From: Nannocystis pusilla
Lineage (GTDB): Bacteria > Myxococcota_A > Polyangia > Nannocystales > Nannocystaceae
DNA: 64,000 nt
Assembly (NCBI RefSeq): GCF_051105105.1
Contig: NZ_CP185339.1
Direction: 5' to 3' (one strand)
Numbering within the stretch: position 1 is the first letter of the stretch; the number at the start of each line of letters is the position of its first letter. Made by a program: the position numbers and the translations under genes. This document shows positions 1-64,000 of the stretch, one piece after another. The notes beneath the pieces were generated by a model. The model did no database searches, was not told the DNA's origin, and saw only the letters and a program-made list of their open reading frames with translations.

Positions 1-1
1 T

Positions 2-1162
2 CCGATCCCGGCCGTACCTGGCCTTTCGGTCATGTCGAGCGATCTACCGGCGGTCGAGCTGGTGGCGAGCGACACGGTGGTGGTGTTCGACAACTTCTCG
101 AACCGCGTGCGCGTGCTGGCGACCGCGTGCGCCGAGAGCGAGGGCGGGGCGGAGGCGGCGGAGGCGGCCGCGCGGGCCCGCGTCGACGCGGTGGCGCGGG
201 CGCTGCACGGGCCCTCGGTGCTGGGGCCGCGGCGGGTGCCCGACGTCGCGCCGCCGGCGACCGAGGTGGCGGCGCCGTGGTCGCGCGAGAAGTACCGGGC
301 GTCGATCGCGGCCGCGCGCGAGCACATCATGGCCGGCGACATCTTCCAGGTCGTGCTGTCGCAGCGGTTCGTGAGCCGGCGCGACGGGATCGACCTTCTC
401 GACGTCTACCGCATGTTGCGGGTCGGCAACCCGGCGCCCTACATGTACCTGTTCGACCTGCCGGCGGCGGCGCTCACGGGCGCGTCGCCGGAGGTGCTGG
501 TCCGCTGCGATCGCGACGCGCTGGCGCCGGCGGTGACGGGGGCCTCGAGCAGCGAGGCGGCCCCGCAGTCGGGCCTGCGCGTCACCGTGCGGCCGATCGC
601 GGGCACGCGGCCGCGCGGGCGCGACGCGGTCGAGGACGAGGCGCTGGCCAGCGAGCTGCTGGCCGATCCGAAGGAGCGCGCCGAGCACCTCATGCTGGTC
701 GACCTCGGGCGCAACGACCTCGGGCGCGTCAGCGTGGCCGGCAGCGTGCGGGTGTCGGAGTCGTTCTCGATCGAGCGCTACAGCCGGGTGATGCACATCG
801 TCAGCGAGGTGCAGGGCGAGCTGCGGCCGGAGCTGACGGCGCTCGACGCCCTGCGCGCGACGTTCCCGGCCGGGACGCTGAGCGGGGCGCCGAAGATCCG
901 CGCGCTGCAGATCATCGACGCGCTCGAGCCGGCGCCGCGCGGCTGGTACGGCGGCGCGGTCGGCTACCTCGGCTACGACGGCGCGGCCGACTTCGCCATC
1001 TGCATCCGCTCGCTGGTCGCCGTCGGCGAGGAGTTCCGGGTCCAGGCCGGCGCGGGGGTCGTGTACGACTCGTCGCCGGAGGGCGAGGACAACGAGTGCC
1101 ACGTCAAGGCGAGCGCGGTGCTGCGCGCGATCGCGGCGGCGGCCGAAGGAGGTGCTGCGTGA
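2..1162 (+). CDS. trpE: Anthranilate synthase component I, N-terminally truncated by the window edge
   Basis: Translation shows chorismate-binding-enzyme motifs (VRPIAGTRPRG, LMLVDLGRNDLGRV, GAVGYLGYDG, PKIRA). The reading frame is open to base 2, so the start lies upstream of the window. Confidence 0.9.
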   Translation, partial: PIPAVPGLSVMSSDLPAVELVASDTVVVFDNFSNRVRVLATACAESEGGAEAAEAAARARVDAVARALHGPSVLGPRRVPDVAPPATEVAAPWSREKYRASIAAAREHIMAGDIFQVVLSQRFVSRRDGIDLLDVYRMLRVGNPAPYMYLFDLPAAALTGASPEVLVRCDRDALAPAVTGASSSEAAPQSGLRVTVRPIAGTRPRGRDAVEDEALASELLADPKERAEHLMLVDLGRNDLGRVSVAGSVRVSESFSIERYSRVMHIVSEVQGELRPELTALDALRATFPAGTLSGAPKIRALQIIDALEPAPRGWYGGAVGYLGYDGAADFAICIRSLVAVGEEFRVQAGAGVVYDSSPEGEDNECHVKASAVLRAIAAAAEGGAA

Positions 1163-1866
1163 GCGCGAACGACAACCCCGCGGTCACGGCCGTCGACGCG
1201 GCCCCGCCGCTGCCGGGCGGCCAGCGCCTAAGGCCCGCCGGCGCGACGCGGCCCGGCTGCCGCGTGCTGGTGATCGACAACTACGACTCGTTCACCTTCA
1301 ACCTGGTGCAGTACCTGCTGCAGCTCGGGGCGGTGGTCGACGTCCACCGCAACGACGCGGTCAAGCTCGAGCAGGTGCTGGCCGACGCGCCGAGTCACAT
1401 CGTCCTGTCCCCGGGGCCAGGTACGCCGGCCGAGAGCGGGGTGTGCCAGGACCTGTGCCGCCGGCTGGCCGAGGCCGACGCGCCGGCGATCCCGGTGCTC
1501 GGGGTGTGCCTCGGCCACCAGACGCTGTGCGAGGTGCTGGGCGCGCGGGTCGAGCGGGCCGGGCGGATCATGCACGGCAAGCTGTCGCCGATGCTGCACG
1601 ACGCCACCGGGGTGTTCGCCGGCCTGCCGTCGCCGTTCATGGCCACGCGCTACCACAGCCTGGTCGCGGTCGAGAGCACGCTGCCGGCGTCGCTGATCCC
1701 CAACGCGCGCACCGACGCCGGCGAGCTGATGGGCGTACGCCACGCGACGCGGCCGCTGCACGGGGTCCAGTTCCACCCCGAGTCGGTGCTCAGCGAGCAC
1801 GGCCACGCGATGCTGCGCACCTTCCTCGAGATGCCTGCCCCTTCGAACATGGCGGTGACGACATGA
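1159..1866 (+). CDS. trpG: Anthranilate synthase component II (glutamine amidotransferase)
   Basis: Class I GATase motifs: VLVIDNYDSFTFNLVQYL, GVCLGHQ (catalytic Cys) and HPES. The GTG start overlaps the trpE stop as GTGA. Confidence 0.85.
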   Translation: MSANDNPAVTAVDAAPPLPGGQRLRPAGATRPGCRVLVIDNYDSFTFNLVQYLLQLGAVVDVHRNDAVKLEQVLADAPSHIVLSPGPGTPAESGVCQDLCRRLAEADAPAIPVLGVCLGHQTLCEVLGARVERAGRIMHGKLSPMLHDATGVFAGLPSPFMATRYHSLVAVESTLPASLIPNARTDAGELMGVRHATRPLHGVQFHPESVLSEHGHAMLRTFLEMPAPSNMAVTT

Positions 1867-2930
1867 CTGAAGGGACAGCCGACGGGGCGCTGCGGCGCGG
1901 GCTGGCCCGGCTGGTCCGCGGCGAGGCGTTGGACGAGGCCGAGGCGCTGGCGATCTTCCGCGAGATCGTGGCCGGGGCGGCCGACCCGGCGCAGATCGGC
2001 GGGCTCCTGGTCGCGCTGGCGATCCGCGGCGAGACGGCGCCGGTGATCGCGGGCGCGGTGCGGGCGATGCGAGAGGCGGTGGTGCCGGTGCCGCTGCGCG
2101 AGCCCGGGGCGATCGACACCTGCGGGACCGGCGGCAGCGGGGTGGCCCGGCGCAACGTGTCGACGGCGGTGGCGATCGCGGCGGCGGCCTGCGGGGCGCG
2201 GGTGGCCAAGCACGGCAACCGCGGGATTTCGAGCCCGTGCGGCTCGGCCGACGTGCTGGCCGCGCTCGGCGTCGACATCACGGCGCCGCCCGAGCGCGTC
2301 GGCCAGTGCGTCGACGAGGTCGGCGTCGGCTTCATGTTCGCGCCCAGCCTGCACCCGGCGATGCGCCACGCGGCCGGCCCGCGCAAGGCGCTCGGGCTGC
2401 GCACGCTGTTCAACCTGGTCGGGCCGATGTGCAACCCCGCAGGGGTGCGCCGGCAGGTGATCGGCGTGTTCGACCCGGGCAAGGTCGAGGCGATGGCGGC
2501 GGCCCTGGGCGCCCTCGGCAGCGAGCGCGTGTTCGTGGTCCACGGCTTCTTCGCCGGCGCGGACCGGCCCGGGATCGACGACCTCAGCCCCGAAGGTCCG
2601 AGCACGGTCGCCGAGTGGCACCGCGGCGCGCTGCGCACGTACACGCTGCGCCCGGCCGACGCCGAGCTGCCGGAGGTGCCGATCGCGGCGATCGCCGGCG
2701 ACGACGCGGCCGGCAACGCGAGCGCGCTGCGGGCCGTCCTGGCCGGCGAGCCGGGGGCCTACCGTACAAGTGTGCAGTACAGCGGGGCGCTGGCCCTGCT
2801 GGCGGCCGGGGACGACGGCATCGAGACGCTGCCGGTCAAGGCGCGGGCGATCGGCGCCGCGCTCGAAGACGGCCGGGCCGCGGCGGTGCTCGACCGGCTC
2901 GTCGCCGCCAGCCGCGCTGCGCTACCCTGA
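1863..2930 (+). CDS. trpD: Anthranilate phosphoribosyltransferase
   Basis: DTCGTGGSG loop, KHGNRGISS and NLVGPMCNPAG motifs. The ATG overlaps the trpG stop as ATGA. Confidence 0.9.
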   Translation: MTEGTADGALRRGLARLVRGEALDEAEALAIFREIVAGAADPAQIGGLLVALAIRGETAPVIAGAVRAMREAVVPVPLREPGAIDTCGTGGSGVARRNVSTAVAIAAAACGARVAKHGNRGISSPCGSADVLAALGVDITAPPERVGQCVDEVGVGFMFAPSLHPAMRHAAGPRKALGLRTLFNLVGPMCNPAGVRRQVIGVFDPGKVEAMAAALGALGSERVFVVHGFFAGADRPGIDDLSPEGPSTVAEWHRGALRTYTLRPADAELPEVPIAAIAGDDAAGNASALRAVLAGEPGAYRTSVQYSGALALLAAGDDGIETLPVKARAIGAALEDGRAAAVLDRLVAASRAALP

Positions 2931-2939
2931 GGGCAGGAC

Positions 2940-3746
2940 ATGAGCGACAAAGGCAGCACGTACCTCGACAAGATCCTGGCCGCCAAGCGGGCCGAGCTCG
3001 CCGCCCCCCGGGCGACCCGCTCGGGAGCGCTGACCGACCGCGAGCTGATCGAGCTCGGCGCCCGCCTGCCGCGCCCGCGCGACTTCATCGGCGCGCTGCG
3101 CGAGGGCCCGCGCCCGGGGATCATCGCCGAGTTCAAGCGCGCCTCGCCCAGCGCCGGCGTCCTCCGCGAAGGCGCCGATGCGCGCCAGATCGCGATGCTG
3201 TACGCGGCCGGCGGCGCGACCTGCATGAGCGTGCTGTGCGACCGGCACTTCCAGGGCTCGCTCGAAGACCTCCGGACGGTGCGCCAGAGCGTGGCGCTGC
3301 CGCTCCTGGCCAAGGACTTCATCCTCGAGAAGACCCAGATCGTCGAGGCCAAGCGGGTCGGGGCCGACTGCGTCCTGCTGATCGTCGCCGCCCTGCCGGC
3401 GCCGCAGCTGCGCAACTTGATCGAGTTCTCCCACACGCTCGAGATGCAGGTGCTGTGCGAGACCCGCGACGAGGCGGAGATCGATCGCGCCATGGCAGCC
3501 GGCGCGAAGCTCATCGGGGTCAACTCGCGCGACCTGCAGACGTTCGAGCTCGACCCCGATCGCGCGGCCAAGCTGCGCAAGTACGTGCCCAAGAGCTTCA
3601 CGTACGTGGCCGAGAGCGGGGTCCGGACCATCGACGACGCGCTCCGCCTGCGCGACTCGGGCGCCGACGCGCTGCTGATCGGCAGCTACTTCATGACGGC
3701 CGACCAGCCGGGCGAGGCGCTGCGCGACCTGGTGATGGCGCTGTGA
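2940..3746 (+). CDS. trpC: Indole-3-glycerol phosphate synthase
   Basis: 268 aa ORF with IIAEFKRASPS, LAKDFI and CETRDEAE-type (IGPS) motifs. Confidence 0.9.
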   Translation: MSDKGSTYLDKILAAKRAELAAPRATRSGALTDRELIELGARLPRPRDFIGALREGPRPGIIAEFKRASPSAGVLREGADARQIAMLYAAGGATCMSVLCDRHFQGSLEDLRTVRQSVALPLLAKDFILEKTQIVEAKRVGADCVLLIVAALPAPQLRNLIEFSHTLEMQVLCETRDEAEIDRAMAAGAKLIGVNSRDLQTFELDPDRAAKLRKYVPKSFTYVAESGVRTIDDALRLRDSGADALLIGSYFMTADQPGEALRDLVMAL

Positions 3747-3807
3747 GGCCGGCCGGTGCGCCGGGGCGAGCCGAGCGCGCGAGCGAGGTCGCGTGGGGCC
3801 TGGCTTT

Positions 3808-3832
3808 CAGGACATGTTTCTCTGGACAGGGT
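3808..3832. repeat. GGACATGT / GGACAGG palindromic repeat pair between trpC and trpF
   Basis: The sequence caggacatgtttctctggacaggg belongs to the dispersed GGACATGTCC family, with a 14-bp half-site spacing. Confidence 0.6.
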
Positions 3833-3855
3833 GAGATAGACAGGTCGGTGCGCGC

Positions 3856-4485
3856 ATGGCGGTGAAGCTCAAGGTGTGCGGGGTGACCCGCGCCGAGGAC
3901 CTGGCGGCCTGCGTCGAGCTGGGGGTCGACGCGGTCGGGATCAACCTGTGGAGCGGGTCGCGCCGCGGGCTGTCGCTGACCGAGGCCGAGGCGCTGCTGC
4001 GCGCGGTCGATCCGCCGCGCTCGCTCGAGCGCGTGGGGGTGTTCGTCGAGCCGTCGGCCGACGAGGTCCGCCGCGCGGCCGAGGCGCTGGCCCTCGACCT
4101 CGTGCAGATCGTCGGCGCCGAAGAGGTGACGGGCTACGGGCTGCCGTACCTGTGGGTGGTCCGCGGCACGCCTGCCCTGGCCGAGCTGCTGCCGCCGACG
4201 CCCCGACCGGCCCGCGCGCTGCTCGACGCGGCGGTGCCCGGCTACGGCGGGGCGGGGCAGACGACCGACTGGGCGTGGGCGGCGGCGGCGGTGCAGCAGC
4301 TCGCGGGGCTCGAGGTGTGGCTGGCCGGCGGGATCACGCCCGCCAACGCGGCGCAGGCGATCGCGCAGGTCCGCCCGGCCGGGCTCGACGTCGCCAGCGG
4401 GACGGAGTTACCGGGGGCGCGCCGCGGGGAGAAGGACCGCGCGGCCATCGAGGCGCTGCTGGCGGCCTGTCGCGCGGCCACGTGA
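3856..4485 (+). CDS. trpF: Phosphoribosylanthranilate isomerase
   Basis: 209 aa. Starts with the LKVCGVT motif typical of PRAI, has a TIM-barrel-like composition and follows trpC. Confidence 0.85.
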   Translation: MAVKLKVCGVTRAEDLAACVELGVDAVGINLWSGSRRGLSLTEAEALLRAVDPPRSLERVGVFVEPSADEVRRAAEALALDLVQIVGAEEVTGYGLPYLWVVRGTPALAELLPPTPRPARALLDAAVPGYGGAGQTTDWAWAAAAVQQLAGLEVWLAGGITPANAAQAIAQVRPAGLDVASGTELPGARRGEKDRAAIEALLAACRAAT

Positions 4486-4491
4486 ACGATC

Positions 4492-4573
4492 GGGCATGCT
4501 CGAAAGAGCATGTCCATCGGAGCATGTTTAATGAGGCATGCCTGGACGGGCATGCCCGATCGCGCATGTCCTG
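4492..4573. repeat. Tandem array of six 14-bp units with a CATG core (RRGCATGYYYnnnn)
   Basis: CATG cores at 4495, 4509, 4523, 4537, 4551 and 4565 are exactly 14 bp apart. The array lies in the intergenic space after the trpF stop. Confidence 0.85.
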
Positions 4574-4773
4574 AGTCGTGAGGCCGCCGGGCGCCCGAGC
4601 GCCTCTCGGTGCGGCACGCGAGCGCGACGCATGAGCGGTCGACGGGCGAGCGGCTGAGCAGAAAAACAGGCGAGGAGCAGTCGGTGAGCGGGCGAGCGCG
4701 GAGGTGGCTGCCTCGCTGCGCACGGGCCCTCGCGCGCGAGACGAGCGTCGGCGGTCCGGGTTATGCTCGCCGG

Positions 4774-6028
4774 GTGACGAGCGTCTCGCGGCCGGTGGCG
4801 GCGGCGGCTCCGTGGGCGGAGTCGATGTTCTCGTTCGGGGTCACCGGCACCAACGGCAAGACGTTCGACGACGTGGATGCTGGCGGCGGCGGTGCGGGCG
4901 GCCGGGCTGTCGGTGCTGCGGGTGTCGACGCTCGGGGTCGCGTTCGACGACGAGGCGTGGCCGCGCGGCAAGCGGTTCACCGATTTCGTCGCCACGCTGG
5001 CGCGAGCGCACGAGCGCGGGGCGAGGCACGCGGTGATCGAGACGACCAGCCACGCCTTGGCGCAGGGCTACGCGCGCAGCTGGCGGTTCGACCTGGGGGT
5101 GTTCACCAACCTGTCGGTCGACCACTTCGGCACGCACGGCAGCTGGGAGCACTATCTGGCGGCCAAGGCCCAGCTGTTCATGCACCTGGGGCCCGGGCGC
5201 GCGGCGGTGCTCAACGCGGCCGACAAGCACGCGCTGTTCGTCGACCAGGCGATCCCCGCCGACGTGGAGCGGCGGTGGTTCGCGGCGCCGGGTCGTGGAC
5301 CGCGGCTGCGCGCGGCGGACCTCGAGGCCGAGACGATCGAGGTCGAGGCGACCGGGACGCGCGTGGTGCTGCGCCCGTCGCCGGCCGCGACGGCGCTCGG
5401 CGGGGCGCTCTTTACGAGGATGGTCGGCGAGGTGTTCGCCGAGAACGCGCTGGCGGCCGCGCTCGCGGGGCTCGCGGCCGGGCTGCCCGGCGAGGCGGTG
5501 GCACGCGGGCTCGCCGAGTGCCCGATCGTGCCGGGGCGCTTCGAGGTGCTGGCCCACGCGCCCGGCGGGCCGACGATCGCGGTCGACTACGCGCACTCGC
5601 CCGACGCGCTGACGCACACGTGCGCGACGGCGCGGCGGCTCGCGGGGCCGCAGGGACGGGTGCTCGTGGTGTTCGGCGCCGGCGGCAACTCGACCCCGGA
5701 GAAGCGCGCGCCGATGGGCGCGGCAGTCGGCGCGCTGGCCGACGTGGCGCTGGTGACGAGCGACAACCCGCGCGACGAGGCGCCCGAGGCGATCGCGGCG
5801 GCGGTGGTGGAAGGGCTGCAGGGCGGTCGCGCGGGCTGGTCGATCGTGCTCGACCGCGGGCAGGCGATCGCGGAGGCGGTCGCGGCGGCCGGAGCCGGCG
5901 ACGTGGTGGTGATCGCCGGCAAGGGCCACGAGGAGGGCCAGACGGCGCGCGGGCAGACGCGGCCGTTCTCCGACGTCGCTGAGGTGCGGCGGCTCGTCGG
6001 CGGTTGGGATGTGCCTGTAGGGACATGA
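4774..6028 (+). CDS. Mur ligase family protein (MurE/MurF-like central and C-terminal domains) with an apparent +1 frameshift near 4864; N-terminal domain absent
   Basis: The P-loop GVTGTNGKT (about 4840-4866) is in frame 1. The continuation MLAAAVRAAG..., DYAHSPDAL, VFGAGGNS..KRAPMG, SDNPRDE and AGKGHE are in frame 2 from 4877. Removing one base in acgttcgac restores KTSTTWMLAA. Only about 20 aa precede the P-loop, and the start (GTG 4774 or ATG 4825) is uncertain. Confidence 0.6.
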
Positions 6029-6187
6029 CCGAGAGGTCATGCCGCCGGGGCGGCTCGTGCGCGCAGGTCCTCATGGCCATCCGACCGTGGAGCTCGTCGA
6101 ACGCGGCGCAATTCGAGGGCGCCCGCGCATGTCCCCTGCGGTGGGGCGGCGGCGGTCCTTCCGCTGCAGGCGACCGCGCGCGGCGTG

Positions 6188-6215
6188 GACATGTCCTTTC
6201 GGGCATGTCCATGCG
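6188..6215. repeat. GGACATGTCC repeat pair downstream of the LDLa lipoprotein stop
   Basis: The sequence ggacatgtcctttcgggcatgtcc has two cores 14 bp apart. Confidence 0.7.
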
Positions 6216-6221
6216 GTCATC

Positions 6222-6834
6222 TCAGCAGTCGGCCTCGTCGGAGCCGTCGGGGCAGTCGTCGGCCGTGTCGCACTTCCAGGTCGCCGGGATCTCGGTGCCG
6301 TTGGTGCAGACGAAGGCCTCGAGGCCACAGCCGGTGACCTCGTCGGAGTTGTCGAGGCAGTCGGGGACCTCGTCGCAGGCCCAGGTCGCGGGGATCTCCT
6401 TCTTGTCGGTGCAGGTGAAGGCCTCGAGGCCGCAGCCGCTGACCTCGTCGGAGCCGTCGGGACAGTCCGGGTTCTCGTCGCAGACCCACGCGGGGTTCTT
6501 CGAGCGCGGTGCCGTCGCTGCAGACGAAGCCGTCGCCGGTGGTGTCCGCGGTGGCCTCGGTGGTGCCCGCGGTGGCCTCGGTGGTGCTGGTCGGGGCCTC
6601 GGTGGTCGTCGGCGCGCTGGTGCCGGTGTCGGTCTCGGTGCCGTCGGTCGTCTCGCCCGCCGTGCCGGTGGTGGTCGTGTCGTCCGTGGTGCCGGCGGTG
6701 CTCGTGGTCGTGGTCGAGTCGGGGCCGATGTTGGTATCGGAGAGACCGCCGAGGTTGATCGTGCAGCCGGCTGTGGCCACGCCCTGGCTCATGAGGGCGG
6801 CGACGGACAAAAATTTGGCGAGGTCGATGTTCAT
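6222..6834 (-). CDS. Secreted lipoprotein with a Thr-rich linker and three LDL-receptor class A-like Cys repeats; frame disrupted near 6505
   Basis: Signal/lipobox MNIDLAKFLSVAALMSQGVATAGC, then a TTTTSTAGTT linker. The C-terminus, read in a second minus frame, gives GCGLEAFTCTDKKEIPATWACDEVPDCLDNSDEVTGCGLEAFVCTNGTEIPATWKCDTADDCPDGSDEADC-stop, which matches the LDLa pattern CxxxxFxCxxGxCIxxxWxCDGxxDCxDxSDE. The two parts sit in different frames. Confidence 0.6.
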
Positions 6835-6902
6835 CGTGCCGGCGAATGTGCCACGGGGCAGCGCGCAGGGGCGCGCGCGGCCCATGTCCCGGGGCGCGCG
6901 AT

Positions 6903-7403
6903 TCAGGTCGGTGCGAGGCGGACGGTGACCTCTGCGCTCGGGTCGAACGGCGAGCCCTTGACGTTGGCGATGCATTTGACGACCAGCCGCACCCGCGGAT
7001 CACGCGTGGCGGCGTTCGGATCGGGGAAGCCGTTGCGCGCGAGGATGCCGGCGAGGTCGACCTCGCTCACCATCCACGGCTGGGTGATGACCTGCCCGGG
7101 CTTGAGGTCGCACGGCATCTTGAGGCAGCTGTCCGAATAGCTGACGTTCGGATCGGGATCCTTCTCGGCGCGCGCGAGGTTCGGCGAGTCGATGTCGTCC
7201 TTCTTGATGTACAGCCACACCTCGTACTTGGTCGCCAGCAAGGTGCACTCCTGCTGCGCGGTGATCACCATCGTGCCCTTGAGGACCGAGTCGGTGACCG
7301 GGAAGGTGGCGGTCTCCGCCGGTTGACGCTCGATGACCGTGATGGCGACGCTCGCCATGTTCTTGCCGCCGAGGAACTGCTTGGCCTTGTCGAAGAATCC
7401 CAT
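6903..7403 (-). CDS. Hypothetical protein (166 aa), weakly SpoOM-like
   Basis: Clean ORF MGFFDKAKQFLGG... with lower GC than its neighbours. No confident family assignment. Confidence 0.5.
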   Translation of the reverse strand: MGFFDKAKQFLGGKNMASVAITVIERQPAETATFPVTDSVLKGTMVITAQQECTLLATKYEVWLYIKKDDIDSPNLARAEKDPDPNVSYSDSCLKMPCDLKPGQVITQPWMVSEVDLAGILARNGFPDPNAATRDPRVRLVVKCIANVKGSPFDPSAEVTVRLAPT

Positions 7404-7591
7404 GGCGACGAGAGGTACCACGTCGGTGCAGGGAGCGACGATTCCGCGCAGCGATCGGAGAGGTCTCGGACAGTCGGGATTCGTGTTGGTCGAGGCGGCC
7501 GTGGGCGACTCGCTCGGAGCCTGAGGACGGCCGCTTGTCGCGGTAATCGATGTTCCGCGGCGGCGGCCCACCTCGACCGACACGCATGATT

Positions 7592-8677
7592 TCAGCCGAG
7601 GCTGACGCGGACGGGCGGGGCGAAGGCCGGCGGGCGATCGCTGACTGCGGCGCCGTGCACTGCGGCCTGGTAGCGGTCCCCGAACATCGCGTAAGGGGTG
7701 GTGACGGGCGGCGTACTGGCCTCGTCGAGGCGGCGCAGGAGCTCGGGCGGGATCTGGAGGTCGAGCGCGCCGAGGTTGTCCTCGAGCTGCTCGGGCCGGG
7801 TGGCGCCGAGGATCACGGAGGTGACGCCCGGACGCGTGAGCACCCACTGCAGCGCGACCTGGGCCATGCTGCGCCCGAGCTCGCCGGCGACGGCCTCGAG
7901 CGCGCCGACGATCTGCCAGTTGCGCTCGGTGAAGAGGCTGAGCGACTTGCCCGTGCCAGTGCTGAGCCGGCCGCTGCCGCCGTCGCTGTTCGGGCGGTAC
8001 TTGCCCGACAGGAGGCCGCTGGCGAGCGGGCTCCAGGCGGTGATGCCCATGCCGAGGTTGGTGGCGAGCGAGGTGAACTCGGCCTCGATGCCGCGCTCGA
8101 TCAGGGAGTATTGCAATTGCAGGTTGACGATCGGCGCGAGGGCGTGAGCCTCGGCGTAAGTGTGGGCCCGCGCGGCGTACCAGGCGGGGACGTCGGACAG
8201 GCCGGCGTAGCGGATCTTGCCGGCGCGCACGAGGTCGTCGAAGGCGCGCACGACCTCCTCGGCGGGGGTGATCCGGTCCCAGGTGTGAAGCAGGTAGAGA
8301 TCGAGGTAGTCGGTCCGCAGGCGCTTCAGCGAGGCCTCGAGGGCGCGGATCATGTTCTTGCGGCCGTTGCCGCCGGCGTTGGGGTCGCGCTCGGCGAGGT
8401 TGTAGCTGTACTTGCTGGTGAGCACGAGGCGATCGCGGTTGCCGTCGGCGATGAACTCGCCGAGCAGCGACTCGCTGGTGCCGCGGGTGTACAGATCGGC
8501 GGTGTCGATGAAGTTGCCGCCGGCCGCGACGTAGCGATCGAACACGGCGCGCGCGGCCTGCTTGCTCGAGCCCCAGGCGCCGTACGGGCCGTCGGTGCCG
8601 AAGGTCAAGGTGCCGAGCGCGAACGGGCTGACGCGCAGGCCGGAGCGGCCGAGCAGGTAGTACTGATCGAGAGACAT
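7592..8677 (-). CDS. Aldo/keto reductase family oxidoreductase
   Basis: 361 aa with AKR motifs: FIDTADLY, GLSDVP and IVNLQLQYSLIER-like segments. Confidence 0.85.
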   Translation of the reverse strand: MSLDQYYLLGRSGLRVSPFALGTLTFGTDGPYGAWGSSKQAARAVFDRYVAAGGNFIDTADLYTRGTSESLLGEFIADGNRDRLVLTSKYSYNLAERDPNAGGNGRKNMIRALEASLKRLRTDYLDLYLLHTWDRITPAEEVVRAFDDLVRAGKIRYAGLSDVPAWYAARAHTYAEAHALAPIVNLQLQYSLIERGIEAEFTSLATNLGMGITAWSPLASGLLSGKYRPNSDGGSGRLSTGTGKSLSLFTERNWQIVGALEAVAGELGRSMAQVALQWVLTRPGVTSVILGATRPEQLEDNLGALDLQIPPELLRRLDEASTPPVTTPYAMFGDRYQAAVHGAAVSDRPPAFAPPVRVSLG

Positions 8678-8692
8678 GACGAATCACTCCTG

Positions 8693-8951
8693 TCGACGAC
8701 GGCCGCCCGAAGCGGTGCGTCGCGGACTGTCACGATGGGTTGTGGACGAAGCAGTCGTCGACGGCCGCCACATGCGGTGCGTCGCCAACTATCACGAACG
8801 AAGGGTCGGGTACGATGAAGTCGACGACGGCCGCTCATGCGGTCCGCCGCGGGCTGCCATGAGCGGTGAGTCGTGAACGGTGCAGTCGACGACGGCCCGC
8901 TCATGCGATGAGTCGCAGGCTGCGTCGAGCGATATGTTGTGGACTATGCAG
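8693..8951. repeat. Four imperfect tandem copies of a 62-66 bp unit, each beginning GTCGACGACGGCCGC
   Basis: Units at 8693, 8755, 8821 and 8886 fill the whole space between the TetR stop and the AKR start. Confidence 0.75.
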
Positions 8952-9554
8952 TCAAGAACTCGCGGCGAGCGGCGGGCCCCGGAGGGCGGCGATGGCGAAG
9001 CCGGCGACGGCCCGCAGGGCCTCGGGCGTGGCGCCCGTGCGGGCGCTGACCCGCAGGCCCTGCAGGGTGGAGAGCAGGAAGCGGCCGGCGCTGCGCTCGT
9101 CGACGTGCGCGCCGACCTCGCCGCGGTGCTTGGCCTCGGCGACCATGCGCTCGAAGGCGGCCTCGCACAGGGCGGTGGCGCTGCGGGCCAGGGTCACGAC
9201 CTCGGGGTCGCGCCCGGCCATCTCGATGATCGACTGGATGCCGAAGCAGCCGCGCGAGCGCCCCTCGGCGGTGTCTCCGGCCACGCCGAGCAGGATGTCC
9301 TCGATCGCGCCCAGCGGCGAGGCGACCGCCCGCAGCCGCTCCAGCAGGTCGGCGCCCTGACGCGCCTGGTAGCGCTCCAGCGCCGCGAGGTAGAGGCCGT
9401 GCTTGTCGCCGAAAGCGGCGTACATGCTCTGGCGCCCGATCCCCATGGCCTGGAGGAGCTGCTCGGTCGAGGTGCCGTCGTAGCCGTGCTCCCAGAACAC
9501 GGCCATGGCCCGCTCGATGGCCTCGTCTCGGTCGAACTCGCGTGGCCGGGGCAT
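8952..9554 (-). CDS. TetR/AcrR family transcriptional regulator
   Basis: The N-terminal HTH segment TSTEQLLQAMGIGRQSMYAAFGDKHGLY is typical of TetR_N. 200 aa. Confidence 0.85.
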   Translation of the reverse strand: MPRPREFDRDEAIERAMAVFWEHGYDGTSTEQLLQAMGIGRQSMYAAFGDKHGLYLAALERYQARQGADLLERLRAVASPLGAIEDILLGVAGDTAEGRSRGCFGIQSIIEMAGRDPEVVTLARSATALCEAAFERMVAEAKHRGEVGAHVDERSAGRFLLSTLQGLRVSARTGATPEALRAVAGFAIAALRGPPLAASS

Positions 9555-9573
9555 GGAGGAAGGCTAAGCGTTC

Positions 9574-9589
9574 TTGACTGCGCTGTCAA
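9574..9589 (-). promoter_or_regulatory. Candidate TetR operator / promoter -35 region (TTGAC-n6-GTCAA) upstream of the TetR gene
   Basis: Inverted repeat TTGACTGCGCTGTCAA in an AT-richer stretch, 20-35 bp upstream of the TetR ATG. It contains TTGACA on the coding strand, and the transcript may be leaderless. Confidence 0.4.
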
Positions 9590-9740
9590 AATTAAATGTG
9601 ATGGATGCGCGTGCGACGCGGCCACCCGAGGGGCCGCATAGGCAGGCGTCCGCGTGGGGCGGTGAGGTTCGACCGAGGGACGGGCGCGCGTCACGGCGAG
9701 GTGCGGACCGCGACGGCTGGCTCCGCGAGGCGCCGCGAGG

Positions 9741-9800
9741 ACGATGATGGGCATGTCCTCGAGAACATGGTCTCATGGACATGCTCGATGGAACATGTCT
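9741..9800. repeat. CATG-core repeat array (gggcatgtcc..aacatgg..ggacatgctc..aacatgtc)
   Basis: Four or five CATG cores at about 14-bp spacing between the TetR gene and the next upstream gene. Confidence 0.7.
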
Positions 9801-9851
9801 TGAAGACCGCGCCGTCGAGGCGAGAGCGGAAATCGAGCGGCGGCGGCCCGC

Positions 9852-10202
9852 TCAACGGCCGGCGGCGGAGCCCGGGCGGAACGAGTCGACGAAGCGGCGC
9901 AGCTCGTCGGCGCGCTCGCGGGCCTGCGCTCGCGGGACCTCGCCGACGATCACGCAGGTGGCGTCGGCGACGGTGACGAGGCGGACGAGGCCGTGGGCGT
10001 CGTCGGTGGTGAGCGCGCCTTCGAGGCCGGCGGTGCCCTCGACGTCGATCGCACGCACGCCCTGGAGGCGCATGGTGTCGGCGATGCTACGCAGCTCGTC
10101 GGCGGGCGTGCGGCCGGCGATCGGCTGGGCGCGGGCGCTGCAGGTGACGAGGCGCGAGACGTCGCCGGGCTGCTTGAGCGCGAGCATGCGGGTGGTCATG
10201 GC
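9852..10202 (-). CDS. Hypothetical protein (about 117 aa), or the C-terminal part of the upstream lipoprotein if a frameshift is present
   Basis: ORF MTTRMLALKQPGDVSRLVTCSAR...FVDSFRPGSAAGR. It overlaps the tail of the 10087-11220 ORF in another frame. Confidence 0.4.
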   Translation of the reverse strand, partial: AMTTRMLALKQPGDVSRLVTCSARAQPIAGRTPADELRSIADTMRLQGVRAIDVEGTAGLEGALTTDDAHGLVRLVTVADATCVIVGEVPRAQARERADELRRFVDSFRPGSAAGR

Positions 10203-11220
10203 CACGCCGTCGGCGGCGGTGAAGCTTCTGGCGCTGCGCGTTGGGCCGCCGCGGGAAGACTGCAGAGAAGCCGACGTCGGGGAAGGCCCAGCGGACCTGC
10301 GAGCCCTCGCGCCCGACCTCGACCGGCTGGAGCGCCCCGGCCGCGACCGCGGCGAGCACGGCCTCCTGCTGATCGAGGTGCTCGCGGAGCTCCTCGGCGA
10401 GCGCGTCGACGCGCGGGTGCGGCTCGCGATCGGGGGCGAAGGCGGTGCGCAGCGCGGCGAGCCCGGCGGGGGGGACGGCGACGGCGGCGAGGCGATCGGC
10501 GAGGTCGAGGATCCGGTCGCGCTCCTCGGGGAGGAACCACGGAGCGACGAGGTCGCCCAGCGGACCGAAGGTGGCGACTGCGACGGCGGGATCGATGGTG
10601 TCCGGGAGAGCGAGGGCGCTGGCGAGGACGTCGTGGACGCCGCGCGCGAGGTGAAAGCGGGCCTCGACGAAGGTGCGGCGCGCGGGGTCGTCGCCGGCGA
10701 GCCGCTCGACGCGAAGGGCGGACTCTTTGAAAAAAGCCGCGGCCACGGCGAGGTACTCGTGTCCGTATTCGCCGCGCGTGAGGGCCCGCGCGGCGTAGAG
10801 CTGCAGGATGTCGGCGAGGGCCAGGTGCAGCGCGGCGAGCTCGTCGGGGCCGGCCGTGCTCCGGGCGGCCGCCTCGATGCCGTCGAGGGCGACGAGCCGC
10901 CGGAGCCATTCGCCGTCAGGTCCGTCGAGCCGCGGCAACAGCTCGGGACGCTCGCGCTCGAGGCGGACGAAGGCGTCGCGGACTCTTTGGTAATCCCGGG
11001 GGGTCCAGGAGGCGTCGGCGGCCGGGAGGTCGTAACTCCGCCGGAGCTCGCTGGTCGGCTCGCTTCGGGGCGCGTCGATGCTGGCAGGAGCCGCGGTCTC
11101 GGCGCTGCGGCGGCAAGCCGCGAGCAAGACGAGGAGGAGCACCAGGCTTCGACCCGCGCCCCGAGAGCGACGGCGCGGCGCGACCGGGTTCGAAGCGAAC
11201 ATCTGCGATGGACGATACAA
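10087..11220 (-). CDS. Hypothetical lipoprotein
   Basis: Signal/lipobox RSLVLLLVLLAAC. The translation is plausible up to about WAFPDVGFS (near 10240), then becomes Arg-rich and likely out of frame. Confidence 0.5.
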   Translation of the reverse strand: MYRPSQMFASNPVAPRRRSRGAGRSLVLLLVLLAACRRSAETAAPASIDAPRSEPTSELRRSYDLPAADASWTPRDYQRVRDAFVRLERERPELLPRLDGPDGEWLRRLVALDGIEAAARSTAGPDELAALHLALADILQLYAARALTRGEYGHEYLAVAAAFFKESALRVERLAGDDPARRTFVEARFHLARGVHDVLASALALPDTIDPAVAVATFGPLGDLVAPWFLPEERDRILDLADRLAAVAVPPAGLAALRTAFAPDREPHPRVDALAEELREHLDQQEAVLAAVAAGALQPVEVGREGSQVRWAFPDVGFSAVFPRRPNAQRQKLHRRRRRGHDHPHARAQAARRRLAPRHLQRPRPADRRPHARRRAA

Positions 11221-11481
11221 CGGCCGGACCGGAGGCGCACGGACGAGGCCGGGAAGGCGCTAGCGGCGATGCTGGCCGCTGACGGCGGGGCGGCGAGGTC
11301 GGTCGAACCTGGTGCGAGGAGCTGCGGAGCGGTCGCCGCGGGCGGCGATGCCAGGCTCGGTTGCGCTGGCGAGGCGCGGGGCCTCGCTGCGATGACTGTC
11401 GTCGCTCGCTGCGCGAAGAAAAAGCGCGACCCCCTTTCAGAAGGAGGTCGCGCTTCGTCGCAGGCGAGGCTCGAGGTCGGC

Positions 11482-13348
<1,867 letters not shown>

Positions 13349-14105
13349 AGACGCCGTTTTGGGCGGCGGCGGGAAGTAAACCCGGCGGCGCTGCGCTGGC
13401 AAGTCGCGCCGATGTGAGCGGCGCGGGCTTATTTTCGGGCGACAGGCCGGTCACAGGAGTGAATCGGGGGCGAACAGGGGTCGGCTCGGTCGCCGCGCAG
13501 CCGCGAAAGCGGCGGTCCTCCGGCGATCGGCGTCGATCTGCGCCCGCATGACGGCCCATAGGTGCGGCTCGGCCAGGGTCGCACCGAGGCAATCGCGGGG
13601 ATCGCGCGGCGGCACCGGGGCGGGCAGATCCGGCCCGCTCGGCTCGGGCGGCGCGCGCTCCGGCTCCGGCTCGGGCCGCGGCGCGACGTTCCGGCAGACC
13701 TGGGTCGTCCGGAGACGGTAATTCACGGACCGGTGTGGGGGTGATCCGCAGTCGGCGACGGCGTTGCATGGATCGGATCTGTACTGAACACCCAATCAGT
13801 GTCCAGCGATCACCGAGGCTGCCCTGAACTCTTGATCAGAGGCAGACAAACTAAATCGCGCGGCGCAAAACTGCGCCGACGAGCAGATAGGCCCCTGTAG
13901 CGGCCCGCGGGCCGTTTCGGGGGCGGGGCGGAGACGCGCGTGGAACGGCGCGAAGGGCGGGGAGCGGCAGCGCGCGTGGCTGGTCTTCGGGACAGGGAGA
14001 TCGCTTCGCAGGGCGTCGCCGACGCCGGGCCAGCGGCTCGCCGGGCGCGACCGTATCGAGCCGGCGCAAGCGAGGGTCGCCGCGCGCGCTGGGCCCGGTC
14101 GCGGG

Positions 14106-14703
14106 ATGAGGGTGAACAACCGGGTGCTGTACGTCGGCGACGGCGACGACAGCAGCGCCGGCCTCGCGGCCGGGACGGTTGACTCGCTCTACACCTTCGA
14201 CGCCCGGGTCAGCGCGAGCGCGCCGGTCAGCCCGGTGCACGACCTCGTGGCGCTGCTCGGGGGCGAGCTGCACCGCTTCAACGTTGTCACGCACGAGGCC
14301 GAGTGGGTGGTCGACTGGAAGGCCAACGTCCCGGGCCTCGGCCACGAGCTGCACCGCTTCAGCGTCGTCACGCACGGGTGGTCGACTGGAAGGCCGCCGT
14401 CACGGGCCTCGGCCACGAGCTGCACCGCTTCAACGTCGTCACGCCCGAGGCCGAGTGGGTGGTCGACTGGAAGGCCGAGGTCACGGGCCTCGGCCACGAC
14501 GCGTTCGACGGCACGTATACGCCAGCCTGTCGACGCTCGAGGTGGGGCGGGTCCATCCGCTCACCGGGGCGGTCGAGGCGACCGCGACCGTGCCGGGGAA
14601 GGGTCGCGTGGCGGTCAGCCCGAGCGCGGCGCTGTGGTTCACGCCGGCGAAGTTCCTGAACGCCGGGGCGCTGCAGTCGTGGCCGCTGCCGACCGGGCTG
14701 TGA
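14106..14703 (+). CDS. Hypothetical protein containing three 81-bp (27 aa) tandem repeats; frame broken inside the middle repeat
   Basis: Starts MRVNNRVLYVGDGDD, then ELHRFNVVTHEAEWVVDWKANVPGLGH repeated three times. The middle copy lacks about 10 nt. The C-terminus LSTLEVGRVHPLTGAVEATATVPGKGRVAVSPSAALWFTPAKFLNAGALQSWPLPTGL reads in another frame. Confidence 0.4.
14263..14500 (+). repeat. Three tandem copies of an 81-bp unit (the middle copy is about 71 bp)
   Basis: The unit gagctgcaccgcttcaacgt(c/t)gtcacgc..gaggccgagtgggtggtcgactggaaggcc..gtc.cgggcctcggccac is repeated. Confidence 0.7.
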
Positions 14704-14710
14704 CGCGCGG

Positions 14711-14790
14711 GCGTTCGGGGCATGTCGCGGAGGACATGTCCCGACGGGACGGCGCGTCGGGACATGTCACGTGGGACATGTCCCGCGCGC
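14711..14790. repeat. 14-bp-phased GGACATGTCC array (5 units, one degenerate)
   Basis: CATG cores at 14721, 14735, (14749 degenerate), 14763 and 14777, between the repeat-protein stop and the rlmE stop. Confidence 0.85.
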
Positions 14791-14794
14791 CCTG

Positions 14795-15415
14795 TCAGGG
14801 CCGGCGGACGGTGGCGTTGGCCTTGAGGCCGCGGCCGACCAGGTACTGCTCGGTGCTGGTGGTGCGCGAGTTCTTGGCGTGGTAGGGGCGCGCCTCCTGG
14901 AAGGTGGCGCGGAAGCGCTTGAGCAGCTCGCCGAAGCCGCCGCCCTGGAACACCTTGGCGACGCAGTGACCGCCGGGCCGCAGGACCATGCAGGCGATGT
15001 CGAGGGCGCGCTCGGCCAGGCCCTCGCTGCGGACGACGTCGGTGTGGCGGTCGCCGGTGGTGTGCGGGGCCATGTCGCTGAGGACGACGTCGAACGGCTG
15101 CAGCTCGGGGGCGGGGGTCCACTCGAACACGTCGGCGACGCGGTGCTCGACGTGCGCGGGGAAGCTGAGCACGACCGGCTTGAGGTCGATGCCGAGGACG
15201 TAGCCGGTCTCGGTCACGCGGTCGCCGGCGTACTGGATCCACGAGCCGGGCCAGCAGCCGAGGTCGAGCACCCGCGCGCCCTGGCGCAGGATGTGGAACC
15301 GCTTGTCGATCTCCTCGAGCTTGTAGACCGCGCGCGCGGCGTAGTTCTCTTGCTTGGCGCGCAGGTAGGCGGCGTCGTTGCGGTGGGCCTTGTCGCTGAG
15401 GCGGTGGCGGGTCAT
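14795..15415 (-). CDS. rlmE: 23S rRNA (uridine-2'-O)-methyltransferase RlmE/FtsJ
   Basis: 206 aa with FtsJ motifs VLDLGCWPGSW and DVVLSDMAP. Confidence 0.85.
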   Translation of the reverse strand: MTRHRLSDKAHRNDAAYLRAKQENYAARAVYKLEEIDKRFHILRQGARVLDLGCWPGSWIQYAGDRVTETGYVLGIDLKPVVLSFPAHVEHRVADVFEWTPAPELQPFDVVLSDMAPHTTGDRHTDVVRSEGLAERALDIACMVLRPGGHCVAKVFQGGGFGELLKRFRATFQEARPYHAKNSRTTSTEQYLVGRGLKANATVRRP

Positions 15416-15469
15416 GACGTGCGGCTTAAGCAGCCGAGCCGGCGCGTGGCCGGCTCGAGCGGTGTGGCT

Positions 15470-15500
15470 CCAAGGACATGTCCCGAAGGACAGGGCCTTC
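15470..15500. repeat. GGACATGTCC / GGACAGGG repeat pair
   Basis: The sequence aaggacatgtcccgaaggacagggcc lies between rlmE and rplC. Confidence 0.7.
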
Positions 15501-15511
15501 GGAACCGGGTC

Positions 15512-16183
15512 TCAGCCCTTGTTGTTGCCGGCCTTGATGGCGGGCTTGACGGCGGCGCGGATGGTCACGAAGCCGTTGTTGGCGCCGGGGATCGGGCCGC
15601 GGACGAGGATCAGGCCGCGCTCGGCGTCGATCTTGACGATCTCGAGGTTCTGCAGGGTGACGCGCTCGTGGCCCATGTGGCCGGTCATGCGCTTGCCGCG
15701 GTGGACGCGGCCGGGGGTCTTGCGGCAGCCGATGGAGCCGCCGTGGCGGAAGAACTCGTGCTGGCCGTGGCTGTTCTTCTCGCCCTCCATGTTGTGGCGC
15801 TTGATGACGCCCTGGTAGCCCTTGCCCTTGGAGGTGCCGGTGACGTCGACGCGGGCGCCCTCCTTGAACAGGTCGGCGCCGAGCTGGCTGCCGACCGGGT
15901 GGGCGGCGAGCGCCGCAGCGGGGACGCGGAACTCCTTGTGGACGTAGAAGGTGCCGACCTTGGCGGCGTCGGCGGCGCCCTTCTCGGGCTTGCTCGCGCG
16001 GTTCGCCTTCTTCTCGGCGAAGCCGACCTGCAGGGCCGTGTACGTGTCGCGCTCGGCGGTGCGGTGGGCGGTGACGGTGTTGCCGGTGACGTGCAGGACG
16101 GTGACGGGGACGCGGTCGCCCTCGTCCTTGAACACCTGCGTCATTCCAAGCTTTTTGGCGATGAGACCGATCTGGAAGTTCAT
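15512..16183 (-). CDS. rplC: 50S ribosomal protein L3
   Basis: 223 aa. Starts MNFQIGLIAKKLGMTQVF, with VTGTSKGKGYQGVIKRHN segments characteristic of L3. Confidence 0.9.
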   Translation of the reverse strand: MNFQIGLIAKKLGMTQVFKDEGDRVPVTVLHVTGNTVTAHRTAERDTYTALQVGFAEKKANRASKPEKGAADAAKVGTFYVHKEFRVPAAALAAHPVGSQLGADLFKEGARVDVTGTSKGKGYQGVIKRHNMEGEKNSHGQHEFFRHGGSIGCRKTPGRVHRGKRMTGHMGHERVTLQNLEIVKIDAERGLILVRGPIPGANNGFVTIRAAVKPAIKAGNNKG

Positions 16184-16326
16184 TTGGCTCCGATGACTGC
16201 GGGCGCGGCTTCCTTCACGTTGGAATCAGCGAAGAGCGAGGCGCCGCAGGGACGGGGAAGGTGCCCGCGATCGCGCCGGGCGTCAACCTGCGGGCGCGCC
16301 GGGGCCGAGGGGGCGGCGGATTTGCC

Positions 16327-17145
16327 TCACGCGCCGGCGGGGGCCGGCAGGCGGAAGAAGGCGCGGGCGTTGGCCCCGGCCTGCACGGCCAGGGCGGCCG
16401 GATCTTCGCGCCGGACGCCGGCGAGGTGCGCGCAGGTGAAGGCGACGTTGGCCGGCTCGTTCTTGCGGCCGCGCACGGGCACCGGGGCGAGGTACGGGGC
16501 GTCGGTCTCGAGCAGCAGGCGATCGGCGGGGCACAGGCGGGCCGCGTCGCGCAGGCCCTCGGCCTGGGGGAAGGTGGCGATGCCGGAGAAGGACAAAAGG
16601 TAGCCGCGTGCCAGCCACTGCTCGGCCTCGGCGGGGGTGCCGGTGAAGCAGTGGACGACGCCGCCGCGCGGGAGCGGCGGGGCGTCGTCGAGGATGGCGA
16701 GGGCGTCGGCGTGGGCGTCGCGGATGTGCAGGACGAGCGGCTTGTCGAGGTCGCGGGCGATCTCGCGGTGGGCGGCGAGCGCGCGTTTTTGTTCGTCAGG
16801 CGTGCTGCGGTTGTAGTGGTAGTCGAGGCCGGTCTCGCCGACGGCGACGACCTTGGCGTCCTGCGCGAGGGCGGCGATCTCGGAGAGGGCGGCCTCGTCG
16901 GCCTCGCTGGCGTCGTGCGGGTGGATGCCGACGGCGGCGAACAGGTGGGCGTGCGGGGCGACCAGGGCGACGGCCCGCGGGGCGCTGGCGCGCGAGCAGC
17001 CGACGTGGATCATCTGCACGACGCCGGCGTCGGCGGCCCGCTGCAGGGTGGCGGCGAGGTCGTCGATCATCGGCGCGTAGTCGAGGTGGCAGTGGGTGTC
17101 GACGAGGCCGGGGAAACGGGGCGGACGCTGCGCGGGCATGGTCAA
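16327..17145 (-). CDS. TatD family hydrolase (metal-dependent DNase)
   Basis: VDTHCHLD start motif and GETGLDYHY. The start is either TTG at 17145 or ATG at 17139, overlapping the stop of the upstream gene. Confidence 0.85.
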   Translation of the reverse strand: MTMPAQRPPRFPGLVDTHCHLDYAPMIDDLAATLQRAADAGVVQMIHVGCSRASAPRAVALVAPHAHLFAAVGIHPHDASEADEAALSEIAALAQDAKVVAVGETGLDYHYNRSTPDEQKRALAAHREIARDLDKPLVLHIRDAHADALAILDDAPPLPRGGVVHCFTGTPAEAEQWLARGYLLSFSGIATFPQAEGLRDAARLCPADRLLLETDAPYLAPVPVRGRKNEPANVAFTCAHLAGVRREDPAALAVQAGANARAFFRLPAPAGA

Positions 17146-17804
17146 GGGTTCATGGCGAAGATGAGGAAGTACTGGTGCGGGAGGAAGTCCTCCTCGCGCT
17201 CGAGGGCGAAGCCGGCCTGGGCGAGCTCGGCGACGATGGCGTCGCGCGAGAGCCTGTACTTCGGGTCAGGTGCGAACTTCTCCGGCGGCTGAGCGTCGGG
17301 CCGGAAGTCGACGATCGCCAGGCGACCGCCGGGCTTGAGCGCCTGGTGGACCTTCTTGAAGTAGCGCACGCGGTCGCGCAGATAGGCGTAGGTGTTGGCG
17401 ACGAAGACCAGGTCGATGGCCTTCTCGGGCAGCGCCGGGTCGTCGTAGAAGGCGAGGTGCGGCTGGATGTTGGGGGTGCCCCAGCTCTCGCGCTGCGACT
17501 CGATGTGGGACCGGAACTCGTCGTCGATGTCGACGGCGTAGACGGTGCCGGTCGGGACCTGCTGAGCCAGCCGGCGCGAGAAGTAGCCGGAGCCGGCGCC
17601 GATGTCGGCGATCACGGCGCCCTTGTCGGGGATCGGGAGGGCGCGGACGATGCGGTCGGGCATCTCCCACGACTCGCGCCCCTCGCTCTCCATGGTGGCG
17701 ATCGCCGCCTTGGGGTCGTCGTAGTCCATGTCGGCGACGACCTCGCGCTTGCGACACCCGACGGCAGCGACCACGAGCACGGCGGCGAGGAGGGGGCGGT
17801 ACAT
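17142..17804 (-). CDS. Class I SAM-dependent methyltransferase with a lipoprotein-type signal
   Basis: IADIGAGSGYFS (motif I) and RLAIVDF. N-terminal LLAAVLVVAAVGC. Confidence 0.75.
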   Translation of the reverse strand: MYRPLLAAVLVVAAVGCRKREVVADMDYDDPKAAIATMESEGRESWEMPDRIVRALPIPDKGAVIADIGAGSGYFSRRLAQQVPTGTVYAVDIDDEFRSHIESQRESWGTPNIQPHLAFYDDPALPEKAIDLVFVANTYAYLRDRVRYFKKVHQALKPGGRLAIVDFRPDAQPPEKFAPDPKYRLSRDAIVAELAQAGFALEREEDFLPHQYFLIFAMNP

Positions 17805-17892
17805 GTCCGTCAGCTTACGCGCGAGCCCGGCCCCGCGGGAAGTGCCCGAGGCCAGTTCGAGGAGGGCCCGAGTCGGCTACACTCCGCGGCCG

Positions 17893-18696
17893 ATGGCTGA
17901 GCCCGGAACAGCGAGCGCGGCGCGCGTCCGCCAGGAAGCGAAGGGTCGCGAGCTGCTGGCCGACTTGGGCGTGCTCTGGAGCGCGCTGCCGGTGGAGTGG
18001 CCGCGCGAGGCCGAAGGCGGGTCGGCCGCGGCGCTGCCAGGCTGGGGCTGGCGGGTGCGTCGCTCGCTGGCGGCGCTGCTGCTGCGGCCGCGGCGGAGCT
18101 TTCAACACGTCCATGAACCAGTCGACCACGGAGCGGCGCTGCGGCTGCTGCTGACGGTGAGATTGCCGCTGTGGGCGGCGCTGCTTGTGACGCTCGGCAT
18201 TGCAGGCCCGACAGCCGCGGTCCAGGAGGGGATCCCGCTGTTCGACGCGCGCCTGGTCGAGGCGCTGTCGCTGTGGCTGCTGTTGATGGCGCCGGTCGGG
18301 GTGCCGCTGCTGTACGCGAGCCTGGGGATCGCCACCCACGTGGCCCTGGCGCTGACCGGCGGGGCGCCGCGCTCGATCGCCGCGACCATGCGGGCCGTGG
18401 GCTACGCCCTGGCGCCCGCGATGCTGGGGGTCGCGCTGCTCGACCTGCCGCTGTACCTGGGGCAGCTGACGCTGCCGGTCTACCTCGGCGGGCTGGGGGC
18501 GCTGACCCTGCTGACGTTCGTGGTCGCCGGCAACGCGCTCACCGGGACGCACCAGATCCCGGCGATCCGCGGGTTCGTGGTCGCGCTGGTGCCAGCGGCG
18601 ATGTTCGCCGCGACGCAGGCGCTCCGCGCCGTGCTCACGCTCGGCGAGCTGCCCGGCTACGCGCCGCCGCCGGGGCTGCCGTACCTGGTGCCCTGA
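17893..18696 (+). CDS. Yip1-domain integral membrane protein
   Basis: Multiple hydrophobic helices with Yip1-like topology. The start is set at ATG 17893 to avoid overlap with the convergent methyltransferase. Confidence 0.55.
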   Translation: MAEPGTASAARVRQEAKGRELLADLGVLWSALPVEWPREAEGGSAAALPGWGWRVRRSLAALLLRPRRSFQHVHEPVDHGAALRLLLTVRLPLWAALLVTLGIAGPTAAVQEGIPLFDARLVEALSLWLLLMAPVGVPLLYASLGIATHVALALTGGAPRSIAATMRAVGYALAPAMLGVALLDLPLYLGQLTLPVYLGGLGALTLLTFVVAGNALTGTHQIPAIRGFVVALVPAAMFAATQALRAVLTLGELPGYAPPPGLPYLVP

Positions 18697-18720
18697 GGCT
18701 GGCCCCCGAGAGGGCGTGAG

Positions 18721-18860
18721 GGACATGTCAGATCGGACATGTCGGTGCGGACATGTCGGGGATGGGCATGGGCGCAGCGGCCCGATCGGTCTGCGCGTGA
18801 AGGAGTGCGGGGGCGCTGCTTAAAAGACATGTCGCCAGGGGCATGGCCCGGGCGACATGT
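18721..18860. repeat. Two GGACATGTC arrays (14-bp phase) between convergent genes
   Basis: Cores at 18724, 18738, 18752 and 18767. A second cluster at 18808-18860 reads aaaagacatgtcgccaggggcatggcccgggcgacatgtctc. Confidence 0.85.
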
Positions 18861-18885
18861 CTCTCAGGGCAGCTCGTGCGGGCGC

Positions 18886-19588
18886 TCAGCCGGCCTTGGG
18901 CGGCTCGGCGGCGTCGGCGGGGACGCCGAGGACCTCCTGGATGGCGGTGTTGAGGCCGGAGAGGTCGGCCGGGGCGACGCCGGAGTACTTCACGGCGTTG
19001 CGGCCGTCGGCGAACATGACGGTGCGGCTCTTGGTGATGTTGTACCAGCCGTCGAAGGCGTCGTTCTTGCCGCCCTCGTCGGCCGGGACGACCAGCGGGA
19101 TGTTGACGCCGAGGCTCGGCGCGCAGGGCCTTGACCTTGGCCTCGAGCGCGGCGCGGTCACCGGTCGGGGTGGTGGCCTTGCCGTCCTTGATGTCGGTGA
19201 TGACCGCGAAGGCCTTGACCTTGTCCTCGCCGTACTTCTGGACCAGGGCGTCGAGGTTCTTGATGTCGTTGCGGAAGGCCTCGTCGTCGATGGTGCCGAC
19301 GGCCATGATCTTCGGGCTGCCGCCGAACTTGCAGACCTGGCAGTACTTCTCGCCGCTGTCGCAGTTGACGATCTCGAACGGCTTGAACTTGCCGCCGACG
19401 CCGAGGCCGCTGTCGGCGAGGACGGGCTGCTCGGCGGGCTTGGCCGGGGCGGCCTCGACGGGCTTGTCGGCGGGCGCGGGCGCGGCCGGCTTGGCGGCCT
19501 CGACGGGGGCAGGCTTGGTGGCCGCCTCGCCGCCGCAAGCAGCAGCGAGGATCACGGCGAGGGCGAGGCTCGAACGGGTGGTGAGCAT
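18886..19588 (-). CDS. Thioredoxin-fold lipoprotein with a frameshift near 19130
   Basis: GGAGG RBS and ATG, then MLTTRSSLALAVILAAACGG...CDSGEKYCQVC. The C-terminal thioredoxin-like part (PSLGVNIPLVVPADEGGKNDAFDGWYNITKSRTVMFADGRNAVKYSG) is in the adjacent frame. Confidence 0.55.
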
Positions 19589-19807
19589 GGGTTCTTCCTC
19601 CGAGTGGCGGCCCATTTTGGCCGGGCGGGCCGCGCGGCGCCAGCCGATCGCCGGCAATTCGACATCCGGCGCCGCGCACGCGCGGGGGCTGGGGGCCTCG
19701 CTGACGAGGCGCCGGCGCACGGCGCTTCGTGAATGAAGAAGAGGCGAGCGAGGGCCTCGTTGTCCGCACCCGGCGAGCCCCCCGGGCGATCGCGGCGCTG
19801 CCCGGGC

Positions 19808-20906
19808 TCACGGGCACAGCGGGCTCGACGGTTCGAGGCAGGCGAGGCCGGCGACGATCTCGACGCGATGGTTGACGCGCCGGCCCTCCTCGCTGTCGTT
19901 GCCTGCGATCGGCTGGTCGGCGCCGCGGCTGCGCACCTCGAGCGTGTGGTGGATAAAGCCGCGATCGATCAGGACGGCGCGGGCCTTGTCGGCCATGTCG
20001 AGGCCGAGCTGGCGCGCCTCGGCAGGCGGCAGGCCGGCGGCGGTGTGGCCCTCGAGCACGAACACGCCGCGGGTGGAGAGGCGCTCGCCGAGCTGCTTGC
20101 GCCGCGCGTCGAGGTCGAGGAAGCCCTCGGGGTCGAGCTCGCGGGTGACCGGGTCGTAGGCGAGGCGGACGACGAAGCGCCCGCAGTCGGCGACGAAGGC
20201 CTCGGGGCAGCCGTCGGCGTCCTGCTCGCCGTTGATGGTCTTCGGGCTGGTCGCGGCAGTCGCGGCGGTGGATGCCGCGCTCTACCTTGCCGTCGCAGTT
20301 GATCCACTCGCTGCCGGTCCAGCGCGCGGCGTCGAGGACTCCGTCGCCGTCGTTGTCGCGATCGGGACAACCGTCGTCGTCGGCGAAGCGGTCGTGATCC
20401 TCGGGATCGTCGCGGCAGCGATCGACGGCGTCGGCGAGGCCGTCGGCGTCGCGATCGGGGGCGAAGGGCGGACAGACGCGCCGCAGCTGGACCCAGCTGC
20501 CGGCCCACAGATCGTCGGCGGGACCGCCCGGGACGCCGTGGACGACCAGGCCGACGCGCGCGGCGGGCCGGATCTCGGCGCGCACGCGCGCGAGCAGGTC
20601 GGCGCCGAGGGCCCGCATCTGCGCGGAGACCTGCGCCGGATCGGCGCCGGCGCGCGCGGCCGCGGCCATGTGGACGCCGAGCTCGACGCGCACCTGCGGA
20701 TCGGCGCGCAGGCGGGCGATCCACTCGTCGAGCTCGGCGGCGCCGTCGCGGTCGAGCTGCAGGGGCATCGCGGTGGCGGCGTAGGGGATGGTGGCCAGGA
20801 TCGCGGCGCACTCCGAGATCGGGGGCGGCTGCGGCCGCTCGGGCACTTGCGGGCCGCTGCAGGCGAGGAGCGCGGCCAGCGTGGCGGTGGCGGAGGAGCG
20901 TCGCAC
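19808..20906 (-). CDS. OmpA-family lipoprotein with thrombospondin type-3-like Asp-rich repeats; frameshift near 20250
   Basis: Lipobox LLACSGP. Repeats DRDADGLADAVDRCRDDPEDHD...DDGCPDRDNDGDGVLD. The OmpA C-terminal domain (FVLEGHTAAG...RRVEIV) sits in another frame. Deleting one base at gaagaccatc gives QPEDINGEQDADGCPE. Confidence 0.65.
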
Positions 20907-21011
20907 GCGGAGGGATCAGGATAGCGCGAGGACGACGGACGAACCCGAGTTCTCGTCGCGCTCGCGTCCGCGCGGGTGGTCGGGAGGCCGAGAGGCGGAT
21001 AGGGTGGGCGC

Positions 21012-21695
21012 ATGCGCCGGCTGCAGGTCGTGGGGCTCGTCGTGGTGGTGGGATGTTCGGGCGGACCGGCGTCGCCGGGGGCGAGCGAGGCGACCTCCGA
21101 GGCGACGGCCGGCACGGGCGAGACTGCGGCGACGACCGCGGGGTCGAGCTCGACGACGAGCGGCGATTCGACGACGGAGGCAGTACCGACGACGTCGACG
21201 GACTCGTCGTCGACGACTTCGGAGCCGGTGAACTACTGCCAGGGGTTCGAGCGCGACGCGCCGGCGCCGTTCTTCGAGCTGGCGGTGATGGGCGGGGCGC
21301 CGCTGGTCGACGGGGCGGTGCTTCCGCTCGAGTGCGGCGGGCAGGGCCTGTGGATGTTCGGGCTGTACCCGTCGCTCGGCGGCTTCGACCCCGGCGGGTA
21401 TCACCCGCAGGTGTCGGTGGTGGTCGACGTCGAGGGCTACAACATCGGGCCGACCGGACACTTCTACCAGCGCGACGGCGAGTCGTACTACATCGGCTGT
21501 GAGCAGCTCGACGGCGGGGTGACCGGGGTGATCCCGGTGTTCCCGCCCGACGAGCTGGCCAAGCTGGCGGAGGTCGACGGGCTGGCGGCGCAGGTCCACG
21601 TCGAGGTCGATACGCCCGACGGACCGCTGGCGGTCGACGCCCTGGTGACGCTGTCGGCGCCGCCCGAGCTGGTGGAGCTCGGGTGCGTGCTTTGA
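21012..21695 (+). CDS. Hypothetical lipoprotein with a Ser/Thr-rich linker
   Basis: LVVVVGCSGG lipobox and a T/S-rich segment, followed by a globular C-terminal domain. Confidence 0.55.
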   Translation: MRRLQVVGLVVVVGCSGGPASPGASEATSEATAGTGETAATTAGSSSTTSGDSTTEAVPTTSTDSSSTTSEPVNYCQGFERDAPAPFFELAVMGGAPLVDGAVLPLECGGQGLWMFGLYPSLGGFDPGGYHPQVSVVVDVEGYNIGPTGHFYQRDGESYYIGCEQLDGGVTGVIPVFPPDELAKLAEVDGLAAQVHVEVDTPDGPLAVDALVTLSAPPELVELGCVL

Positions 21696-21704
21696 GGCGG
21701 TCTC

Positions 21705-21775
21705 AGGGACATGTTCTTGCGGGCATGTTCATGAGGGCATGGCCTCAGGGGCATGGCGCATGGGACATGTCCGAT
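21705..21775. repeat. 14-bp-phased GGGCATG/GGACATG array (5 units)
   Basis: Cores at 21710, 21724, 21738, 21752 and 21766. Confidence 0.85.
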
Positions 21776-22392
21776 CAGCGGTAGAGGGCGCGCTGGTGGA
21801 GGCGGGCCTCGAGGGCCGGCCAGAAGTCGCGGCGCCAGCGGTCGGTCCAGGCCCGCTGGGCGAGGGCGCGCCGGTGCTCGGGGATCACGACCAGGAGCAG
21901 CAGGACGCTGACGAAGAAGGCGCTGGTCATGAGGCCGATGAAGGCGAGCACCCACAGGTCGCCGGTGACGAGGAACAGGGCGAGGATCATGGCCGCGCCG
22001 AACACGATCTCGCCCCAGAAGTAGGAGTCGCCATGCCACCACGGGCTGTCGGCGAAGGAGCCGCCGGCGGGGCGGATCTGCAGGCCCACGGAGGTGCCGC
22101 TGTCGGTCGCCACGGCGGTGATGTCGACCCAGAGGCCGATGTCGCTGGCGTCGAGGTGCCAGTGCAGGCCGGCAGCCGACGAGCGGTCGCGCAGCTCGAG
22201 GCTCCCGGCCAGCGACTCGAGGGCGTCCATCACCACCGGGAGCTCGGCGTCGCAGGGCCGCCACTCGCAGTCGGAGGCGCCGGGCGCGGGCGCAGCGGGA
22301 CGGCCGGGCTCGTGGTGGGCGAGCGCGTCCGGGGGGGACCTGACGAGGGCGCTGCCCGGGCTCGGCAGCTGGGGGACGGTCTTCTTCCGCAT
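21775..22392 (-). CDS. Hypothetical membrane protein
   Basis: C-terminal hydrophobic segments IVFGAAMILALFLVTGDLWVLAFIGLMTSAFFVSVLLLLVVI. The start is uncertain (ATG 22392). Confidence 0.45.
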   Translation of the reverse strand: MRKKTVPQLPSPGSALVRSPPDALAHHEPGRPAAPAPGASDCEWRPCDAELPVVMDALESLAGSLELRDRSSAAGLHWHLDASDIGLWVDITAVATDSGTSVGLQIRPAGGSFADSPWWHGDSYFWGEIVFGAAMILALFLVTGDLWVLAFIGLMTSAFFVSVLLLLVVIPEHRRALAQRAWTDRWRRDFWPALEARLHQRALYR

Positions 22393-22472
22393 CGCGGTGG
22401 GCGGCGAACGGGAGGTCGCAGCGCTCGCTCGAGGATAGGCGGTCCGGGGCGGCGACACGAGCGCGGGACTGT

Positions 22473-25400
22473 TCATCCGGCCTGATCGGTCGCCGCGGCG
22501 GGGGCCGGGCAGTCGGCCGCGGCCGCGTCGGGCGGGATCAGGGGCAGCCACATGCGCACGACGGTGCCGCGACCGAGCTCGCTGTCGATGCGGATGGTGC
22601 CGCCGTGGGCGCGGACGAACTTCTGCGCCATCGACAGGCCGAGGCCGGTGCCCTTGCCCGGCGGCTTGGTGGTGTAAAACGGCTCGAACACGTGCGGGAG
22701 GTCGTGGGCGGCGATGCCGACGCCGCTGTCGCGGATGACGATCTCGGCGCCCTCGCGGCCGTCGCCGTCGGGCGCGCCGCGGGCCTCGATCTCGATCGCG
22801 CCGCCGGGGCCGGTGGCGTCCGCGGCGTTGCCGAACACGTTGAGGAGGGCGGACTCGAGCGAGGGGCGGTGGACCACCAGCGCGGGCAGCGAGGCGCCGG
22901 TGAAGCCGGCGATCAGGCGGACGCCGCGCTCGTCGGCCTCGGGCCGGACGAGCTCCACCAGCCAGCGGAGCACCTGGGCGAGCTCGCAGCGCTCGGCGCT
23001 GGGCGGGCGCCGGCGGGTGTAGGCGAGCAGGGCGTCGACGAGGGCGGCGCAGCGCTGCGAGTGACGCTCGATCCGCTCGAGGGCGCGGCGCACGAACGGG
23101 TCGCGGGGGCTGCGGCGCAGCAGCATCTGCGCGCTCATGCGGATCACCGCGACCGGGTTGTTGAGCTCGTGCGACAGGCCGGCCACGAGGGCGCCGACGG
23201 CCGCCATCTTGCTCGACTGGACGAGCTGCTCCTGGGCGTCCTGGAGGGCGAGCAGGGCCTGCTCGAGCGCCTGCTTCTGGCGCACGACCTCGAGGTGGGT
23301 GCGGTGCAGGCGGAGGGCGGCGCGGACGCGCGAGCGCAGCTCGACGGCGGCGAACGGCTTGGGCAAGTAGTCGTCAGCGCCGACGTCGAGGCCGCGCGCG
23401 GTCTCCTCGCGGCTGGCCTTGGCGCTGAGGAGGACGACGGGGACGTGGCGCAGGTCGTCGTCGCGCTTGAGCCGCGTGACGAGCTCGTAGCCGTCCATCT
23501 GCGGCATCATGACGTCGGCGAGGATGACGTTGGGCGGGCGAGCGCGGGCGGCCTGCAGGGCGTCGACGCCGTTGGCGGTCAGCTCGACGGCGTAGTCGGG
23601 GCCGAGGACCGCGGCGATGTAGGCGCGCATGTCGGGGTTGTCGTCGGCGACGAGGAGGCGCGGCAGGTCGGGGGCAGGCTCGGGGCGGGCTTCGTCGACG
23701 ACGACGTCGAAGCGACCGCGGCGAGCGAGGGCGGGCTCGCGCGCGGCGGCGAGGCCGACGAGGCGGTCGGCGTCGATCGGGAGGTCGACGACGAAGCTGG
23801 CGCCCTCGCCGAGGGCGCTGTGGAGCTCGACGACGCCGCCGAGCTCCGCGGCGAACTCGCGCACGATCGCCAGGCCGAGGCCGGTGCCCTCGTGCTTGCG
23901 GCTGATCGAGCTGTCGAGCTGCTCGAAGCGCTGAAACACCCGCTCGTGCTCCCCGGGGGCGATGCCGGGGCCGGTGTCGCGGACGGTGAGGCGCAGCCGC
24001 CCGCGATCGCCTTCGAGGGCGACGGTGACGGTGCCCCCCGCGGGGGTGAACTTGAGGGCGTTGCCGAGGAGGTTGAGCAGGATCTTCTCGAACATGCGCC
24101 GGTCGAGCGGGACGACGCCGAGGTCGTCCGCCAGCGCGTGCTGCAGATCGATGCCGGCGGCCTGGGCGGCCGGCTCGGCGTCGAGGACGATGTCGAGCAC
24201 GAGGGCGTGGAGGTCGACCGGCTCCCAGGTGGGCCGCAGCTTGCCGGCCTCGAGCTTTTGATAGTCGAGGATGTCGTCGACGAGCCGGCCGAGCCGCGAG
24301 GCGTTGCGCCACATGCGGGTCAGGGCGGCCCGCGCCTGCTCGCCGCGCAGGTCGTCGGCGCCGGCGAGCAGCGACTCGAGCGGGCCGAGGATCAGCGCGA
24401 GCGGGGTCCGCAGCTCGTGGCTGATGGTGGTGAGGAACTCGCTCTTGGCCCGCAGCGCGGCGTCGGCGGCCTCCTTGGCCCGCTGCAGCTCGATCTCCAT
24501 GCGCTTGCGCTCGGTGATGTCGACGTGGATGCCGAGGAGGCCGGTGACCTCGCCGCTGTCGTCGCGGATCGGGACCTTGCTGGTCAAGAGGTACGAGTCA
24601 GTGCCGTTGGACAGGCGCAGCGGCTCCTCGATGTTGAGGATCGGGACGCCGCTCCGCATGACCTTGTCGTCCATCATGCGGAAGAAATCGGCCTCCTCGC
24701 GCGAGGCGACGACTTCGTAGTCGGTCTTGCCGATCACCTCCTCGAGGCAGGTGAAGCGGGTGCTCTGGAGGAAGTGCTGGTTGCAGCCGAGGTAGCGCGA
24801 GTCGCGGTCCTTCCAGAAGATCGACTGCGGGACGTTGGCCAGCACGTACTTGAACACCGCCTGCTGGCTGGCGTAGCGGGCGATCGTCCGCTCGCGCTCG
24901 GTGACGTCGAGGGCGACGCCGATGAAGCCGTGCACCTCGCCGCTGGCGCGGATCGGGCTGTAGTGGGCCTCGTAGATCACGCCGCGCAGGGCGCCGACCG
25001 CCGTCAACGATTCGCCGGCGAGCGCCCGGCGGGCGGCGTCGATCACCCATGGGATGTCGGCATAGCTCTCGAAGATCGAGCGGCCGACGTCGTCGCCGGG
25101 GTGCGGGCGCAGCGGGCTGATGCCGTGGGGCTCGTTCAAGGTGAGGACGCCGCGGGCGTCGCAGGCGAACAGCACGACCGGGGCGTGGCTGAGGAGCGCG
25201 CGGAGGTGCTGGTCCGACTTCAGGTCGGGAGCGACGAGCGGCGCGGGCTCGGGGCGGAGGACGATCCAGGCGCCATCCGGACGCGGGACGACGCGCACCG
25301 CGAGCCGGGCGCCGCGACCGTCGTCGATGCAGAAGCGGGTCTCGTCGGCGCCTCGACAGGCCTGCTCGAGCGCGGAGTCGGGCAGCAGGCTGGCGAGGTC

Positions 25401-25505
25401 GCGGCCGATCAGGGCGGCGCGCGAGGCCCCGAGCAAGCGCTCGGCCGCGGCGTTGGCGGCCTCGACGGCGCCGCCCGGCGAGACGACGAGGAGCGCGTCG
25501 TCCAT
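22473..25505 (-). CDS. Hybrid sensor histidine kinase (PAS-PAS-HisKA-HATPase-REC-HisKA-HATPase)
   Basis: First H-box ISHELRTPL, with GTGLGLAIV in the first HATPase. Receiver domain LLVADDNPDMRAY...DVMMPQMDG...KPF. Second H-box LSHELNNPV, with GTGLGLSMAQKFV in the second HATPase. The start is assigned to ATG 25505 at the first PAS-like segment. Confidence 0.8.
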   Translation of the reverse strand: MDDALLVVSPGGAVEAANAAAERLLGASRAALIGRDLASLLPDSALEQACRGADETRFCIDDGRGARLAVRVVPRPDGAWIVLRPEPAPLVAPDLKSDQHLRALLSHAPVVLFACDARGVLTLNEPHGISPLRPHPGDDVGRSIFESYADIPWVIDAARRALAGESLTAVGALRGVIYEAHYSPIRASGEVHGFIGVALDVTERERTIARYASQQAVFKYVLANVPQSIFWKDRDSRYLGCNQHFLQSTRFTCLEEVIGKTDYEVVASREEADFFRMMDDKVMRSGVPILNIEEPLRLSNGTDSYLLTSKVPIRDDSGEVTGLLGIHVDITERKRMEIELQRAKEAADAALRAKSEFLTTISHELRTPLALILGPLESLLAGADDLRGEQARAALTRMWRNASRLGRLVDDILDYQKLEAGKLRPTWEPVDLHALVLDIVLDAEPAAQAAGIDLQHALADDLGVVPLDRRMFEKILLNLLGNALKFTPAGGTVTVALEGDRGRLRLTVRDTGPGIAPGEHERVFQRFEQLDSSISRKHEGTGLGLAIVREFAAELGGVVELHSALGEGASFVVDLPIDADRLVGLAAAREPALARRGRFDVVVDEARPEPAPDLPRLLVADDNPDMRAYIAAVLGPDYAVELTANGVDALQAARARPPNVILADVMMPQMDGYELVTRLKRDDDLRHVPVVLLSAKASREETARGLDVGADDYLPKPFAAVELRSRVRAALRLHRTHLEVVRQKQALEQALLALQDAQEQLVQSSKMAAVGALVAGLSHELNNPVAVIRMSAQMLLRRSPRDPFVRRALERIERHSQRCAALVDALLAYTRRRPPSAERCELAQVLRWLVELVRPEADERGVRLIAGFTGASLPALVVHRPSLESALLNVFGNAADATGPGGAIEIEARGAPDGDGREGAEIVIRDSGVGIAAHDLPHVFEPFYTTKPPGKGTGLGLSMAQKFVRAHGGTIRIDSELGRGTVVRMWLPLIPPDAAAADCPAPAAATDQAG

Positions 25506-25794
25506 CAACTCGGTGAACTCGGCCCCCGGCAGCACGCTCGCCAAGAATACGTGAGGCGGGCAGGTTGTTCGAAGCCAGCGAACAGGAACGAGGCCGATCG
25601 CGCGCGGGTCCTCGCGGCCGCGACGCCGAGCGGCTGGCGGGCCCGCCGCCCCCGTCCCGCCCGCACGGAACCACGCTCGGCGAGGTCGCGGCCCCCATCG
25701 GCTGCAGACGGCGAGGTCGATGGCGTCGGGCGCGACGAGATCGGTGGCCGCAGGTCGCGGAGCAGTCGGATGGCCTTGGCGACATGCTCGAAGA

Positions 25795-25830
25795 GATATG
25801 TGCATGAGGACATGTCGCCGAGGGCATGTA
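25795..25830. repeat. GCATG / GGACATGTCG / GGGCATGT repeat cluster
   Basis: The sequence atgtgcatgaggacatgtcgccgagggcatgta lies in the divergent intergenic region upstream of the kinase. Confidence 0.7.
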
Positions 25831-26122
25831 TCGAAGGGCGAACCCGTCAGGGGGAGCGGCGGGCGCGGCACAAGGGAGCGGCGCGGGCTGCTCAGTGGCG
25901 GCCCGGGGCCTGAGCGCCGGTGCGAGGCGGGCCGAAGCGGGGGCGCGAGCCGGGGATGAAGTGGGAGGATGTCGGGGCGGAGGCGCCGGCGGGTCGTCCG
26001 CCGGTGGTGAGGCGGCAGGGGCGGACTGGCACGAGCGGAGAGCCTCGATAGCCTTGGCCCAGGCGCTGGCGACGTCGCGGGGCGAGGCGCGAGCGCGAGG
26101 TGGCCGGGGAGGAGGCCGGGCC

Positions 26123-26506
26123 ATGGAGCTTCGTCGCTGTCGTCGCGGGTTCGTGTTCGTCGGACTGCTGCCATTGATGGTCTCGCCGGGCTGCGAGGAG
26201 GTGCAGACATTCGTCGACGAGGCGGACGAATGGGACGGAACGGCGACGAGCGAGCTCGACGAGGCGGAGCCGGCGGCCCCACGCGGCGGCAGCTCGACGC
26301 AGTCGCAGCACGGCCTGACGTGCAGCAACCGCTGGGCCGACGATTGGGGGGCCACGAACTGCGGCGGCACGCCCGGGGTGAAGTGGCGCCTGAAGGTGGT
26401 CTGCTGGTGGCACGGCGAGCGCCTGGGGCCGTGGCGGTCCGGTCCAGGAGCCGACCGCATCACGTGCAGCTTCGGCGCGTCGCGCTCGATGGTGTTGTGG
26501 GGCTGA
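26123..26506 (+). CDS. Small secreted lipoprotein (127 aa), hypothetical
   Basis: GGAGG RBS, signal FVFVGLLPLMVSPGC, and a Cys/Trp-rich mature part. Confidence 0.45.
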   Translation: MELRRCRRGFVFVGLLPLMVSPGCEEVQTFVDEADEWDGTATSELDEAEPAAPRGGSSTQSQHGLTCSNRWADDWGATNCGGTPGVKWRLKVVCWWHGERLGPWRSGPGADRITCSFGASRSMVLWG

Positions 26507-26585
26507 TCCGCGCCCGCGTCGGAGGCGGTCGCGCAGGCGGGCGAGCGGCCTGGTTGCGCGCCCGGCCGGCGGTTACCATGCGCCG

Positions 26586-28281
<1,696 letters not shown>

Positions 28282-28751
28282 CGCGCGGGCGAGGATAGCA
28301 AGGAGGGCCGTGCTCGGGGTTTCAGGAGCGGGCGGGATGGTTGGGTCGACAGGGACACCGGGTGGCGGGCGGGGCGCCGACCGCCGATTGCCTGCGGCTG
28401 GCGGAGCTGCTCGAAGAGCCAGGTCATCCGAAGAGCATCGCGGCGACCATGAGAGGCGAATGCTCGGATTGTCCTCCGAGCAATGAGCGTTCGGTGCGAT
28501 CGCGTCCGGTGCTCGGATGATTGCTCGATGGGGCAATCAATAGAGTGCGTGATGGCGGCCGGGGTGAATCTCCGAGGTCGCGGTGCAGGTCGATGCACCG
28601 TTCGAGCAGAGGCGTGGTCGGAGCAGTCCGGGAGAATATCGTCTCGGCGAATCGCGGCAGCCGAGATGCTGCCATTCGCCGCGAATGGCCGCGGAGTCGA
28701 CCTGCGCGTCGAATCGCGCGTAGAAGGCTCTCGTCGCCGCCCCCGGGGCGA

Positions 28752-30194
28752 TCAGCCGGGCGGGGGGGTGACGCTCTTGAGCTGGCCGCCGGTCATGTCG
28801 GAGTAGACGTAGTGGTCGCCGGCGACGGGGATGTTCTGCATGGCCGGGACGTTCTGCGGGTCGATCTTCCACGCCCAGCCGGCCTGGTCGACCAGCCACA
28901 CGAAGCCGTCGACGTCGACGCTGACGCCGATCGGGGTCGAGCACTGGGCGAGGGTGTGCTGGGCGACGAGGGTGCGGGTGGGGACGTTGATCTCGACGAG
29001 GCCGCAGGGGCTGTTGGAGGCGACCCAGGCGTGGTCGTCGTGGTCGATGGCCATGCCGCGGTGGCAGGCGTTGGTGCCGGCGACCGAGATCCACTGGCTG
29101 GTGGCGACGTCGTAGGTCGAGACCGGGCCCTGGCAGCCGGCGAGCCACGGGTTGCCGTTGCGGTCGACGGTCATGCCGTAGGTCTGGATGTTGGAGGGCT
29201 GGGGGATCCGCGTGAGGCTGATCGGGTTCTCGTTGGCGTTGACGCGCGCGAGCTCGCCGCGCAAGCCGGTGAACCAGGCGTTGCCCAGCGGGTCGAGGGC
29301 GCCGCCGTAGGGGGCGTAGCCGCTGCCGTTCCAGGCCACGGCCTCGATCGACTGCTCCATCACGCCGGTGGCGCCGTCGAGCCGGACCATGTTGGCAGAG
29401 CCGGCCTGGAGGGCGCCGAAGCCGAGCCAGACCTTCTGGTTCTTGTACGTGCAGGTGGCCTTGTCGTAGTCGCCGATGGTCCAGGTGATGCCGCGCGGAC
29501 CCTCGATGTACTGGCCCGACCAGTTGGCGTGGACGATGGTCCACACGACGCACTCGTCGGTGCCCCACGGCAGGATGTCGGCGACGCTGGTGGAGGTGGT
29601 GATCTGGCCGTCGCCGTTGAAGTCGATGCAATCGGAGATGTTGGCGGCGACGGCGGTGGAGCGCCCGGTGCCGCGCGCGTTGACGACGACGAACCGACCG
29701 TCGCCCGAGACGGCCGTGCGAGAGACGCTCTCGGTGGCGCCGCTCGGACCGGTGAGGTAGCGCGCCTCCTCGACGAGGGTGCGCGTGTTGATCTTGGAGA
29801 CGAGGCCGTCGCTGGTGGCGGGGATCCAGATGAAGCTCTCGTCGATGTCCATGTCGCCGGCGCAGCCCGTGCCGCCGTCCGGGGTGACGCCGAGGTCGAA
29901 CTTGGGGCCGCCGTTGGTGGTCGGACCCGACATCGAAGCATTGGTGGTGGTCGGCGGGTCGCCGCTGGCGCTCTCGGTCTGACCGACGGTGCCGTCGGTG
30001 CCCTCGCTGGCGCTCATCGAACCGCCCTGCGTCGGGTCGGTCATGGTGGTCTCGGGCAACGTGAGGCTGCCGATGCTGGTCGCCACGGTGGTCGGCGCCG
30101 TGGCGCTGGCCGAGTCGGCGCGCCCGCTGTCACCGCAGGCGACGAGGAGACCGGCGACGGCCATGGATGCGACCGAGAGACGAGGGGAGACCAT
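28752..30194 (-). CDS. Secreted lipoprotein with repeated beta-propeller-like blades
   Basis: Lipobox LLVACGD and a Thr-rich linker. Recurring GNAWFTG, GNPWLAG and GFVWLVD blade-like motifs. Confidence 0.6.
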   Translation of the reverse strand: MVSPRLSVASMAVAGLLVACGDSGRADSASATAPTTVATSIGSLTLPETTMTDPTQGGSMSASEGTDGTVGQTESASGDPPTTTNASMSGPTTNGGPKFDLGVTPDGGTGCAGDMDIDESFIWIPATSDGLVSKINTRTLVEEARYLTGPSGATESVSRTAVSGDGRFVVVNARGTGRSTAVAANISDCIDFNGDGQITTSTSVADILPWGTDECVVWTIVHANWSGQYIEGPRGITWTIGDYDKATCTYKNQKVWLGFGALQAGSANMVRLDGATGVMEQSIEAVAWNGSGYAPYGGALDPLGNAWFTGLRGELARVNANENPISLTRIPQPSNIQTYGMTVDRNGNPWLAGCQGPVSTYDVATSQWISVAGTNACHRGMAIDHDDHAWVASNSPCGLVEINVPTRTLVAQHTLAQCSTPIGVSVDVDGFVWLVDQAGWAWKIDPQNVPAMQNIPVAGDHYVYSDMTGGQLKSVTPPPG

Positions 30195-30782
30195 GGGGCG
30201 ATGAACGCACGATCACCCTCATGAGGGCAAGTACCCGACCGAACCGATCGAGACGGGGATGTTCGGATCCATCGTCGGGGGAGCGCCGAGGGGCCTCGCA
30301 TGCGGGGGTCCCGATGTCGCGTCACCGACGCGCTCGCGACGAGCATGTGTCCGGCACGAGGAGCGAGACGAGAGGCGGGGTCGCCAGGCGACTTGCGCAG
30401 GCGAATGCGCGGAGGGCCGGGGCGCGGGCGAATGCGAGGAGAGGCCGCGAGAGGGCGACAGGAGGGCTTGCGGCGAGGTCCGCGGAGAGTCCGGGCGGCG
30501 GTGGTGATTGCAGGGAGGATGGAGGGTCGATGCATTGCGAGCCGGCGCGGGGGACCGGCGTCGGCAGCGCGGCCGCACGCGGGGATCTCCGCAGGGGCTG
30601 CCCACCGGCGTGGGTCGCGCGCAGGGCGACGGCCCTGGCGTCGGTCCGGGGGCCGTCGGGGCCGGACGACCCGGGGAGCGCCGCCGGGCAGGGGATCCTC
30701 CGCGCGGCGCGGGTCCGCGGGCGGCTGCAGGGGCGTGCATTTCGGGCGCGGCGCCGCGGGCGGGATGGGTATCATCGCGCCG

Positions 30783-32414
30783 ATGTCGAGCTCTCGCCGC
30801 TCCTTCCTCGCGCTCACGGGGCTCTGTGGGGCCGAGGCGCTGCTCCACGGCTCGCGCGCGGCCTGGGCCGGTCCGCCGCCGAGCCGGATCCCGGCGCCGA
30901 AGTCGGCGCCCGCGAGCGCAGACGCGGGCATGGCCCTGCTGGCCGCGAGCCGCTTGCTGGCCGACGAGCATCTGCTGCGCACGGCGCTCGAGGCGGCGAC
31001 GAAGGCGGGGGCGAGCTACGCCGACGCGCGCCTGGTGCTGATGCGCCGCGAGCGGGTCGGCGTGCGCGACGACCACGTGAGCGGGATCGGTCGCAGCGAG
31101 GACTACGGGGTCGGTCTGCGGGTGATCGCGGACGGCGGCTGGGGCTTCGCGGCGACGGCGGAGCGCAGCGCGAAGGCGGTCGAGGGGATCGCGAAGGCGG
31201 CGGTGGCGATGGCCCGCCAGAGCGCGCTGCTGATGCCGCAGCCGGTGACGCTGGCGCCGGCGCCGGTGCTGCAGGGCGGCTGGGTGTCGCCGTTCCAGGT
31301 CGACCCGTTCTCGATCGCGCCGGCCGAGAAGGCGGAGCTGCTGCTGGCGGCGGCCCGCGCGGCGCTGGCGGTGCCCGGGGTGGCCCACGTGGACGCGAGC
31401 GTGGCGTGCGTGCGCGAGGAGAAGCTGGTGATGACGAGCGAGGGCTCGCGGGTGCACCAGATCTTCTTCCGCGTGGTTCCAGGGCTGACGGCGACGGCGA
31501 TCGATCGCCGGCGCGGTCGCTTCGCGGGGCGCGACCACGAGGTGGCGGCGATGCTGGCGGGCTGGGAGCACGTGACCGCGGCGGACCTGGTCGGCAGCGC
31601 GCCGAAGATCGCCGAGGAGGCGCTGCAGAAGCTGCACGCGGCGCCGGCGGTGCCGGGCAAAAAGCACGCGATCCTGGCGCCGTCGAACCTGTGGCTGACG
31701 ATCCACGAGAGCATCGGCCACTCGACGGAGCTCGACCGGGCGCTCGGCTACGAGGCGAACTACGCCGGCACGAGCTTCCTTCAGCCCGACAAGGCGGGCA
31801 AGGTCAAGATCGGCAGCGAGATCGTGAACCTCGCGGCCGACCGCACGCAGCCGGGCGGTCTGGCGACGACCGCGTGGGACGACGAGGCGGTGGCGTCGCA
31901 GCGCTGGGACCTGGTGAAGAAGGGGACGTTCGTCGGCTGGCAGACGACGCGCGATCTGGCGGCGGCGGCCGGCGAGCCGGCGAGCCGCGGCTGCAGCTAC
32001 GCCGACAGCTACGCGAGCGTGCCGTTCCAGCGCATGCCGAACGTGAGCCTGCAGCCGGGCAGCGAGGGCTACACGACGGAGGACCTGATCTCGGCGACCG
32101 ACGACGGGGTGCTGATCACGGGCCGCGGCAGCTGGTCGATCGACCAGCAGCGCTACAACTTCCAGTTCTCGGGCCAGTTCTTCTGGGAGATCAAGCACGG
32201 GCGGTTGACGCGGCCGCTGCGAGACGTGGCGTATCAGGCCAACACGGTCGAATTCTGGAGCTCGTGTGACATGCTCGGAGGGACAGACACGTACCGCCTC
32301 GGCGGCAGCATGAGCGACGGCAAGGGCGAGCCGTCGCAGAGCAACGCGGTCAGCCACGGGTGCCCGCCGGCGCGCTTCGTCGTCAACATCCTCAACACCG
32401 GGGGTGACAAGTGA
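30783..32414 (+). CDS. tldD: TldD family metallopeptidase (peptidase U62) with a Tat-type signal
   Basis: Twin-arginine signal MSSSRRSFLALTG. TldD/PmbA core motifs HESIGHSTELDR and GxC-type segments. About 543 aa. Confidence 0.85.
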   Translation: MSSSRRSFLALTGLCGAEALLHGSRAAWAGPPPSRIPAPKSAPASADAGMALLAASRLLADEHLLRTALEAATKAGASYADARLVLMRRERVGVRDDHVSGIGRSEDYGVGLRVIADGGWGFAATAERSAKAVEGIAKAAVAMARQSALLMPQPVTLAPAPVLQGGWVSPFQVDPFSIAPAEKAELLLAAARAALAVPGVAHVDASVACVREEKLVMTSEGSRVHQIFFRVVPGLTATAIDRRRGRFAGRDHEVAAMLAGWEHVTAADLVGSAPKIAEEALQKLHAAPAVPGKKHAILAPSNLWLTIHESIGHSTELDRALGYEANYAGTSFLQPDKAGKVKIGSEIVNLAADRTQPGGLATTAWDDEAVASQRWDLVKKGTFVGWQTTRDLAAAAGEPASRGCSYADSYASVPFQRMPNVSLQPGSEGYTTEDLISATDDGVLITGRGSWSIDQQRYNFQFSGQFFWEIKHGRLTRPLRDVAYQANTVEFWSSCDMLGGTDTYRLGGSMSDGKGEPSQSNAVSHGCPPARFVVNILNTGGDK

Positions 32415-33760
32415 GCGCGCAGTCGCCTTTGAGCCCGGCCGAGGCGCGGGCGCTGGTCAAGTCGGCGCTGGCCGCCGCGAGCTTCGAGGACGTGAGCCTG
32501 CGAGTGACGGCGCGGCGCACGGCGTACCTGCGGTTCGCCGCGGGCGCGCCGACGACGTCCGGCGAGGCGGCGCGCTTCGAGGTGTCGGTGACGGCGGCGA
32601 AGGACGGGCGGGTGGCGACGGTGTCGGGCACCGGGCGCGACGCCGCGTCGCTGCAGGCGCTGGTGCGCGAGGCGGAGGCGCTGGCCAAGCTGGCGCCGAA
32701 GGACCCGGAGCACGAGCCGCCGCTGGGGCCGCAGCAGTACGCGAAGGTGGCGGCCCGCGACGCGAAGACGGCGGAGGTCGGGCCCGAGGGACGCACCGAG
32801 GTGGTGGCGCGGGTGCTGAAGGTGGCGCGCGAGGCCAAGCTGGTGGCGTCGGGGATCGTCGAGCACGAGGACGGGGTGACTGTCCTGGCCAATCGGACAG
32901 GTCTGTTCGCGCTCCACGCGGCGACCGAGGCGTCGCTGACGACGACGATGCGCACGCCCGACGGCAAGGGCAGCGGCTGGGCCGGCGGCGCGTCGCACCG
33001 CCTGGCCGAGCTCGACGCGCAGGCGCTGGCGCGGCGGGCGGCCGACAAGGCGACGATGTCGAGCCAGGGCGCGGACGCGCTGGCGCCGGGGGCGTACACC
33101 GTGGTGCTCGAGGCGCAGGCGGTGGCCGACCTGCTCGGATTCCTGGTGTCGGCGCTGCAGGCCCGCGCGGCCGACGAGGGCCGCAGCTTCTTCAGCCGCC
33201 CCGGCGGCAACGCGATCGGCGAGGCGCTGTTCGACCCACGGGTGACGCTGCGCTCCGACCCGACCGATCCGCGCTGGCCGTCGATCCCGTTCGCGGGCGA
33301 CGGGCTGCCGCTGCCGGCGACGACGTGGATCGAGCGCGGGACGCTGAAGGCGCTGGCCTACAGCCGGTTCTGGGCCCACAAGCAGGGTAAGCCCCCGCTG
33401 CCGGGGCCGCGCTCGATCTTCTTCGCGCCGGCCGACCCGGCCGAGGGCAAAGACCTGCTCGAGCTGGTCCGCGGGGTCGAGCGCGGGGTGCTGGTGACGC
33501 GCTTCTTCTACAACCGCATGCTCGACCCGCGGCAGATCCTGGCGACCGGGCTGACCCGCGACGGCACGTTCCTCATCGAGCAGGGGAAGATCGCGCGGCC
33601 GGTCAAGAACATGCGCTACAACGAGAGCCCGGCGGCGCTGCTGAAGAACCTGGTGGCGATCGGCAAGCCGGAGCGCACGGCCGGCGACGGGATGGTCGCG
33701 GTGGTGCCGCCGCTGGTGGCGAAGGAGTTCCACTTCGCCAGCGTCAGCGACGCGGTGTGA
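32411..33760 (+). CDS. pmbA: PmbA/TldE family peptidase U62 partner protein
   Basis: The GTG start overlaps the tldD stop. 449 aa with PmbA_TldD-fold similarity (GTGRDAASLQALV, ERGVLVTRFFYNRMLDP). Confidence 0.8.
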   Translation: MSAQSPLSPAEARALVKSALAAASFEDVSLRVTARRTAYLRFAAGAPTTSGEAARFEVSVTAAKDGRVATVSGTGRDAASLQALVREAEALAKLAPKDPEHEPPLGPQQYAKVAARDAKTAEVGPEGRTEVVARVLKVAREAKLVASGIVEHEDGVTVLANRTGLFALHAATEASLTTTMRTPDGKGSGWAGGASHRLAELDAQALARRAADKATMSSQGADALAPGAYTVVLEAQAVADLLGFLVSALQARAADEGRSFFSRPGGNAIGEALFDPRVTLRSDPTDPRWPSIPFAGDGLPLPATTWIERGTLKALAYSRFWAHKQGKPPLPGPRSIFFAPADPAEGKDLLELVRGVERGVLVTRFFYNRMLDPRQILATGLTRDGTFLIEQGKIARPVKNMRYNESPAALLKNLVAIGKPERTAGDGMVAVVPPLVAKEFHFASVSDAV

Positions 33761-33769
33761 GGCGGTCTG

Positions 33770-33832
33770 GATGTCCCCGGCGACATGTCGCCGGGGACAT
33801 GTCTGCTAGGACATGGCCGGAAGGGCATGCTC
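33770..33832. repeat. 14-bp-phased GGACATGTC array (5 units)
   Basis: Cores at 33770 (atgt), 33784, 33798, 33812 and 33826, immediately after the pmbA stop. Confidence 0.85.
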
Positions 33833-33869
33833 CGAGGGACCGGTGACGGGCGGCCGCCGATGAGGTACT

Positions 33870-34391
33870 GTGGGCGGCATGGTCGTCGCCGCGCTGGTCT
33901 CGGTCGCCCTGCTGCTGCAGCCGCCGGCGGGCCTGGAGGCGCCGGAGTCCTGTCCGGAGGGGGCGACGACGTGCGCGGGCGGCTGCGCGCCGGCAGGGGA
34001 GCCGTGCCCGCCGCCCAGAGTGCCGCGGCCCGATGTCACCGCGTCGCCGCCGACGCCCACCGACGAGGAGATGGCGGCGGAGATCCAGGCGGCGTGGGGC
34101 TGCGACGAGAGCGACGCGCAGCTGGCCCGGCGCAAGCTGAAGTGGCTCGCGGCGTTCGGGCTGCCGGCGCTCGGGCTGGCGGCCGGAGGGGTGGTCGCGG
34201 CGGTGACGATGCGCGAGCCGGTGAGCCCGCGCGAGGACGCCGAGCTGCGCCTGACCCGTCAGGGCCTCGGGGTGAGCGTGTCGCTGCTGCTGATCTCGAG
34301 CGCGCTGTTCTTCACGGCGGGGCTCGGGGCGATGCGGCTCAAGCGGAAGCGGGTGCGGTGCGATCCGAGCGGCTGCGCGCTGCGGTTCTGA
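33870..34391 (+). CDS. Hypothetical protein with an N-terminal signal and a Cys-rich region
   Basis: MVVAALVSVALLLQPPAG..., then CPEGATTCAGGCAPAGEPCP and a C-terminal TM-like segment. Confidence 0.4.
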   Translation: MGGMVVAALVSVALLLQPPAGLEAPESCPEGATTCAGGCAPAGEPCPPPRVPRPDVTASPPTPTDEEMAAEIQAAWGCDESDAQLARRKLKWLAAFGLPALGLAAGGVVAAVTMREPVSPREDAELRLTRQGLGVSVSLLLISSALFFTAGLGAMRLKRKRVRCDPSGCALRF

Positions 34392-34443
34392 GAGGCGGTC
34401 GCGCCGGCCTGCGGCTCGCGGCCCGTGGTAGCGTCGACGGACG

Positions 34444-34932
34444 ATGATCGCGTTCTCGATCCGCAGCCTCGTGGTCGAAGGTCAGCTCGGCGGCGTGCGC
34501 CCGGGCGACGACCGGTCCACCGTCCTGGGGCGGCTCGGCCCGCCCAGCGAGCGCATGGCCAGCGGCGGCGGCACGGAGGTCTGGCGCTACGGCAACTTCG
34601 AGCTGTTTCTCGACGGGGACCTCGTCTACACGCTCTATCACGATTATCTGATCCAGCTCGAAGCCGACGGGGAGCGCGAGGTCGACGCGTGGATCCTCGG
34701 CGGCCCGGAGGCGCCCGACTACGACGACGTCGTCGCGCGACTCACCGCCGAGCAGGTGCCCTTCGTCACCGGGCGCGACCGAGACGGCCGTCGCATGTTG
34801 GCGATCTTGGGCGGCGCTCGCCTGCTGTTCGAGGTCGACGAGGAGACCGGCGTGGAGGCGTGGACCATGATCGCGGTGGACCACCCTGATTATTCGTGGG
34901 GAAAGTTCACGCCCGACGAGCCCGGCGAGTGA
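34444..34932 (+). CDS. Hypothetical cytosolic protein (162 aa)
   Basis: Non-repetitive ORF of balanced composition (MIAFSIRSLVVEGQLGG...). Confidence 0.5.
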   Translation: MIAFSIRSLVVEGQLGGVRPGDDRSTVLGRLGPPSERMASGGGTEVWRYGNFELFLDGDLVYTLYHDYLIQLEADGEREVDAWILGGPEAPDYDDVVARLTAEQVPFVTGRDRDGRRMLAILGGARLLFEVDEETGVEAWTMIAVDHPDYSWGKFTPDEPGE

Positions 34933-34939
34933 ACGCAGA

Positions 34940-34975
34940 GGATTCGAGGATGTCCTTCGGGACAGGTCAGTCGCG
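34940..34975. repeat. GGATGTCC / GGACAGGTC repeat pair
   Basis: The sequence gaggatgtccttcgggacaggtcag. A near-identical copy (gaagatgtcctgaaggacaggtgag) lies at 35590-35616 on the other side of the SnoaL-like gene. Confidence 0.7.
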
Positions 34976-35371
34976 GTGGGGCATGACGACGCGGATCCGC
35001 AGGGCCCCGGAGTCGTCGCGGCGGAGGGCGTAGGTCGAGCGCTCGAGGCCGACCTCGCGGCCGTCGCGGTCGATGTAGGGCCAGGCCACGCGGACGAGGA
35101 CCACGCGGTCGCCGACCCACTCGCGCGACTCGACCTCCGGGCGCGTCATCGTCACGCCGCGCTCGAGGTACTGCGCCCGCGCGCCGGCGAAGAAGCGCTC
35201 GATCTCCTCGCGCCGGGCGACGGCCTGCGCCCCGGAGTCCGCCAGCACGAAGGCCGGGGTCTCGTACAGCGTCGCCACCGTGAGGGCGTCGCCTTCCACC
35301 AGCGCGCGCCCGAGGAGGTGCAAGAACGCGTCGACCTCGCGGTCACGCTCCGGGTTCGTCGGTGCCGTCAT
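34967..35371 (-). CDS. SnoaL/NTF2-like (DUF4440-type) small protein
   Basis: 134 aa with NTF2-fold-like composition (VDAFLHLLGRALVEGD, RVVLVRVAWPYIDRDGREV). Confidence 0.5.
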   Translation of the reverse strand: MTAPTNPERDREVDAFLHLLGRALVEGDALTVATLYETPAFVLADSGAQAVARREEIERFFAGARAQYLERGVTMTRPEVESREWVGDRVVLVRVAWPYIDRDGREVGLERSTYALRRDDSGALRIRVVMPHRD

Positions 35372-35813
35372 GCTCGAGGCATTGAGCGGGCCTGGGGACA
35401 GGGCAAGCCGCCGCTGGCTCGCACGCCGGCGAAAGCGGCGGTCGGGGCCCTGGGAGCGCGTTTCGAGCGGTGAGCGCAAGAGGCGCGACCGGCCCGGCGA
35501 GCGCGGCGCGGCGGCCTGGGGGCGACCTCGGGCGCCGCGGACAGCTGGCCGCCACCGGCCCTGGCTGGCAGGGCGGTCGTCGAGAATTTTGAAGATGTCC
35601 TGAAGGACAGGTGAGCTCGGTTGCACTCGAGGTGCCGCTGTGAGGGCCCGGACGGCAAACTCGTACGCGCTCGCATGGGTCACGCACGGCGAGGGTGCTC
35701 GCGGCGCGTTCCGATGCTTCGCCGCGAGGGGCTCGGGAGCTGGAGCGCCGCGCGCAGACCCAGCGGACGAGCGCGTCGGTCGACGGCGAGCTTGCGGGTC
35801 TACGGCTTCGAGC

Positions 35814-37212
35814 TCAGCGCGGCTCGTCGTCGGGGCAGACGAAGCGCTCGAAGCGGCGGGCGAGCACCGAGTCGGGCAGGCGCGCGGCCAGGCGCTGGGC
35901 GGCGGTCGCGGCGTCGGCGGGGCGGCCTTGCAGGCACAGGAGCTCGACCGCGGCGGCCTCGCGGGCGTCGACGAGGGCGCCGCGCGGGAACTGGCGCGCG
36001 TGGGCGTCGAGGAGCTGGGCGGCGCCTGCGGGGTCGCGGGCATCGAGGCGGGCGCGGGCGCGGTCGAGGAGGCCGACCTCGAGGGCGAGGTCGTCGCGGG
36101 CGGGCAGGCGCGTGGATGTCTCTCGGGACAGCAGCTGATCGTAGGCCGGGCGCGTGACCCGGCCGGCGGGCGCGGGTGCGGCTGTCCTCGGGGACAGGCC
36201 GGCCGCCGGGCCCGGCGACAGGGGGGCCGTCGCGCGGGTCCACACGCCGGCGACCTGCGCGCGGAGGTGGGCGAACGAGACCGGGGAGACGGGGGACCGC
36301 AGCGCAGTGGCGGGCGCTTCGGTGGGCGAGATCGAAGCTGTCTCTCGGGACATGTCGTCGGACGAAGGCGTGGCTGTCTCTCGGGACATGTCGTCGGGCG
36401 AAGGCTTGGCTGTCTCTCGGGACATGTCCCCGCTGGAACGAGAGCCAGCTGTCTTTGCGGACAGGTCCTCGATCTGCGCGGCGGCGGCCCGGCCCGGGGC
36501 CTGGCGGGGGGCGACCGCGACGACGGCGGTGGCGCCGGCGACGACGAGGGTGGTCATGACGCCGGCGCGCGCGGTGGTCCAGGCGGCGGCGACGGTGGCG
36601 AGCTTGCCGTGGCCGAAGAGCGGGACCATCACGGCCCAGGTGCGCGAGGCGGCGCCTTCCGGGGGCTCGTCGCGGCGGCGGCTCTCGGCGACCTCGACGG
36701 CCAGCAGCTCGGGGCTGGCGGCCAGCTCGAGCAGGCGGGCGCGCGCGAGGCGGAGCCGCGAGTAGACGGTGTTGAGCGGCAGCTCGAGCTCGGCGGCGAT
36801 CTCGGGGCCGCTCATCCCGAGCAGCTCGGTCAGCTCCCACACCTCGCGGGTGCCGCGAGGCAGGCCGGCGAGCAGGCGCTCGAGCAGGCGGGCAGCGTCG
36901 TGGCGCTCCTGCGGGGCCTCGCCGACGTGGCCGGTGAGGTCGCCGAGGGCGGCGATCCGGCGGGTCCGGCGGGCGACGCCGCGGTGCCAGTGGGAGGCGA
37001 CGCGGCGGGTGACGCCGTACAGCCAGGCGCGCGCCGAGACCTGGTAGTGGACCTGGTCGAAGCGGCGGTAGGCGGTGAGGAAGACGTCCTGGACCACGTC
37101 GTCGCGGGCGGCCGCGGGGACGCCGAAGTACTTCGCGGCCGACCACACGAATTGGAACTTCTCGGTCGTAGATGGCGCGAAAGCGCGCTTCTCGGTCGGT
37201 GGCGAGCAGCAT
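35814..37212 (-). CDS. ECF sigma factor continuing in-frame into an anti-sigma (single-TM) domain; frameshift near 37155
   Basis: Sigma region 2 (DVVQDVFLTAYRRFDQ) and region 4 (VWELTELLGMSGPEIAAELELPLNTVYSRLRLAR) are followed by TM LATVAAAWTTARAGVMTTLVVAGATAVVAVA and an anti-sigma-like C-terminal domain. The N-terminus MLLATDREARFRAIYDREVP is in the adjacent frame. An extra base in the ccaattcg homopolymer explains the shift. Confidence 0.65.
36330..36470. repeat. GGACATGTC-family repeat array with 36-bp period, in-frame within the anti-sigma periplasmic linker
   Basis: Cores at 36351, 36387, 36423 and 36459. It translates as DMSRETAKPSPD / DMSRETATPSSD / DMSRETASISPT. Degenerate copies lie at 36100-36180. 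Confidence 0.75.
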
Positions 37213-37250
37213 GGGGCCGTGGGGGCTGTCCCCGGCCGAGACGGTTTCCG

Positions 37251-38348
37251 TCACCGCGGGTCTCCGAGGCGCAATTCGAGGCCCAGGAGCAGGCGCAGGC
37301 TCGCCGGCGCGCTGGTGAACAGGTTGACCGGCTCCGGGGTGTCCGCCAGGTCGAAGCTCGGGGCGGCCAGGCGGACGAGGCCCTGGGCGGCCAGGCTGAG
37401 GCCGAGCAGCCGGTGAAACCGCCAGGTCGCGCCGGCCGAGACGAGCACGGCGGCCCACAGGCCGGTGGCCGCCCGCGCGCCTGGACCGCGCCCGTGGCCG
37501 CGCAGGCCGCCGAGCTCGGCGCCGCCGCACAGGGGGAACTCAAAGCGGCCACGGGACAGGCGAGCGCAGCCGCGGGCGCCGGCGCCGAGCAGGTAGACGC
37601 GGACCTCGTTGGGCAGGCGGGCCTCGGTCTGCGGGACGAGGTGGACGCCGTGGAACTCGAGGCGAGCGCGCCGCCACAGGACGCCGACGGCGAGCTCGAG
37701 CGCGGCGGTCGGCGCGGGGACCGTGCCGACCTCGAGGCCGGCCGAGAGGCGGAGCAGCGCGCCGGGGCCTCGCTTGCGCGGCGGCGGGGCCGGGGCCAGC
37801 GGCTCGTCGGCGGTGACGAGGGCGGGCTCGGGCGCGGGCTCGGGCGCGGGCGCGAGCGGCTGGATTGGGGCGGCAGGGTCGTCGACGACGACTTCGGGGG
37901 CGAGGGCGACGGGCGGGGCAGGTTCGGGCTCGGGGGCCGCTTCGGGCGCGGGGGCCTCGGGCTCGGGCGATGTCGACTCGACCTCCGACGCGACGGGATC
38001 GGTCGACCCACCGCGCTCGGCGGCGGCGGGGTCGAGCGCGAGGGCGGTCAGGAGCGCGGCCGCGTCGACCAGCGCGGCGCAGCGGCGGGCGCTGAGGCGC
38101 CGGGTCTGAGCGTGGCCGGCGACGGTGAGCCGCAGGTCGAGGTGATACTGCGAGGCGCCGTCCCGCTCGACCCGCCCGACCAGCGAGATCTCGTCGGCGG
38201 CGGGCTCGCGGCCGAGGCGGCCGGCGATCGCCCGGGCCAGGGCGCGGCCATCGGGGCAGCCCGCCGGCGCCTGCCACACGATCGCGTCCGCGGACGGTGG
38301 CTGGGGTACCTGGAACGCGAGCACTGCGGCGAGGAGCGCGGACGGCAT
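37251..38348 (-). CDS. Hypothetical secreted protein with a Pro/Glu/Ala-rich linker and a beta-rich C-terminus
   Basis: Signal MPSALLAAVLAFQVP. PEPEAPAPEAAPEPEPAPP linker. C-terminus with alternating hydrophobic residues (possible outer-membrane barrel). Lies directly upstream of the ECF sigma gene. Confidence 0.5.
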   Translation of the reverse strand: MPSALLAAVLAFQVPQPPSADAIVWQAPAGCPDGRALARAIAGRLGREPAADEISLVGRVERDGASQYHLDLRLTVAGHAQTRRLSARRCAALVDAAALLTALALDPAAAERGGSTDPVASEVESTSPEPEAPAPEAAPEPEPAPPVALAPEVVVDDPAAPIQPLAPAPEPAPEPALVTADEPLAPAPPPRKRGPGALLRLSAGLEVGTVPAPTAALELAVGVLWRRARLEFHGVHLVPQTEARLPNEVRVYLLGAGARGCARLSRGRFEFPLCGGAELGGLRGHGRGPGARAATGLWAAVLVSAGATWRFHRLLGLSLAAQGLVRLAAPSFDLADTPEPVNLFTSAPASLRLLLGLELRLGDPR

Positions 38349-38454
38349 CGTCGGACCGATCCATCCTAGCGCAGACGGCGACCTCCGGCGCCGGTCGGAG
38401 CGGCGCGCCGCGCGCCCAATCGAGCGGCCGCGCGCGGTCGGCCGGCGGCGAGGC

Positions 38455-38515
38455 GATGAATGTCTGCGAGGACATGTCGTGAAAGACATGTCCTCGCAGC
38501 CATGCATAAGCCAGG
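38455..38515. repeat. GGACATGTC repeat cluster
   Basis: The sequence gaatgtctgcgaggacatgtcgtgaaagacatgtcctcgcagccatgcat. Confidence 0.75.
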
Positions 38516-38537
38516 TCGTAGCTCGCGGAGGTGAGGA

Positions 38538-41147
38538 TCAGGGCGGGGGCAGGTCGTTGCCCTCGAGGTTGAGGAAGGTGCGGATCGGCTTGGGGCTGCC
38601 GGCGGCGCCGACGGCGGGGATCTCGAGGCCGTCCCCCTTGAAGAGATCCTCGTCGGAGCGGCCGTCGTCCGGCTTCTCGTCGTCGACGTCGTCGAGGCCG
38701 TTGGGGACGAACAGCTGCGGGTGGTCGAACGGCGCCCGCTCGTAGACGACGTTCGGGTCGGTGAGCGACTGCATGAACAGGACCAGATCTTTGCGCTGCT
38801 CGGCGTCGAGGTCGAGGAAGGTGATGTCGGGGTCGAGCTCGAGGTTGCGGTGGAAGTCGCCGCCGCGGTTGTAGAACTCGACGACCTGCTCGAGGGTCGA
38901 CATGCCGCCGTTGTGCATGTACGGGGCCGTGAGCTGGACGTTGCGCAGGGTCGGGGTCTTGAAGGCGCCGCTGACGGCGGTCCGCAGGCGCTGGATGGAG
39001 CGCTTGTTGGCGGCGTTGTTCTTCGGCTCGCCGGTCGGGGTCTCGAGCTTGTCCTTGCAGTCGGTCTTGTCCCTGAAGCCGCCGGGGAACAGCGGGCGGT
39101 CGACGACGATGTTCCACGGGACGGCGAAGCTGCACGGGTCGACCTCGAACGGGTCGCGCGCGTCCTTGCCGAGCAGCATCTGCACGTACTGCTCGGTGAA
39201 CGACAGCGGGTTGCCGAACGGGTCCTCGCCGCCGACGCCGATGTCCTCGGCGGTCGGCCGCACGCCGATGTTGTAGAAGCCGTTGTCGTAGAGCGCCGGC
39301 TGGCGCAGCTCGACGAGGGTGCTGGGGCCCTGGCCGACGAACGCGAGGGTGCCCTCGTCGTCGTAGACGAGGACGAAGTCGAGCCAGGCGTTGGCGACCT
39401 TGACGTCGTCGAGGACGGAGATCCGCAGCGCCGAGGGGCAACCGCTGCCGCCGACCCGCTTGACGTTGATGCGGGCGTCGCGGGTGGCGGAGTCGTCGAC
39501 GCCGAAGGTCATGGTCTCGGGCTTGTAGGTGCAGCTGGCGTCGTCGTCGACCTTGCTGAGGACGACCTGGCCGACGGCAGGGCCCGGGACGATGTCGTCC
39601 TTCTTGGCGGTGGGGGTGGCCTCGACGTCGATCGTGAGGCTGCGCTGGCCCTTGCCGGGCTTCCACTGCGAAAACGGCAGGACCTTGAACGGCGGGTTGG
39701 TGCGCACGCCGTAGTGGTAGTGCTCCTCGGTCATCAGCATGCGCTCGACCAGGCCGTCCTCGTCCTCCTCGTCGATGAGGTGCAGGGTGGAGGCGCCGGT
39801 GAACATGGCGGTCTTGTGACAGTTGACGCACTTGCCCTGGTTGAGGAAGACGTCGAAGCCGGCGAGCTCGCGCTTGCCGAGCGCCTTGGGATCGCGGCCG
39901 TCGCGGTACCTGTCGAACGGGCTGTCGTCGGAGACGAGGGTGCGCTCGTAGGCCTGGATGGCGAGGCCCCAGAACAGGCTGAAGTTGATCTCCATCAGGC
40001 TGAAGCGCTGGTCGGCGGGGACGGAGTTCGGGTCGGTCAGCAGGTTCTTGTCGGCGTCGAACCATTGCTCCGACTGCCACAGCTTGGCGGCGAAGGCGGC
40101 CTCGATCATCTTCCTGTAAGTGGTCTCCAGGCCCTTGTTCGGCGCGGCCAGCGGGCCGAGCACCGAATCGTCGGGGTGGACCTTCTGAAACGCGAGCGGG
40201 ACGGTGGGCGGGCGCACCAGCTTGCGGCCGACGTTGGGCAGCGTCCGCCCCTGACACGAGGCCTCGAACGGGCTGAGCACCGGACCGACAGCCTGCGAGG
40301 CGAGCGAGCCGTTGACGATCTCGAGCTTGCGCTTGACCGGCTTGCCGCCCTTGACCTCGAGGATGAAGGCGTCCTTGTTGCGGCGGCCGAACGGGTCGAC
40401 GCCGTTGAACCAGCGGTTGGCCCGGCCGTCCCAGAAGTTGCGGAAATTGAAGGCGGCGTTGATCACGGTCGGGGCGTTGCGCGGCTCGACCCGCCGCACG
40501 TTGACGCCGTCGACCTGAAACGGCGGATCGGGGACGGTCTCACACTTGTCGTCCAGCGCGCCGGGCTTGACGGCCTCGAAGTCGGCGCGCCGGACGCCCT
40601 GCGAGGAGGTGGCGTCGTCGGTGTCGAAGAGCACCTTCGAATCGCGGTCCTTGGGGTCCTTCAAGACGTGAAATGGATAGTCGCCGGCGACGAGCTGCAA
40701 ATTGGGCCCCTGGCCGCCGGTCCGGGTCGGATCGAACTTACCGTTGCCGCCGAGCAGACCGGGAGTCAGCTGATTGCGCGATCGGTTGTCGGCGCCGGCC
40801 GCGAAGTGACAGCTGGCGCAAGCCTGGCCGTCGCTGCCGCTCTGCATGTCCCAAAACAGGGCCTTGCCGAGCGCGATCGCGGCGTCGTTGTCGACGATCA
40901 AGTCGGGCTCGACGGGCTTGCCGGTGATCCGGTCGAACAGCGGCGGGAGCTTCTCCTCGGCCAGAGATCCTGGGACGCCGTCGTTCGGCGCGTCCGGTCC
41001 GTCCGGCTCGTCCGGCGGCGCGCCCGGACCGGGGGCCCCGTCGCCGTTCCAGGTGAAGACGAAATCGCATGCCGTCGTCGCCAAGGCGCCGAACCCTATG
41101 CCCATGCATGCGAGCGTGGAGAACCATCCACACAGACGATTACGCAT
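38538..41147 (-). CDS. Di-haem cytochrome c peroxidase (CCP/MauG) family lipoprotein, unusually large (869 aa)
   Basis: Haem-binding CASCH and CVNCH. CCP signatures NAPTVINAAFN..FWDGR and PYMHNGGMSTLEQVVEFY. Lipobox ALATTAC. Confidence 0.8.
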   Translation of the reverse strand: MRNRLCGWFSTLACMGIGFGALATTACDFVFTWNGDGAPGPGAPPDEPDGPDAPNDGVPGSLAEEKLPPLFDRITGKPVEPDLIVDNDAAIALGKALFWDMQSGSDGQACASCHFAAGADNRSRNQLTPGLLGGNGKFDPTRTGGQGPNLQLVAGDYPFHVLKDPKDRDSKVLFDTDDATSSQGVRRADFEAVKPGALDDKCETVPDPPFQVDGVNVRRVEPRNAPTVINAAFNFRNFWDGRANRWFNGVDPFGRRNKDAFILEVKGGKPVKRKLEIVNGSLASQAVGPVLSPFEASCQGRTLPNVGRKLVRPPTVPLAFQKVHPDDSVLGPLAAPNKGLETTYRKMIEAAFAAKLWQSEQWFDADKNLLTDPNSVPADQRFSLMEINFSLFWGLAIQAYERTLVSDDSPFDRYRDGRDPKALGKRELAGFDVFLNQGKCVNCHKTAMFTGASTLHLIDEEDEDGLVERMLMTEEHYHYGVRTNPPFKVLPFSQWKPGKGQRSLTIDVEATPTAKKDDIVPGPAVGQVVLSKVDDDASCTYKPETMTFGVDDSATRDARINVKRVGGSGCPSALRISVLDDVKVANAWLDFVLVYDDEGTLAFVGQGPSTLVELRQPALYDNGFYNIGVRPTAEDIGVGGEDPFGNPLSFTEQYVQMLLGKDARDPFEVDPCSFAVPWNIVVDRPLFPGGFRDKTDCKDKLETPTGEPKNNAANKRSIQRLRTAVSGAFKTPTLRNVQLTAPYMHNGGMSTLEQVVEFYNRGGDFHRNLELDPDITFLDLDAEQRKDLVLFMQSLTDPNVVYERAPFDHPQLFVPNGLDDVDDEKPDDGRSDEDLFKGDGLEIPAVGAAGSPKPIRTFLNLEGNDLPPP

Positions 41148-41653
41148 GCTCCGTTCATTCGCGGCGACCGCGGTGAAAGTTGTGATCGGGGCGAAGTCGG
41201 CTCGGGTCGCCACGGGTGTCGCCGCGAGAACGACGTATCGGGTATCAGGCCGTGCGACAGCGGGGAGGTCCGACCGGACTGCGGCCCCGGCGCCGAGATG
41301 AAACGGTGAATTCGCGGGAAAACAGGCGTTTCAGGCCGATCTGCACGCAAAAGTCGATGGCGTTCTTACGGCGCCGGGCGAGCTCCGTGGATCTACGTGT
41401 TACGATTCGGGTGAAACCCTATACTGTGAGAACGTGGCTCGCTGCACACGCGGTGACCCATTGCGCAGACCTTTCGCTCGCGGCCAGGAGCGGGCGAGCA
41501 ATCGTCCGAGCGGCGTTACGAAGGCCGCGGACAATGACGGTACGAACATCGGCGCGGACCATTCGCGGCAGGCCGCCCGGATCGCGCGCCGCGAAGGACC
41601 GGTCTTTCGGGCCATGTCGGCGGGCTAAAATCCCACCTGGCGCGAGGGACAGA

Positions 41654-41974
41654 TCAACGGCGCCGGGCGGCGCGCGGACGCCATTGATATTCGCCGAGGT
41701 CGATGCGGCCGTCGTCGCCGAACTCGACGCCCTCGGCGACAAGCAGCGCGCGCTGGCGGTCGCCGGAGGGGCCGGACAGGCTGATCTCGCCGCGAGCGTT
41801 GAGGACCCGCTGCCACGGCACGGGGCTGCCGCCGGGCAAGGCGTGGAGGGCGTAGCCGATCTGGCGCGCGCGCCCGGGCAGACCGGCGAGCTCGGCGATC
41901 TGCCCGTAGGTGGCGACGCGGCCGCGGGGGATCCGCTGGATGGTGGCGTAGATCCGGGCGTAGTCGGGGTGCAT
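41654..41974 (-). CDS. MGMT-family DNA-binding protein lacking the catalytic Cys (alkyltransferase-like / YbaZ-type)
   Basis: 106 aa with PRGRVATYGQIAELAGLPGRARQIGYAL...VPWQRVLNARG. The ATG lies 2 nt from the kynureninase stop. Confidence 0.75.
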   Translation of the reverse strand: MHPDYARIYATIQRIPRGRVATYGQIAELAGLPGRARQIGYALHALPGGSPVPWQRVLNARGEISLSGPSGDRQRALLVAEGVEFGDDGRIDLGEYQWRPRAARRR

Positions 41975-41975
41975 G

Positions 41976-43172
41976 TCAGCTGCGGCCGGCGAGGGCGACC
42001 ACGCGGTCCATCAGGAGCTCGACCTCGGCCTCGGTGTTGTAGAAGTGGGGGCCGAGCCGGAGGCCGCAGTTGGGCCGCCAGTCGAGCTTGTAGCGCTCCT
42101 CGATGAGCTGCTTGCTGGCGTCCTCGCTGCCCTCGAAGTCGACGGCGACGAAGCCGGTGCGGCGCTCGTGGTCGAGCGGCGAGTGGACGACGAGGCCGGC
42201 GTCGTGCGCCCGGTCGATGATGCGCTGGCACAGGGCGAGGTTGTGGGCCCGGATCCGCTCGACGCCGATCTCGTGCAGGTTCTTGTAGGCGGCGAGGGCG
42301 ACGTAATAGGCGGGGATCGAGGGGGTGCCGGCGAGGAAGTGGCGGTGGTCGCTGGCGAAGCGGATCGGCGGCGGCTCGAAGGCGAACGGGTCCTGGTGGC
42401 CCATCCAGCCGGTGAGGCGCGGCCGCAGGCGCTCGCGCAGCTCGGGCTTCATCCACATGAAGGCGGTGCCCGGGCCGCCGCACAGCCACTTGTGGCTGCC
42501 GCCGACGACGATGTCGGCGTCCCACTCGGCGACGTTGATCGGGACTGCGCCGGCGGTCTGATAGACGTTGACCATGACCAGCGCGCCGACCTCGTGGGCC
42601 CGGCGCGTGATCGCGGTGATGTCCTGCAGCGCGCCCGAGACGTAGATGCCGTGCGACAGCGGGACGATCGCGGTCCGCTCGTCGATGGCCGCGAGCATGC
42701 GCTCGGTCGGGATCGTCATGCCGTCGTCCGAAGGCACCTGCACGAGCTCGGCCCCGAGGTCGCCGAAGCGCTCCCACACGTAGAGGACGTTGGGGAACTG
42801 CAGCGACTCGACGACGACGCGGTTCTTGCCGCGCGACCCGGCAGGCCCGGAGGGCCGTGAAGCAAAGTCGAGGCAGGAGGCGATGGCGGCCTGGAAGTAG
42901 GCGACGTTCTGGTTGAGGATCGTCTGCCCCGGCGGCGCATTCAAAAAGCGCGCGGCGCTGTCGGCGGTGTCGCGCATGACGTCGAGCCAGTGCGGCCACA
43001 CCTCGACGCCCTCGCTGGCCCAGTCGTCGGCGTACTTCTGCAGCATCTCGGCGGCCTGCCGCGGCATGGCGCCCATGCTGTTGCTGTTCATGTAGGTCGA
43101 GTGGGCGAGGATCGGGTAGTCGTCGCGGTAGCGGGCCAGCTGCGGCTGGAGTTCGGGAAGGATCGGGGTCAC
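41976..43172 (-). CDS. kynU: Kynureninase
   Basis: 398 aa with PLP aminotransferase class V-like motifs (GGSHKWLCGGPG with the Lys, YLNSNSLG-like MNSNSMG). GTG start. Confidence 0.85.
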   Translation of the reverse strand: MTPILPELQPQLARYRDDYPILAHSTYMNSNSMGAMPRQAAEMLQKYADDWASEGVEVWPHWLDVMRDTADSAARFLNAPPGQTILNQNVAYFQAAIASCLDFASRPSGPAGSRGKNRVVVESLQFPNVLYVWERFGDLGAELVQVPSDDGMTIPTERMLAAIDERTAIVPLSHGIYVSGALQDITAITRRAHEVGALVMVNVYQTAGAVPINVAEWDADIVVGGSHKWLCGGPGTAFMWMKPELRERLRPRLTGWMGHQDPFAFEPPPIRFASDHRHFLAGTPSIPAYYVALAAYKNLHEIGVERIRAHNLALCQRIIDRAHDAGLVVHSPLDHERRTGFVAVDFEGSEDASKQLIEERYKLDWRPNCGLRLGPHFYNTEAEVELLMDRVVALAGRS

Positions 43173-44146
43173 GGGGCGGTCCTCTGGGTCGCGTGGATGT
43201 CGTAGGGGCGGAACTCTTGCCGGCTGGTGCGGCGGCCGTTCATGTCGGCGAGCTCGCGCTTGCTGAAGGCGTTGGGGCCGGACCGCGGCAGCTGGCGGCG
43301 CACGAACGTCTCGATGATCCGGCGCGCCTGCTCGGCGACGTCGGCGCGGGTGCGATCGATCTCCGACATGGCCTCTTCGGGGATCTCGCCGGCGAACTCG
43401 ACGCGGTAGGTCTCGTCGCACTCGTCCCAGCGCTGAAACAGCAGCTCGCGCTTCTTCGCCGGATCGCCTGCGGCGTTCCACAGCTCGAACAGCTCGCGCT
43501 CGAGCGTGCCGAGGCGGTAGGTCAGGGTCCGCAGGGTGAACTCGATCGCCATCTGCGTCCGGAGCTCGCGCGTGCGGTTGAGGAACTCGCGCTTGGCGGC
43601 CGCGTCGGTCTCGGGGCCGCCGAGCAGGTCCTGCAGCTTGACCAGCCACTCCGACGGGCCCGTGACGCCGAGGCCGGCCATGTTGATCTGGCGCAGGGCG
43701 GCCCGCGAGCCCTTGACCTTGTTGCCGTTCTGGTCGCGGTTCCAGCGGTCGCCGAAGCGCACGGTGCCGTCGGCGTTGAACACGGCGGTGAACCGCTTGC
43801 CGGCGTCGACGTACATCATGGTGCCGTCGCGCTGGCGCTTGAGGCCGAGCGAGCCGAGGGTGTCCTCCGAGACAGGTTTGAAAGCACCTGTCCCATAGGT
43901 CCGGAGGGACCGCGGCGAGGGGATCTTCGGCACCCCGCCGGGCGGCTCGGCGCGCTCGTTGCCCTCGGCCTCGATCATCTCGGGCGCGGGCGCGGCGGGG
44001 ACGGCCGGGCTCGCGGGCGCCGGCCTCGGGCCCTCCGGGGTGGCGCCGGCCGACGGGCTCGCGGGCGCCGGGCCCTGCGGGGCCGGCGTCGAGGTCGCGG
44101 GCGGCGCGAGGCCGATCGCCGCGACGAGCGCGAGCCAGGCGGCCAC
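43169..44146 (-). CDS. Hypothetical secreted protein with a Pro/Ala-rich N-terminal linker
   Basis: Strong AAGGAGGA RBS then GTG. VAAWLALVAAIGLAPP signal-like segment. Conserved-looking C-terminal domain. The start is uncertain. Confidence 0.4.
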   Translation of the reverse strand: MAAWLALVAAIGLAPPATSTPAPQGPAPASPSAGATPEGPRPAPASPAVPAAPAPEMIEAEGNERAEPPGGVPKIPSPRSLRTYGTGAFKPVSEDTLGSLGLKRQRDGTMMYVDAGKRFTAVFNADGTVRFGDRWNRDQNGNKVKGSRAALRQINMAGLGVTGPSEWLVKLQDLLGGPETDAAAKREFLNRTRELRTQMAIEFTLRTLTYRLGTLERELFELWNAAGDPAKKRELLFQRWDECDETYRVEFAGEIPEEAMSEIDRTRADVAEQARRIIETFVRRQLPRSGPNAFSKRELADMNGRRTSRQEFRPYDIHATQRTAP

Positions 44147-44151
44147 GGCGA

Positions 44152-44542
44152 CTAGTCCTCCTTGAGGAAAGCCTCGTACTGCTCGGCGGTGAGCAGCCCA
44201 TCGAGCGCGGAGCGGTCGGTCGGGCGGATCCGGACCATCCAGCCGTCGCCGTAGCAGTCGGTGTTGACGTTCCTCGGGCGAGGCGTCGAGCTCGCCGTTG
44301 ACCTCGATCACTTCGCCGTCGATCGGGGCGTACAGCTCGCTCACGGCCTTGACCGAGTCGACCGTACCGAACTCCTGTTCGGCGGTCAGCCGGGTGCCGA
44401 CGGTCGGCAGGGTGACGAGGGTGATGTCGCCGAGGGTGTTGACGGCGTGGTCGGTGATGCCGACGACGACGGTGCCGTCGCTCTCGAGGCGGGCCCACTC
44501 GTGCTCTTTGGTGTAGCGGAGGTTGCTCGGGATCTTGGACAT
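44152..44542 (-). CDS. gcvH: Glycine cleavage system H protein with a 1-bp frameshift near 44273
   Basis: Lipoyl-lysine region GTVDSVKAVSELYAPIDGEVIEVN. The C-terminus NVNTDCYGDGWMVRIRPTD...AEQYEAFLKED is in the adjacent frame. An extra g in the ttcctcggg run explains the shift. Confidence 0.8.
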
Positions 44543-44552
44543 GGTGAAACTT

Positions 44553-44608
44553 CGGGGCAGGTTGTCGGGGACAGGTACGCGGGGACAGGTACGCGGGGAC
44601 AGGTACGA
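44553..44608. repeat. Four tandem 14-bp units GGGGACAGGTACGC (a variant of the family)
   Basis: The sequence ggggcaggttgtc|ggggacaggtacgc|ggggacaggtacgc|ggggacaggtacga lies between gcvT and gcvH. Confidence 0.8.
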
Positions 44609-44621
44609 AGCGACAGCAGGC

Positions 44622-45743
<1,122 letters not shown>

Positions 45744-45814
45744 GGTGCTGCCCCGTTCCCATAGCCAACTTCGGCCGCCGCGGGAAGGGCCGCGGCGTGC
45801 TACACCCCGGGGCG

Positions 45815-46963
45815 ATGCGCTCCGAGAGGGAACCCGGAAGCAAACCGCGATGGCGCGCGGCGCATTTCGCGCCGATGGCCGCGTTGGCGTCGTGTCTCGC
45901 CCTTTTGACCCCCGCGTGCGCGGCCCGCAAAGGCGCGCCGCCGACCGGACTCAACTCGTTCGGCCAGGGCACCCGCTACATCCAAAAGGCGGTGCGCAGC
46001 AGCAGCGAGGGCGTGATCATCCTGCCGTCGAAGCGCGCCGAGAACCTGTTCGACCTGCAGCGGCTGAACGAGATCGCCCAGGCCCTGCGGCCGCCCGCCG
46101 CGGCCTGCTTCGTCAACCGGGCGATCGAGACGATGAAGCGAGGCAAGCGCGACGGCGAGGAGGCGTACCTCGACGTGCCCGAGGGCCAGGTCAAGATCCG
46201 CACCCGCCTGTCGCCCGACGGCGAGGTGCTGCGCACGGAGGTGCTCGACACGGGCTTCAAAGACCCCGAGATCGAGCCGTGCATCATGGAGGCGATCCAG
46301 GGCCGCAAGTGGATCAAGAACCGCAGCGGGGTGGTGCAGTACCTCGACGTGATCTACTGGGTCAGCCTCGGCGACGGCTCGGAGGACAAGTCGCCGCAAG
46401 CCAAGGCCGAGCTGCGCCGGCAACAGGCGATCGCGGCCATCCGCGGCAAGGGCTGCCTCGAGCGCCGCGTCGGCGCCGGGACGTACCCGGTCGAGGGCCT
46501 CAACCTGGTCGACCGCGACGGCAACACGCTGGTCAGCCGCGTCGAGCCCAACTCGCTGCCGCAGAAGGTCCAGGAGTGCCTGTCGGTGGTGCTCCGCGAC
46601 ATCCAGATGCCGCGCGCGCCCAACTCGTTCGTCCGCCCGATCTCGCCGCAGGTCGAGTACACGGTGGCGACCGACGGCACGGTGTCGTTCGCCGACGAGC
46701 GCTGGATCAACCTGATCCTGATGGAAGAGAAGGCGGCCCGCGAAGACCGCCTGGCAGAGGTCGACCGCGGGCTCGGGATCGCGGAGCCGCGAGCGAGCGA
46801 GACCGAAGCCGCGGCGACACCGAGCGAGAGCGCGGAGGCGGCGGCGAGCGCGGGCGAAGAGACGACGCCGCCGAGTGAGCCGCAGGCCCCCGCGCAGGAC
46901 CCGGGGCAGGGGGGGATGAAGCTCAAGCTCGGCGGGCACCGGCGCTCCGAAGCGCCGAAGTGA
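45815..46963 (+). CDS. Hypothetical lipoprotein
   Basis: Lipobox LALLTPAC. Conserved Cys pairs. Acidic Ala/Glu-rich C-terminal tail. The start is ATG 45815 or 45875. Confidence 0.5.
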
Positions 46964-47196
46964 GCCGGGCGCGGCGCCGGCTGCCGGTCGGCGCTCGCGC
47001 GGAGCGGCGGAGTGCGTCGCGGATGGCACATCCGCGGATTGACGGTTGAAGCTGTCTTCGAGGGCACGAGGCGAGCCTCGGGCGCTCGCAGACTTGCAGG
47101 TATTCGTGGCTGGGCTGGCGAGACGAATCGTCGCCGTCGCGGGCGTCGCGCGATACGGCGGGTCGCGCGATGCGCGGAAGGGCCGCCTGGTCTTGA

Positions 47197-47218
47197 CATG
47201 CAACCAAAAAGTTGCATG
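47197..47218 (+). promoter_or_regulatory. Perfect 8-bp-arm inverted repeat CATGCAAC-n6-GTTGCATG overlapping a TTGACA -35 box; candidate ArsR-family operator
   Basis: TTGACA at 47194-47199. The palindrome sits 23 bp upstream of the ArsR ATG in an AT-richer patch. Confidence 0.5.
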
Positions 47219-47240
47219 ATAGGACCATCCCATCCGCACC

Positions 47241-47576
47241 ATGGACGAGGTGTTCAAGGCGCTGGCCGACGCGACGCGGCGGCAATTGCTCGACCGGCTG
47301 TTCTGTGAGAGCGGGCAGACGCTGCACGCGCTGTGCGAGCAGCTCGAGATGACGCGCCAGGCGGTGGCCAAGCACCTCGCGGTGCTCGAGGCGGCCAACC
47401 TGGTGGTCGTGGTCCGCAGCGGGCGGGAGAAGCTGCATTACCTCAACCCCGTGCCGATCCACGAGATCTACGAGCGGTGGATCGGCAAGTACCAACAACA
47501 CCACCTGGCGGCCCTGTCCGCCCTCAAGACGAGCCTCGAGGAGAGACGCGATCATGACGACGACGACACCTGTTAA
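47241..47576 (+). CDS. ArsR/SmtB family transcriptional regulator
   Basis: wHTH segment ALADATRRQLLDRLFCESGQTLHALCEQLEMTRQAVAKHLAVLEAANLV. Confidence 0.8.
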   Translation: MDEVFKALADATRRQLLDRLFCESGQTLHALCEQLEMTRQAVAKHLAVLEAANLVVVVRSGREKLHYLNPVPIHEIYERWIGKYQQHHLAALSALKTSLEERRDHDDDDTC

Positions 47577-48030
47577 ACCCAGCTTCGTGTATGTCACGTT
47601 CATCACCACCACGGCGGAGAAGCTGTGGGAGGCGCTGACGCAGGGCGAGTTCACCGAGAAGTACTGGGGCGGGCGCCGGGTCGAATCGACGTGGCAGCCG
47701 GGGGCGCCGATCGTGTACCGCTACGACGAGGGCCGCAAGACCGATATCACCGGCGAGGTGCTGCGCTGCGAGCCGCCGACGGTGCTCTCGTACACGTTCG
47801 GGGTCGACCACGGCGCGGCGACCGAGCCGGCCTCGCGCGTGACGTTCGAGCTCAAGCCGCTCGGGCAAATGGTGCGCCTGACGCTGACGCACGACCAATT
47901 CGTCCCCGACAGCAAGGTGCTGGCGGGCGTGTCGCGCGGGTGGCCGGGCATCCTGTCGAACCTCAAGACGTTCCTCGAGACCGGCAAGCCGATGCCGTTC
48001 GGCAATTGGGACAAGGCGACCGCGACCTGA
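47554..48030 (+). CDS. SRPBCC superfamily protein (AHSA1/Aha1-like)
   Basis: 158 aa. This is the typical partner of ArsR regulators. It overlaps the ArsR gene by 23 nt. Confidence 0.7.
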   Translation: MTTTTPVKPSFVYVTFITTTAEKLWEALTQGEFTEKYWGGRRVESTWQPGAPIVYRYDEGRKTDITGEVLRCEPPTVLSYTFGVDHGAATEPASRVTFELKPLGQMVRLTLTHDQFVPDSKVLAGVSRGWPGILSNLKTFLETGKPMPFGNWDKATAT

Positions 48031-48072
48031 CGGCGACGCCTTCGCCCCGCCGCGCACGCGCGTCCCTGCCCG

Positions 48073-48963
48073 TCACTCGGGGATGATGATGGCGACGAGC
48101 TTGTCGCAGAACACCGCGTCGAAGGGGCCCGAGATGGCGCCCTCGACCGTCCCGACGACCCGCGGCGGATCGGCGGGGTCGAACGCGTCCCAGTTGCCCG
48201 CGAGCTCGGTGATCTTGACGCTGTCCGGCTCCGGGGGGAAGCCGGTCATTCCCTTGTCGTGGATCGTGGCCATCGTCTCCCAGGTGCCGATCCAGCCCTC
48301 CTCGAGGATCGAGTCGGATTCGACCCAGTGGGCCACGACCAGGCCGGAGTTGCCCATGGGCCAGGGTTCGGCCAGCTCGGTCGCCGCGTCGGCCTCCGGC
48401 GAGAGGAAGACGAGGCGCGGGCTGTAAGGCGTAGTGGCCGCCAACCAGCCGAAGTATGCGCGCTGGGCGGTGAACTGCCCGAACACGGAGGGCCCCTGGA
48501 CCAGGGTGCCGGGCGGAGCGTCGAAGGGGCAGCCGGTGAACCCTTCGAGCCCCGGGAGCGGCCTCGGAGCCATGGTGGTGCCCTCGCTCGAGTCGGTGGC
48601 GCTCACGTCTCCCGTGCTCGACGTGCCGTCGGTGGTCGTCGCGGTGACGGCGGTGCTCGCGGCGTCGGTGGTCGTGCTCGTGATGGTCGTGTCCGCGGTG
48701 TCGGCCGTCGTGGCGGTGATGGCCGTGCTCGCGGTGCTGGTGTCGGGGTCGCTCGTGCTCGACGGATTGGCGGTGGTGGTCGTGGGCCCGGCGCCGGTGG
48801 TCGGGGTCGAGGTGGTCGCAGTGCCGGTGCTCGGGGGAGTCTCGCTGGTACCGGGAGCGGGGTCGCTGTCCTGGGGGTTGTCGCCGACGACGATCGAGGG
48901 GATGCAGGCGGGCAGGACGAGCGTGCAGATGGTGATGAGCGCGGTGCGGGCGGCGAAGGGCAA
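48073..48963 (-). CDS. Hypothetical lipoprotein with a long Thr/Ser-rich linker
   Basis: Lipobox LVLPAC. About 100 aa of T/S/A low-complexity linker. Globular C-terminal domain. Confidence 0.55.
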   Translation of the reverse strand: MPFAARTALITICTLVLPACIPSIVVGDNPQDSDPAPGTSETPPSTGTATTSTPTTGAGPTTTTANPSSTSDPDTSTASTAITATTADTADTTITSTTTDAASTAVTATTTDGTSSTGDVSATDSSEGTTMAPRPLPGLEGFTGCPFDAPPGTLVQGPSVFGQFTAQRAYFGWLAATTPYSPRLVFLSPEADAATELAEPWPMGNSGLVVAHWVESDSILEEGWIGTWETMATIHDKGMTGFPPEPDSVKITELAGNWDAFDPADPPRVVGTVEGAISGPFDAVFCDKLVAIIIPE

Positions 48964-49117
48964 GGGTCTACCTCCGCGGCGGCTCGTGCCCGCCCGTCTT
49001 CGTTTCCGTCACCAGGCTCGAATTTTCTGTCTTGGCCGCGAAATCAAGGGTTGCGGGTCGGGTGCGCGAACTCGGGCTGGTCGTCCGCGCGCGGGTGAGG
49101 GCGATGCGTGTCGCCCG

Positions 49118-49819
49118 TCAGTGGCGCGGCTGCGACTCGACCTCGCCGACCATCGGCACGAAGCGCACCGGCAGGACCGTCTCGACGTGCAGGTCGCCGC
49201 GCGGGCGCTTCTCCAGGACCTGCAGGTCCTGCACGAACTCGCCGACGGGGATCACCAGGCGACCGCCGACGGCCAGCTGTTCGGTGAGCGGGCGCGGGAG
49301 GGTCGGCGCGGCGGCGGCGACGATGATGGCGGAGAACGGCGCGGCCTCGGGCCAGCCGCGGTAGCCGTCGCCGGCGCGCACGCGGACGTTGTCGTAGCCG
49401 AGCTCTGCGAGCAGCGTCGCGGCTCGCTCCGCGAGGTCGGTGACGACCTCGATGCTGTAGACCTCGGCGCCCATCTCGGCGAGGACGGCGGCCTGATAGC
49501 CGGAGCCGGTGCCGACGTTGAGGACGCGGTCGCCTCGCTTGACGTGCGCCAGCTGGGTCATGAGCGCGACGACGTACGGCTGACTGATGGTCGCCCCGTG
49601 GCCGATCGGCAGCGGGTGATCGCCGAAGGCGTAGCGCTGCTCTTCGGGCGGGACGAAGCGCTCACGTGGGACCCGGCGCATGGCGGAGAGGACGGCCTCG
49701 TCGGTGATGTCGCGCGCGACGAGCTGCTGCTCGACCATCCGGCTGCGGGCTTGTGACGGTTCGTCCATGGCGGCGGCGCACGCGACGAGCAGGCACAGCA
49801 GGAGGCTCGTTCGGCGCAT
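49118..49819 (-). CDS. pcm: Protein-L-isoaspartate O-methyltransferase with an N-terminal signal
   Basis: PIMT motifs VLNVGTGSGYQAAVLA and GGRLVIPVG. Confidence 0.85.
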   Translation of the reverse strand: MRRTSLLLCLLVACAAAMDEPSQARSRMVEQQLVARDITDEAVLSAMRRVPRERFVPPEEQRYAFGDHPLPIGHGATISQPYVVALMTQLAHVKRGDRVLNVGTGSGYQAAVLAEMGAEVYSIEVVTDLAERAATLLAELGYDNVRVRAGDGYRGWPEAAPFSAIIVAAAAPTLPRPLTEQLAVGGRLVIPVGEFVQDLQVLEKRPRGDLHVETVLPVRFVPMVGEVESQPRH

Positions 49820-49924
49820 ACGGGCAGGCTAGCGCGCGCTCGGTCGGATGCCCGCGCAGGCGCTGCGCGGCGGCGGTCTCAGGCGCGAAAGCCTGGGGAT
49901 TTTACCGGCGGCCAGGCGGCTGTC

Positions 49925-50015
49925 TCCCCGGACATGTCGCAAACGCCAGGCAGGCTCAGCCGTGCTCGCGGGGGGCGCGCGCCTGGGGGATGTCCTCGGG
50001 GACATGCCCCCTAAG
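49925..50015. repeat. Duplicated GGACATGTC + GCCAGGC(A)GGCTCAGCC module
   Basis: The sequence ggacatgtcgcaaacgccaggcaggctcagcc ... ggatgtcctcggggacatgccccctaagccaggctcagcc lies between pcm and nadE. Confidence 0.7.
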
Positions 50016-50021
50016 CCAGGC

Positions 50022-52001
50022 TCAGCCGCTCTTCGGCACGACGTTGTCGAGCTCGGCGAGCTCGTGGGTAAAGCCGCCCGAGAGGATCGGGAAGCGGCAC
50101 CACGTCTTGGGGTCGAGGTTCTCGTCGTCGAGGTGGAAGCTCGGTGCGTAGCGCTCGCGCTTCCACTGGTTCTGGCTCCACAGGCGGAAGAACCGCTTGA
50201 TCCACAGCAGCAGCTGGTCGCGGCCGTGCTCGGGGAAGCGGCTGGCGAGGACCCGGTAGACCTCTTTCGGCGCGAGCTTGTCGCGGATGGCGGCGCGCTC
50301 GATGACGTTGAGGATCGGGTACGGCATCAGGTCGTCCTCGTCGGTCTGCTTGGCGCCGGCGGGCCGCAGCTCGGCGGTCGGGGCCTGGACGTTGACGGCG
50401 CGCAGGGCCGGCGTGGGGCCGACGCCGGCGGGGCCCTCGTGCTCGACCCACCGCAGCCACTGGCGCAGGAAGGCCTTGTCGATGCCGGCGATCGGCGACA
50501 GGCCGCCGCAGGTGTCGCCGTCCATGGTGGCGTAGCCGACGGCGGCCTCGCTGCGGTTGCTGGTGGCCAGCAGGAGGGCGCCGCGCAGGTTGGCGAGCAG
50601 CCATACGCCGGGGGCGCGGGCGCGGGCCTGGATGTTCTGCAGGGCGATGTCGTCGCTCTTCCAGCCGAGCTCGCGGCCGATCGCGCCCTCGACCGTGCGC
50701 ACGTAGGCGCGCACGAGCGGGTCGACGTTGAACTCGAGGAACTCGGCGCCGACGGCCTCGGCGACCGCGCGGGCGGCGTTGCGGGTGGTATCGGAGCTGT
50801 TGGCGGTCGCCTGGTAGACGCAGGTCAAGAGCGCCCGCACGATCGCCCGCGGGGTGGCACACGAGTCCTCGGGCAGGCCGAGCCGGGCGCAGGTGGCCGC
50901 GACGCCGAGCTCCTGCGTGGCCAGCGTGACCATGAGGTGGACGAGGTAGGCGACCGCGGCCGAGTCGGCGCCGCCGCTGAGCGAGACGACGAAGCCGCGC
51001 GACCGGCTCTTGCGCAGGTAGTCGAACAGGCCGAGGGCGACGGCGCGCGAGAACTCCTCGCGCTTGTCGTCGGGCCACGGCGCGCGCGGCAGCGGCTCGT
51101 GCGGCGGCAGGTCGGCGACCGGCAGCTGCATGTCGAAGCGGGTGATCCGGCGCAGGTGGTCGTCGACGGTCGGGGCCGAGGTCCTGCGGGCGTGGATCAT
51201 GCGCGCGAGGTCGACGTTGACCACGGCGCTGGTGAGGTAGACGTTGTCGTAGCCGAGCCGCGGGCCCTCGGCGATCAGGTGGCCGGAGGCGGCGATCATG
51301 CACTCGCCGTCGTAGATGACGCGGCCGGCCTCGTTGCCGATGAAGTTGGAGTAGACGTAGGTGGCGCCGAAGCTGCGCGAGGCGCCGATGACGATCTGCT
51401 TGCGCACCTCGTGCTTGCCGAACGCGAAGTGGCTGGCGCTGGGGTTGCAGATGACGTTGACGCCCTGGGCGGCGAGCTCGACGCCGGGGCGGTTCGGGAC
51501 CCACGCGTCCTCGCAGATCTCGAAGCCGATCCGCAGGCCGCCGACCTCGAAGATCTGGTCGCCCAGCGGGTAGCTGTGGCCGTCGTGCTCCCACTGCACG
51601 AACTTGCCGGCCGGCCAGCCCTTGAACCACCGCGGCTCGTAATGGATGCCGTCGCCGGCGAGGAAGCGCTTGCCGACCAGGCCGACGATGTGGCCGTCGG
51701 CGACCAGGCAGACCGCGTTGTAGTTGGCGGCGCGGTGCATGATCGGCAGGCCGAGGGCGACGACCATGCCCTTCGTCTCGGGCAGGAGCTCCTGCGAGAT
51801 CCGCCACGACTCGAGGATCGTGCCGCGGCTGAAGAACGCGTCCTCGCAGCCGTAGCCGGGGATGCACAGCTCGGGCAGGCACAGGACGGCGACGCCCTGC
51901 CGGCGGGCCAGGCGGATCGCCTCGACGATCCGGGCCTGGTTGCCGTCCCAGTCGAGCGGCGTCTGGTTGAGGGCGGCGGCGGCGACGCGGACGAGGTGCA
52001 T
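50022..52001 (-). CDS. nadE: Glutamine-dependent NAD+ synthetase
   Basis: N-terminal nitrilase/CN-hydrolase domain (catalytic-triad context EICED, NPSAS). C-terminal NAD synthetase domain with SGGADS PP-loop. 659 aa. Confidence 0.9.
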   Translation of the reverse strand: MHLVRVAAAALNQTPLDWDGNQARIVEAIRLARRQGVAVLCLPELCIPGYGCEDAFFSRGTILESWRISQELLPETKGMVVALGLPIMHRAANYNAVCLVADGHIVGLVGKRFLAGDGIHYEPRWFKGWPAGKFVQWEHDGHSYPLGDQIFEVGGLRIGFEICEDAWVPNRPGVELAAQGVNVICNPSASHFAFGKHEVRKQIVIGASRSFGATYVYSNFIGNEAGRVIYDGECMIAASGHLIAEGPRLGYDNVYLTSAVVNVDLARMIHARRTSAPTVDDHLRRITRFDMQLPVADLPPHEPLPRAPWPDDKREEFSRAVALGLFDYLRKSRSRGFVVSLSGGADSAAVAYLVHLMVTLATQELGVAATCARLGLPEDSCATPRAIVRALLTCVYQATANSSDTTRNAARAVAEAVGAEFLEFNVDPLVRAYVRTVEGAIGRELGWKSDDIALQNIQARARAPGVWLLANLRGALLLATSNRSEAAVGYATMDGDTCGGLSPIAGIDKAFLRQWLRWVEHEGPAGVGPTPALRAVNVQAPTAELRPAGAKQTDEDDLMPYPILNVIERAAIRDKLAPKEVYRVLASRFPEHGRDQLLLWIKRFFRLWSQNQWKRERYAPSFHLDDENLDPKTWCRFPILSGGFTHELAELDNVVPKSG

Positions 52002-52002
52002 T

Positions 52003-52023
52003 CAATGTCTCCGGGGACAGGGT

Positions 52024-52040
<17 letters not shown>
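52003..52040. repeat. GGGGACAGGG / GGACATGTCC repeat pair
   Basis: The sequence caatgtctccggggacagggtctaaaggacatgtcctg lies in the 22-bp gap between the Prs-like stop and the nadE start. Confidence 0.75.
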
Positions 52041-52967
<927 letters not shown>

Positions 52968-52971
<4 letters not shown>

Positions 52972-54921
52972 GCGGCGGGGGAAGAGTACCCCTCGGCGAG
53001 CGCGTTGGCGACCTCGGTATAGGCGTAATCGCTGACGCGTTCGTCGATGCGCATGCGCAGCAGCGCCTTGCTGCGGCAGGTGGCCGCGAAGAAGAACGCG
53101 CGATCGTCGGCGCACGCGCGCGCGAGCGCCGGATCGGCGGTCCAGCGGTCCCACTCGCGCTGGCAGATCCGCCGCACCGCGGGCCACAGGACGTTCGGGC
53201 CGGGGCCGCCGGCGTCGTCGACCCAACCGATCACGGCCGCGAGGTGGGCGTGCACGAGGGTGTGCAGCAGCTTGCCCTGGGCCTCGGCGAGGTCGGAGGT
53301 CAAGGTGAAGGAGTCGGGCGCGAGCGCGGGGGCGTGGCCGGCCGCGGCCAGCCGCCCGCGGTGGAGCCGCACGCCGCCGAGGTCGCGGACGACGAAGCCG
53401 CAGGGGCGCCCGGCGTGGACGAGGAGGGTGTTTTGCAGGTGCGCCTCGAGGGCGACGCCGTGGGCGGTGAGCAGGCGCAGGGCCGCGGGGACCAGGAGGT
53501 CGAGGTAATCGTGGAAGAAGGCCGCGAGGCGCGCGCGCGGATCGCCGGGGTAGTCGGCGGCGAGCTCGCGCAGCAAGAGGTCGCCGCCGGGCCGGCGCTC
53601 GCCGAGGGCGGCGCAGACGACGAGCTGCGGGGTGCGCGATGGGACATGTTCGATAGGGAATGTCGCGCGGGACAGGTCCCCGGGGGCATGTTGCAAGGGG
53701 AATGTCTCGGAGGACAGGTCGGAGACGCGGGCGGAGGGGCGCGAGGGCGGCGAGGCGGTCGGACCGGTGAGCGGGCCGGCGAGCGAATTCGGGGCGGTCC
53801 GCGCGGCGCGGGACGGGTCCCCCGGGGCAGGTGCGGCGAGGGTGGCGAAGAGGTCCGCGTGGAGGTCGCGGGCGAGGGCGGCGGGGTCGGGGCGGAGGAC
53901 GACGCCGAGCTGGCCGGCGCTGGGGCCGTGGCGGGGGTGCAGGCCGGCGGCGGCGAGGTCGGGCTGGACCTGCAGGCCGCGGCGGGTGAGCGGATCGGCG
54001 GCCTGGATCGCGGCCAGGAGGGCGGCGATCGGCGGGCCGTTGTGCACCGAGGCGGGCGAGACCTGGCGCCGCGCGCTGGTGGTGTGGATGTCGACGGCCA
54101 GCTTGAGGTGCAGCGCGGGGGCGACGAGGGCGACGGTGCGCAGGCTGAGCAGGGCGCGCGCGTGCAGCGGGGGCAGGCCGGCCGGGCGGACCTCGCGGCC
54201 CCACAGCGGGCCGAGCAGGCGCGGGAGGCGGCGCAGCTGCAGGGCGTGGACGGGCAGGCGGACGAGGCCCGGCGGCGGGGCCGGGAACAGGGCGCGCGCG
54301 AGCTCGGCGTAGACGGTCGGCTCGGCCAGCTGGGCGTGTTCGGCGGCGACGTTCGACGGCGTGGACGGCCGCCTGGGCCAGCAGGTCGGGGCCATGGCGC
54401 AGGTTCTCCCAGGCGCGCAGGCCGAGCCGGGTCTTGCTCATCGGGTGCCACGGGTGGCCGTCGACGACCAGGTTCTCGGGGTCGAGCGGGGCGGGCCACG
54501 GCTGGCCTTTAGAGCATGTCCGATGGCGCAGGTCGGCGGCGACGCGGGCGAGGGCGAGGTTCCAGCGGCTGTCGGCGAGCTCGCCTGCGATCCGGGCGCG
54601 GATGGCGGGGGCGAGCGCGGGCAAGAGGCGCGGGAGGAGGCCGGGGAGGTCGGGGAGGTCGGCGCCGTCGAGGTCGGCGGCGTGCAGCTCGAAGGCCCGG
54701 CGCCGGCGCAGCGGGAGGCTCAAGGAACATGTGCGAAGGGACATGTCCTGGAGGTCGAATTCGACCAGCCGCTCGCGCGCGCAGGCGAGGACGAGGCGGG
54801 CGCCGATCGCCTGGGTCGCGGCCCGCCAGTGGGCGGCGAGCTCGGCGGGCGCCGGCCGGGCGCCGAACGCGACAGGCACGGCCCGGGCGGCGAAGGCGAG
54901 GAAGCGGTCGCGCTCGGACAC
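52968..54921 (-). CDS. IucA/IucC family (NRPS-independent siderophore synthetase-like) protein with a frameshift near 54330 and in-frame palindromic-repeat insertions
   Basis: N-terminal block [17 protein letters not shown] is in one frame. The mid-domain [24 protein letters not shown], the catalytic region [19 protein letters not shown] and the FhuF-like C-terminus are in the adjacent frame. The segment between the SLRT-like and H-Q-N blocks is roughly 75 aa longer than in characterised members, and it contains the 84-bp repeat array. The start is uncertain (GTG about 54921). Confidence 0.6.
53645..53728. repeat. Six 14-bp-phased repeat units (84 bp = 28 codons), in-frame inside the IucA/IucC ORF
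   Basis: Cores at 53645, 53659, 53673, 53687, 53701 and 53715. It translates to [28 protein letters not shown]. Further copies inside the same ORF lie at 54510-54535 and 54720-54750. Confidence 0.8.
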
Positions 54922-54934
54922 GGGCGAAAGGTAG

Positions 54935-55187
54935 CGCGCGGGGCCGGACGACGAAAGCGGCCGGTCCAGCCGGGAGTGGAGCTCGCGCCCGAGTCGTCGC
55001 GCGGGGCCGGACGACGAAAGCGGCCGGTCCAGCCGGGAGTGGAGCTCGCGCCCGAGTCGTCGCGCGGGGCCGGATGACGAAAGCGGCCGGTCCAGCCGGG
55101 AGTGGAGCTCGCGCCCGAGTCGTCGCGCGGGGCCAGGCGCTGCGAGCGGCAGGTCGGGTGAGCCGGTGGAGCTCGTGGCCGAGTGGT
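54935..55187. repeat. Three near-perfect and one degenerate tandem copies of a 63-bp unit
   Basis: The unit gcgcggggccggacgacgaaagcggccggtccagccgggagtggagctcgcgcccgagtcgtc repeats at 54935, 54998 and 55061. A degenerate fourth copy lies at 55124-55187. Confidence 0.8.
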
Positions 55188-55217
55188 CGGGCGCGGCGGG
55201 GCGACGAGCGCCGCCGG

Positions 55218-55990
55218 TCAGGCCGCGCGGCGGAGCTCGAGGCCGAGTTCGCCGAGCATGAGGGCGGCGGACAGGAGCAAGATCCAGGCGATCCAGCGGC
55301 GCAGGCTGTCGGGGTCGAGGTCGCCGGTGCGGCGGGCGCCGAGGTTGGCGCCGAGCAGGGTGAGCGGGGTGACGACGGCGAAGGCGGTGAGGTCGACCTG
55401 TCCTTGGAGGAAGGTGGCGACGCCGGCCGACAGCCCGGTGACGGCGCCGATCGCCATGTTGGTGCCGACGGCCACGGGCGGGGGGACGCGGGCGTAGCGG
55501 ATCATGGCCGGCAGGCGCAGGCTGCCGAGGAGGAGGCCGACGAGGCCCGAGATCGCGCCGAGGACGGCGCCGACGACGACCTCGGCGAGGACGGCGAAGG
55601 TGCGCGAAGGGACATGTTCGGAAGGACCGGCGGGCTCGGGCCGGGGCCGCAGCATGGCGGCGCCGGTGAGCAGGAGGACGCCGGCGATGGCGGCCTTGAG
55701 GAGGCGGGCGTCGACGCTGCCGGCCCAGCGCGCGGTGGCGAAGGCGGCGACGGCCGAGGGCGCGCCGACGGTGGCCAGCAGCCACAGGCTGACGCGGCCG
55801 TCGCGGGCGTGACGCCAGGTGCCGGTGAGGGTGCCGGCGGTGGAGATGGCGAGGCTGGTGGCGGCCCCGACGACGGGGCTGCCGAGGACGTAGACGAGGA
55901 GGGCCACCCGCAGCTGACCGAGCACGAGCCCGACCGTGGCGCCGATGTAGCTGAGGCCGAAGGAGACCAGCGCGATGAGCGCCAGCGCGA
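55218..55990 (-). CDS. TauE/SafE (DUF81) family anion exporter; no canonical start codon
   Basis: Two TauE half-repeats of TM helices with GxxxG-rich segments. The N-terminal helix [22 protein letters not shown] lies upstream of the GTG given in the ORF track, and no ATG/GTG/TTG was found there. A GGACATGTTC repeat unit (55600-55625) lies in-frame in the central loop ([11 protein letters not shown]). Confidence 0.65.
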
Positions 55991-56148
55991 GGATCTCGGT
56001 GGAGCGCAGGCGCCGACGCTATCACGCGCGCGGCGAGTCCGGGGCAGCCGCGCCGACGCGAGCGCCGACATGAGGTGGCGTTCATGATCGCAGCGTTCAC
56101 GCCTCGCGCGATGCGAGGCCGCGTGCATCGGCGTCGGCGCGAGCGATC

Positions 56149-57003
56149 GTGTCGGCGGTGAAAGCCGGGAGGCGGCTTGACAGGCGGGCGCGCGGGGGCG
56201 GACGCTGCGGCGGCGTGACGGAGCGCGGAGACACTGCGGCGGCGGAGGAGCTCGCAACGGGGCTCTCAGGGCCGACGAGGCCGCGCTGGGTGGTGATCCA
56301 CTGGACGCCGGAGGCGCTCGGGCTGGTGCGGGCGATCGCGGCGGCCGAGCCGGCGCCGGAGCTGACGCTGATCGGGCCGGCGCCGGCGGACGAGGTCGCG
56401 GCGGCGCTGGCCGAGTTGCCCGCGGGACATGTCCAAAAGTACTGGCAAGGCTCGGCGAGCGGCGGGGTCGAGGCGCTGGCGCGCTTCTTCGCCGACACCG
56501 CCGGGCTGCCGGCGGCCGACGCGATCATCGTGCTGCCGCTGCGCGGCCACGGCGAGACCGACGCGTTCTCGCGCCTGGTGTGCACGGCGATCCTGCGCGC
56601 CTGCAAGGGCAAGCCGCCGCACGTGGTGGTGGCGGTCGAGGACCCGGAGGCGACCCACGAGTTCGAGGGCCTGGGGGTGGCGACGATCTTCTACCCGGGC
56701 TTTCTGCGCGCGGCGCTGCTGGCCCACGCGTGCATCGACCTCGGGGCGTTCCGCTTCATGCTGGCGCTGCTCGGCGGGCGCCTGCGCGTCGAGACCTGGC
56801 CGGTGCCGCCGGAGCTGCGCGCGGGGACGTTCCGCGAGGCCTGCCTGAACGTGGAGGTCGACCGCCGCGGCCGCCCGGTGACGCTGATCGGGCTGTTCGC
56901 GCCCGGCGAGGGCGGGCCGGACGCGATGCTGCTGAGCCCGTCGCCCGCCCGCCCGCTGCGCGACGCGAGCGCGCTGCTGGTGCTGACCGGGGAGGCCGAG
57001 TGA
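56149..57003 (+). CDS. Soluble RCK/TrkA-like (Castor/Pollux-type cytosolic domain) protein; start uncertain
   Basis: Rossmann-like alternating patterns ([38 protein letters not shown]) resemble the C-terminal domains of the downstream channel gene. Confidence 0.35.
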
Positions 57004-57083
57004 GACGCGGGCGCGGGGTGCGGCGGCAGGACGACGCGGACGGCGCGAGCTCGTCGCGGGCGCGGTGGCCTGGTCGTCGGGGC

Positions 57084-59408
57084 ATGTTCTCTCGGACATG
57101 GCCGATCGCTACTGTCTTCTTGGGCATGTTCCTGCAGACAGGCGCGGCGCGGGCGGGCGAGGCGATCGTGGTCCGCTTCGGCTCGGGGGCGAAGAAGGGC
57201 GGCTTCGACGTGACCGCGCACGCGCTGGCCGAGGCGGTCCAGGGCGAGGGGCGGGTGACGATCGCGCCGGAGGCGACCCGGGGCTCGTGCGAGAACGTCC
57301 ACAAGCTGCTGTCGGGCGAGCTCGACGCGGCGCTGGTGCAGTACGACGTGGCGGCGGAGGCGTTCAAGGCCGGGCTGGCCGACGCGGACGCGGGCGACAG
57401 CGCGATCCCGAAGGGCGGGTGGATGTGCAAGCTGTCGCCCGAGGAGGCCGACAAGGCCGAGCTGCGGGTGATCGCGGCGGTGTCCGACGCGGCGGTCCAC
57501 GTGCTGGTGCGCCGGCCGGTGCGCCTCGACGACTTCGCCGAGATCGGCCGCGAGCCGCTGTTCATGGGCAAGGACGGCTCGGGCAGCTACGAGACGGCCA
57601 AGGTGATCCTCGGCGCGGCCGGCCACACCGCGGAGCAACTGCCGCTGTTCACGGGCACGGCCGACGAGGCGCTGGCGGCGATGAGCCGGCGCGAGCTGCT
57701 GACGATGCTGCGCACCACCGAGCCCGGGCACGCGGAGATCCGCGACGTGCTGGCGTCGGGCCTGGCGACCCTGAACCCGCTGCCCGAGGGGGTGCTAAAC
57801 CGCCTGATCGACGGCTACCCGTACTACCGGATCTGCCCGATCGAGACCGGGACCTATCCTGGCCTCGAGTACAGCATGCCGACGGTGTGCGTGAGCTCGG
57901 TGGTGCTGGTGGCGACGCCGCGCGAGCGGGTCGAAGACGAGAGCTTCTTGGCCGACCGTCGGCTGGCGGTCGAGGCGATGATCCAGGGGCTCAAGAAGCT
58001 CGCGCGCGACAAGCAGTACGCGAGCCTCAAGATCCGCGTGGAGTGGCGCGGGTTCGCCGAGCGCGAGCCGATCCCGCTCCACCCGGTGGCCGAGCTGCAC
58101 GAGACCAGCGAGCGCCGGCAGGCGTGGCTGCAGGGCGGGGCGTTCGCGGCGGCGCTGGGGTTGGCGCTGTACCTGGTGCGCCGGGCGCTGCGGCGGCGGC
58201 GGGTCCCGGGCGCGGGGATCGAGAGCCAGCTGTCGAACCCGCTGGTGCCGTTCGCCGCGTTCGCGTGCGTGGTGACGCTGTCGACGTTCATCGTCTGGTC
58301 TCTGGAACATGACTCGAACGCCAGGCTCAGGACGCTCAACGACTCGTTCTGGGAGATGAACACGTTCGCCACCGGCAACTTCACGACCGAGACGCTGAAG
58401 ACGCCGACGGCGCGGCTGGTCGGGGCGGCGGCGACGATCCTCGGGCTCGGCCTGCTCGCGTGGTTCACCGCGACGCTGACCAACATCTTCGCGCAGGAGC
58501 AGACGCGGCTGTGGCGGCGGCTCAACCGGCACCTGGTGGTGCTGAACTTCCGCGAGGACATGCTGCCGCTGATCCGGCTGCTGCGCAGCCCGGGGCCGAC
58601 CCGGCACCGGCCGCTGCACGTGGTGGTGTCCGACGCGCTGCCGCGGCGGGTGCGGCTGCAGCTGGCGCGCGTGAAGGCGCTGACGATCCACCACTCGAAC
58701 CCGGAGGTGCCGGAGGACCTGGCGGGGCTGCGGCTGCCGCGGGCGTCGCGGGTGATCGTGCTCGGCGACGGCGACGGGTCGGGGGCCAGCTACGATCCGC
58801 TGCGGATCGCCCGCGCGGTCCATCAGGCGTGCGCCCGCGACCCGCTCGGCGGCGGCCAGCGAGCGCGGACGCTCGGGGTGGCGGCGACGTCGGTGGAGAT
58901 CGCCCGCACCGCGCCGGCGCTGCCGGTGACTCTGGTCGAGACGTCGGAGGCGGAGCGCGAGGAGGTGTTCTCGCCGTTCGCGGCCTGGCTGGTGCCGGTC
59001 GATTGCCAGGCGCTGGCGCACCGCTGGCTGGTGATGGCGTGCCGCGACCGCGCGTTCGCGGAGCTGTTCAACCGCGTGGTGGCGTTCGCCGACGACAACG
59101 CCGAGGTCTACACGGCGCCGGCACCGACCTGGCTCATCGGACAGCCGTGGCGCAAGGTCCGGCGCGCGTTGCTCGAGGTGCAGGGCCGCGGCGGCGCGGT
59201 GCCGCTGGGGCTGTATCGCGCCGCCGATCCGGGCGGCAAGGCGCCGGCGGGCGGGACGTCGCACGCGGAGCTGCGGCGGCGGCTGATCGTCAACCCGCGG
59301 CCGGACGAGACGCTGGTGCCGGGCGACCTGATCGTGGCGCTGTGCGAGGACGAGGCCGACCTGGTGCGGATCGTGGCCGAGAGCCGCAAGGTCGCGGCGC
59401 CGGGCTGA
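57084..59408 (+). CDS. Fusion protein: periplasmic TAXI-type solute-binding domain + 2-TM pore domain + tandem RCK/Castor-Pollux-like cytosolic domains
   Basis: Signal MFSRTWPIATVFLGMFLQTGAARA. TAXI-like PBP2 motifs (GS.EN..L..GELDAALVQYD, GKDGSGSYETAKVILGAAG). TM1, a pore-helix-like segment FWEMNTFATGNFTTETL and TM2. Then RCK-like segments (HLVVLNFRED..., ASRVIVLGDGD). The ATG and signal-peptide coding are supplied by a GGGCATGTTC/GGACATGG repeat array (57078-57140). Confidence 0.65.
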   Translation: MFSRTWPIATVFLGMFLQTGAARAGEAIVVRFGSGAKKGGFDVTAHALAEAVQGEGRVTIAPEATRGSCENVHKLLSGELDAALVQYDVAAEAFKAGLADADAGDSAIPKGGWMCKLSPEEADKAELRVIAAVSDAAVHVLVRRPVRLDDFAEIGREPLFMGKDGSGSYETAKVILGAAGHTAEQLPLFTGTADEALAAMSRRELLTMLRTTEPGHAEIRDVLASGLATLNPLPEGVLNRLIDGYPYYRICPIETGTYPGLEYSMPTVCVSSVVLVATPRERVEDESFLADRRLAVEAMIQGLKKLARDKQYASLKIRVEWRGFAEREPIPLHPVAELHETSERRQAWLQGGAFAAALGLALYLVRRALRRRRVPGAGIESQLSNPLVPFAAFACVVTLSTFIVWSLEHDSNARLRTLNDSFWEMNTFATGNFTTETLKTPTARLVGAAATILGLGLLAWFTATLTNIFAQEQTRLWRRLNRHLVVLNFREDMLPLIRLLRSPGPTRHRPLHVVVSDALPRRVRLQLARVKALTIHHSNPEVPEDLAGLRLPRASRVIVLGDGDGSGASYDPLRIARAVHQACARDPLGGGQRARTLGVAATSVEIARTAPALPVTLVETSEAEREEVFSPFAAWLVPVDCQALAHRWLVMACRDRAFAELFNRVVAFADDNAEVYTAPAPTWLIGQPWRKVRRALLEVQGRGGAVPLGLYRAADPGGKAPAGGTSHAELRRRLIVNPRPDETLVPGDLIVALCEDEADLVRIVAESRKVAAPG

Positions 59409-59669
59409 CGGCGCGGCGCGCGACGCGGGCAGGCGCGCATGGGCGCCGGAGCGCGCTGCCGGTCCACGCCTCGCGCTCGGAGTCGGAGGGTCTGCAGGCT
59501 GCGGCCGCAGCGGCGAGGTGAACGAGCTGCAGGTCGCGACAGCGGTCGATCGCAGCGAGGATGCGGTAGCGAGGTCGCGACGCGGGCCGTCGACCCCACG
59601 CGCGGGCGCGAGTCGCCTGCCGCGCGCCGGTTGACTGCGGCGGCGGTCAGGTCGTATGCGAAAGATGAG

Positions 59670-60869
59670 ATGCTGCCCTCTCGCGTCGTCCTCGCGTGGT
59701 CTTCCGTGCTCGTCGTCGGCTGCTATTCGGGCGTCGCGGAGGTGACCGAGAGCATCGGCGCGCCGGAGACCGCGAGTGAGGCGACGAGCACCGGCGCGGG
59801 CGCGGCGAGCAGCGAACCGGAGACGAGCGATGCGAGCGCGCCGGGCACCGGCGAGGCGTCGACTTCGGGACCGCCGACGAGCACGAGCGGCGCCGGGACG
59901 ACGACCACGGGGCCGGACGAGGTGTCCTCGGGGCCAGGTCCGACCGGCGACGGGACCTCCGGCGCGGCTTCGGCGACCACCGGCGAGCTCACCACCGGCG
60001 AGCTCACCACCGGCGAGCTCACCACCGGCGACATCACCACCACCGGCGAGCCGATCGATCCGGCGGCGGAGGTGTGCGCGCGCTGGACGGCGGACCGTAC
60101 GGACATGTCTGAAGGGACATGGAGCGGGGCGGTCGCCGGCTGTCAGGCGGGGGACACGGGCGCGCCGGGCCGCGACAACGCGCTCAGGCTGATCAACTTG
60201 TACCGCTGGCTGGCCGGGCTGCCGGCGGTCGGGCACGACCCCGGGCTCGGCGCCAAGGCGCAGCAGTGCGCGCTGATGATGCACGCCAACGGGCAGCTGT
60301 CGCACGACCCGCCGATGCAGTGGGACTGTTACACCGCCGACGGGGCGCAGGCGGCGAAGAACAGCAACATCTCGTCGACGCCGGGCGTGGTAGCGGTCGA
60401 CCTCTACATGGTCGACCCCGGCAACGCGACGACCTTCGGCCACCGGCGGTGGATCCTCTCGAACAAGCTCGGGCCGGTCGGGCTCGGGTCGACGGCCGTC
60501 AACTCGTGCATGTGGGTGATCGGCGGGCAGGGCGGCGGCGACGCGGCGTGGACGGCCTGGCCGCCGCCCGGGGTGGTGCCGATCGCCGCGATCCACGTGC
60601 CCGAGGTGCCGTGGTCCGACGTCGACGAGACGGGCTGGACGATCCAGAGCGACGCGATCGACCTCGGCGCGGCGCAGGTCAAGATCAGCGAGGGCGGGGT
60701 CGACCGGCCGGTGAAGACGACGGCGCTCATGGGCGGGTTCGGCTCGGCCAGCGCGATCGCCATGACGCCGCAGGGCTGGACCTCGGAGGCCGGCAAGACC
60801 TACACGGTGGCGGTCAGCGGGGTGCCGCAGCCGTTCAGCTACGACGTGCAGGTGGTCGCCTGCCCATGA
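59670..60869 (+). CDS. CAP (CRISP/Ag5/PR-1, SCP) domain lipoprotein with a Ser/Thr/Gly-rich linker
   Basis: Lipobox LVVGCYSG. (GELTT)x3 tandem peptide repeat. The CAP core LINLYRWLAGLPAV...AQQCALMMHANGQLSHDPP..WDCYT..GAQAAKNSNI..HRRWIL. A GGACATGTCTGAAGGGACATGG repeat pair at 60100-60125 is in-frame (TDMSEGTWS), and the stop codon lies inside the next repeat array. Confidence 0.75.
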   Translation: MLPSRVVLAWSSVLVVGCYSGVAEVTESIGAPETASEATSTGAGAASSEPETSDASAPGTGEASTSGPPTSTSGAGTTTTGPDEVSSGPGPTGDGTSGAASATTGELTTGELTTGELTTGDITTTGEPIDPAAEVCARWTADRTDMSEGTWSGAVAGCQAGDTGAPGRDNALRLINLYRWLAGLPAVGHDPGLGAKAQQCALMMHANGQLSHDPPMQWDCYTADGAQAAKNSNISSTPGVVAVDLYMVDPGNATTFGHRRWILSNKLGPVGLGSTAVNSCMWVIGGQGGGDAAWTAWPPPGVVPIAAIHVPEVPWSDVDETGWTIQSDAIDLGAAQVKISEGGVDRPVKTTALMGGFGSASAIAMTPQGWTSEAGKTYTVAVSGVPQPFSYDVQVVACP

Positions 60870-60873
60870 GGGA

Positions 60874-60920
60874 CATGTCCGTACGGGCATGGCCGAGCGG
60901 GCATGTCCCGACGGGCATGG
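60874..60920. repeat. 14-bp-phased GGACATGTCC / GGGCATGG array (4 units)
   Basis: Cores at 60874, 60888, 60902 and 60916, starting inside the CAP gene stop codon (cccaTGAgggacatgtcc). Confidence 0.85.
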
Positions 60921-60924
60921 CCGA

Positions 60925-61383
60925 TCAGACAGCCGCGACGCAGACCAGGCGGACCTCGATGGCGCGCGTCTCCTCGCCGCTCGGCTCGATGTTGGTGGCC
61001 TCGATCACGAGCTCGTCGCCGTCGCGGCGGAAGGCGGTGCGCCAGCCCCAGCGCTGATCGCCGGCGCGGTAGCTGCCGAGGACCGAGACGGCGGGGCCCG
61101 CGGGCCCGGTCGACCACAGGGGGGAGGCGCCGGTGTGGAAGGTGTCGATCCAGTACAGGGTGTGCTCGTGGTCGTCGACGCCGAGGGTCATCTCGCCGTG
61201 GTGCAGCTTGCCGGTGCACACGCCGTCGTAGCGGAGGCGCGCGTAGCGGCCGTCGAGCAGCGACTCGATCTGGACGCGCCAGTCGCCGACGTTCGGCTCG
61301 CCCGTCGGGTCGAGCCAGGTGCGCGCGGGGCCGGTCCATGAGCCTGTGAGTTCGGTGAGGGGGTGGGCCATGACGCCGGTCAT
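60925..61383 (-). CDS. Hypothetical small protein (DUF1579-like)
   Basis: 152 aa ORF MTGVMAHPLTELTGSWTGPARTWLDP...IEVRLVCVAAV of balanced composition. Confidence 0.5.
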   Translation of the reverse strand: MTGVMAHPLTELTGSWTGPARTWLDPTGEPNVGDWRVQIESLLDGRYARLRYDGVCTGKLHHGEMTLGVDDHEHTLYWIDTFHTGASPLWSTGPAGPAVSVLGSYRAGDQRWGWRTAFRRDGDELVIEATNIEPSGEETRAIEVRLVCVAAV

Positions 61384-61443
61384 AAGCGATCGCCGGCGGG
61401 CGATCCACCGGCGTGGGGTCGGGCCAGTGCTATAGTGACGGCG

Positions 61444-62562
61444 ATGCGAGCGGTCCGCGGTGCGGTCGGGGTGTTGTGGCTCGGGCTCGGTGCGTGCCCG
61501 TCGCCGGCCACGCGCGGCGAGAGCGACGCGGGGACGACGAGTGGTTCGGCGGAGGCGGGCGCGCCCGCCGAGACGAGCAGCTCGAGCAGCTCGAGCGAAA
61601 CGACGGCGGCGCCGACGACCACGGGGCCGGGGCCCGACGTCGGGATCGCGTCGCGCTGCGGTCACGACAGCCCGGAGGCGCTGATGGACTGCGTCGACCC
61701 GGCTCGCTGGGCCGAGGACGTCGCGTTCATGGCCCAGTCGCGGCCGCCGGGATCGATCCACTGGCAGAAGGTGCAGGATCGCTGCGCGGCGGCGCTCGAG
61801 CAGGCGGGCTTCGTGGTGCAGCGCCAGGACTACGGCACGGGGATCAACGTGATCGGGACGCGCGAGGGCACCGCGGCGGCGTCCGAGGTGGTGCTGCTGA
61901 CGGCCCACTACGATCACGTCAGCGGCTGCCCCGGCGCCGACGACAACGCGAGCGGGGTGGCCGGGGCGCTCGAGGTGGCGCGCGTGCTCGGGCAGGCGAC
62001 GCTGCCGCGCACGCTGATGGTGGCCTGCTGGGACGAGGAGGAGCTGGGGCTGCGCGGCTCGCGGGCGTTCGCGCAGACGTTCACGGGCGCGAAGCTGGCG
62101 GTGGCGTTCAACTTCGACATGATCGGCTACGCGAGCGCGGCGGAGCACTCGCAGATCTTCCCGGGGCCGCTGGCGGAGCGGTTCCCCGGGCTGGCCGACG
62201 AGCTGACCGCCAACAAGGGGCGCGCCGACTTCATCGCCGTGGTCGCCGACGCGTCGGCCGAGGCGTTCGCGCGCGAGCTGGAGGCGCAGGCGGAGGGCCT
62301 CGGCCGGCTGACGGGGGTGATGACGCTGACGGACGCGGAGAAGCTCGACGACGACGCGTTCGGGGTGCTGAGCACGTCGGACCACCGCAGCTTCTGGGAG
62401 CGCGGGCTGCCGGCGCTGCACGTGTTCGACACCGGGGTGTTCCGCAACCCGGCGTATCACTGCGCGGTCGGGCTCGACACCCCGGACAAGCTCGATCACG
62501 CGTTCGCTACCGACGTGCTCAAGGCGACGACGGCGGCGGTCGCGGCGGCGGCCGGGCTGTAG
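61444..62562 (+). CDS. M28 family Zn aminopeptidase lipoprotein
   Basis: Lipobox LGLGAC and a Ser-rich linker. M28 motifs LLTAHYDHV, DDNASGVAGALEVAR, CWDEEELGLRGS and FNFDMIG. Confidence 0.8.
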   Translation: MRAVRGAVGVLWLGLGACPSPATRGESDAGTTSGSAEAGAPAETSSSSSSSETTAAPTTTGPGPDVGIASRCGHDSPEALMDCVDPARWAEDVAFMAQSRPPGSIHWQKVQDRCAAALEQAGFVVQRQDYGTGINVIGTREGTAAASEVVLLTAHYDHVSGCPGADDNASGVAGALEVARVLGQATLPRTLMVACWDEEELGLRGSRAFAQTFTGAKLAVAFNFDMIGYASAAEHSQIFPGPLAERFPGLADELTANKGRADFIAVVADASAEAFARELEAQAEGLGRLTGVMTLTDAEKLDDDAFGVLSTSDHRSFWERGLPALHVFDTGVFRNPAYHCAVGLDTPDKLDHAFATDVLKATTAAVAAAAGL

Positions 62563-62571
62563 CCGCGCGGC

Positions 62572-63538
62572 TCAGCTCCACTGCAGGTCGAGGACGAAGC
62601 GCCGCCACTCGCGCTCGAAGCGGGGCATGTCGCGGTGGCCGACGAGCTTCTGCAGGGTGCCGTAGCCGCCGGGATCGAGGACGGCGCCGGCGACGAAGGC
62701 GTGATAGTAGTCGCGCAGGCGACCCTGCTCCTGTAAATAATAGCAGAGGTAGCGGGCCTGGGCGTAATTGAGGCCGGAGCGCGCGCCGTAGAATTTCGTC
62801 GGAGTCGGTGGCGCACAGCTCGGCGAACGAGCGCAGGCGCCGGGCCCGGATGGCGGCCTGCAGCTGCGGCAGGCGCCAGTTGGGGTAGCCGACGATCCGG
62901 CCGCCGTGCTCGCCGCACTGCTCGTAGAGCGAGGCGAGGCCCTCGTTGAACCAGGCGGGGCAGGCGGGGAAGTTGGCGGCCATGAACGGATGGACGATCT
63001 CGTGGACGAGGGTGCCGCCGCCGGTGCCGATGTTCATGATCAGGGCGGCGTGCCGCGGCGAGTAATAGCCATAGGGGGTGTCGGGCTCCTCGCCGAACAA
63101 CTCGCGGGTGTTGCGGCCGTAGCTGGCACGGTCGGCGAACAAATACACGTCGATGATGCGCGCCGGGTCGCGGGCGAAGTAGTCCTGCTTGAGCCGCAGC
63201 ACCGACCAGTGGATCGTGCGATCGGCCCGCCGCTGGACGTCGGCGGGCGGTTCGTCGCCGATGACCACGAAGGGCGGCTCGACGAGGACGGTGAAGCCGC
63301 GGCCGACGTGGCGCTCGCGCAATGCGTCGGCGCGGGCGTCGAGGGCGGCGCGAGTGACGAGGGGCGGGCCGAGGGCCGAATTCGCGACCGGAGGCGGCGG
63401 CGGACCCGGCGAGGGGAGCTCGGGCTCGGGCTCGGGCGCGAGCGCGCGGCGGGGAGGGGGCGGCGCGGAGGTCGGGCGATCGCCGCAAGCCCAGGTGCCG
63501 GCGGCGACGAGCCCGAGGGCGAAATCTCGGCGGTGCAT
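62572..63538 (-). CDS. DUF1570-like (peptidase MA superfamily, HExxH) secreted lipoprotein with a frameshift near 62800
   Basis: Lipobox GTWACGD. HEIVHPFM...FNEGLASLYE zincin-like motif. The C-terminus FYGARSGLNYAQARYLCYYLQEQGRLRDYYHAF...FVLDLQWS is in the adjacent frame. An extra base in the gaatttc run explains the shift. Confidence 0.6.
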
Positions 63539-63599
63539 GCAGCGGTAGAGCACGCACGCGCCGGGCCGATGGGTCTGGTGCGACCGACGAGGTCGCAAG

Positions 63600-63745
63600 A
63601 GAGGATGGAGCCAGCGGTTCGATCTGCGCCTGGGGACGGGTCGATGCGGACGATGCCGCGCGAGGATCGATCTGTTCGTGGGGACAGGGCCGGCTCGACG
63701 CAAATGATGCCGCGTGAAGCTGTCCCGAGAGACATGTGATTCGCC
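63600..63745. repeat. Degenerate GGGGACAGGG / GGACATGT repeats plus a duplicated GATGCCGCG motif
   Basis: The sequence ggggacgggtcgatgcggacgatgccgcg ... ggggacagggcc ... aatgatgccgcgtgaagctgtcccgagagacatgtga. Confidence 0.5.
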
Positions 63746-63759
63746 GGCTCGGCGGCGCG

Positions 63760-64000
63760 TCACGGGTCGTGCTGCAGGTAGCTCGGATGCCGCGGCAGGC
63801 GCAGGCTGACGAGGGCGGTGAGGACCATCATCGCGCTCACGTACCAGAAGAACGACGTCTCGTGGCCGAGCGACTTGAGCGCCAGCGCCACGTACTCGGC
63901 CGAGCCGCCGAAGATCGCGTTCGCCACCGCGTAGGCGAGGCCGACCCCGAGCGCGCGCACCTCCGGGGGGAACATCTCGGCTTTGACGATGCCGCTGATC
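63760..64000 (-). CDS. MFS transporter (MHS/ProP-like), C-terminal fragment; the gene continues past the window end
   Basis: C-terminal MFS helices [33 protein letters not shown]. The ORF is open to position 64000. Confidence 0.55.

Follow-up and report, generated by a model that had tools for sequence, protein, structure and literature searches.

What is the short palindrome that recurs in phased tandem arrays, close to one gene after another, in a 64,000-nucleotide stretch of Nannocystis DNA (here called the window), and what keeps it there? The exact 10-mer GGACATGTCC occurs 10 times in the window, whereas 100 dinucleotide-preserving shuffles averaged 0.06 copies and never exceeded 1. When all pairs of CATG in the window were counted, 35 lay 14 bp apart, 20 lay 28 bp apart, 15 lay 42 bp apart and 5 lay 56 bp apart; each remaining distance up to 99 bp held only 0–5 pairs. 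The unit is a 10-bp perfect palindrome, GGACATGTCC, plus a 4-nt spacer whose length is fixed and whose sequence is free. Its consensus is nnGGACATGTCCnn. In ∼0.94 Mb of Nannocystis DNA, strong units were spaced by 14 bp 310 times, by 13 bp once and by 15 bp never. Of 75 gaps between CATGTCC and GGACATG, 74 measured exactly 4 nt. The phase proposed in an earlier sequence-only reading is thus borne out, with spacing even stricter than first stated. Units are joined head to tail; most arrays have 2–7 of them and one has 21. The distribution of array sizes is geometric, and the unit counts do not favour even over odd numbers. As read from its letters, each unit is self-complementary, so the orientation of an array is meaningless.

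Arrays were called by chaining units with a position-weight matrix, and the reversed sequence was used as the control. The window gave 24 arrays when at least 2 units were required and 12 when at least 3 were, and the control gave 3 and 0. Table 1 describes the arrays. The earlier figure of about 25 loci was right, and every coordinate series listed with it was recovered (4495-4565, 14721-14777, 18724-18767, 21710-21766, 33784-33826, 53645-53715 and 60874-60916), as was the CAGG-variant series at 44566-44607. The excess of the 10-mer, the CATG distance spikes and the array count relative to the control all indicate a genuine family, dispersed and with a 14-bp phase. Two of the 24 calls, 1848-1862 and 43873-43887, resemble chance matches within genes, and many single motif matches look like chance. 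Another ∼0.87 Mb of Nannocystis DNA yielded 308 non-ascertained arrays. The density is estimated at ∼1 array per 2.7 kb, which extrapolates to thousands of arrays, ∼4,000-5,000 loci, per 11-13 Mb genome.

Table 1. Arrays of the window, with neighbouring genes (strand in brackets) and predicted folding.
Position	Units	Location	RNA fold	Remarks
3794-3849	∼4, 2 degenerate	co-directional gap trpC (2940-3746, +) / trpF (3856-4485, +), in trp gene cluster		
4490-4573	6	starts 5 nt past trpF stop codon	-50.2 kcal/mol, z = -5.1	
6019-6046	2	overlaps stop codon of Mur-ligase-like gene (4877-6028, +)		
6185-6212	2	convergent intergenic region		
9747-9802	4	between two minus-strand genes	z = -3.3	
14716-14785	5, middle degenerate	ends 10 nt before stop codon of FtsJ-like methyltransferase gene (14795-15415, -)	single long hairpin, -69.1 kcal/mol, z = -7.8	
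15472-15499	2	between FtsJ-like gene and ribosomal protein L3-like gene, both minus strand		
18719-18775	4	past stop codon of gene 17893-18696 (+)		last unit 15 bp offset
18823-18864	3	same convergent intergenic region as 18719-18775		
21705-21774	5	fills entire convergent gap, stop codons 21695 (+) / 21775 (-)	z = -4.6	
25778-25833	4	upstream of hybrid histidine kinase gene (start uncertain)		only divergent-region candidate of the window
33779-33834	4	past stop codon of PmbA/TldD gene (32411-33760, +)		RBIL2 ortholog: cores kept, spacers changed
34944-34971	2, GATG and CAGG cores	convergent intergenic region		
35589-35616	2	between two minus-strand genes		
36337-36470	36-bp higher-order repeat, GGGACATGTC in each copy, then one GGACAGGTCC unit			3 copies here, 6 in RBIL2
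38468-38495	2	between two minus-strand genes	-30.8 kcal/mol, z = -6.9	flanks lengthen hairpin to 15 bp
44566-44607	3 identical 14-bp CAGG-core units (CGGGGACAGGTACG)	between gcvH (43169-44542, -) and gcvT (44622-45743, -)	no folding, z = -0.5	non-palindromic
49984-50011	2	just past stop codon of NAD synthase gene (50022-52001, -)		conserved in N. pusilla, N. exedens
52013-52040	2	22-nt gap prs (52024-52971, -) / nadE; overlaps prs stop codon		
53640-53723	6 (84 bp = 28 codons)	in-frame in IucA/IucC-family siderophore synthetase ORF, between IucA_IucC and FhuF domains		
54723-54750	2	N-terminal coding part of IucA/IucC-family siderophore synthetase gene		
57078-57133	4, 1 degenerate	between two plus-strand genes, reaching NMT1-like gene start		
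60099-60126	2	within CAP-domain gene		conserved in three species; position confirmed by L122 gene calls
60869-60924	4	fills convergent gap CAP-domain gene / DUF1579 gene		matching N. exedens gap: 5 units, first 1 nt past annotated stop codon

The arrays lie mainly just downstream of stop codons. Of the intergenic regions in the sampled Nannocystis DNA, 46% of the convergent ones contain an array, compared with 23% of the co-directional and 11% of the divergent ones, so the placement between divergent genes suggested earlier is the exception. In co-directional gaps a median of 47 nt separates the array from the stop codon upstream of it, compared with 166 nt to the start codon that follows. The same 3′-end bias is obtained with the NCBI gene calls of N. 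exedens and N. pusilla. Arrays score negative for coding and fall outside ORFs with coding signal; at least three arrays of the window (53640-53723, 54723-54750 and 60099-60126) lie in coding sequence. Among 19 arrays within genes, 13 have 3 units (42 bp), and some are in-frame.

To place the family taxonomically, 185,579 species genomes were scanned. About 110 of 120 matches were in Nannocystis or Nannocystaceae and the remainder were isolated single hairpins; 2.9 million viral contigs gave 2 matches. Three syntenic or homologous loci at growing distance from Nannocystis carried 6, 1 and 0 arrays per ∼21 kb. At least 8 Nannocystis genomes, assembled independently of one another, contain the family, which is restricted to Nannocystis and close relatives.

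The window is 93-95% identical to N. sp. RBIL2 and N. pusilla, and array positions are shared among genomes that are 77-95% identical, including N. pusilla, N. exedens and RBIL2. No empty site was seen among ∼30 orthologous arrays compared. Identity was 0.86 for cores (0.91 when one misaligned array was left out) and 0.65 for spacers; other intergenic DNA reached 0.80 and third codon positions 0.88. By position, core identity was 0.86-0.94 and that of spacer ends 0.51-0.57. Four A/T core positions persist despite a genome of 72% G+C, and of the two halves of a terminal unit the inner one is the better conserved. The cores are constrained, apparently by selection. Sequence similarity between neighbouring spacers does not exceed that of random pairs, and most arrays are old. 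Copy number differs between orthologs (21 and ∼6 units; 3 and 6 copies of the higher-order repeat), and the 21-unit array at locus L021 holds units with identical spacers, i.e. recent duplicates. Comparison of L027 with L098 shows a tandem gene duplication, or a deletion, with arrays at its borders.

Because the units are self-complementary, any pair of adjacent units can form a hairpin with a 10-bp stem and a 4-nt loop. This holds on either strand, in RNA or single-stranded DNA, and longer arrays fold into nested hairpins. Two units make a 24-bp stem-loop, whereas a single unit has only 10 bp. The CATG-core arrays folded with z-scores of -3 to -7.8, and 0 or 1 of 200 shuffles was as stable. 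Where CAGG/CCTG cores stand in direct orientation, the arrays retain phase and GGACA half-site and do not fold (z = -0.5 and -0.9). Compensatory change was nearly absent, as deviating positions were Watson-Crick paired in 8.8% of cases compared with 6.6% after permutation, and no covariation was found within units. Spacers and flanks showed a slight excess of complementarity at lag 2 (1.22 compared with 1.06, sd 0.04). On the sense strand, A>G and C>T changes went beyond the prediction from replication-strand bias, with ratios of 112:55 and 92:88 in two strata. Such changes preserve G-U pairs. This bias could reflect transcription-coupled mutation and not selection.

A T-run followed 14 of 143 arrays, compared with 12 of 143 for the upstream control. 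Since the U-tract is absent, the arrays are not canonical intrinsic terminators, although the hairpin is present. Canonical terminators were scarce as such (9 sites compared with 4.4 expected in 20 kb).

We compared the arrays with known repeat families. REPs are high-copy extragenic palindromes, often clustered, that lie downstream of genes, in convergent or co-directional gaps and occasionally within genes (PMC3733652, PMC2817692). One end of the REP palindrome carries a conserved GTAG or CGTC tetranucleotide (PMC3733652). The Nannocystis arrays share with the REP/BIME elements of Enterobacteria, Pseudomonas and Stenotrophomonas the high copy number, the often regularly spaced extragenic clusters, all of these locations and the rarity between divergent genes. 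Both are lineage-specific, vertically inherited and long-lived, and are predicted to fold in transcripts. Setting REPs aside, as the sequence-only reading had done, is not upheld by this clustered, downstream behaviour. However, the Nannocystis unit is a 10-bp perfect palindrome and that of REPs a 20-40 bp imperfect one. Unlike REPs, the arrays have a strict 14-bp period, a free 4-nt spacer and no meaningful orientation, and their density exceeds that of typical REP families. The GTAG/CGTC tag is missing from the consensus, and flanks and spacers are unconserved. No Y1 transposase (RAYT) was found among the window proteins scanned.

The suggestion of a MITE-like element did not hold. A MITE has 70-300 bp, terminal inverted repeats, target-site duplications and presence/absence differences between strains. 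The arrays consist only of 14-bp units in variable number, have no terminal inverted repeats or target-site duplications beyond these units, and are not presence/absence polymorphic, as the orthologous sites were all occupied in the arrays compared. CRISPR was correctly excluded: CRISPR repeats have 24-48 bp, alternate with unique spacers about as long, and lie with cas genes at one locus or a few, whereas here a 10-bp repeat and a 4-nt spacer recur at ∼24 loci in 64 kb.

Rickettsia palindromic elements also resemble the arrays, as palindromes tolerated in-frame in genes and translated as extra peptide segments. The resemblance is one of behaviour, not of family membership. The siderophore-synthetase array is such an in-frame insert; the 28-codon segment varies in length among Nannocystis orthologs and is absent from the orthologs of a Nannocystaceae MAG, Enhygromyxa and Pseudenhygromyxa. 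The Rickettsia elements are single and 100-150 bp long, whereas the arrays are 14-bp phased and mostly extragenic. Cyanobacterial HIP1 (GCGATCGC) is likewise a perfect, very short palindrome with a huge excess of copies in a single lineage, and STRR heptamers are likewise short units in dispersed tandem arrays. HIP1 copies, however, are single, scattered and largely in-gene, STRR units are non-palindromic, and both lack the palindrome-plus-4-nt phase and the 3′-end bias. The mycobacterial TRIT motif and paired Neisseria DNA uptake sequences are, like the arrays, lineage-specific conserved hairpins without classical U-tracts, after genes or in convergent gaps. They are single hairpins, in contrast to phased arrays of variable length for which a terminator role is only proposed. 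Ribbon-helix-helix operators, such as the MetJ met-boxes (AGACGTCT, 2-5 times) and the omega-protein heptad arrays, are short fixed-phase head-to-tail units that bind one dimer each, and they are the known model for protein reading of such a phased array. They have a 7-8 bp period and serve a handful of promoters per genome, compared with thousands of loci after genes in Nannocystis. Rfam gave no match at gathering score over the entire window, and a literature search found no earlier description. The view that the arrays cannot be assigned to a described family therefore stands; the family is genus-specific and apparently undescribed.

The explanation that we tentatively prefer, at somewhat short of even confidence, is that these are Nannocystis-specific interspersed palindromic repeat arrays, REP/BIME-like in behaviour but with an architecture of their own, which punctuate 3′ ends and are read by a sequence-specific factor. 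The arrays would be transcribed at message ends and would act there as punctuation independent of orientation. Like those of REPs, their hairpins may stop read-through and 3′ exonucleases, including at gene junctions inside an operon. The GGACA/TGTCC half-sites would be read by a trans-acting factor particular to the lineage, which would explain why all loci keep one consensus without compensatory drift. Slippage between units would make arrays grow and shrink, and within genes they would survive only where the added length preserves the reading frame (3 units = 42 bp). This reading is favoured by the phased excess, the taxonomic restriction, the 3′-end placement, the conserved positions and cores, the strong folding of CATG-core arrays, the sense-strand changes as a sign of transcription, the changing copy number, the in-frame arrays and the scarcity of canonical terminators. 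The missing U-tracts, the near absence of compensatory change, the CAGG/CCTG arrays that do not fold and the lack of an even-number preference weigh against it, and the 3′-end bias itself could stem merely from selective removal of arrays from promoter regions. A more far-reaching version is possible but on balance doubtful. In it the arrays, kept genus-wide by purifying selection, would form the cis-acting half of an as yet undescribed system that punctuates the whole genome, in which a Nannocystis-specific protein reads phased GGACATGTCC units, as a duplex filament (3 units per 4 turns) or as hairpins, at the ends of about half of the transcription units. Factor-dependent bidirectional terminators or topoisomerase recruitment between convergent genes would be examples.

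The arrays might instead be double-stranded DNA sites for a Nannocystis-specific protein, with one dimer per palindrome or per TGTCC-N4-GGACA junction. We regard this as rather unlikely. FNR-type sites have a 5-N4-5 dyad like that of the junction. A step of 14 bp would turn each dimer by ∼120 degrees relative to the next, giving a cooperative helical filament. At gene ends this filament could serve for roadblock termination, or for recruitment of topoisomerase or condensin where transcription accumulates positive supercoils; gyrase has been reported to bind BIME-2. The single global core consensus essentially without compensatory change, the spacer fixed in length and free in sequence (310 pairs at 14 bp, 1 at 13 and 0 at 15), and the retention of phase and GGACA half-site in CAGG/CCTG arrays incapable of hairpins all fit such sites. 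So do the better conserved inner half of terminal units, the unit numbers without parity preference and the strongest enrichment in convergent gaps. The "tandem half-site array" of the sequence-only reading thus remains live, since the cores keep to one consensus without compensatory changes. However, the hairpin potential is extreme, the sense-strand excess of G-U-preserving changes points to an effect at the RNA level, and the small lag-2 complementarity excess in spacers and flanks also argues against duplex sites. We know of no precedent for operator-type arrays with a role at ∼4,000-5,000 loci per genome after genes and not at promoters, which likewise counts against this explanation.

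A selfish or neutral satellite without host function is unlikely. It would have been spread by hairpin-promoted replication slippage or a putative RAYT-like enzyme, and kept where harmless, i.e. downstream of genes and as 42-bp frame-preserving blocks in protein linkers. Geometric array sizes, the highly variable ortholog copy number, recent duplicates with identical spacers (44566-44607 and the array in L021) and the gene duplication or deletion bounded by arrays agree with this view. The depletion in divergent (promoter) regions and the predominance of 3 units within genes (13 of 19), a survivorship pattern as in Rickettsia palindromic elements, agree as well. Yet most arrays are old, and their cores are still at consensus and more conserved than other intergenic DNA, while spacers change faster. 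The 14-bp phase has survived without indels, no empty sites occur among ∼30 orthologous arrays, and neutral decay at 72% G+C should have removed the A/T core positions. Finally, chance, composition, a coding repeat or an assembly artefact is refuted as the source: although some 2-unit in-gene calls and many single matches are chance-like, the 10-mer count (10 compared with 0.06 in shuffles), the CATG distance spikes, the arrays of at least 3 units (12 compared with 0 in reversed sequence), the same family in at least 8 independent assemblies, and the negative coding scores of arrays and their place outside ORFs with coding signal all speak against it.

The arrays bear on a wider problem. Bacteria of very high G+C content, myxobacteria and actinobacteria among them, have few classical terminators, and it is a long-standing and still poorly understood question how they end and insulate their transcription units. 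Because in Nannocystis one easily recognisable sequence family, with apparently selected cores, separates roughly every second convergent gene pair sampled, the question becomes directly testable. The family is also an extreme point for the REP/BIME concept. Its perfect palindrome of 10 bp, invariable spacer of 4 nt and lack of orientation make it a clean system for telling structural from sequence-specific constraints. The arrays can serve as a genus marker and as variable-number loci for strain typing. In Nannocystis, which makes natural products, they also put assembly, PCR and gene calling at risk. Where they are translated, they add GHV/DMS/TCP peptide segments to its proteins.

The 10-mer GGACATGTCC occurred 10 times in the window, compared with a mean of 0.06 and a maximum of 1 in dinucleotide-preserving shuffles, which bears out the recurrence noted in the sequence-only reading. 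It was the commonest palindromic 10-mer of the window, despite A/T at 4 of its 10 bases. When distances between all pairs of CATG, the usual palindrome centre, were counted, 35 pairs lay 14 bp apart, 20 at 28 bp, 15 at 42 bp and 5 at 56 bp, against a background of 0–5 pairs at each other distance up to 99 bp. Every coordinate series reported from the bare sequence was reproduced, and the 14-bp phase held elsewhere as well. Among strong units in ∼0.94 Mb of related DNA, 310 pairs were spaced by 14 bp, one by 13 bp and none by 15 bp. For array finding, a position weight matrix was made from phased units and its matches were then chained, with the reversed sequence as control. The window gave 24 arrays with at least two units and 12 with at least three; the control gave 3 and 0. 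Chance or artefact is ruled out as the source of the family.

The unit is nnGGACATGTCCnn, a perfect 10-bp palindrome followed by 4 nt. CATGTCC was followed by GGACATG after exactly 4 nt in 74 of 75 instances. In sequence, the spacers were diverse with slight A/T enrichment, and the special tetraloops GNRA or UUCG were not dominant among the spacer 4-mers. G+C was 72% in the window and averaged 57% in arrays of at least three units. The core variants CAGG/CCTG, far ahead of all others, made up 15% of units; CCTG was favoured in first units and CAGG in last units. The inner half of terminal units was somewhat more conserved than the outer half. Array sizes were geometric (194, 57, 30, 15, 9 and 2 arrays of 2, 3, 4, 5, 6 and 7 units, respectively, plus one of 21). 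A link to start codons was considered, since CATG reads ATG on either strand and several isolated motif matches lie at start codons. It was rejected: most single matches were intragenic and chance-like, with ∼16 expected from shuffles at the same score. A restriction or methylation footprint was also rejected, CATG not being avoided outside arrays (observed/expected 1.19).

A scan of 185,579 species genomes with GGACATGTCNNNNNGGACATGTC found at least 120 loci. Among the matches listed, ∼110 came from Nannocystis (exedens, pusilla, punicea, bainbridge, radixulma, sp. RBIL2 and MAGs) or one Nannocystaceae MAG, and nine came from other phyla, each of these being one two-unit hairpin without a surrounding family. 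At growing distance from Nannocystis, a syntenic metagenome contig of a deeper lineage had 6 arrays per 21.5 kb, a Nannocystaceae MAG locus had 1 array and a Myxococcales MAG locus had 0. A small sample of Nannocystaceae and Myxococcales loci, surveyed for palindromic 8- and 10-mers, showed no conspicuous analogous family with another motif. A phage origin was rejected, with only 2 matches in the viral collection, and no Rfam family matched anywhere in the window. Literature retrieved with the 10-mer consisted of eukaryotic papers only, chiefly on p53 response elements. Searches of the full-text literature gave no description of the array family and nothing on Nannocystis or myxobacterial interspersed repeats.

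For gene calling, long high-GC3 ORFs served as the training set of a codon-usage model, and the calls were checked with Pfam matches and with NCBI calls at N. pusilla and N. exedens loci. Leaving out the intergenic regions through which loci were recruited, an array was present in 46% of the regions between convergent genes, 23% of those between co-directional genes and 11% of those between divergent genes. A feature that belongs to gene 3′ ends would be expected at 2:1:0, and the observed occupancy roughly follows this ratio. Where an array lay between co-directional genes, the upstream stop codon was a median of 47 nt from it (≤9 nt in one quarter), and the next start codon a median of 166 nt. 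Several convergent gaps were wholly filled by an array. Arrays were also found in the trpC/trpF, prs/nadE and gcvT/gcvH gaps, between genes that are probably co-transcribed. T-runs were not a regular feature 3′ of arrays (14 of 143, against 12 of 143 in the upstream control), and classical terminator-like sites were few. In the trp cluster, the first four genes overlap or are tightly packed and have no arrays between them; besides the array before trpF, another follows that gene.

Arrays also occur inside genes. The largest example in the window has 6 units (84 bp, 28 codons) and sits in frame in a siderophore synthetase ORF, where it separates the IucA_IucC domain from the FhuF domain. In a protein alignment, this insert was present in Nannocystis orthologs at differing lengths and absent from a Nannocystaceae MAG, Enhygromyxa and Pseudenhygromyxa. 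The translated cores were the conserved residues and the spacers the variable ones, so the core constraint appears to act on nucleic acid even within this gene. As 14 is 2 mod 3, each consecutive unit falls into another of the three frames, which yields the peptide signature GHV/DMS/TCP. Of 19 gene-internal arrays in the whole sample (at least three units, same-frame coding signal on both sides), 13 were 42 bp long, exactly 3 units, and one had 6.

Since every unit is self-complementary, neighbours can pair on either strand to form a 10-bp stem with a 4-nt loop. The arrays had been likened to a structured element, and CATG-core arrays gave folding z-scores of −3 to −7.8. Some of them folded into a single long nested hairpin with additional pairing of flanks or spacers. 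Direct-orientation CAGG/CCTG arrays, namely the synthetase insert and the three identical units in the table, kept the phase and did not fold. Non-consensus positions were Watson-Crick compensated in the neighbour unit in 8.8% of cases vs 6.6% when permuted, no covariation was found within units, and spacer complementarity had a small excess at lag 2 only. Compensatory evolution in adjacent units, within units or between spacers was rejected, the excesses being small at most. If a hairpin pair was the basic unit, even unit numbers should dominate, but no such preference was seen. With non-folding arrays, scant compensation, little spacer complementarity and geometric sizes without even preference, the family is not explained by structure alone. 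The main rival to transcript hairpins is a duplex-DNA binding array for a putative lineage-specific protein at gene ends, which we consider rather unlikely.

Evolution of the arrays was followed in eight orthologous locus pairs and a three-species block. The window is 93–94% identical to Nannocystis sp. RBIL2 across 33129–41001; for its 42–64 kb part, identity is ∼94.5% with N. pusilla Na p29 and 87–95% with N. exedens. These values identify it as Nannocystis chromosomal DNA. An exact look-up of the NAD synthase encoded in the window gave no recorded protein. A comparison of positions in related genomes had been suggested, and it placed arrays at the same sites in genomes 77–95% identical; no empty sites were seen in the locus pairs and the block. 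Identity was 0.86 at the ten core positions (∼0.91 excluding one misaligned 21-unit array), compared with 0.65 in spacers, 0.80 in other intergenic DNA and 0.88 at third codon positions. Per position, it fell from 0.94 at the unit centre to 0.51 at spacer ends. Adjacent spacers of one array were no more similar than random pairs, which indicates that most arrays are old. Yet their cores hold to one genome-wide consensus and their phase is unbroken by indels, which we read as purifying selection on core and spacing. Such selection would imply that a trans-acting factor reads GGACA/TGTCC. Frequent turnover of units could also produce part of the selection signal.

The largest copy-number difference observed was between an N. 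pusilla locus (L021, 3342–3630), with 21 units and an internal 42-bp higher-order repeat, and its N. punicea counterpart (L106), with ∼6. A 36-bp higher-order repeat with GGGACATGTC has 3 copies in the window vs 6 in RBIL2 (L080). The repeat is part of a long ORF, 3′ of an ECF sigma-factor domain, and may be translated, since 36 bp preserves frame. At one site N. exedens has 5 units and the window has 4. The three identical units mark a recent duplication. Between RBIL2 and N. radixulma, a tandem gene duplication or deletion is bounded by arrays. N. radixulma (L098, 4305–5014) carries an additional gene of 201 aa, which is a tandem paralog of the adjacent one and has arrays on both flanks; RBIL2 (L027, ∼3620) has a single array at this site. 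The difference suggests that arrays recombined unequally. A neutral or selfish slippage satellite accounts for the array dynamics and distribution, but leaves core conservation unexplained and seems to us more doubtful still than a duplex-DNA binding array.

For the substitution test, arrays were oriented by the upstream gene and stratified by replication-strand skew. Sense-strand A>G plus C>T changes, both of which leave G-U pairing in RNA intact, outnumbered the mirror changes by 112:55 where the sense strand was G-rich and were 92:88 where it was C-rich. Replication bias alone would give ∼97:70 and ∼75:105, respectively. The sense-strand excess fits either RNA-pairing selection or transcription-coupled mutation; arrays would be transcribed in either case, and we take this as a hint of array transcription. 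The + strand has G>C skew throughout (0.06–0.22 in every 4-kb bin of the window). On the G-rich strand, T>G and C>G are the chief deviations of array units, which makes a replication-strand mutation bias visible in the repeats.

Two conserved genes are split between frames. In the siderophore synthetase, the frame changes after the N-terminal ∼160 residues (SERDRFLAF...), whereas the orthologs in N. pusilla, N. exedens and N. punicea, of 601–635 aa, are uninterrupted. The split gene is either a pseudogene or the result of a 1-nt assembly error. In typA/bipA, the last domains are likewise in a different frame. Two such breaks within 64 kb suggest that the source assembly contains indel errors. 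In N. pusilla, three additional genes occupy the gap between the TauE-like and synthetase genes.

Features of the window with their coordinates
Feature	Position	Properties	Context
trp cluster	32-4485	trpE-trpG-trpD-trpC-trpF	
Nested hairpin	14704-14794	-69 kcal/mol	
Nested hairpin	38460-38510	-31 kcal/mol	
Gap-filling array	21705-21774		convergent genes
Gap-filling array	60869-60924		convergent genes
36-bp higher-order repeat	36337-36470		
Three identical units	44566-44607	CAGG/CCTG	
Six-unit array	53640-53723	CAGG/CCTG	siderophore synthetase ORF
Split siderophore synthetase (IucA/IucC family)	54340-54400	ORFs 52968-54395 and upstream	minus strand
Split typA/bipA, first part	10916-13402	GTPase and domain 2	minus strand
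Split typA/bipA, rest	11482-12384	domains III, V and BipA C-terminal domain	minus strand
63-bp tandem repeat	54935-55134	3.2 copies, 99% identity	gap between TauE-like and siderophore synthetase genes
15-bp in-frame repeat ACCACCGGCGAGCTC	59976-60041	4.4 copies, 96% identity	inside CAP-domain protein gene
Tandem repeats unrelated to the 14-bp family	6233-6488, 8746-8953, 14298-14499	periods 105, 65-66, 71 bp; 2.3-2.7 copies, 76-84% identity	

REP elements are palindromes found outside genes, clustered, 3′ of genes, sometimes intragenic, lineage-specific and long-lived (PMC3733652). The array family has the same genomic behaviour as REP/BIME, with clustered extragenic palindromes after genes, some intragenic copies, lineage specificity and long life. 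However, it lacks the GTAG/CGTC tag, a defining REP feature, and its unit is perfectly symmetric and much shorter than a REP. We therefore place it beside REP/BIME and not as a member. The mechanism we tentatively prefer, with somewhat less than even confidence, is that hairpins in the transcripts would act as orientation-independent punctuation of 3′ ends, and that these hairpins would be read or maintained by a putative sequence-specific factor.

Follow-up and report, generated by a model that had tools for sequence, protein, structure and literature searches.

A 64-kb stretch of Nannocystis pusilla DNA (the whole stretch analyzed, hereafter the window) contains a series of conserved genes that appear broken into two open reading frames each, raising the question of whether these genes are decaying in the organism or are damaged only in its deposited sequence. 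The original prediction held that single-base frameshifts interrupt these genes, leaving domains of one protein in adjacent frames. Base-level alignment to relatives bears out the frameshifts: ten of the approximately 55 genes in the window, typA and gcvH among them, each carry one private 1-nt insertion (4864, 6500, 10227, 12402, 19114, 20242, 37159, 44270, 54352 and 62794). The events in coding sequence are insertions only, each doubling a single base. They lie 0 to approximately 140 nt from the positions first proposed, most within 10 nt; the largest offsets are about 20 nt at 19114 and 54352, and 140 nt between 10227 and an ORF coordinate of 10087.

Ten genes split by private insertions

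Segmentation by codon usage and GC3 detects a jump of frame at all listed sites, with the coding signal remaining on the same strand, and three-frame translations recover the two halves of each protein from neighboring frames. Joining the halves yields Pfam support for most of the proteins, and the matches after repair are full-length; the three approaches thus confirm that domains of one protein had been separated.

The only affected gene on the plus strand (4774–6028) encodes a Mur ligase of the MurE subfamily without an N-terminal domain (417 aa in relatives). A T is added at 4864 directly after the GKT P-loop codons, converting GACGTC to GACGTTC, and the joined protein gives one Mur_ligase_M match over the junction (profile positions 1–199 of 200). 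A second private T is found at 4761, about 13 nt 5′ of the gene start. The remaining nine genes lie on the minus strand, and their inserted bases are given here as read on the plus strand.

The gene at 6222–6834 encodes an LDL-receptor class A lipoprotein (201–202 aa in relatives), with a T added at 6500 (CTCGAG to CTTCGAG); the joined protein contains three Ldl_recept_a repeats in Pfam. The next one (9852–11202; 448–449 aa in relatives) encodes a hypothetical secreted protein matching no family in Pfam or NCBIfam. It had been listed as a probable frameshifted gene, correctly, as the extra T at 10227 is absent from relatives.

The translational GTPase gene typA/bipA (11482–13348) gained a T at 12402 (GACGTC to GACGTTC). 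In Pfam, the GTP_EFTU and domain 2 matches precede the junction, and those to EFG_III, EFG_C and BipA_C follow it. Repaired TypA is 621 aa long and, by eye, seems identical to N. pusilla MFZ6177451.1 (P0129) except for the junction codon.

A 233-aa lipoprotein gene (18886–19588), initially described as thioredoxin-like, has a G added at 19114, and its product matched no family in the profile search; a private C is located at 19613, immediately 5′ of its start. The OmpA-family gene at 19808–20906 (365 aa in relatives) has a T added at 20242 (CTCGGG to CTTCGGG), and its product contains Asp-rich repeats that by eye resemble thrombospondin type 3.

An ECF sigma factor with a long C-terminal extension is encoded at 35814–37212 (404–541 aa in relatives). 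The T added at 37159 converts AACTCTCGG to AACTTCTCGG, and the joined halves give one Sigma70_r2 match over the junction in Pfam. A second frameshift, fusing this sigma factor to an anti-sigma protein, was considered and rejected because the relatives share the same long single ORF.

The gene gcvH (44152–44542; 130–131 aa in relatives), encoding the glycine-cleavage H protein, has a T added at 44270 (GACGTC to GACGTTC), and one GCV_H match covers the junction of the joined protein (1–121 of 122). The IucA/IucC-family siderophore synthetase with an FhuF-like C-terminal domain (52968–54930; 628–635 aa in relatives) shows the same change at 54352, and a single IucA_IucC match extends over its junction (6–237 of 239). 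Finally, the DUF1570-like gene (62572–63538; 320–321 aa in relatives) has a T added at 62794, where relatives read GAACTCG and the window GAATTTCG; after joining, a weak DUF1570 match crosses the junction (E = 0.004).

Intact orthologs and constraint in the repaired frames

For comparison, up to six other Nannocystis assemblies with 92–97% DNA identity, three to six per locus, were reached via protein clusters and exact-protein look-ups; they include ILAH1/RBIL2, JBMPIV, JAPNKE and two Logan read-based assemblies. A check against closely related genomes had been proposed at the outset, and its outcome is uniform: each of the ten genes forms a single intact ORF in all relatives covering its locus, and the inserted bases are missing from every aligned relative. 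Over the same 22 kb of conserved context, the window has 10 private 1-nt indels, compared with 0 in ILAH1/RBIL2, 2 in JBMPIV and 4 in JAPNKE, an excess well beyond chance. JBMEQO carries 11 over these 22 kb; all are deletions, about half fall in runs of C, and the assembly seems to suffer from errors of a different kind.

Eight window proteins exactly match N. pusilla entries in the range XWX14836–XWX14855, all on a single 12.2-Mb contig (12,213,092 bp), and the window faithfully reproduces that deposited chromosome assembly. The typA protein cluster holds no XWX entry, and the source record leaves no free accession for gcvH between XWX14844 and XWX14846; the frameshifts are therefore present in the public record. 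A scan of genome contigs with the TypA N-terminus returned distant relatives, the best at 66% identity among the matches listed. We found no Logan read-based contig from this strain, the proteins checked from the window being listed from NCBI and UniRef only, and our literature search found no paper describing this N. pusilla genome, its sequencing platform or its polishing.

In the repaired frames we observed one 1-nt insertion per gene, no stop codons and no other inactivating changes. The one stop counted in repaired gcvH most likely stems from misalignment with a divergent allele. The high non-synonymous count of this gene was likewise considered as a sign of decay and rejected, since it reflects a mosaic allele common to another strain. 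Upstream of the shifts, 52 private codon changes are synonymous and 44 non-synonymous; downstream the figures are 41 and 39. Pairwise pN/pS, in the same order, is 0.26 and 0.29. The absence of stops and the unchanged downstream constraint make assembly error by far the best reading. With the genes intact in relatives and single-base insertions as the only lesions, the comparison strongly favors indel errors over pseudogenes, and we consider it very probable from these alignments that all ten frameshifts are single-base errors in the deposited N. pusilla assembly, the genes themselves being intact in the organism.

Relaxed selection, additional lesions or a lesion shared with relatives would be expected of a true pseudogene, and signs of this kind are found only in a 3′ gene remnant at 14118–14703 (plus strand), derived from a 500-aa gene and starting near its codon 352. 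The remnant is 5′-truncated, contains approximately 152 nt of extra tandem repeat with a period of 71–81 nt (a 71/81-nt tandem duplication) and has a 1-nt deletion at about 14511; it is degraded in relatives too, the full 500-aa gene being intact in assembly JAPNKE only. The repeat protein at 14106 had been counted among the indel errors. This region is instead a truly decayed gene whose frame changes are real, not an insertion error.

A gene encoding a TauE/SafE-family permease (55218–56012, minus strand) had also been counted as frameshifted, on account of its missing start codon. Its relatives lack a canonical start codon as well, and it is not frameshifted; a private G at 56041 lies 5′ of it. 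Candidate frameshifts at 1860, 6915, 43184 and 52986 were rejected, as they appear from the translations to be normal borders between genes, marked by stop and start codons. In the NAD synthase gene, a 2-nt deletion is paired with a 2-nt insertion (51075/51096); the pair proved to be merely a diverged patch of 8–10 residues of equal length.

Strand and sequence context of the insertions

Coding and non-coding DNA together, the 64 kb contain 15 private insertions. Five of them (4761, 8898, 13690, 19613 and 56041) are located outside genes, so the insertions affect non-coding DNA too. Systematic homopolymer error had been proposed as their source, with several sites placed in short same-base runs, and this part of the original prediction was not supported. 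Before the insertion, the sites were not homopolymeric, and 11 of the 15 events duplicate a lone base. Existing runs of at least 4 nt are essentially unaffected, one of about 236 comparable runs differing in length. An association with homopolymers, the classic mark of a consensus indel artifact, was thus tested and not found.

A different regularity is apparent. The A/T insertions (n = 11; nine coding, two outside genes) are all T on the plus strand, whatever the strand of the gene (p ~0.001), and ten of these precede C (p = 0.004). The insertion rule follows the sequence strand and is unrelated to reading frame or coding sense, because the Mur ligase gene is on the plus strand and the others on the minus strand, yet every T is on the plus strand. 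In five of the 11, GACGTC becomes GACGTTC (p = 8e-9, with GACGTC occurring 48 times); one of these, a private T at 13690, lies 5′ of typA outside any confident gene. Conversion of every GACGTC site was considered and rejected, as 43 sites are intact and natural GACGTTC sites are also present.

That small indels leave frameshifts in long-read assemblies is a recognized difficulty, for which the usual remedy is short-read polishing or frameshift-aware correction (PMC9262707 and the proovframe preprint). Like such Nanopore or PacBio errors, the indels of the window are private and dense, and split genes into adjacent-frame ORFs that are intact in relatives; unlike the usual ones, they are insertions outside existing homopolymers, confined to one strand and to T before C or GACGTC. 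Strand-specific nanopore errors linked to bacterial DNA modification have also been reported (PMC11610603, PMC11610573). The errors of the window resemble these in recurring on one strand only and at a short motif, GACGTC, that is partly palindromic. They differ in being insertions, where one of the two titles names mismatches and the abstracts speak of errors or base errors, and in affecting only 5 of 48 GACGTC sites.

In our preferred reading, the insertions are residual consensus errors, probably from inadequately polished long reads: single extra bases, mostly a T before TC on the given strand, five of which turn GACGTC into GACGTTC. We infer that they arose at base-calling or consensus building. 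An insertion inside a gene shifts its reading frame, so that one gene is seen as a pair of ORFs in neighboring frames. DNA modification in or close to the insertion motifs may have contributed. More specifically, the one-strand, T-before-C insertions might mark a real chemical feature of N. pusilla DNA, a candidate being modification at an AatII-like GACGTC motif and at CTC-containing sites, which would derail long-read base-calling or consensus, a proposal we regard as possible though rather doubtful.

Some observations run against the artifact reading as such. The profile departs from the classic long-read pattern, with runs of at least 4 nt essentially untouched and insertions in place of the deletions of the other error-prone assemblies. 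The full bias toward one strand (11 T, 0 A) has no established technical explanation, and only 5 of the 48 GACGTC sites are hit.

Alternative readings and consequences for the record

The strongest alternative is that the insertions are real and very recent, having accumulated for example in a mutator or a long-cultured laboratory lineage, and that the ten genes are true young pseudogenes. The deposited record does carry the frameshifts, and the 14118–14703 remnant is truly decayed, so gene decay does happen in the window; equal constraint on the two sides of the shifts is also compatible with events younger than the divergence of the strains. However, ten independent events would be needed in about 55 genes, typA and gcvH included, all of them +1 insertions unaccompanied by nonsense mutations, deletions or any other lesion. 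Real indels are generally expected to cluster in homopolymer runs, and here the runs of at least 4 nt are spared. Nor is any spontaneous mutation spectrum known in which T is inserted before C on one strand only, five times at GACGTC. The same 22 kb holds 0–4 private indels in relatives, and its genes are intact in ILAH1/RBIL2 and JBMPIV. The ten genes share with pseudogenes of reductive evolution the frameshifted conserved ORFs, of which the remnant is a true example in the window; they differ in having one lesion each, of one type, unshared with relatives and with constraint unrelaxed. We therefore consider recent mutation quite improbable.

Programmed ribosomal frameshifting or transcriptional slippage could in principle bypass the shifts, leaving the genes functional as written. 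Recoding is known in bacteria, prfB and dnaX being examples, and the downstream parts of the ten genes are still under constraint. This is already contradicted: every relative encodes its ortholog in a single frame, non-coding DNA has the same insertions (4761, 13690), long A or T runs suited to slippage are absent, and no common slippery motif exists in the coding sense, where the extra base is T in the Mur ligase gene and A in the minus-strand genes; we find this explanation hardly credible. Equally far-fetched is the reverse possibility, in which the window is correct and the relatives have lost a base at each site or been frame-corrected: JBMEQO and JAPNKE do have private indels of their own, but three to six independent assemblies per site agree, short-contig Logan assemblies from separate sequencing runs included, and the relatives yield intact conserved proteins where the window alone has split ones, an agreement that already contradicts it.

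Assembly error remains our preferred reading, and in the real organism all ten genes are most likely intact. About one-fifth of the genes in the window would then be mis-annotated or dropped as pseudogenes in a public "complete" genome, and, were the remainder of the 12.2-Mb chromosome similar, the number of affected genes would reach a few thousand. Frameshift correction is needed before gene calls, pseudogene counts, and pan-genome or biosynthetic-cluster work on this record. The insertion signature (one strand, GACGTC) may be useful for tuning polishing tools on very GC-rich genomes and, if the modification proposal is true, the genome-wide error pattern could reveal the modification motif of the strain. 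For the biology of N. pusilla the finding itself carries little weight; for the annotation of its genome it is an important practical caveat.

Genes split by single-base insertions

G+C content in the window is 72% overall and reaches about 97% at codon third positions, so that composition alone reveals the reading frames. When all six frames are segmented by codon usage, the coding signal stays on one strand but changes frame at every listed site, and in translation the two halves of one protein lie side by side. GC skew is positive in all 2-kb bins of the whole window (0.06–0.22), a strong strand asymmetry, and the + strand carries 496 G runs of at least 4 nt versus 86 C runs.

Syntenic DNA was compared from ILAH1/RBIL2, JBMPIV, JAPNKE and JBMEQO (other Nannocystis assemblies) and two Logan read-based assemblies, 92–97% identical to the window. 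Each split gene is one intact ORF in the relatives covering that locus, and multiple alignments reveal one extra window base per gene that no aligned relative has. The private base is T on the + strand at 4864 (MurE-like ligase; 417 aa in relatives), 6500 (LDLa lipoprotein; 201–202 aa), 10227 (hypothetical protein; 448–449 aa), 12402 (typA; 621 aa), 20242 (OmpA-family; 365 aa), 37159 (ECF sigma; 404–541 aa), 44270 (gcvH; 130–131 aa), 54352 (IucA/IucC; 628–635 aa) and 62794 (DUF1570; 320–321 aa), and G at 19114 (lipoprotein; 233 aa). Outside genes, private insertions are T at 4761 and 13690, C at 8898 and 19613, and G at 56041. For ECF sigma (inserted T in AAC-TCTCGG) and gcvH (true GACGTC), the inserted base was predicted before close comparators were available and later confirmed by alignment.

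Once the halves are joined, the junction is spanned by a single Pfam match in five cases: Mur_ligase_M (profile 1–199 of 200), GCV_H (1–121 of 122), IucA_IucC (6–237 of 239), Sigma70_r2 of the ECF sigma factor and, weakly, DUF1570. The joined LDLa protein possesses three Ldl_recept_a repeats; in joined TypA, the junction separates the GTPase domain and domain 2 from domains III and V and the BipA C-terminal domain. The original prediction of conserved genes split into adjacent frames is confirmed for ten genes, and the proposed check against related genomes bears it out.

Repaired TypA matches a 621-aa Nannocystis TypA at 99% identity. Eight intact window proteins match N. pusilla entries within XWX14836 to XWX14855 exactly, all on one 12,213,092-bp contig; the window thus comes from that deposited "complete" genome, and the frameshifts are present in the public record. 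The TypA protein cluster represents nine other Nannocystis assemblies and includes no XWX accession among its entries, and the consecutive accessions of the gcvH neighbours leave no free number between them.

Loci with other histories

Two further loci had been listed among the indel errors, and neither belongs there. The "repeat protein" at 14106 is a real gene remnant: it matches only residues 353–500 of a 500-aa protein intact in JAPNKE alone, the 5′ two-thirds of the gene being absent, and what is left carries some 152 additional nt of tandem repeat (period 71–81 nt) and a 1-nt deletion near 14511. ILAH1/RBIL2 have only short ORFs there, and no ORF is called in JBMPIV. TauE/SafE homologues of the window (55980–56020) and relatives alike begin after the same in-frame stops, and lack ATG, GTG or TTG where the start is annotated; no gaps interrupt the alignment of the coding region, and the private G at 56041 is upstream of the gene. 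The start is either CTG or further downstream.

The Mur ligase (4774–6028) passes the NCBIfam MurE subfamily cut-off without an N-terminal domain, the first ~90–110 profile positions being missing, and adjoins trp genes; it is thus probably a paralogue of MurE that serves a different function. The ECF sigma factor (35814–37212) naturally carries a fused C-terminal extension, long and variable, which includes a 36-nt × 2.6 repeat (36337–36428) coding DMSRETA-type units. Together with the adjoining gene for a 365-aa protein it occupies a strain-variable segment (35576–38429), absent from the Logan SRR26602171 strain and present in JAPNKE, JBMPIV and SRR28678144. Other repeats are intergenic: 65–66 nt units (8746–8953; ~2.4 copies, 77% identity) between TetR-family and aldo-keto reductase genes, within which the C insertion at 8898 falls; a perfect 14-nt × 3 repeat, CGGGGACAGGTACG, in the gcvT–gcvH spacer (44566–44607); and a near-perfect 63-nt repeat (54935–55134; 3.2 copies, 99% identity) between IucA/IucC and TauE, for which BLAST suggests another copy number in ILAH1/RBIL2.

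Sequencing error versus gene loss

Gene loss would make the split genes pseudogenes. Repaired genes contain no stop codons; the one stop counted, in gcvH, most likely arose because the sequence was misaligned with a divergent allele, and repair by hand yields a full-length protein. The gcvH allele of the window (44152–44542) is mosaic, which suggests recombination: its middle part resembles the SRR26602171 strain, whereas another version is common to three closer strains. Counting only codons on which the relatives are unanimous, the window has 52 synonymous and 44 non-synonymous private changes upstream of the frameshifts (1,447 codons) and 41 and 39 downstream (1,351 codons). Pairwise pN/pS is 0.26 upstream and 0.29 downstream; the out-of-frame parts have thus not begun to decay. 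Ten of ~55 genes are affected, typA and gcvH included, always by a +1 insertion and never by a nonsense mutation or a larger lesion, which does not look like natural gene loss. Errors rather than pseudogenes, as originally proposed, are the best explanation given intact relatives, absent stops and even constraint, and we consider this highly probable; proof rests with the reads.

Strand and motif of the insertions

Homopolymer indel error, the mechanism first suggested, fails: only 1 of ~236 runs of at least 4 nt with conserved flanks changed in length, and pre-existing homopolymers are uninvolved. Instead, a single base was doubled in 11 of 15 cases. All 11 A/T insertions are T on the + strand, none A (two-sided p about 0.001), in the + strand Mur gene and the − strand genes alike. 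C follows the inserted base in 10 of these 11 (p = 0.004), and five convert GACGTC to GACGTTC (p = 8e-9), a hexamer with only 48 occurrences among 6,834 single T's, 43 copies being untouched. This one-strand, T-before-C/GACGTC signature replaces the homopolymer mechanism. Programmed frameshifting is ruled out, since the rule tracks sequence strand and DNA motif, blind to reading frame. The same dependence points to the software used for base-calling or for building the consensus, perhaps with a contribution from DNA modification. Nanopore errors that are strand-specific and tied to modification have been documented (PMC11610603, PMC11610573), and frameshifts from long-read indels are described as a known nuisance (PMC9262707, proovframe).

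Over the same 22 kb in all assemblies, private single-base indels in conserved context number 10 in the window (7 insertions, 3 deletions), none in ILAH1/RBIL2, two in JBMPIV and four in JAPNKE (all deletions). In JAPNKE, private deletions also split the CCP, TldD and TRAP genes. JBMEQO (L085, GCA_049060185.1, JBMEQO010000002.1), a public N. pusilla assembly with a 12.69-Mb contig, has 11 over about 20–22 kb, all deletions and about half in C runs, an error profile unlike the window's within the same genus; it too has split genes, and its typA is without a call. As biology, the frameshifts are not a real feature, and the insertion-error caveat affects every gene call in the source record.

What the first reader, a model, noticed from the sequence alone, without database searches (positions are those of the whole stretch)
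6222..6834. Bacterial lipoprotein carrying LDL-receptor class A-like cysteine repeats
The C-terminus reads GCGLEAFTCTDKKEIPATWACDEVPDCLDNSDEVTGCGLEAFVCTNGTEIPATWKCDTADDCPDGSDEADC. This is two to three consecutive units fitting CxxxxFxCxxGxCIxxxWxCDGxxDCxDxSDE, the calcium-binding LDLa fold. That fold is typical of animal receptors and rare in bacteria. It follows a lipobox and a Thr-rich spacer.
Basis: partly seen in the sequence, partly recalled or inferred. Interest (0 to 1): 0.5.

Follow-up and report, generated by a model that had tools for sequence, protein, structure and literature searches.

The report
Myxobacterial lipoprotein with reduced-cysteine LDLa repeats
A Nannocystis (myxobacterium) gene encodes a small membrane-tethered protein ending in three calcium-cage modules of the type found in animal LDL receptors, but each with two disulfides instead of three; it is real, conserved in its bacterial family and uncharacterised, yet a variant of a well-known fold, not a new one.

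Summary
The quoted peptide is present on the minus strand, and the gene spans 6834..6222. The signal peptide, lipobox and Thr-rich linker lie in one frame and the repeats in the next. The cause is one extra A at 6499-6500, absent from six other Nannocystis species. Three other conserved genes within 14 kb are split in the same way, so an assembly indel is more likely than a pseudogene.

After correction the 203-aa protein scores 89 bits (E 1.7e-25) against Pfam PF00057, in three stretches. The AlphaFold2 model of the window's own fragment has mean pLDDT 90. All 47 significant Foldseek PDB matches are LDLR, megalin, VLDLR, ApoER2, CD320 or TMPRSS6 chains.

Every calcium-ligand position is kept. 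Each unit has only four cysteines (C2, C4, C5, C6). The C1-C3 pair is missing in all orthologues, and the units abut without linkers.

Orthologues occur throughout the Nannocystaceae. The only conserved neighbour is an N-terminally truncated MurE-like ligase.

Canonical six-Cys units occur in other myxobacteria. Two-Cys units occur in Marine Group II archaeal surface proteins.

The most likely function is a Ca2+-dependent binding head on a flexible acidic tether at the cell envelope. This is inferred. I rate it a new variant of a known kind, of moderate interest.

The parts
6222..6834 (-). Whole gene: ATG at 6834, TGA stop at 6224-6222. It has 203 codons plus one extra base, so it reads in two frames in this window.
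6763..6834 (-). Signal peptide with lipobox (MNIDLAKFLSVAALMSQGVATAG|C). Cys24 is invariant in all orthologues and is followed by hydrophobic residues (TINL, IIIS, LIVS), so an uncleaved signal anchor is the alternative reading.
6538..6762 (-). Linker of 75 aa, low complexity, acidic and Thr-rich (32 T, 12 D+E, 0 K+R). It is predicted disordered. In Enhygromyxa orthologues (GD)n repeats take its place.
6499..6500 (-). Site of the single extra A (CTCGAAGAAC against CTCG-AGAAC in six other species). It shifts the frame inside unit 1.
6432..6528 (-). LDLa-type unit 1 (FVCSDGTALENPAWVCDENPDCPDGSDEVSGC after correction). There is no cysteine upstream of the F.
6327..6419 (-). LDLa-type unit 2 (FTCTDKKEIPATWACDEVPDCLDNSDEVTGC).
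6225..6314 (-). LDLa-type unit 3 (FVCTNGTEIPATWKCDTADDCPDGSDEADC). Its last Cys is the C-terminal residue.
6848..6853 (-). TGGCAC motif 14 nt upstream of the ATG. It is conserved upstream of the start codon in most orthologues. Role unknown.
4825..6028 (+). Context: convergent neighbour, a MurE-subfamily ligase lacking the N-terminal domain. It is the only gene that stays next to the LDLa gene across the family. In this window it is itself split by a 1-nt insertion near 4863.

Best explanation
The gene encodes an exported, membrane-tethered protein of a Nannocystis myxobacterium. An N-terminal signal peptide with a lipobox cysteine anchors it, most likely as a lipoprotein. A disordered, strongly acidic Thr-rich linker of about 75 residues follows. 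The C-terminus is a head of three directly abutting modules homologous to LDL-receptor class A (LDLa) repeats. Each module keeps the octahedral Ca2+ cage (the backbone carbonyl of the aromatic residue, D after C4, a backbone carbonyl two residues later, D before C5, and the D and E of SDE). It also keeps two of the three canonical disulfides (C2-C5, C4-C6). The N-terminal C1-C3 disulfide has been lost. By analogy with animal LA modules, the Ca2+-ordered acidic and aromatic surface would capture a basic (Lys/Arg or amine-bearing) ligand at the cell envelope in a Ca2+-dependent way, and the three rigidly joined modules would give avidity. Shown here: the homology, the cysteine pattern, conservation of the ligand positions, the confident predicted fold, conservation of the gene across the Nannocystaceae, and the frameshift with its context. 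Inferred: lipidation, actual Ca2+ binding, disulfide connectivity, and ligand capture. The frameshift in this window is most likely an assembly indel, so the gene is probably intact in the organism.
For: PF00057 scores 89 bits, E 1.7e-25, with three stretches. phmmer against PDB sequences gives LRP2, VLDLR and LDLR with E down to 3e-103 summed. The residue alignments place the F, C2, I, W, C4, D, D-C5 and D-x-SDE in register, and E falls where C3 should be. AlphaFold2 gives pLDDT 88-94 for residues 100-201 of orthologue P0001 and below 50 for the linker. The window's own 91-aa fragment gives mean pLDDT 90.4 and pTM 0.71. Foldseek against the PDB returns 40 and 47 hits at E <= 1e-3. These are LA modules of LDLR, megalin, VLDLR, ApoER2, CD320 and TMPRSS6 at 32-47% identity. 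Twelve Cys and all the D/SDE positions are invariant in 12 diverse four-Cys triple-repeat sequences. The first unit never has a Cys before F, and the last unit always ends SDE-x2-3-C, in all 20 orthologues. This fits C2-C5 and C4-C6 pairing. Cysteines disappear in canonical pairs across prokaryotic variants: C1+C3 in the Nannocystaceae, and C4+C6 as well in MGII archaea. Orthologues with the same architecture are in all Nannocystis species, Enhygromyxa and Nannocystaceae MAGs. The lipobox regex passes in 15 of 20. The mature protein has 39 D+E against 3 K+R. On the frameshift: one extra A absent in six species, and three other conserved genes within 14 kb split by isolated 1-nt insertions at 98-99% flanking identity.
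Against: There is no experimental datum for any bacterial LDLa protein; five targeted literature searches found nothing. The position C4+3, acidic in the lysine-binding LA4 of LDLR, is N, V or A here, so the lysine pocket is only partly conserved. Pairwise dN/dS over the LDLa region between species is 0.5-1.0, with very low dS in this GC3-saturated genome. This gives no independent support for purifying selection beyond the invariant core. Hydrophobic residues follow the lipobox Cys, which is atypical for lipoproteins and allows a signal-anchor reading. The frameshift could be real in this strain.
Confidence: 0.6

Rival explanations
1. Envelope Ca2+ store or structural polyanion. The three Ca2+ cages and the acidic linker buffer or hold divalent cations at the membrane surface and recognise no specific partner.
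For: The composition is extremely acidic: 39 D+E against 3 K+R, with no basic residue in the linker. Enhygromyxa orthologues replace the Thr-rich linker with long (GD)n tracts. The third acidic residue of the lysine pocket (C4+3) is not conserved.
Against: Three Ca2+ per 180-residue protein is a poor buffer. The aromatic residue before C4, which forms the ligand platform in animal modules, is kept in 34 of 36 units. The number of units (2-4) and their order are conserved, which suggests a specific surface.
Confidence: 0.2
2. Peptidoglycan-directed tether functionally coupled to the neighbouring truncated MurE-like ligase. The lipoprotein reaches from the membrane through its linker and binds amine-bearing stem peptides (meso-DAP or Lys), or a product of the ligase.
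For: The MurE-subfamily gene lacking its N-terminal domain (TIGR01085 290 bits, match starting at profile position 88-113) is adjacent to the LDLa gene in 19 of 20 orthologous loci. Every other neighbour changes. The pair survives a change of relative orientation: convergent in Nannocystis, same strand in Enhygromyxa.
Against: Convergent genes are not co-transcribed. One product is cytoplasmic and the other exported. Adjacency within one family can be inherited synteny. No binding evidence exists.
Confidence: 0.1
3. Pseudogene. The +1 frameshift is genuine, and this strain makes only a 252-aa out-of-frame product without LDLa modules.
For: The window as given has the extra base, and the longest ORF (6217..6975, minus strand) runs off into an Arg-rich nonsense tail.
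Against: The downstream frame remains open to the native stop, with 97% protein identity to the RBIL2 orthologue. Three other conserved genes within 14 kb are split by isolated 1-nt insertions: a 655-aa gene at 98-99% flanking identity, the MurE-like gene, and a 408-aa ORF. This points to a systematic assembly error.
Confidence: 0.1

Closest known systems
Animal LDL-receptor class A (LA, complement-type) modules of LDLR, VLDLR, ApoER2, LRP1/2 and CD320 (Pfam PF00057)
   Same: The module is about 35 residues. F-x-C2, I-P-x-x-W-x-C4-D, D-C5-x-D-x-S-D-E-x2-3-C6 are in register. All Ca2+-ligand positions are present. The predicted fold has a beta-hairpin followed by a Ca2+-binding loop with a short helix. 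Identity to solved modules is 41-47%.
   Different: C1 and C3 are absent, leaving two disulfides instead of three. There is no inter-module linker: C6 of one unit sits exactly where C1 of the next would be (C-x6-C2). 'CDE' replaces the usual 'CDG' after C4. The host is a bacterium, and the carrier is a 203-aa lipoprotein with no EGF or beta-propeller domains.
Canonical six-Cys LDLa units in other Myxococcota (for example Kofleriaceae L027, Polyangia L039, Myxococcota L042)
   Same: Same phylum and same Ca2+ motif, in tandem arrays in secreted or lipoproteins.
   Different: Those keep C1 and C3 (for example [35 protein letters not shown]). The window's family has lost them in all 20 orthologues.
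LDLa-like units in PGF-CTERM surface proteins of Marine Group II archaea (Poseidoniales; L028, L056-L058)
   Same: They are PF00057-positive (204 bits for L056). They share the F-x-C2 ... D-C5-x-D-G-S-D-E core and form tandem arrays on the cell surface.
   Different: Only C2 and C5 remain (C4 is replaced by N, and C6 is absent). The proteins are giant, 1100-1400 aa with dozens of units, and archaeal.
Glucosidase II beta-subunit (PRKCSH) N-terminal LDLa-like Ca2+ domains
   Same: It is an LDLa-derived Ca2+-binding module outside the receptor context. It appears as weak Pfam hits and in the Foldseek tail.
   Different: The score is far below the family cut-off for the window protein (8.7 bits against 34.9). 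It is a eukaryotic ER protein.

Membership tests
LDL-receptor class A domain (Pfam PF00057) | Profile HMM match above the curated gathering score | tested here: met
   89.4 bits against a cut-off of 24.1, E 1.7e-25, three stretches
LDL-receptor class A domain (Pfam PF00057) | Six conserved cysteines per module (C1-C3, C2-C5, C4-C6) | tested here: not met
   Only C2, C4, C5 and C6 are present. E or L sits at the C3 position, and there is no Cys before F in unit 1. The same holds in all 20 orthologues.
LDL-receptor class A domain (Pfam PF00057) | Ca2+-coordinating cluster: aromatic-x-C4-D-x3-D-C5-x-D-x-S-D-E | tested here: met
   WVCDENPDCPDGSDE, WACDEVPDCLDNSDE and WKCDTADDCPDGSDE. The D, D and DE positions are invariant in alignment A3.
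LDL-receptor class A domain (Pfam PF00057) | LDLa three-dimensional fold | tested here: met
   This rests on a predicted structure only. Mean pLDDT is 90.4. All Foldseek PDB hits at E <= 1e-3 are LA modules.
LDL-receptor class A domain (Pfam PF00057) | Disulfide connectivity of the remaining cysteines (C2-C5, C4-C6) | not testable with these tools
   Model coordinates are not exposed. Indirect support comes from cysteines being lost only as canonical pairs across prokaryotic variants.
LDL-receptor class A domain (Pfam PF00057) | Ca2+ binding and Ca2+-dependent folding or ligand binding | not testable with these tools
   This needs ITC, 45Ca overlay or NMR on recombinant protein.
Bacterial lipoprotein (PROSITE PS51257-type signal) | Basic n-region, hydrophobic h-region, and a lipobox ending in Cys within the first 15-35 residues | tested here: inconclusive
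   K7; FLSVAALMSQGVATAG; ATAG|C at residue 24. A PS51257-like regex is met in the window and in 15 of 20 orthologues. The -3 residue is T, not L/V/I. Hydrophobic residues follow the Cys. No SignalP or LipoP was available.
Bacterial lipoprotein (PROSITE PS51257-type signal) | Lgt/LspA processing and acylation | not testable with these tools
   This needs palmitate labelling or globomycin.

The most novel reading that the evidence does not exclude
Prokaryotes hold a graded series of LDLa-type Ca2+ cages: six-Cys in Polyangia and Kofleriaceae, four-Cys in Nannocystaceae, two-Cys in Marine Group II archaea. The disulfides are dispensable in canonical pairs and the Ca2+ cage is the invariant core. 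If the reduced forms are ancestral, the animal LDLa module would have a prokaryotic, disulfide-poor origin. In the Nannocystaceae, the four-Cys lipoprotein would also be a functional partner of the conserved truncated MurE paralogue, for example as a Ca2+-dependent envelope or peptidoglycan tether in bacteria that lack Braun's lipoprotein.
Probability: 0.12. Interest if true: 0.6.

Novelty: new variant of a known kind. Interest (0 to 1): 0.35.

Why it matters
LDLa modules are textbook animal ligand-binding units, and the three disulfides are usually treated as part of their definition. This bacterial family is conserved across the Nannocystaceae and keeps the Ca2+ cage with only two disulfides and no inter-module linkers. 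Together with the two-Cys archaeal units, it gives a natural deletion series for asking what the minimal LDLa fold needs. It also offers material for tracing where the animal module came from. The protein is a small, tractable candidate for the first biochemical characterisation of a prokaryotic LDLa protein. The practical stakes are modest. The Pfam domain is already pre-computed on these 'hypothetical proteins', and no phenotype is attached.

Tried and rejected
(1) Pairwise NG86 dN/dS between six Nannocystis orthologues was 0.5-1.0 in the LDLa region, with dS only 0.06-0.15. It is uninformative in a GC3-saturated genome, so I did not use it as evidence.

(2) I considered reading the conserved upstream TGGCAC as a sigma-54 -24 element. 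I rejected it. The TT(G/C)G that follows is 1-2 nt away instead of 5, and in Nannocystis the motif lies only 14 nt from the ATG.

(3) The sigma-70 promoter and intrinsic terminator scan of 6000-7700 found nothing relevant.

(4) A profile search with the four-Cys triple-repeat alignment over 5.8 billion proteins was swamped by animal LDLa proteins and short metagenome fragments. No named bacterial member emerged.

(5) Six literature searches for bacterial or myxobacterial LDLa found nothing relevant.

(6) The AFDB50 fold library was not available, and model coordinates are not exposed. Disulfide and Ca2+ geometry could therefore not be measured.

(7) A whole-window GC3 frame-switch scan to count frameshifts was ambiguous, because operon junctions look the same. 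The frameshift argument rests on the direct comparison with Nannocystis sp. RBIL2.

(8) NCBIfam has no model for the protein. The small 166-aa upstream gene has no Pfam or NCBIfam hit and is confined to the genus.

(9) P0006, a Mur-ligase/LDLa 'fusion', looked like a clue to functional coupling. It sits on a single 3.1-kb metagenome contig and looks like a deletion or assembly collapse of the Enhygromyxa-type tandem arrangement.

Full report
**What is in the sequence**

The region 6222-6834 carries a gene on the minus strand. Translating the three minus-strand frames shows the ATG at 6834 opening MNIDLAKFLSVAALMSQGVATAGCTINLGG. A Thr-rich tract of about 75 residues follows.

The mechanical ORF list therefore shows a 252-aa ORF that runs into an Arg-rich nonsense tail.

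I aligned the DNA with the orthologous genes of six other Nannocystis species. The cause is one extra A at 6499-6500 (window GCGCTCGAAGAAC, all others CTCG-AGAAC). Removing it gives a 203-residue protein that is collinear with the intact 201-aa 'hypothetical protein' of Nannocystis sp. ILAH1/RBIL2. Identity is 95% in the MAFFT alignment and 82% by BLASTP over the whole protein. The sequences are listed.

**Is the frameshift real?**

The window is about 96.5% identical in DNA to Nannocystis sp. RBIL2 over the 16.6 kb I could compare. Within those first 14 kb, three other conserved genes are split between frames by isolated one-base insertions, with 94-99% protein identity on either side:
- a 655-aa gene near 12402;
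- the MurE-like ligase near 4863;
- a 408-aa ORF near 10226.

Several of these insertions are duplicated A's after GA or TA. Four broken conserved genes in 14 kb is not credible biology. I conclude that the assembly carries systematic indel errors and that the gene is most probably intact in the organism. Only read-level data can settle this. A GC3 frame-switch scan of the whole window was too ambiguous to add anything.

**Is it LDLa?**

Yes at the level of sequence homology and predicted fold.
- The corrected protein and the uncorrected in-frame 91-aa fragment both score about 89 bits against Pfam PF00057 (E about 1e-25, gathering cut-off 24.1), with three matched stretches.
- NCBIfam has no model for the protein.
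- phmmer against all PDB sequences returns 59 distinct sequences. They are LRP2, VLDLR, LDLR, LRP4, ApoER2, LRP1, LRP6 (a fusion construct), complement factor I, CD320, LRAD3, relaxin receptors and TMPRSS6.
- AlphaFold2 on orthologue P0001 gives pLDDT 88-94 for residues 100-201 and below 50 for the signal peptide and linker.
- The window's own fragment gives mean pLDDT 90.4 and pTM 0.71, with a beta-hairpin and a short helix per unit.
- Foldseek against the PDB returns 40 and 47 hits at E <= 1e-3, all LA-module chains at 32-47% identity.
- Global TM-scores are low (0.3-0.4) because the relative orientation of modules differs. This is expected for multi-module queries.

**Where it departs from the family**

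The residue alignments put F, C2, I-P, W, C4-D, D-C5 and D-x-S-D-E in register with megalin modules, but E aligns with C3. The first unit has no cysteine upstream of its F, and the last unit ends …SDEADC. Each unit therefore has four cysteines.

The cysteine between units lies three residues after SDE (a C6 position) and exactly six residues before the next C2 (a C1 position). Two facts favour reading it as C6. The first unit lacks such a cysteine in all 20 orthologues, and the last unit always has it. The pairs left are then the canonical C2-C5 and C4-C6, the C1-C3 pair is lost, and the inter-module linker is reduced to zero.

All six Ca2+-ligand positions defined for LDLR LA5 are present in all three units. 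This mapping is from my own knowledge of Fass et al. 1997: Trp carbonyl, Asp after C4, a backbone carbonyl two residues later, Asp before C5, and the Asp and Glu of SDE. These positions are invariant in an alignment of 12 diverse four-Cys triple repeats. I could not measure disulfide or cage geometry because model coordinates are not exposed.

**Distribution**

A scan of one genome per prokaryotic species found 71 loci.
- Full-length orthologues occur in all seven Nannocystis species recovered, in three Enhygromyxa salina strains and one Enhygromyxa MAG, and in several Nannocystaceae and 'Myxococcales' MAGs. They share the leader MKIDLKKFLA..A.MSQG…C, an acidic low-complexity linker, and 2-4 four-Cys units that end at the C-terminus.
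- The linker is Thr-rich in Nannocystis and (GD)n in Enhygromyxa. Its composition rather than its sequence is conserved.
- Over 237 LDLa-type units in these loci, 162 lack C3 and 72 have it, plus 3 that do not fit either class cleanly.
- Canonical six-Cys units occur in Kofleriaceae, Polyangia and other Myxococcota MAGs.
- Marine Group II archaea carry 1100-1400-aa proteins with dozens of units that keep only C2 and C5 (F-x-C-…-V-N-D-G-x-x-D-C-x-D-G-S-D-E). Pfam PF00057 scores 204 bits on L056, which also has a PGF-CTERM anchor, and 108 bits on L028.

Cysteines therefore disappear only in the canonical pairs. This is indirect evidence that the LDLa disulfide topology applies.

The counts are biased by the search patterns, which were derived from this family. 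A profile search of 5.8 billion proteins was dominated by animal sequences and revealed no named bacterial member. Six literature searches found no work on bacterial LDLa proteins.

**Anchor**

The window's N-terminus passes a PROSITE PS51257-like pattern (K7, no charged residue in the h-region, ATAG|C24), as do 15 of 20 orthologues. The Cys is invariant at position 20-25. Residue -3 is T, and hydrophobic residues follow the Cys. An uncleaved signal anchor therefore cannot be excluded. Either way the C-terminal head is extracytoplasmic and tethered.

The mature protein has 39 D+E against 3 K+R.

**Context**

In Nannocystis the gene lies 68 bp downstream of a genus-specific 166-aa gene with no family match. 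It is convergent with a 400-aa ligase that has Mur_ligase_M and Mur_ligase_C domains. This ligase scores 290 bits on TIGR01085 (murE), but the match starts at profile position 88-113, so it lacks the N-terminal domain. trpF, trpC and trpD follow.

Across 20 orthologous loci, the MurE-like gene is the only neighbour that stays, in 19 of 20. It is tail-to-tail in Nannocystis-type loci and on the same strand upstream in Enhygromyxa. This is the one contextual clue to function. I treat it as unexplained, since it could be inherited synteny.

**How it most likely works**

This part is inferred. A membrane anchor holds an extended polyanionic linker, and the linker presents a compact three-module head. 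Each module is ordered by one Ca2+. Its acidic rim and the conserved aromatic residue (present in 34 of 36 units) form the kind of pocket that animal LA modules use to clamp a lysine side chain. Three abutting modules would give avidity for a multivalent basic ligand.

The third acidic residue of the classical lysine pocket is not conserved, so the ligand may differ. The rivals are:
- a cation-holding structural polyanion;
- a peptidoglycan- or MurE-linked tether;
- a true pseudogene in this strain.

**Verdict**

One substantive correction applies: this is a four-cysteine, linker-less variant, so it fails the six-Cys criterion of the family while keeping the Ca2+ cage and the fold. I rate it a new variant of a known kind, of moderate interest (0.35). 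The frameshift that made it look odd is probably an assembly artefact.

Noticed in passing
window 6187-6210, 14732-14783, 18721-18758, 33795-33818, 36348-36468, 38470-38493 and others: The palindromic 10-mer GGACATGTCC (up to 1 mismatch) occurs 35 times against 1.6 expected. It often forms 14-bp-period arrays in intergenic DNA. One pair lies immediately downstream of the LDLa stop codon, and similar GGACATG/CATGTCC copies follow the stop in other Nannocystis species. It looks like a REP-like intergenic repeat family.
   Followed up: partly
window 6848-6853 (minus strand); L007-L019 upstream of the start codon: A (C)TGGCAC motif lies roughly 14-70 nt upstream of the start codon in most of the 20 orthologues, although the surrounding DNA is unalignable. 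TT(G/C)G usually follows after 1-2 nt. The spacing does not fit a sigma-54 -24/-12 promoter. The first 18 residues of the signal peptide (MKIDLKKFLA..A.MSQG) are also unusually conserved.
   Followed up: partly
window ~4863, ~10226, ~12402 (and 6499-6500): Isolated single-base insertions relative to Nannocystis sp. RBIL2 split four otherwise 94-99% conserved genes into two frames within the first 14 kb. Several are duplicated A's after GA or TA. This suggests systematic assembly indel errors across the window.
   Followed up: partly
window 4825-6028 (+): A MurE-subfamily ligase (TSDNPRDE motif, Mur_ligase_M and Mur_ligase_C) lacks the N-terminal UDP-MurNAc-binding domain. It is the only neighbour of the LDLa gene conserved across the Nannocystaceae, in 19 of 20 loci and in two relative orientations. 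Its substrate and role are unknown.
   Followed up: partly
L028:6528-9827, L056:4734-8771, L057:5829-10103, L058:1-2262, L051:1608-4202: Marine Group II (Poseidoniales) and Thermoplasmatota archaea encode giant surface proteins. L056 has a PGF-CTERM anchor and a sub-threshold bacterial-TSP3 match. They carry dozens of LDLa-like units that keep only C2 and C5 (FxCxDGxxIxxSxVNDGxxDCxDGSDE). PF00057 scores 204 and 108 bits.
   Followed up: partly
L072:1569-2240 (protein P0006): A 3.1-kb metagenome contig encodes an in-frame fusion of the first ~105 residues of the MurE-like ligase, a (GD)n linker and three four-Cys LDLa units. It looks like a deletion or assembly collapse of the Enhygromyxa-type tandem gene pair.
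   Followed up: partly
window 6903-7400 (minus strand): A 166-aa gene (MGFFDKAKQFLGGKN…VRLAPT) lies 68 bp upstream of the LDLa gene on the same strand. It is 92-100% conserved within Nannocystis, absent from the loci of other genera, and has no Pfam or NCBIfam match.
   Followed up: partly
L005:~8020 (Nannocystis pusilla Na p29): The orthologous gene in this reference assembly has a 2-nt gap near its start (GCCAA--TCTTG against GCCAAATTTTTG). This suggests that long-read indel errors affect other Nannocystis assemblies too.
   Followed up: no

Follow-up and report, generated by a model that had tools for sequence, protein, structure and literature searches.

Within the window, that is, the whole stretch of 64,000 nucleotides of Nannocystis pusilla DNA analysed here, a 12-nt perfect palindrome, GGGACATGTCCC, and a 2-nt spacer form a 14-bp unit that is repeated head-to-tail, mainly in intergenic arrays at gene 3′ ends. 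The genus Nannocystis probably carries a very short palindromic repeat family, which, taken as one joint account, would consist of REP-like 3′-end arrays that are open in six frames and that have three routes into coding sequence. We found no prior description of a Nannocystis 14-bp repeat.

The palindrome recognized in the first-pass annotation is real: with up to two mismatches, GGGACATGTCCC has 33 matches in the 64-kb window compared with 2.9 expected (0 of 100 shuffles reach 33), a PWM scan at ≥12 bits gives 46 matches compared with 2 expected, and the flanks of the GGGACATGTCCC matches have a strict 14-bp periodicity. Arrays comprise two to six units with variable spacers. Within the unit, the information content is greatest in the central ACATGT and is not evenly distributed over the stem, and CATG is the most conserved part; variant arrays that lack CATG (GGGACAGGT) nevertheless persist and expand.

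Intergenic arrays and their folding potential

Matches of ≥12 bits occur at 2.27 per kb outside coding sequence and 0.21 per kb inside it (approximately 10-fold), and the arrays usually either start 0–25 nt past a stop codon or occupy the spacer of a convergent gene pair. The five-unit array at 4491..4572 has its first unit 6 nt past the trpF stop, with PWM spacing of 14 or 28 bp (predicted RNA fold −50.6 kcal/mol, z −6.1); another five-unit array (33766..33833) begins 6 nt past a stop at 33760 (−45.7 kcal/mol, z −3.8), and an array of four to five units (14717..14784) ends 11 nt from the stop of a minus-strand FtsJ-like gene (−53 kcal/mol, z −5.5). Two-unit arrays are found 14 nt past the stop of the minus-strand gene 15512–16183 (15473..15498) and past the stop of the minus-strand gene 38538–41105 (38469..38494), where the units form a perfect 15-bp stem (−29.6 kcal/mol, z −8.2). 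The PWM scan also identified intergenic arrays of two units (6186..6211) and four units (9748..9801; z −3.1). Downstream of the NAD-synthase stop, the units at 49929..50010, the last of which is 12 nt from the stop, are kept in seven species, and the remaining spacer is not alignable.

Convergent genes flank two three-unit arrays at 18720..18863 (z −2.7 and −6.3); in the second of these, units 1 and 3 are reverse complements, flanks included. The five-unit array at 21706..21773 occupies the whole spacer between convergent stops at 21695 and 21775 (−44.5 kcal/mol, z −4.4), and a four-unit array (60870..60923) fills the spacer between the stop of the CAP-domain gene and a convergent stop at 60925–60927 (−36.9 kcal/mol, z −4.0), with a consensus structure retained in six species. 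The CAP stop, previously placed inside a repeat unit, lies at 60867–60869, one base off from that placement; it touches the array, although it adjoins the unit core rather than being contained in it.

Across ten intergenic arrays, the predicted RNA folds range from −20 to −53 kcal/mol (z −2.7 to −8.2), with neighbouring units pairing to form long, stable predicted hairpins. The long in-gene and gene-edge arrays fold more weakly (z −1.4 to −2.1), and two-unit sites fold locally (CAP z −4.0; IucA/IucC site A z −3.0). Folding is not a uniform property of the family: a non-palindromic variant array (44566..44607), located 15 nt past a stop and composed of three copies of CGGGGACAGGTACG with 100% identity, has no folding signal (z −0.4), and arrays can thus expand without hairpin function. 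Based on position and folding, the intergenic arrays may be REP-like elements at gene 3′ ends that would work either at the DNA level, as a structure, or as hairpins that form RNA ends or terminate transcription. Intrinsic (Rho-independent) termination is an unproven role: the hairpins are predicted, but there is no T-tract downstream of the arrays, and a consensus terminator scan of 20 kb gave a shuffle-like result (5 sites compared with 3.8 expected), with only one of these sites in contact with an array. In the single array examined for covariation, 1 of 18 pairs is compensatory. The information peak at ACATGT is more readily explained by recognition of a specific sequence than by structure alone.

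The arrays resemble the REP/BIME elements of Enterobacteria and Pseudomonas in being short, clustered, extragenic palindromes at gene 3′ ends and in convergent spacers with predicted stem-loops, a resemblance that for the stem-loops is one of folding potential only. However, REP/BIME units are imperfect palindromes of 20–40 nt in alternating orientation, whereas the Nannocystis unit is a perfect 12-nt palindrome in a rigid 14-bp head-to-tail arrangement, some copies of which are in-frame parts of genes.

Repeat units in reading frames

The consensus array contains no stop codon in any of the six frames, and encodes a cyclic, Ser/Thr/Pro-rich 14-residue peptide, DMSxGTCPxGHVPx; as 14 equals 2 modulo 3, the peptide is identical whichever frame or strand is read. 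This peptide agrees with those observed at the in-gene sites, and the in-frame tolerance of arrays inside genes follows from the openness of the consensus in six frames. The earlier claim that the same repeat occurs in frame inside real genes is borne out: all of the claimed copies are in frame, and the host genes have Pfam domains and orthologs. At ≥10 bits, coding sequence has 31 matches compared with 23 after synonymous shuffling, weak single matches being near background; at ≥15 bits, there are 6 matches compared with approximately 1 expected, of which three belong to one tandem array. The coding-sequence excess depends on few independent sites.

Two of these sites are disordered linkers. 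On the minus strand, an in-frame minisatellite at 36337..36469 lies in the linker that follows the transmembrane (TM) segment of a fused ECF sigma factor, and encodes three DMSRETA repeats (DMSRETAKPSPD/DMSRETATPSSD/DMSRETASISPT). Its 36-bp period (36337–36428; 2.6 copies, 96% match) pairs a strong unit with a degenerate one in each copy, and among orthologs the DMSRETA/DLSxET copies range from 0–1 to at least 7. The 36-bp period, the three repeats and the frame are thus as originally described, but the host is not a separate anti-sigma gene: it is a single ORF comprising an ECF sigma factor, a TM segment and a C-terminal domain, with 100% identity to an NCBI N. pusilla protein. The second linker site is a six-unit, 84-bp array with a 42-bp super-period (53641..53724, minus strand), located between the IucA_IucC and FhuF domains of the IucA/IucC synthetase and encoding 28 residues, as had been proposed for an insert between conserved blocks. 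The array is an insertion relative to outgroups, which have none; an insert of independent origin, with a 14-residue (42-nt) periodicity, is found elsewhere in the same linker in a second clade. The peptide encoded by the six-unit array is modelled by AlphaFold as coil (pLDDT below 50 to 75). From these sequence comparisons, true lineage-specific insertion or expansion appears to be confined to the disordered IucA/IucC interdomain and ECF sigma linkers, where arrays expand by frame-preserving blocks of 42 bp (three units) or 36 bp, probably through local tandem duplication or slippage. The split in the IucA/IucC gene is not at an array: a single nucleotide is inserted near 54352, away from any repeat, and this frame break, which is unrelated to the arrays, is one of four in the window; it is probably an assembly error.

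The remaining in-gene sites consist of one or two units. The two further IucA/IucC copies noted previously are both in frame on the minus strand in the N-terminal domain: a single unit at 54511..54522 encodes RHRTCSKG, where motif-free homologs have a segment of the same length that reads RVRARLAGR, and two units at 54724..54749 encode QDMSLRTCS, for which motif-free homologs have a homologous segment of near-equal length. The latter falls in a beta-hairpin in the AlphaFold model (pLDDT ~96). In the gene at 56149/56290–57003, a plus-strand unit (56424..56435) encodes AGHVQK, which aligns without gaps to RGSVEY of genome L006. The copy claimed for the CAP-domain protein, a lipoprotein, is likewise present, as two in-frame units on the plus strand (60100..60125) that encode TDMSEGTWS; the alignment of this peptide to AALGEGSWS (L009) and AQLGEGSWS (L006) has no gaps, approximately 13 of 24 nt differ, and two rare codons that end in A (ACA and GAA) are retained in 7 of 7 species. 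The gap-free alignment of these four sites to motif-free orthologs indicates overwriting rather than insertion, such that one or two units have replaced an equal-length stretch of structured protein, perhaps by clustered substitution or short-patch conversion. The claimed copy in the central loop of the TauE/SafE exporter was confirmed as a single minus-strand unit (55609..55620) encoding EHVPS, with a 22-mer in common with the IucA/IucC linker unit at 53631–53652; the loop is 3 residues longer than in two orthologs and 5 residues shorter than in a third, and orthologs with 96–97% identity occur in Nannocystis sp. RBIL2 and N. pusilla.

Overwriting of this kind has a counterpart in the uptake sequences (USS/DUS) of Pasteurellaceae and Neisseriaceae, 10–12-mers that accumulate by point substitution under molecular drive, encode characteristic peptides in tolerant regions of genes, and form inverted pairs in terminators; unlike the Nannocystis units, USS/DUS themselves are neither palindromic nor tandemly phased.

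In the third route into coding sequence, gene ends run into adjacent arrays. The start codon of the TAXI gene (ATG at 57084) lies within a unit of a plus-strand array of about five in-phase, partly degenerate units (57079..57146) that encodes the signal peptide, as the first-pass annotation had proposed; the peptide opened by this ATG, MFSRTWPIATVFLGMFLQTGAARA, is conserved in seven species, and the sequence upstream of the ATG is not alignable across species. The TAXI signal peptides of L009 and L006 are motif-free and of similar length, and in L006 a seven-unit array upstream of the gene ends in the ATG. The Mur-ligase stop (TGA, 6026–6028) does lie inside a unit, GGGACATGACCG (6020–6031), of a plus-strand array at 6006..6045 that encodes the tail WDVPVGT; C-terminal tails of the orthologs are variable, with ...GRDMPEGT in a sister strain. 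Two minus-strand units (52014..52039) span the end of a PRPP-synthase-like gene, encoding its C-terminal residues AGHVL together with the TAG stop, and in the distant orthologs of L006 and L010 the stop comes five codons sooner, without the unit. Mycobacterial MIRUs are also tandem intergenic repeats of a GC-rich genome with reading frames that overlap flanking stop and start codons. MIRU units, however, are non-palindromic, 46–101 bp long and situated within operons, as opposed to 14-bp palindromes.

Conservation and alternative origins

Over six orthologous loci, unit cores are 0.86 identical and CATG 0.95, compared with 0.70 for other intergenic positions. Third-codon positions are 0.92 identical in in-gene units and 0.90 elsewhere (p = 0.2), in an underpowered test. 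Among 36–46 indels relative to genomes with 92–94% identity (L001 and L002), no unit is cleanly gained or lost, and L008 (88–95% identical) has a single extra unit-sized piece of 13 nt. No transposase, and hence no RAYT (IS200/IS605-like) enzyme of the kind that accompanies REP/BIME elements, was seen among the approximately 30 proteins scanned in the 64-kb window.

A tentative alternative to the REP-like family is that the unit is a HIP1-like target (core RCATGY/ACATGT), recognized by a protein with sequence specificity, for example a regulator, a nucleoid protein or an orphan methyltransferase. Selection, or a bias in repair, conversion or uptake, would keep this target abundant, with tandem arrays as a by-product of slippage. 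Cyanobacterial HIP1 (GCGATCGC) provides a precedent, being conserved both inside ORFs and in the DNA between them and having a link to methyltransferases (PMC5861425; PMC4390886). HIP1 is a short, over-represented palindrome that occurs in genes as well as in non-coding DNA, shows conservation at orthologous positions and does not spread by transposition (PMC5861425). The Nannocystis motif is over-represented in the same manner, and the information peak at ACATGT, the CATG conservation in intergenic arrays, the constant-length origin of coding units (as at CAP, where ACA and GAA are kept in the overwritten stretch), and the 42-bp spacing of three units, which would equal four turns of B-DNA, are all consistent with such a target. 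However, HIP1 is dispersed singly with similar density in genes, whereas the Nannocystis copies are arrayed, hairpin-forming and strongly biased to intergenic DNA at gene 3′ ends; in addition, the expansion of arrays without CATG and the lack of a detected excess of synonymous-site conservation (in the underpowered test above) count against this reading, and the 64-kb window yielded no candidate for a binding protein or methylase.

It is distinctly unlikely that the units derive from a mobile sequence, akin to a Rickettsia palindromic element (RPE) or a MITE, that inserts in frame and adds peptides to surface loops. RPEs are palindromic repeats found in frame within unrelated protein-coding genes, to which they add a peptide while the ORF is kept (PMC10969869). 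The IucA/IucC and ECF sigma linkers behave in an RPE-like manner, since the IucA/IucC insert is lineage-specific, built of units and modelled as low-pLDDT coil, with an independent insert in a second clade, and the copy number of the ECF sigma linker varies; the 22-mer common to the TauE loop and the IucA/IucC linker also favours mobility. The comparison with RPEs made in the first-pass annotation therefore holds for these two linkers but not for CAP, the two IucA/IucC N-terminal sites and 56424, where motif-free orthologs have equal-length segments, in one case within a well-folded beta-hairpin, such that these copies are not lineage-specific insertions but same-length replacements; for these sites, this is the outcome that the first-pass annotation itself had named as refuting its reading. 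Furthermore, RPEs are discrete elements of ~100–150 bp, each with its own conserved peptide, from AT-rich reduced genomes, whereas the Nannocystis unit is 14 bp, arrayed and mostly intergenic, without visible terminal repeats or target duplications; the near absence of unit presence/absence differences among the close relatives and the transposase scan also argue against mobility. Chance or annotation artefact, in which false ORFs in a genome of 73% GC, or random matches that contain CATG, would mimic a repeat family, is highly improbable and largely refuted, because, despite the near-background weak singles, several "start-codon" matches that are a lone CATG and the frameshifts in the window, Pfam domains flank the arrays on both sides in host genes, the orthologs are intact single ORFs with many database homologs, the IucA/IucC linker array is an insertion, strong matches are at least sixfold enriched in coding sequence, and exact 14-bp multi-unit phasing is not expected by chance.

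A bolder reading, which we regard as unlikely, is that the palindrome represents a new class of "coding-neutral" genomic signal, written by a sequence-specific drive that overwrites even structured protein segments. If so, short-patch conversion, biased repair and methylation-linked selection on RCATGY would be candidates for the drive, and the frame-invariant openness in six frames would be an evolved property, by which the signal could occupy coding DNA and seed new peptide modules such as linkers, signal peptides and tails.

Repeat units and their distribution

The repeat family, built of 14-bp units (a 12-nt palindromic, CATG-centred core and a 2-nt spacer), is enriched in the window, in which GC content is 70–77%. 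Sequences matching GGGACATGTCCC with at most two mismatches occur 33 times versus 2.9 expected, and a symmetrised PWM at ≥12 bits retrieves 46 matches versus 2 in Markov controls. In the aligned matches, information content is maximal at the central ACATGT, and further CATG-centred units lie at exactly 14 nt on both sides; successive PWM matches are likewise 14 or 28 bp apart. The repeat is apparently undescribed in the searchable literature: searches on the motif, Nannocystis repeats, and myxobacterial REPs gave nothing relevant (only p53 response-element and unrelated papers), no Rfam family matched at any point of the window, and the three-unit pattern had no match in viral contigs. One candidate for a shared array flank at two gene ends, TGAGGCGGTCT, was rejected, as its 2 matches (versus 1.7 expected) can be accounted for by chance.

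Based on a codon-usage gene model backed by Pfam, matches at ≥12 bits number 2.27 per kb in non-coding DNA and 0.21 per kb in coding sequence. Multi-unit arrays lie directly past stop codons or occupy the gap between convergent stops (4491–4572, 14717–14784, 18720–18863, 21706–21773, 33766–33833, 38469–38494, 49985–50010, and 60870–60923). Their predicted RNA folds reach -20 to -53 kcal/mol, with z of -2.7 to -8.2 relative to dinucleotide shuffles; adjacent units pair together, and flanks sometimes pair as well. No T-tract was found 3′ of the arrays, and a consensus scan for canonical terminators returned sites no more numerous than in shuffles.

Comparison loci and conservation of the arrays

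Ten orthologous loci (L001–L010) served as comparators, of which seven are syntenic with window 49–64 kb (83–97% identity in aligned blocks); L006, L007, L009, and L010 are more distant Nannocystis metagenome-assembled genomes that match at ~69–81%. Syntenic loci for TauE occur in Nannocystis only, with 96–97% amino-acid identity to N. sp. RBIL2 and N. pusilla Na p29. Across six orthologous loci, identity to the window is 0.86 for intergenic unit cores and 0.95 for CATG, versus 0.70 for the remaining intergenic positions. Array positions are kept between species, and spacer sequence and copy number differ; the single array alignable across 6 species for RNA covariation is nearly invariant. In a list of all indels that separate the window from three orthologous loci (aligned blocks 88–95% identical), no clean gain or loss of a unit was present among the 36–46 indels relative to L001 and L002 (92–94% identical), and L008 (88–95% identical) has a single additional unit-sized piece of 13 nt; there is thus no sign of recent transposition.

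Variant, non-palindromic arrays also occur: GGGGACAGGTAC in three copies at 100% identity (44566–44607), and GGGACAGGTC in seven copies upstream of the TAXI gene in L006. These variant units have undergone array expansion although they do not fold. In N. punicea (L004 ~4600–4830, the ortholog of window 60835–60925), the final ~35 nt of the CAP gene, the stop codon, and two units are tandemly duplicated 3–4 times.

The region also contains other repetitive or variable DNA. A 63-bp tandem repeat (54935–55134; 3.2 copies, 99% identical), distinct from the 14-bp family, separates TauE from the start of IucA/IucC, and the window has 126 bp more of this repeat than L001. Between the same two genes, N. 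pusilla Na p29 (L002) and N. punicea (L004) have ~2.4 kb of extra DNA (locus ~10700–13100) that is absent from the window and the other species. Further unrelated tandem repeats (76–84% identity) have periods of 105 bp (6233–6488), 65 bp (8746–8953), 71 bp (14298–14499), and 36 bp (48612–48736).

Four conserved genes within the 64 kb are each broken by a 1-nt insertion: the Mur-ligase P-loop region (~4858), BipA/TypA (~12400–12420), the ECF sigma N-terminus (~37160), and IucA/IucC, in which an extra A near 54352 in GTCGAACGTCG splits the ORF. Orthologs of all four genes are intact, and four IucA/IucC orthologs lack the extra A. These breaks are therefore probably not pseudogenes but indel errors made in assembling the source N. 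pusilla genome. Repeats are present at none of the four, and the extra A in IucA/IucC is far from any unit, so arrays were rejected as the cause of the frameshifts.

Units within protein-coding genes

Of the 16 spacers possible, 15 leave the consensus array stop-free in all six frames. Owing to the palindromic core and a period of 14 (2 mod 3), each frame on either strand encodes an identical cyclic 14-residue peptide, DMS-x-GTCP-x-GHVP-x, from which every peptide observed within genes is drawn; this arithmetic offers a simple reason why genes tolerate the repeat. Coding matches at ≥15 bits number 6 (three of them in one tandem array) versus 1.1 under synonymous shuffling and 0.7 under codon-order shuffling; weak coding matches are close to background. 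Third-codon positions of in-gene units gave no measurable excess conservation (not significant, with several orthologs failing to anchor). Long arrays in genes or at gene edges are degraded palindromes (ACCTGT, ACATTC) that are barely more stable when folded than shuffled sequences (z -1.4 to -2.1); at the two-unit sites in CAP and IucA/IucC (site A), local hairpins still form (z -4.0 and -3.0).

Arrays contribute to proteins at gene boundaries, and two such cases proposed in the first-pass annotation were upheld. The TAXI gene is conserved in frame from its ATG (57084) onward, and species are unalignable upstream; the array supplies both this ATG and a signal peptide (MF-sr-TWP-ia-TVF-lg-MF-lq-TG), in which an n-region precedes the hydrophobic core and the cleavage motif ARA|G. 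In distant TAXI orthologs the signal peptides are of similar length but lack the repeat motif, and in L006 the start ATG closes a seven-unit GGGACAGGTC array. The Mur-ligase TGA (6026–6028) belongs to the core variant ACATGA, with the final 7–8 codons derived from the array and differing tails in orthologs. The PRPP-synthase-like gene is 5 codons longer than its distant orthologs and runs into a unit (tail AGHVL, then stop). Inside the gene at 56424, a unit encodes AGHVQK.

The CAP gene, which encodes a lipoprotein with a hypervariable linker and starts near 59670–59676 (MLPSRVVLAWSSVLVVGC), had also been credited with a stop inside a unit and an inserted repeat, neither of which was borne out. 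Its stop (60867–60869) adjoins the first unit of the array but lies outside it. Against AALGEGSWS and AQLGEGSWS of distant, motif-free orthologs, the TDMSEGTWS encoded by the in-gene units aligns gap-free, with ~13 of 24 nt changed (about double the local divergence); these units thus arose by overwriting rather than insertion. The linker, hypervariable as a whole across species, carries an in-frame 15-bp repeat (TTGEL, 4.4 copies; 59976–60041) that exceeds its counterparts in L001 and L002 by 42 nt. Upstream of the start (59630–59670), GGTTGAC - 17 nt - TATTCG/TATGCG looks like a sigma-70-type promoter; this element is conserved in 7/7 close species, and the rest of the spacer is unalignable.

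In IucA/IucC, a six-unit, 84-bp array (53641–53724) between the IucA_IucC and FhuF domains encodes a 28-residue piece of the peptide cycle and has no counterpart in distant homologs. In a second clade, an independent insert with a period of 14 aa (42 nt, three units; PVPSDLSQRPPPRPP) lies a few residues further downstream. In an AlphaFold model of an intact ortholog (88% identical; mean pLDDT 91.9), residues 387–416, encoded by the repeat, fall inside the sole long coil (363–417), with pLDDT <50 at 381–398. In-frame insertion, proposed for all the IucA/IucC copies, therefore holds for this linker but not for the N-terminal domain units (54511 and 54724–54749), which encode RHRTCS and QDMSLRTCS, respectively: motif-free homologs have the same length there, with RVRARLAGR for RHRTCSKGQ and a GDALLLRPAG-like segment for DMSLRTCS, the latter site lying in a beta-hairpin of the model (pLDDT ~96). 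The TauE central loop does contain one unit, encoding EHVPS, yet its status as a lineage-specific insertion is ambiguous (+3 aa versus two distant orthologs, -5 aa versus a third). The 22-mer GGTGCGCGAWGGGACATGTTCG, encoding EHVPSRT, is common to the IucA/IucC linker (53631–53652) and the TauE loop (55599–55620), 2 kb apart, and may reflect past short-patch conversion between these neighbours.

The array first assigned to an anti-sigma linker is indeed a 36-bp in-frame minisatellite (DMSRETA), but its host is an ECF sigma ORF rather than a separate anti-sigma factor. This single ORF (100% identical to an NCBI N. pusilla protein) comprises sigma regions 2 and 4, a TM segment, the hypervariable linker that carries the minisatellite, and a conserved C-terminal domain. 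Copies of DMSRETA/DLSxET range among orthologs from none or one to at least seven, and Paraliomyxa homologs have none. Nannocystis has a large family of paralogous ECF sigma proteins fused to a TM segment and a ~90-aa conserved C-terminal domain (here window 35814–37250), and each genome gives many matches of 350–500 aa.

Origin and significance of the repeat

The data are best explained by mini-palindrome arrays that occupy gene 3′ ends and form a REP-like family across the genus. Such arrays would expand by duplicating locally, and because they lack stops and read alike in every frame, coding sequence would be able to absorb them. From position and folding alone, we infer a hairpin or termination role; a purely structural role is argued against by the lack of T-tracts, a sequence signal that is highest at the centre, and the expansion of the non-folding array at 44566–44607. 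These same observations make a HIP1-like reading a serious and partly compatible rival, in which RCATGY would be recognised by a protein or methylase and the motif maintained by selection or drive (compare HIP1; PMC5861425). The overwriting of structured segments at equal length points to a motif-creating process. The likeness to Rickettsia palindromic elements (PMC10969869) suggested in the first-pass annotation is restricted to the linker inserts (IucA/IucC and ECF sigma) and does not extend to the same-length CAP and IucA/IucC N-terminal sites.

There are practical consequences: in Nannocystis genomes, the arrays will mislead the calling of starts and stops, and the peptides that they encode (DMSxxT..., HVPS...) could pass wrongly for conserved protein motifs. 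Bacterial repeats inside intact genes form a short list, to which Nannocystis adds a GC-rich, large-genome myxobacterial case, in which repeat DNA has been the raw material for a signal peptide, for disordered linkers, and for the C-terminal tails of real proteins.
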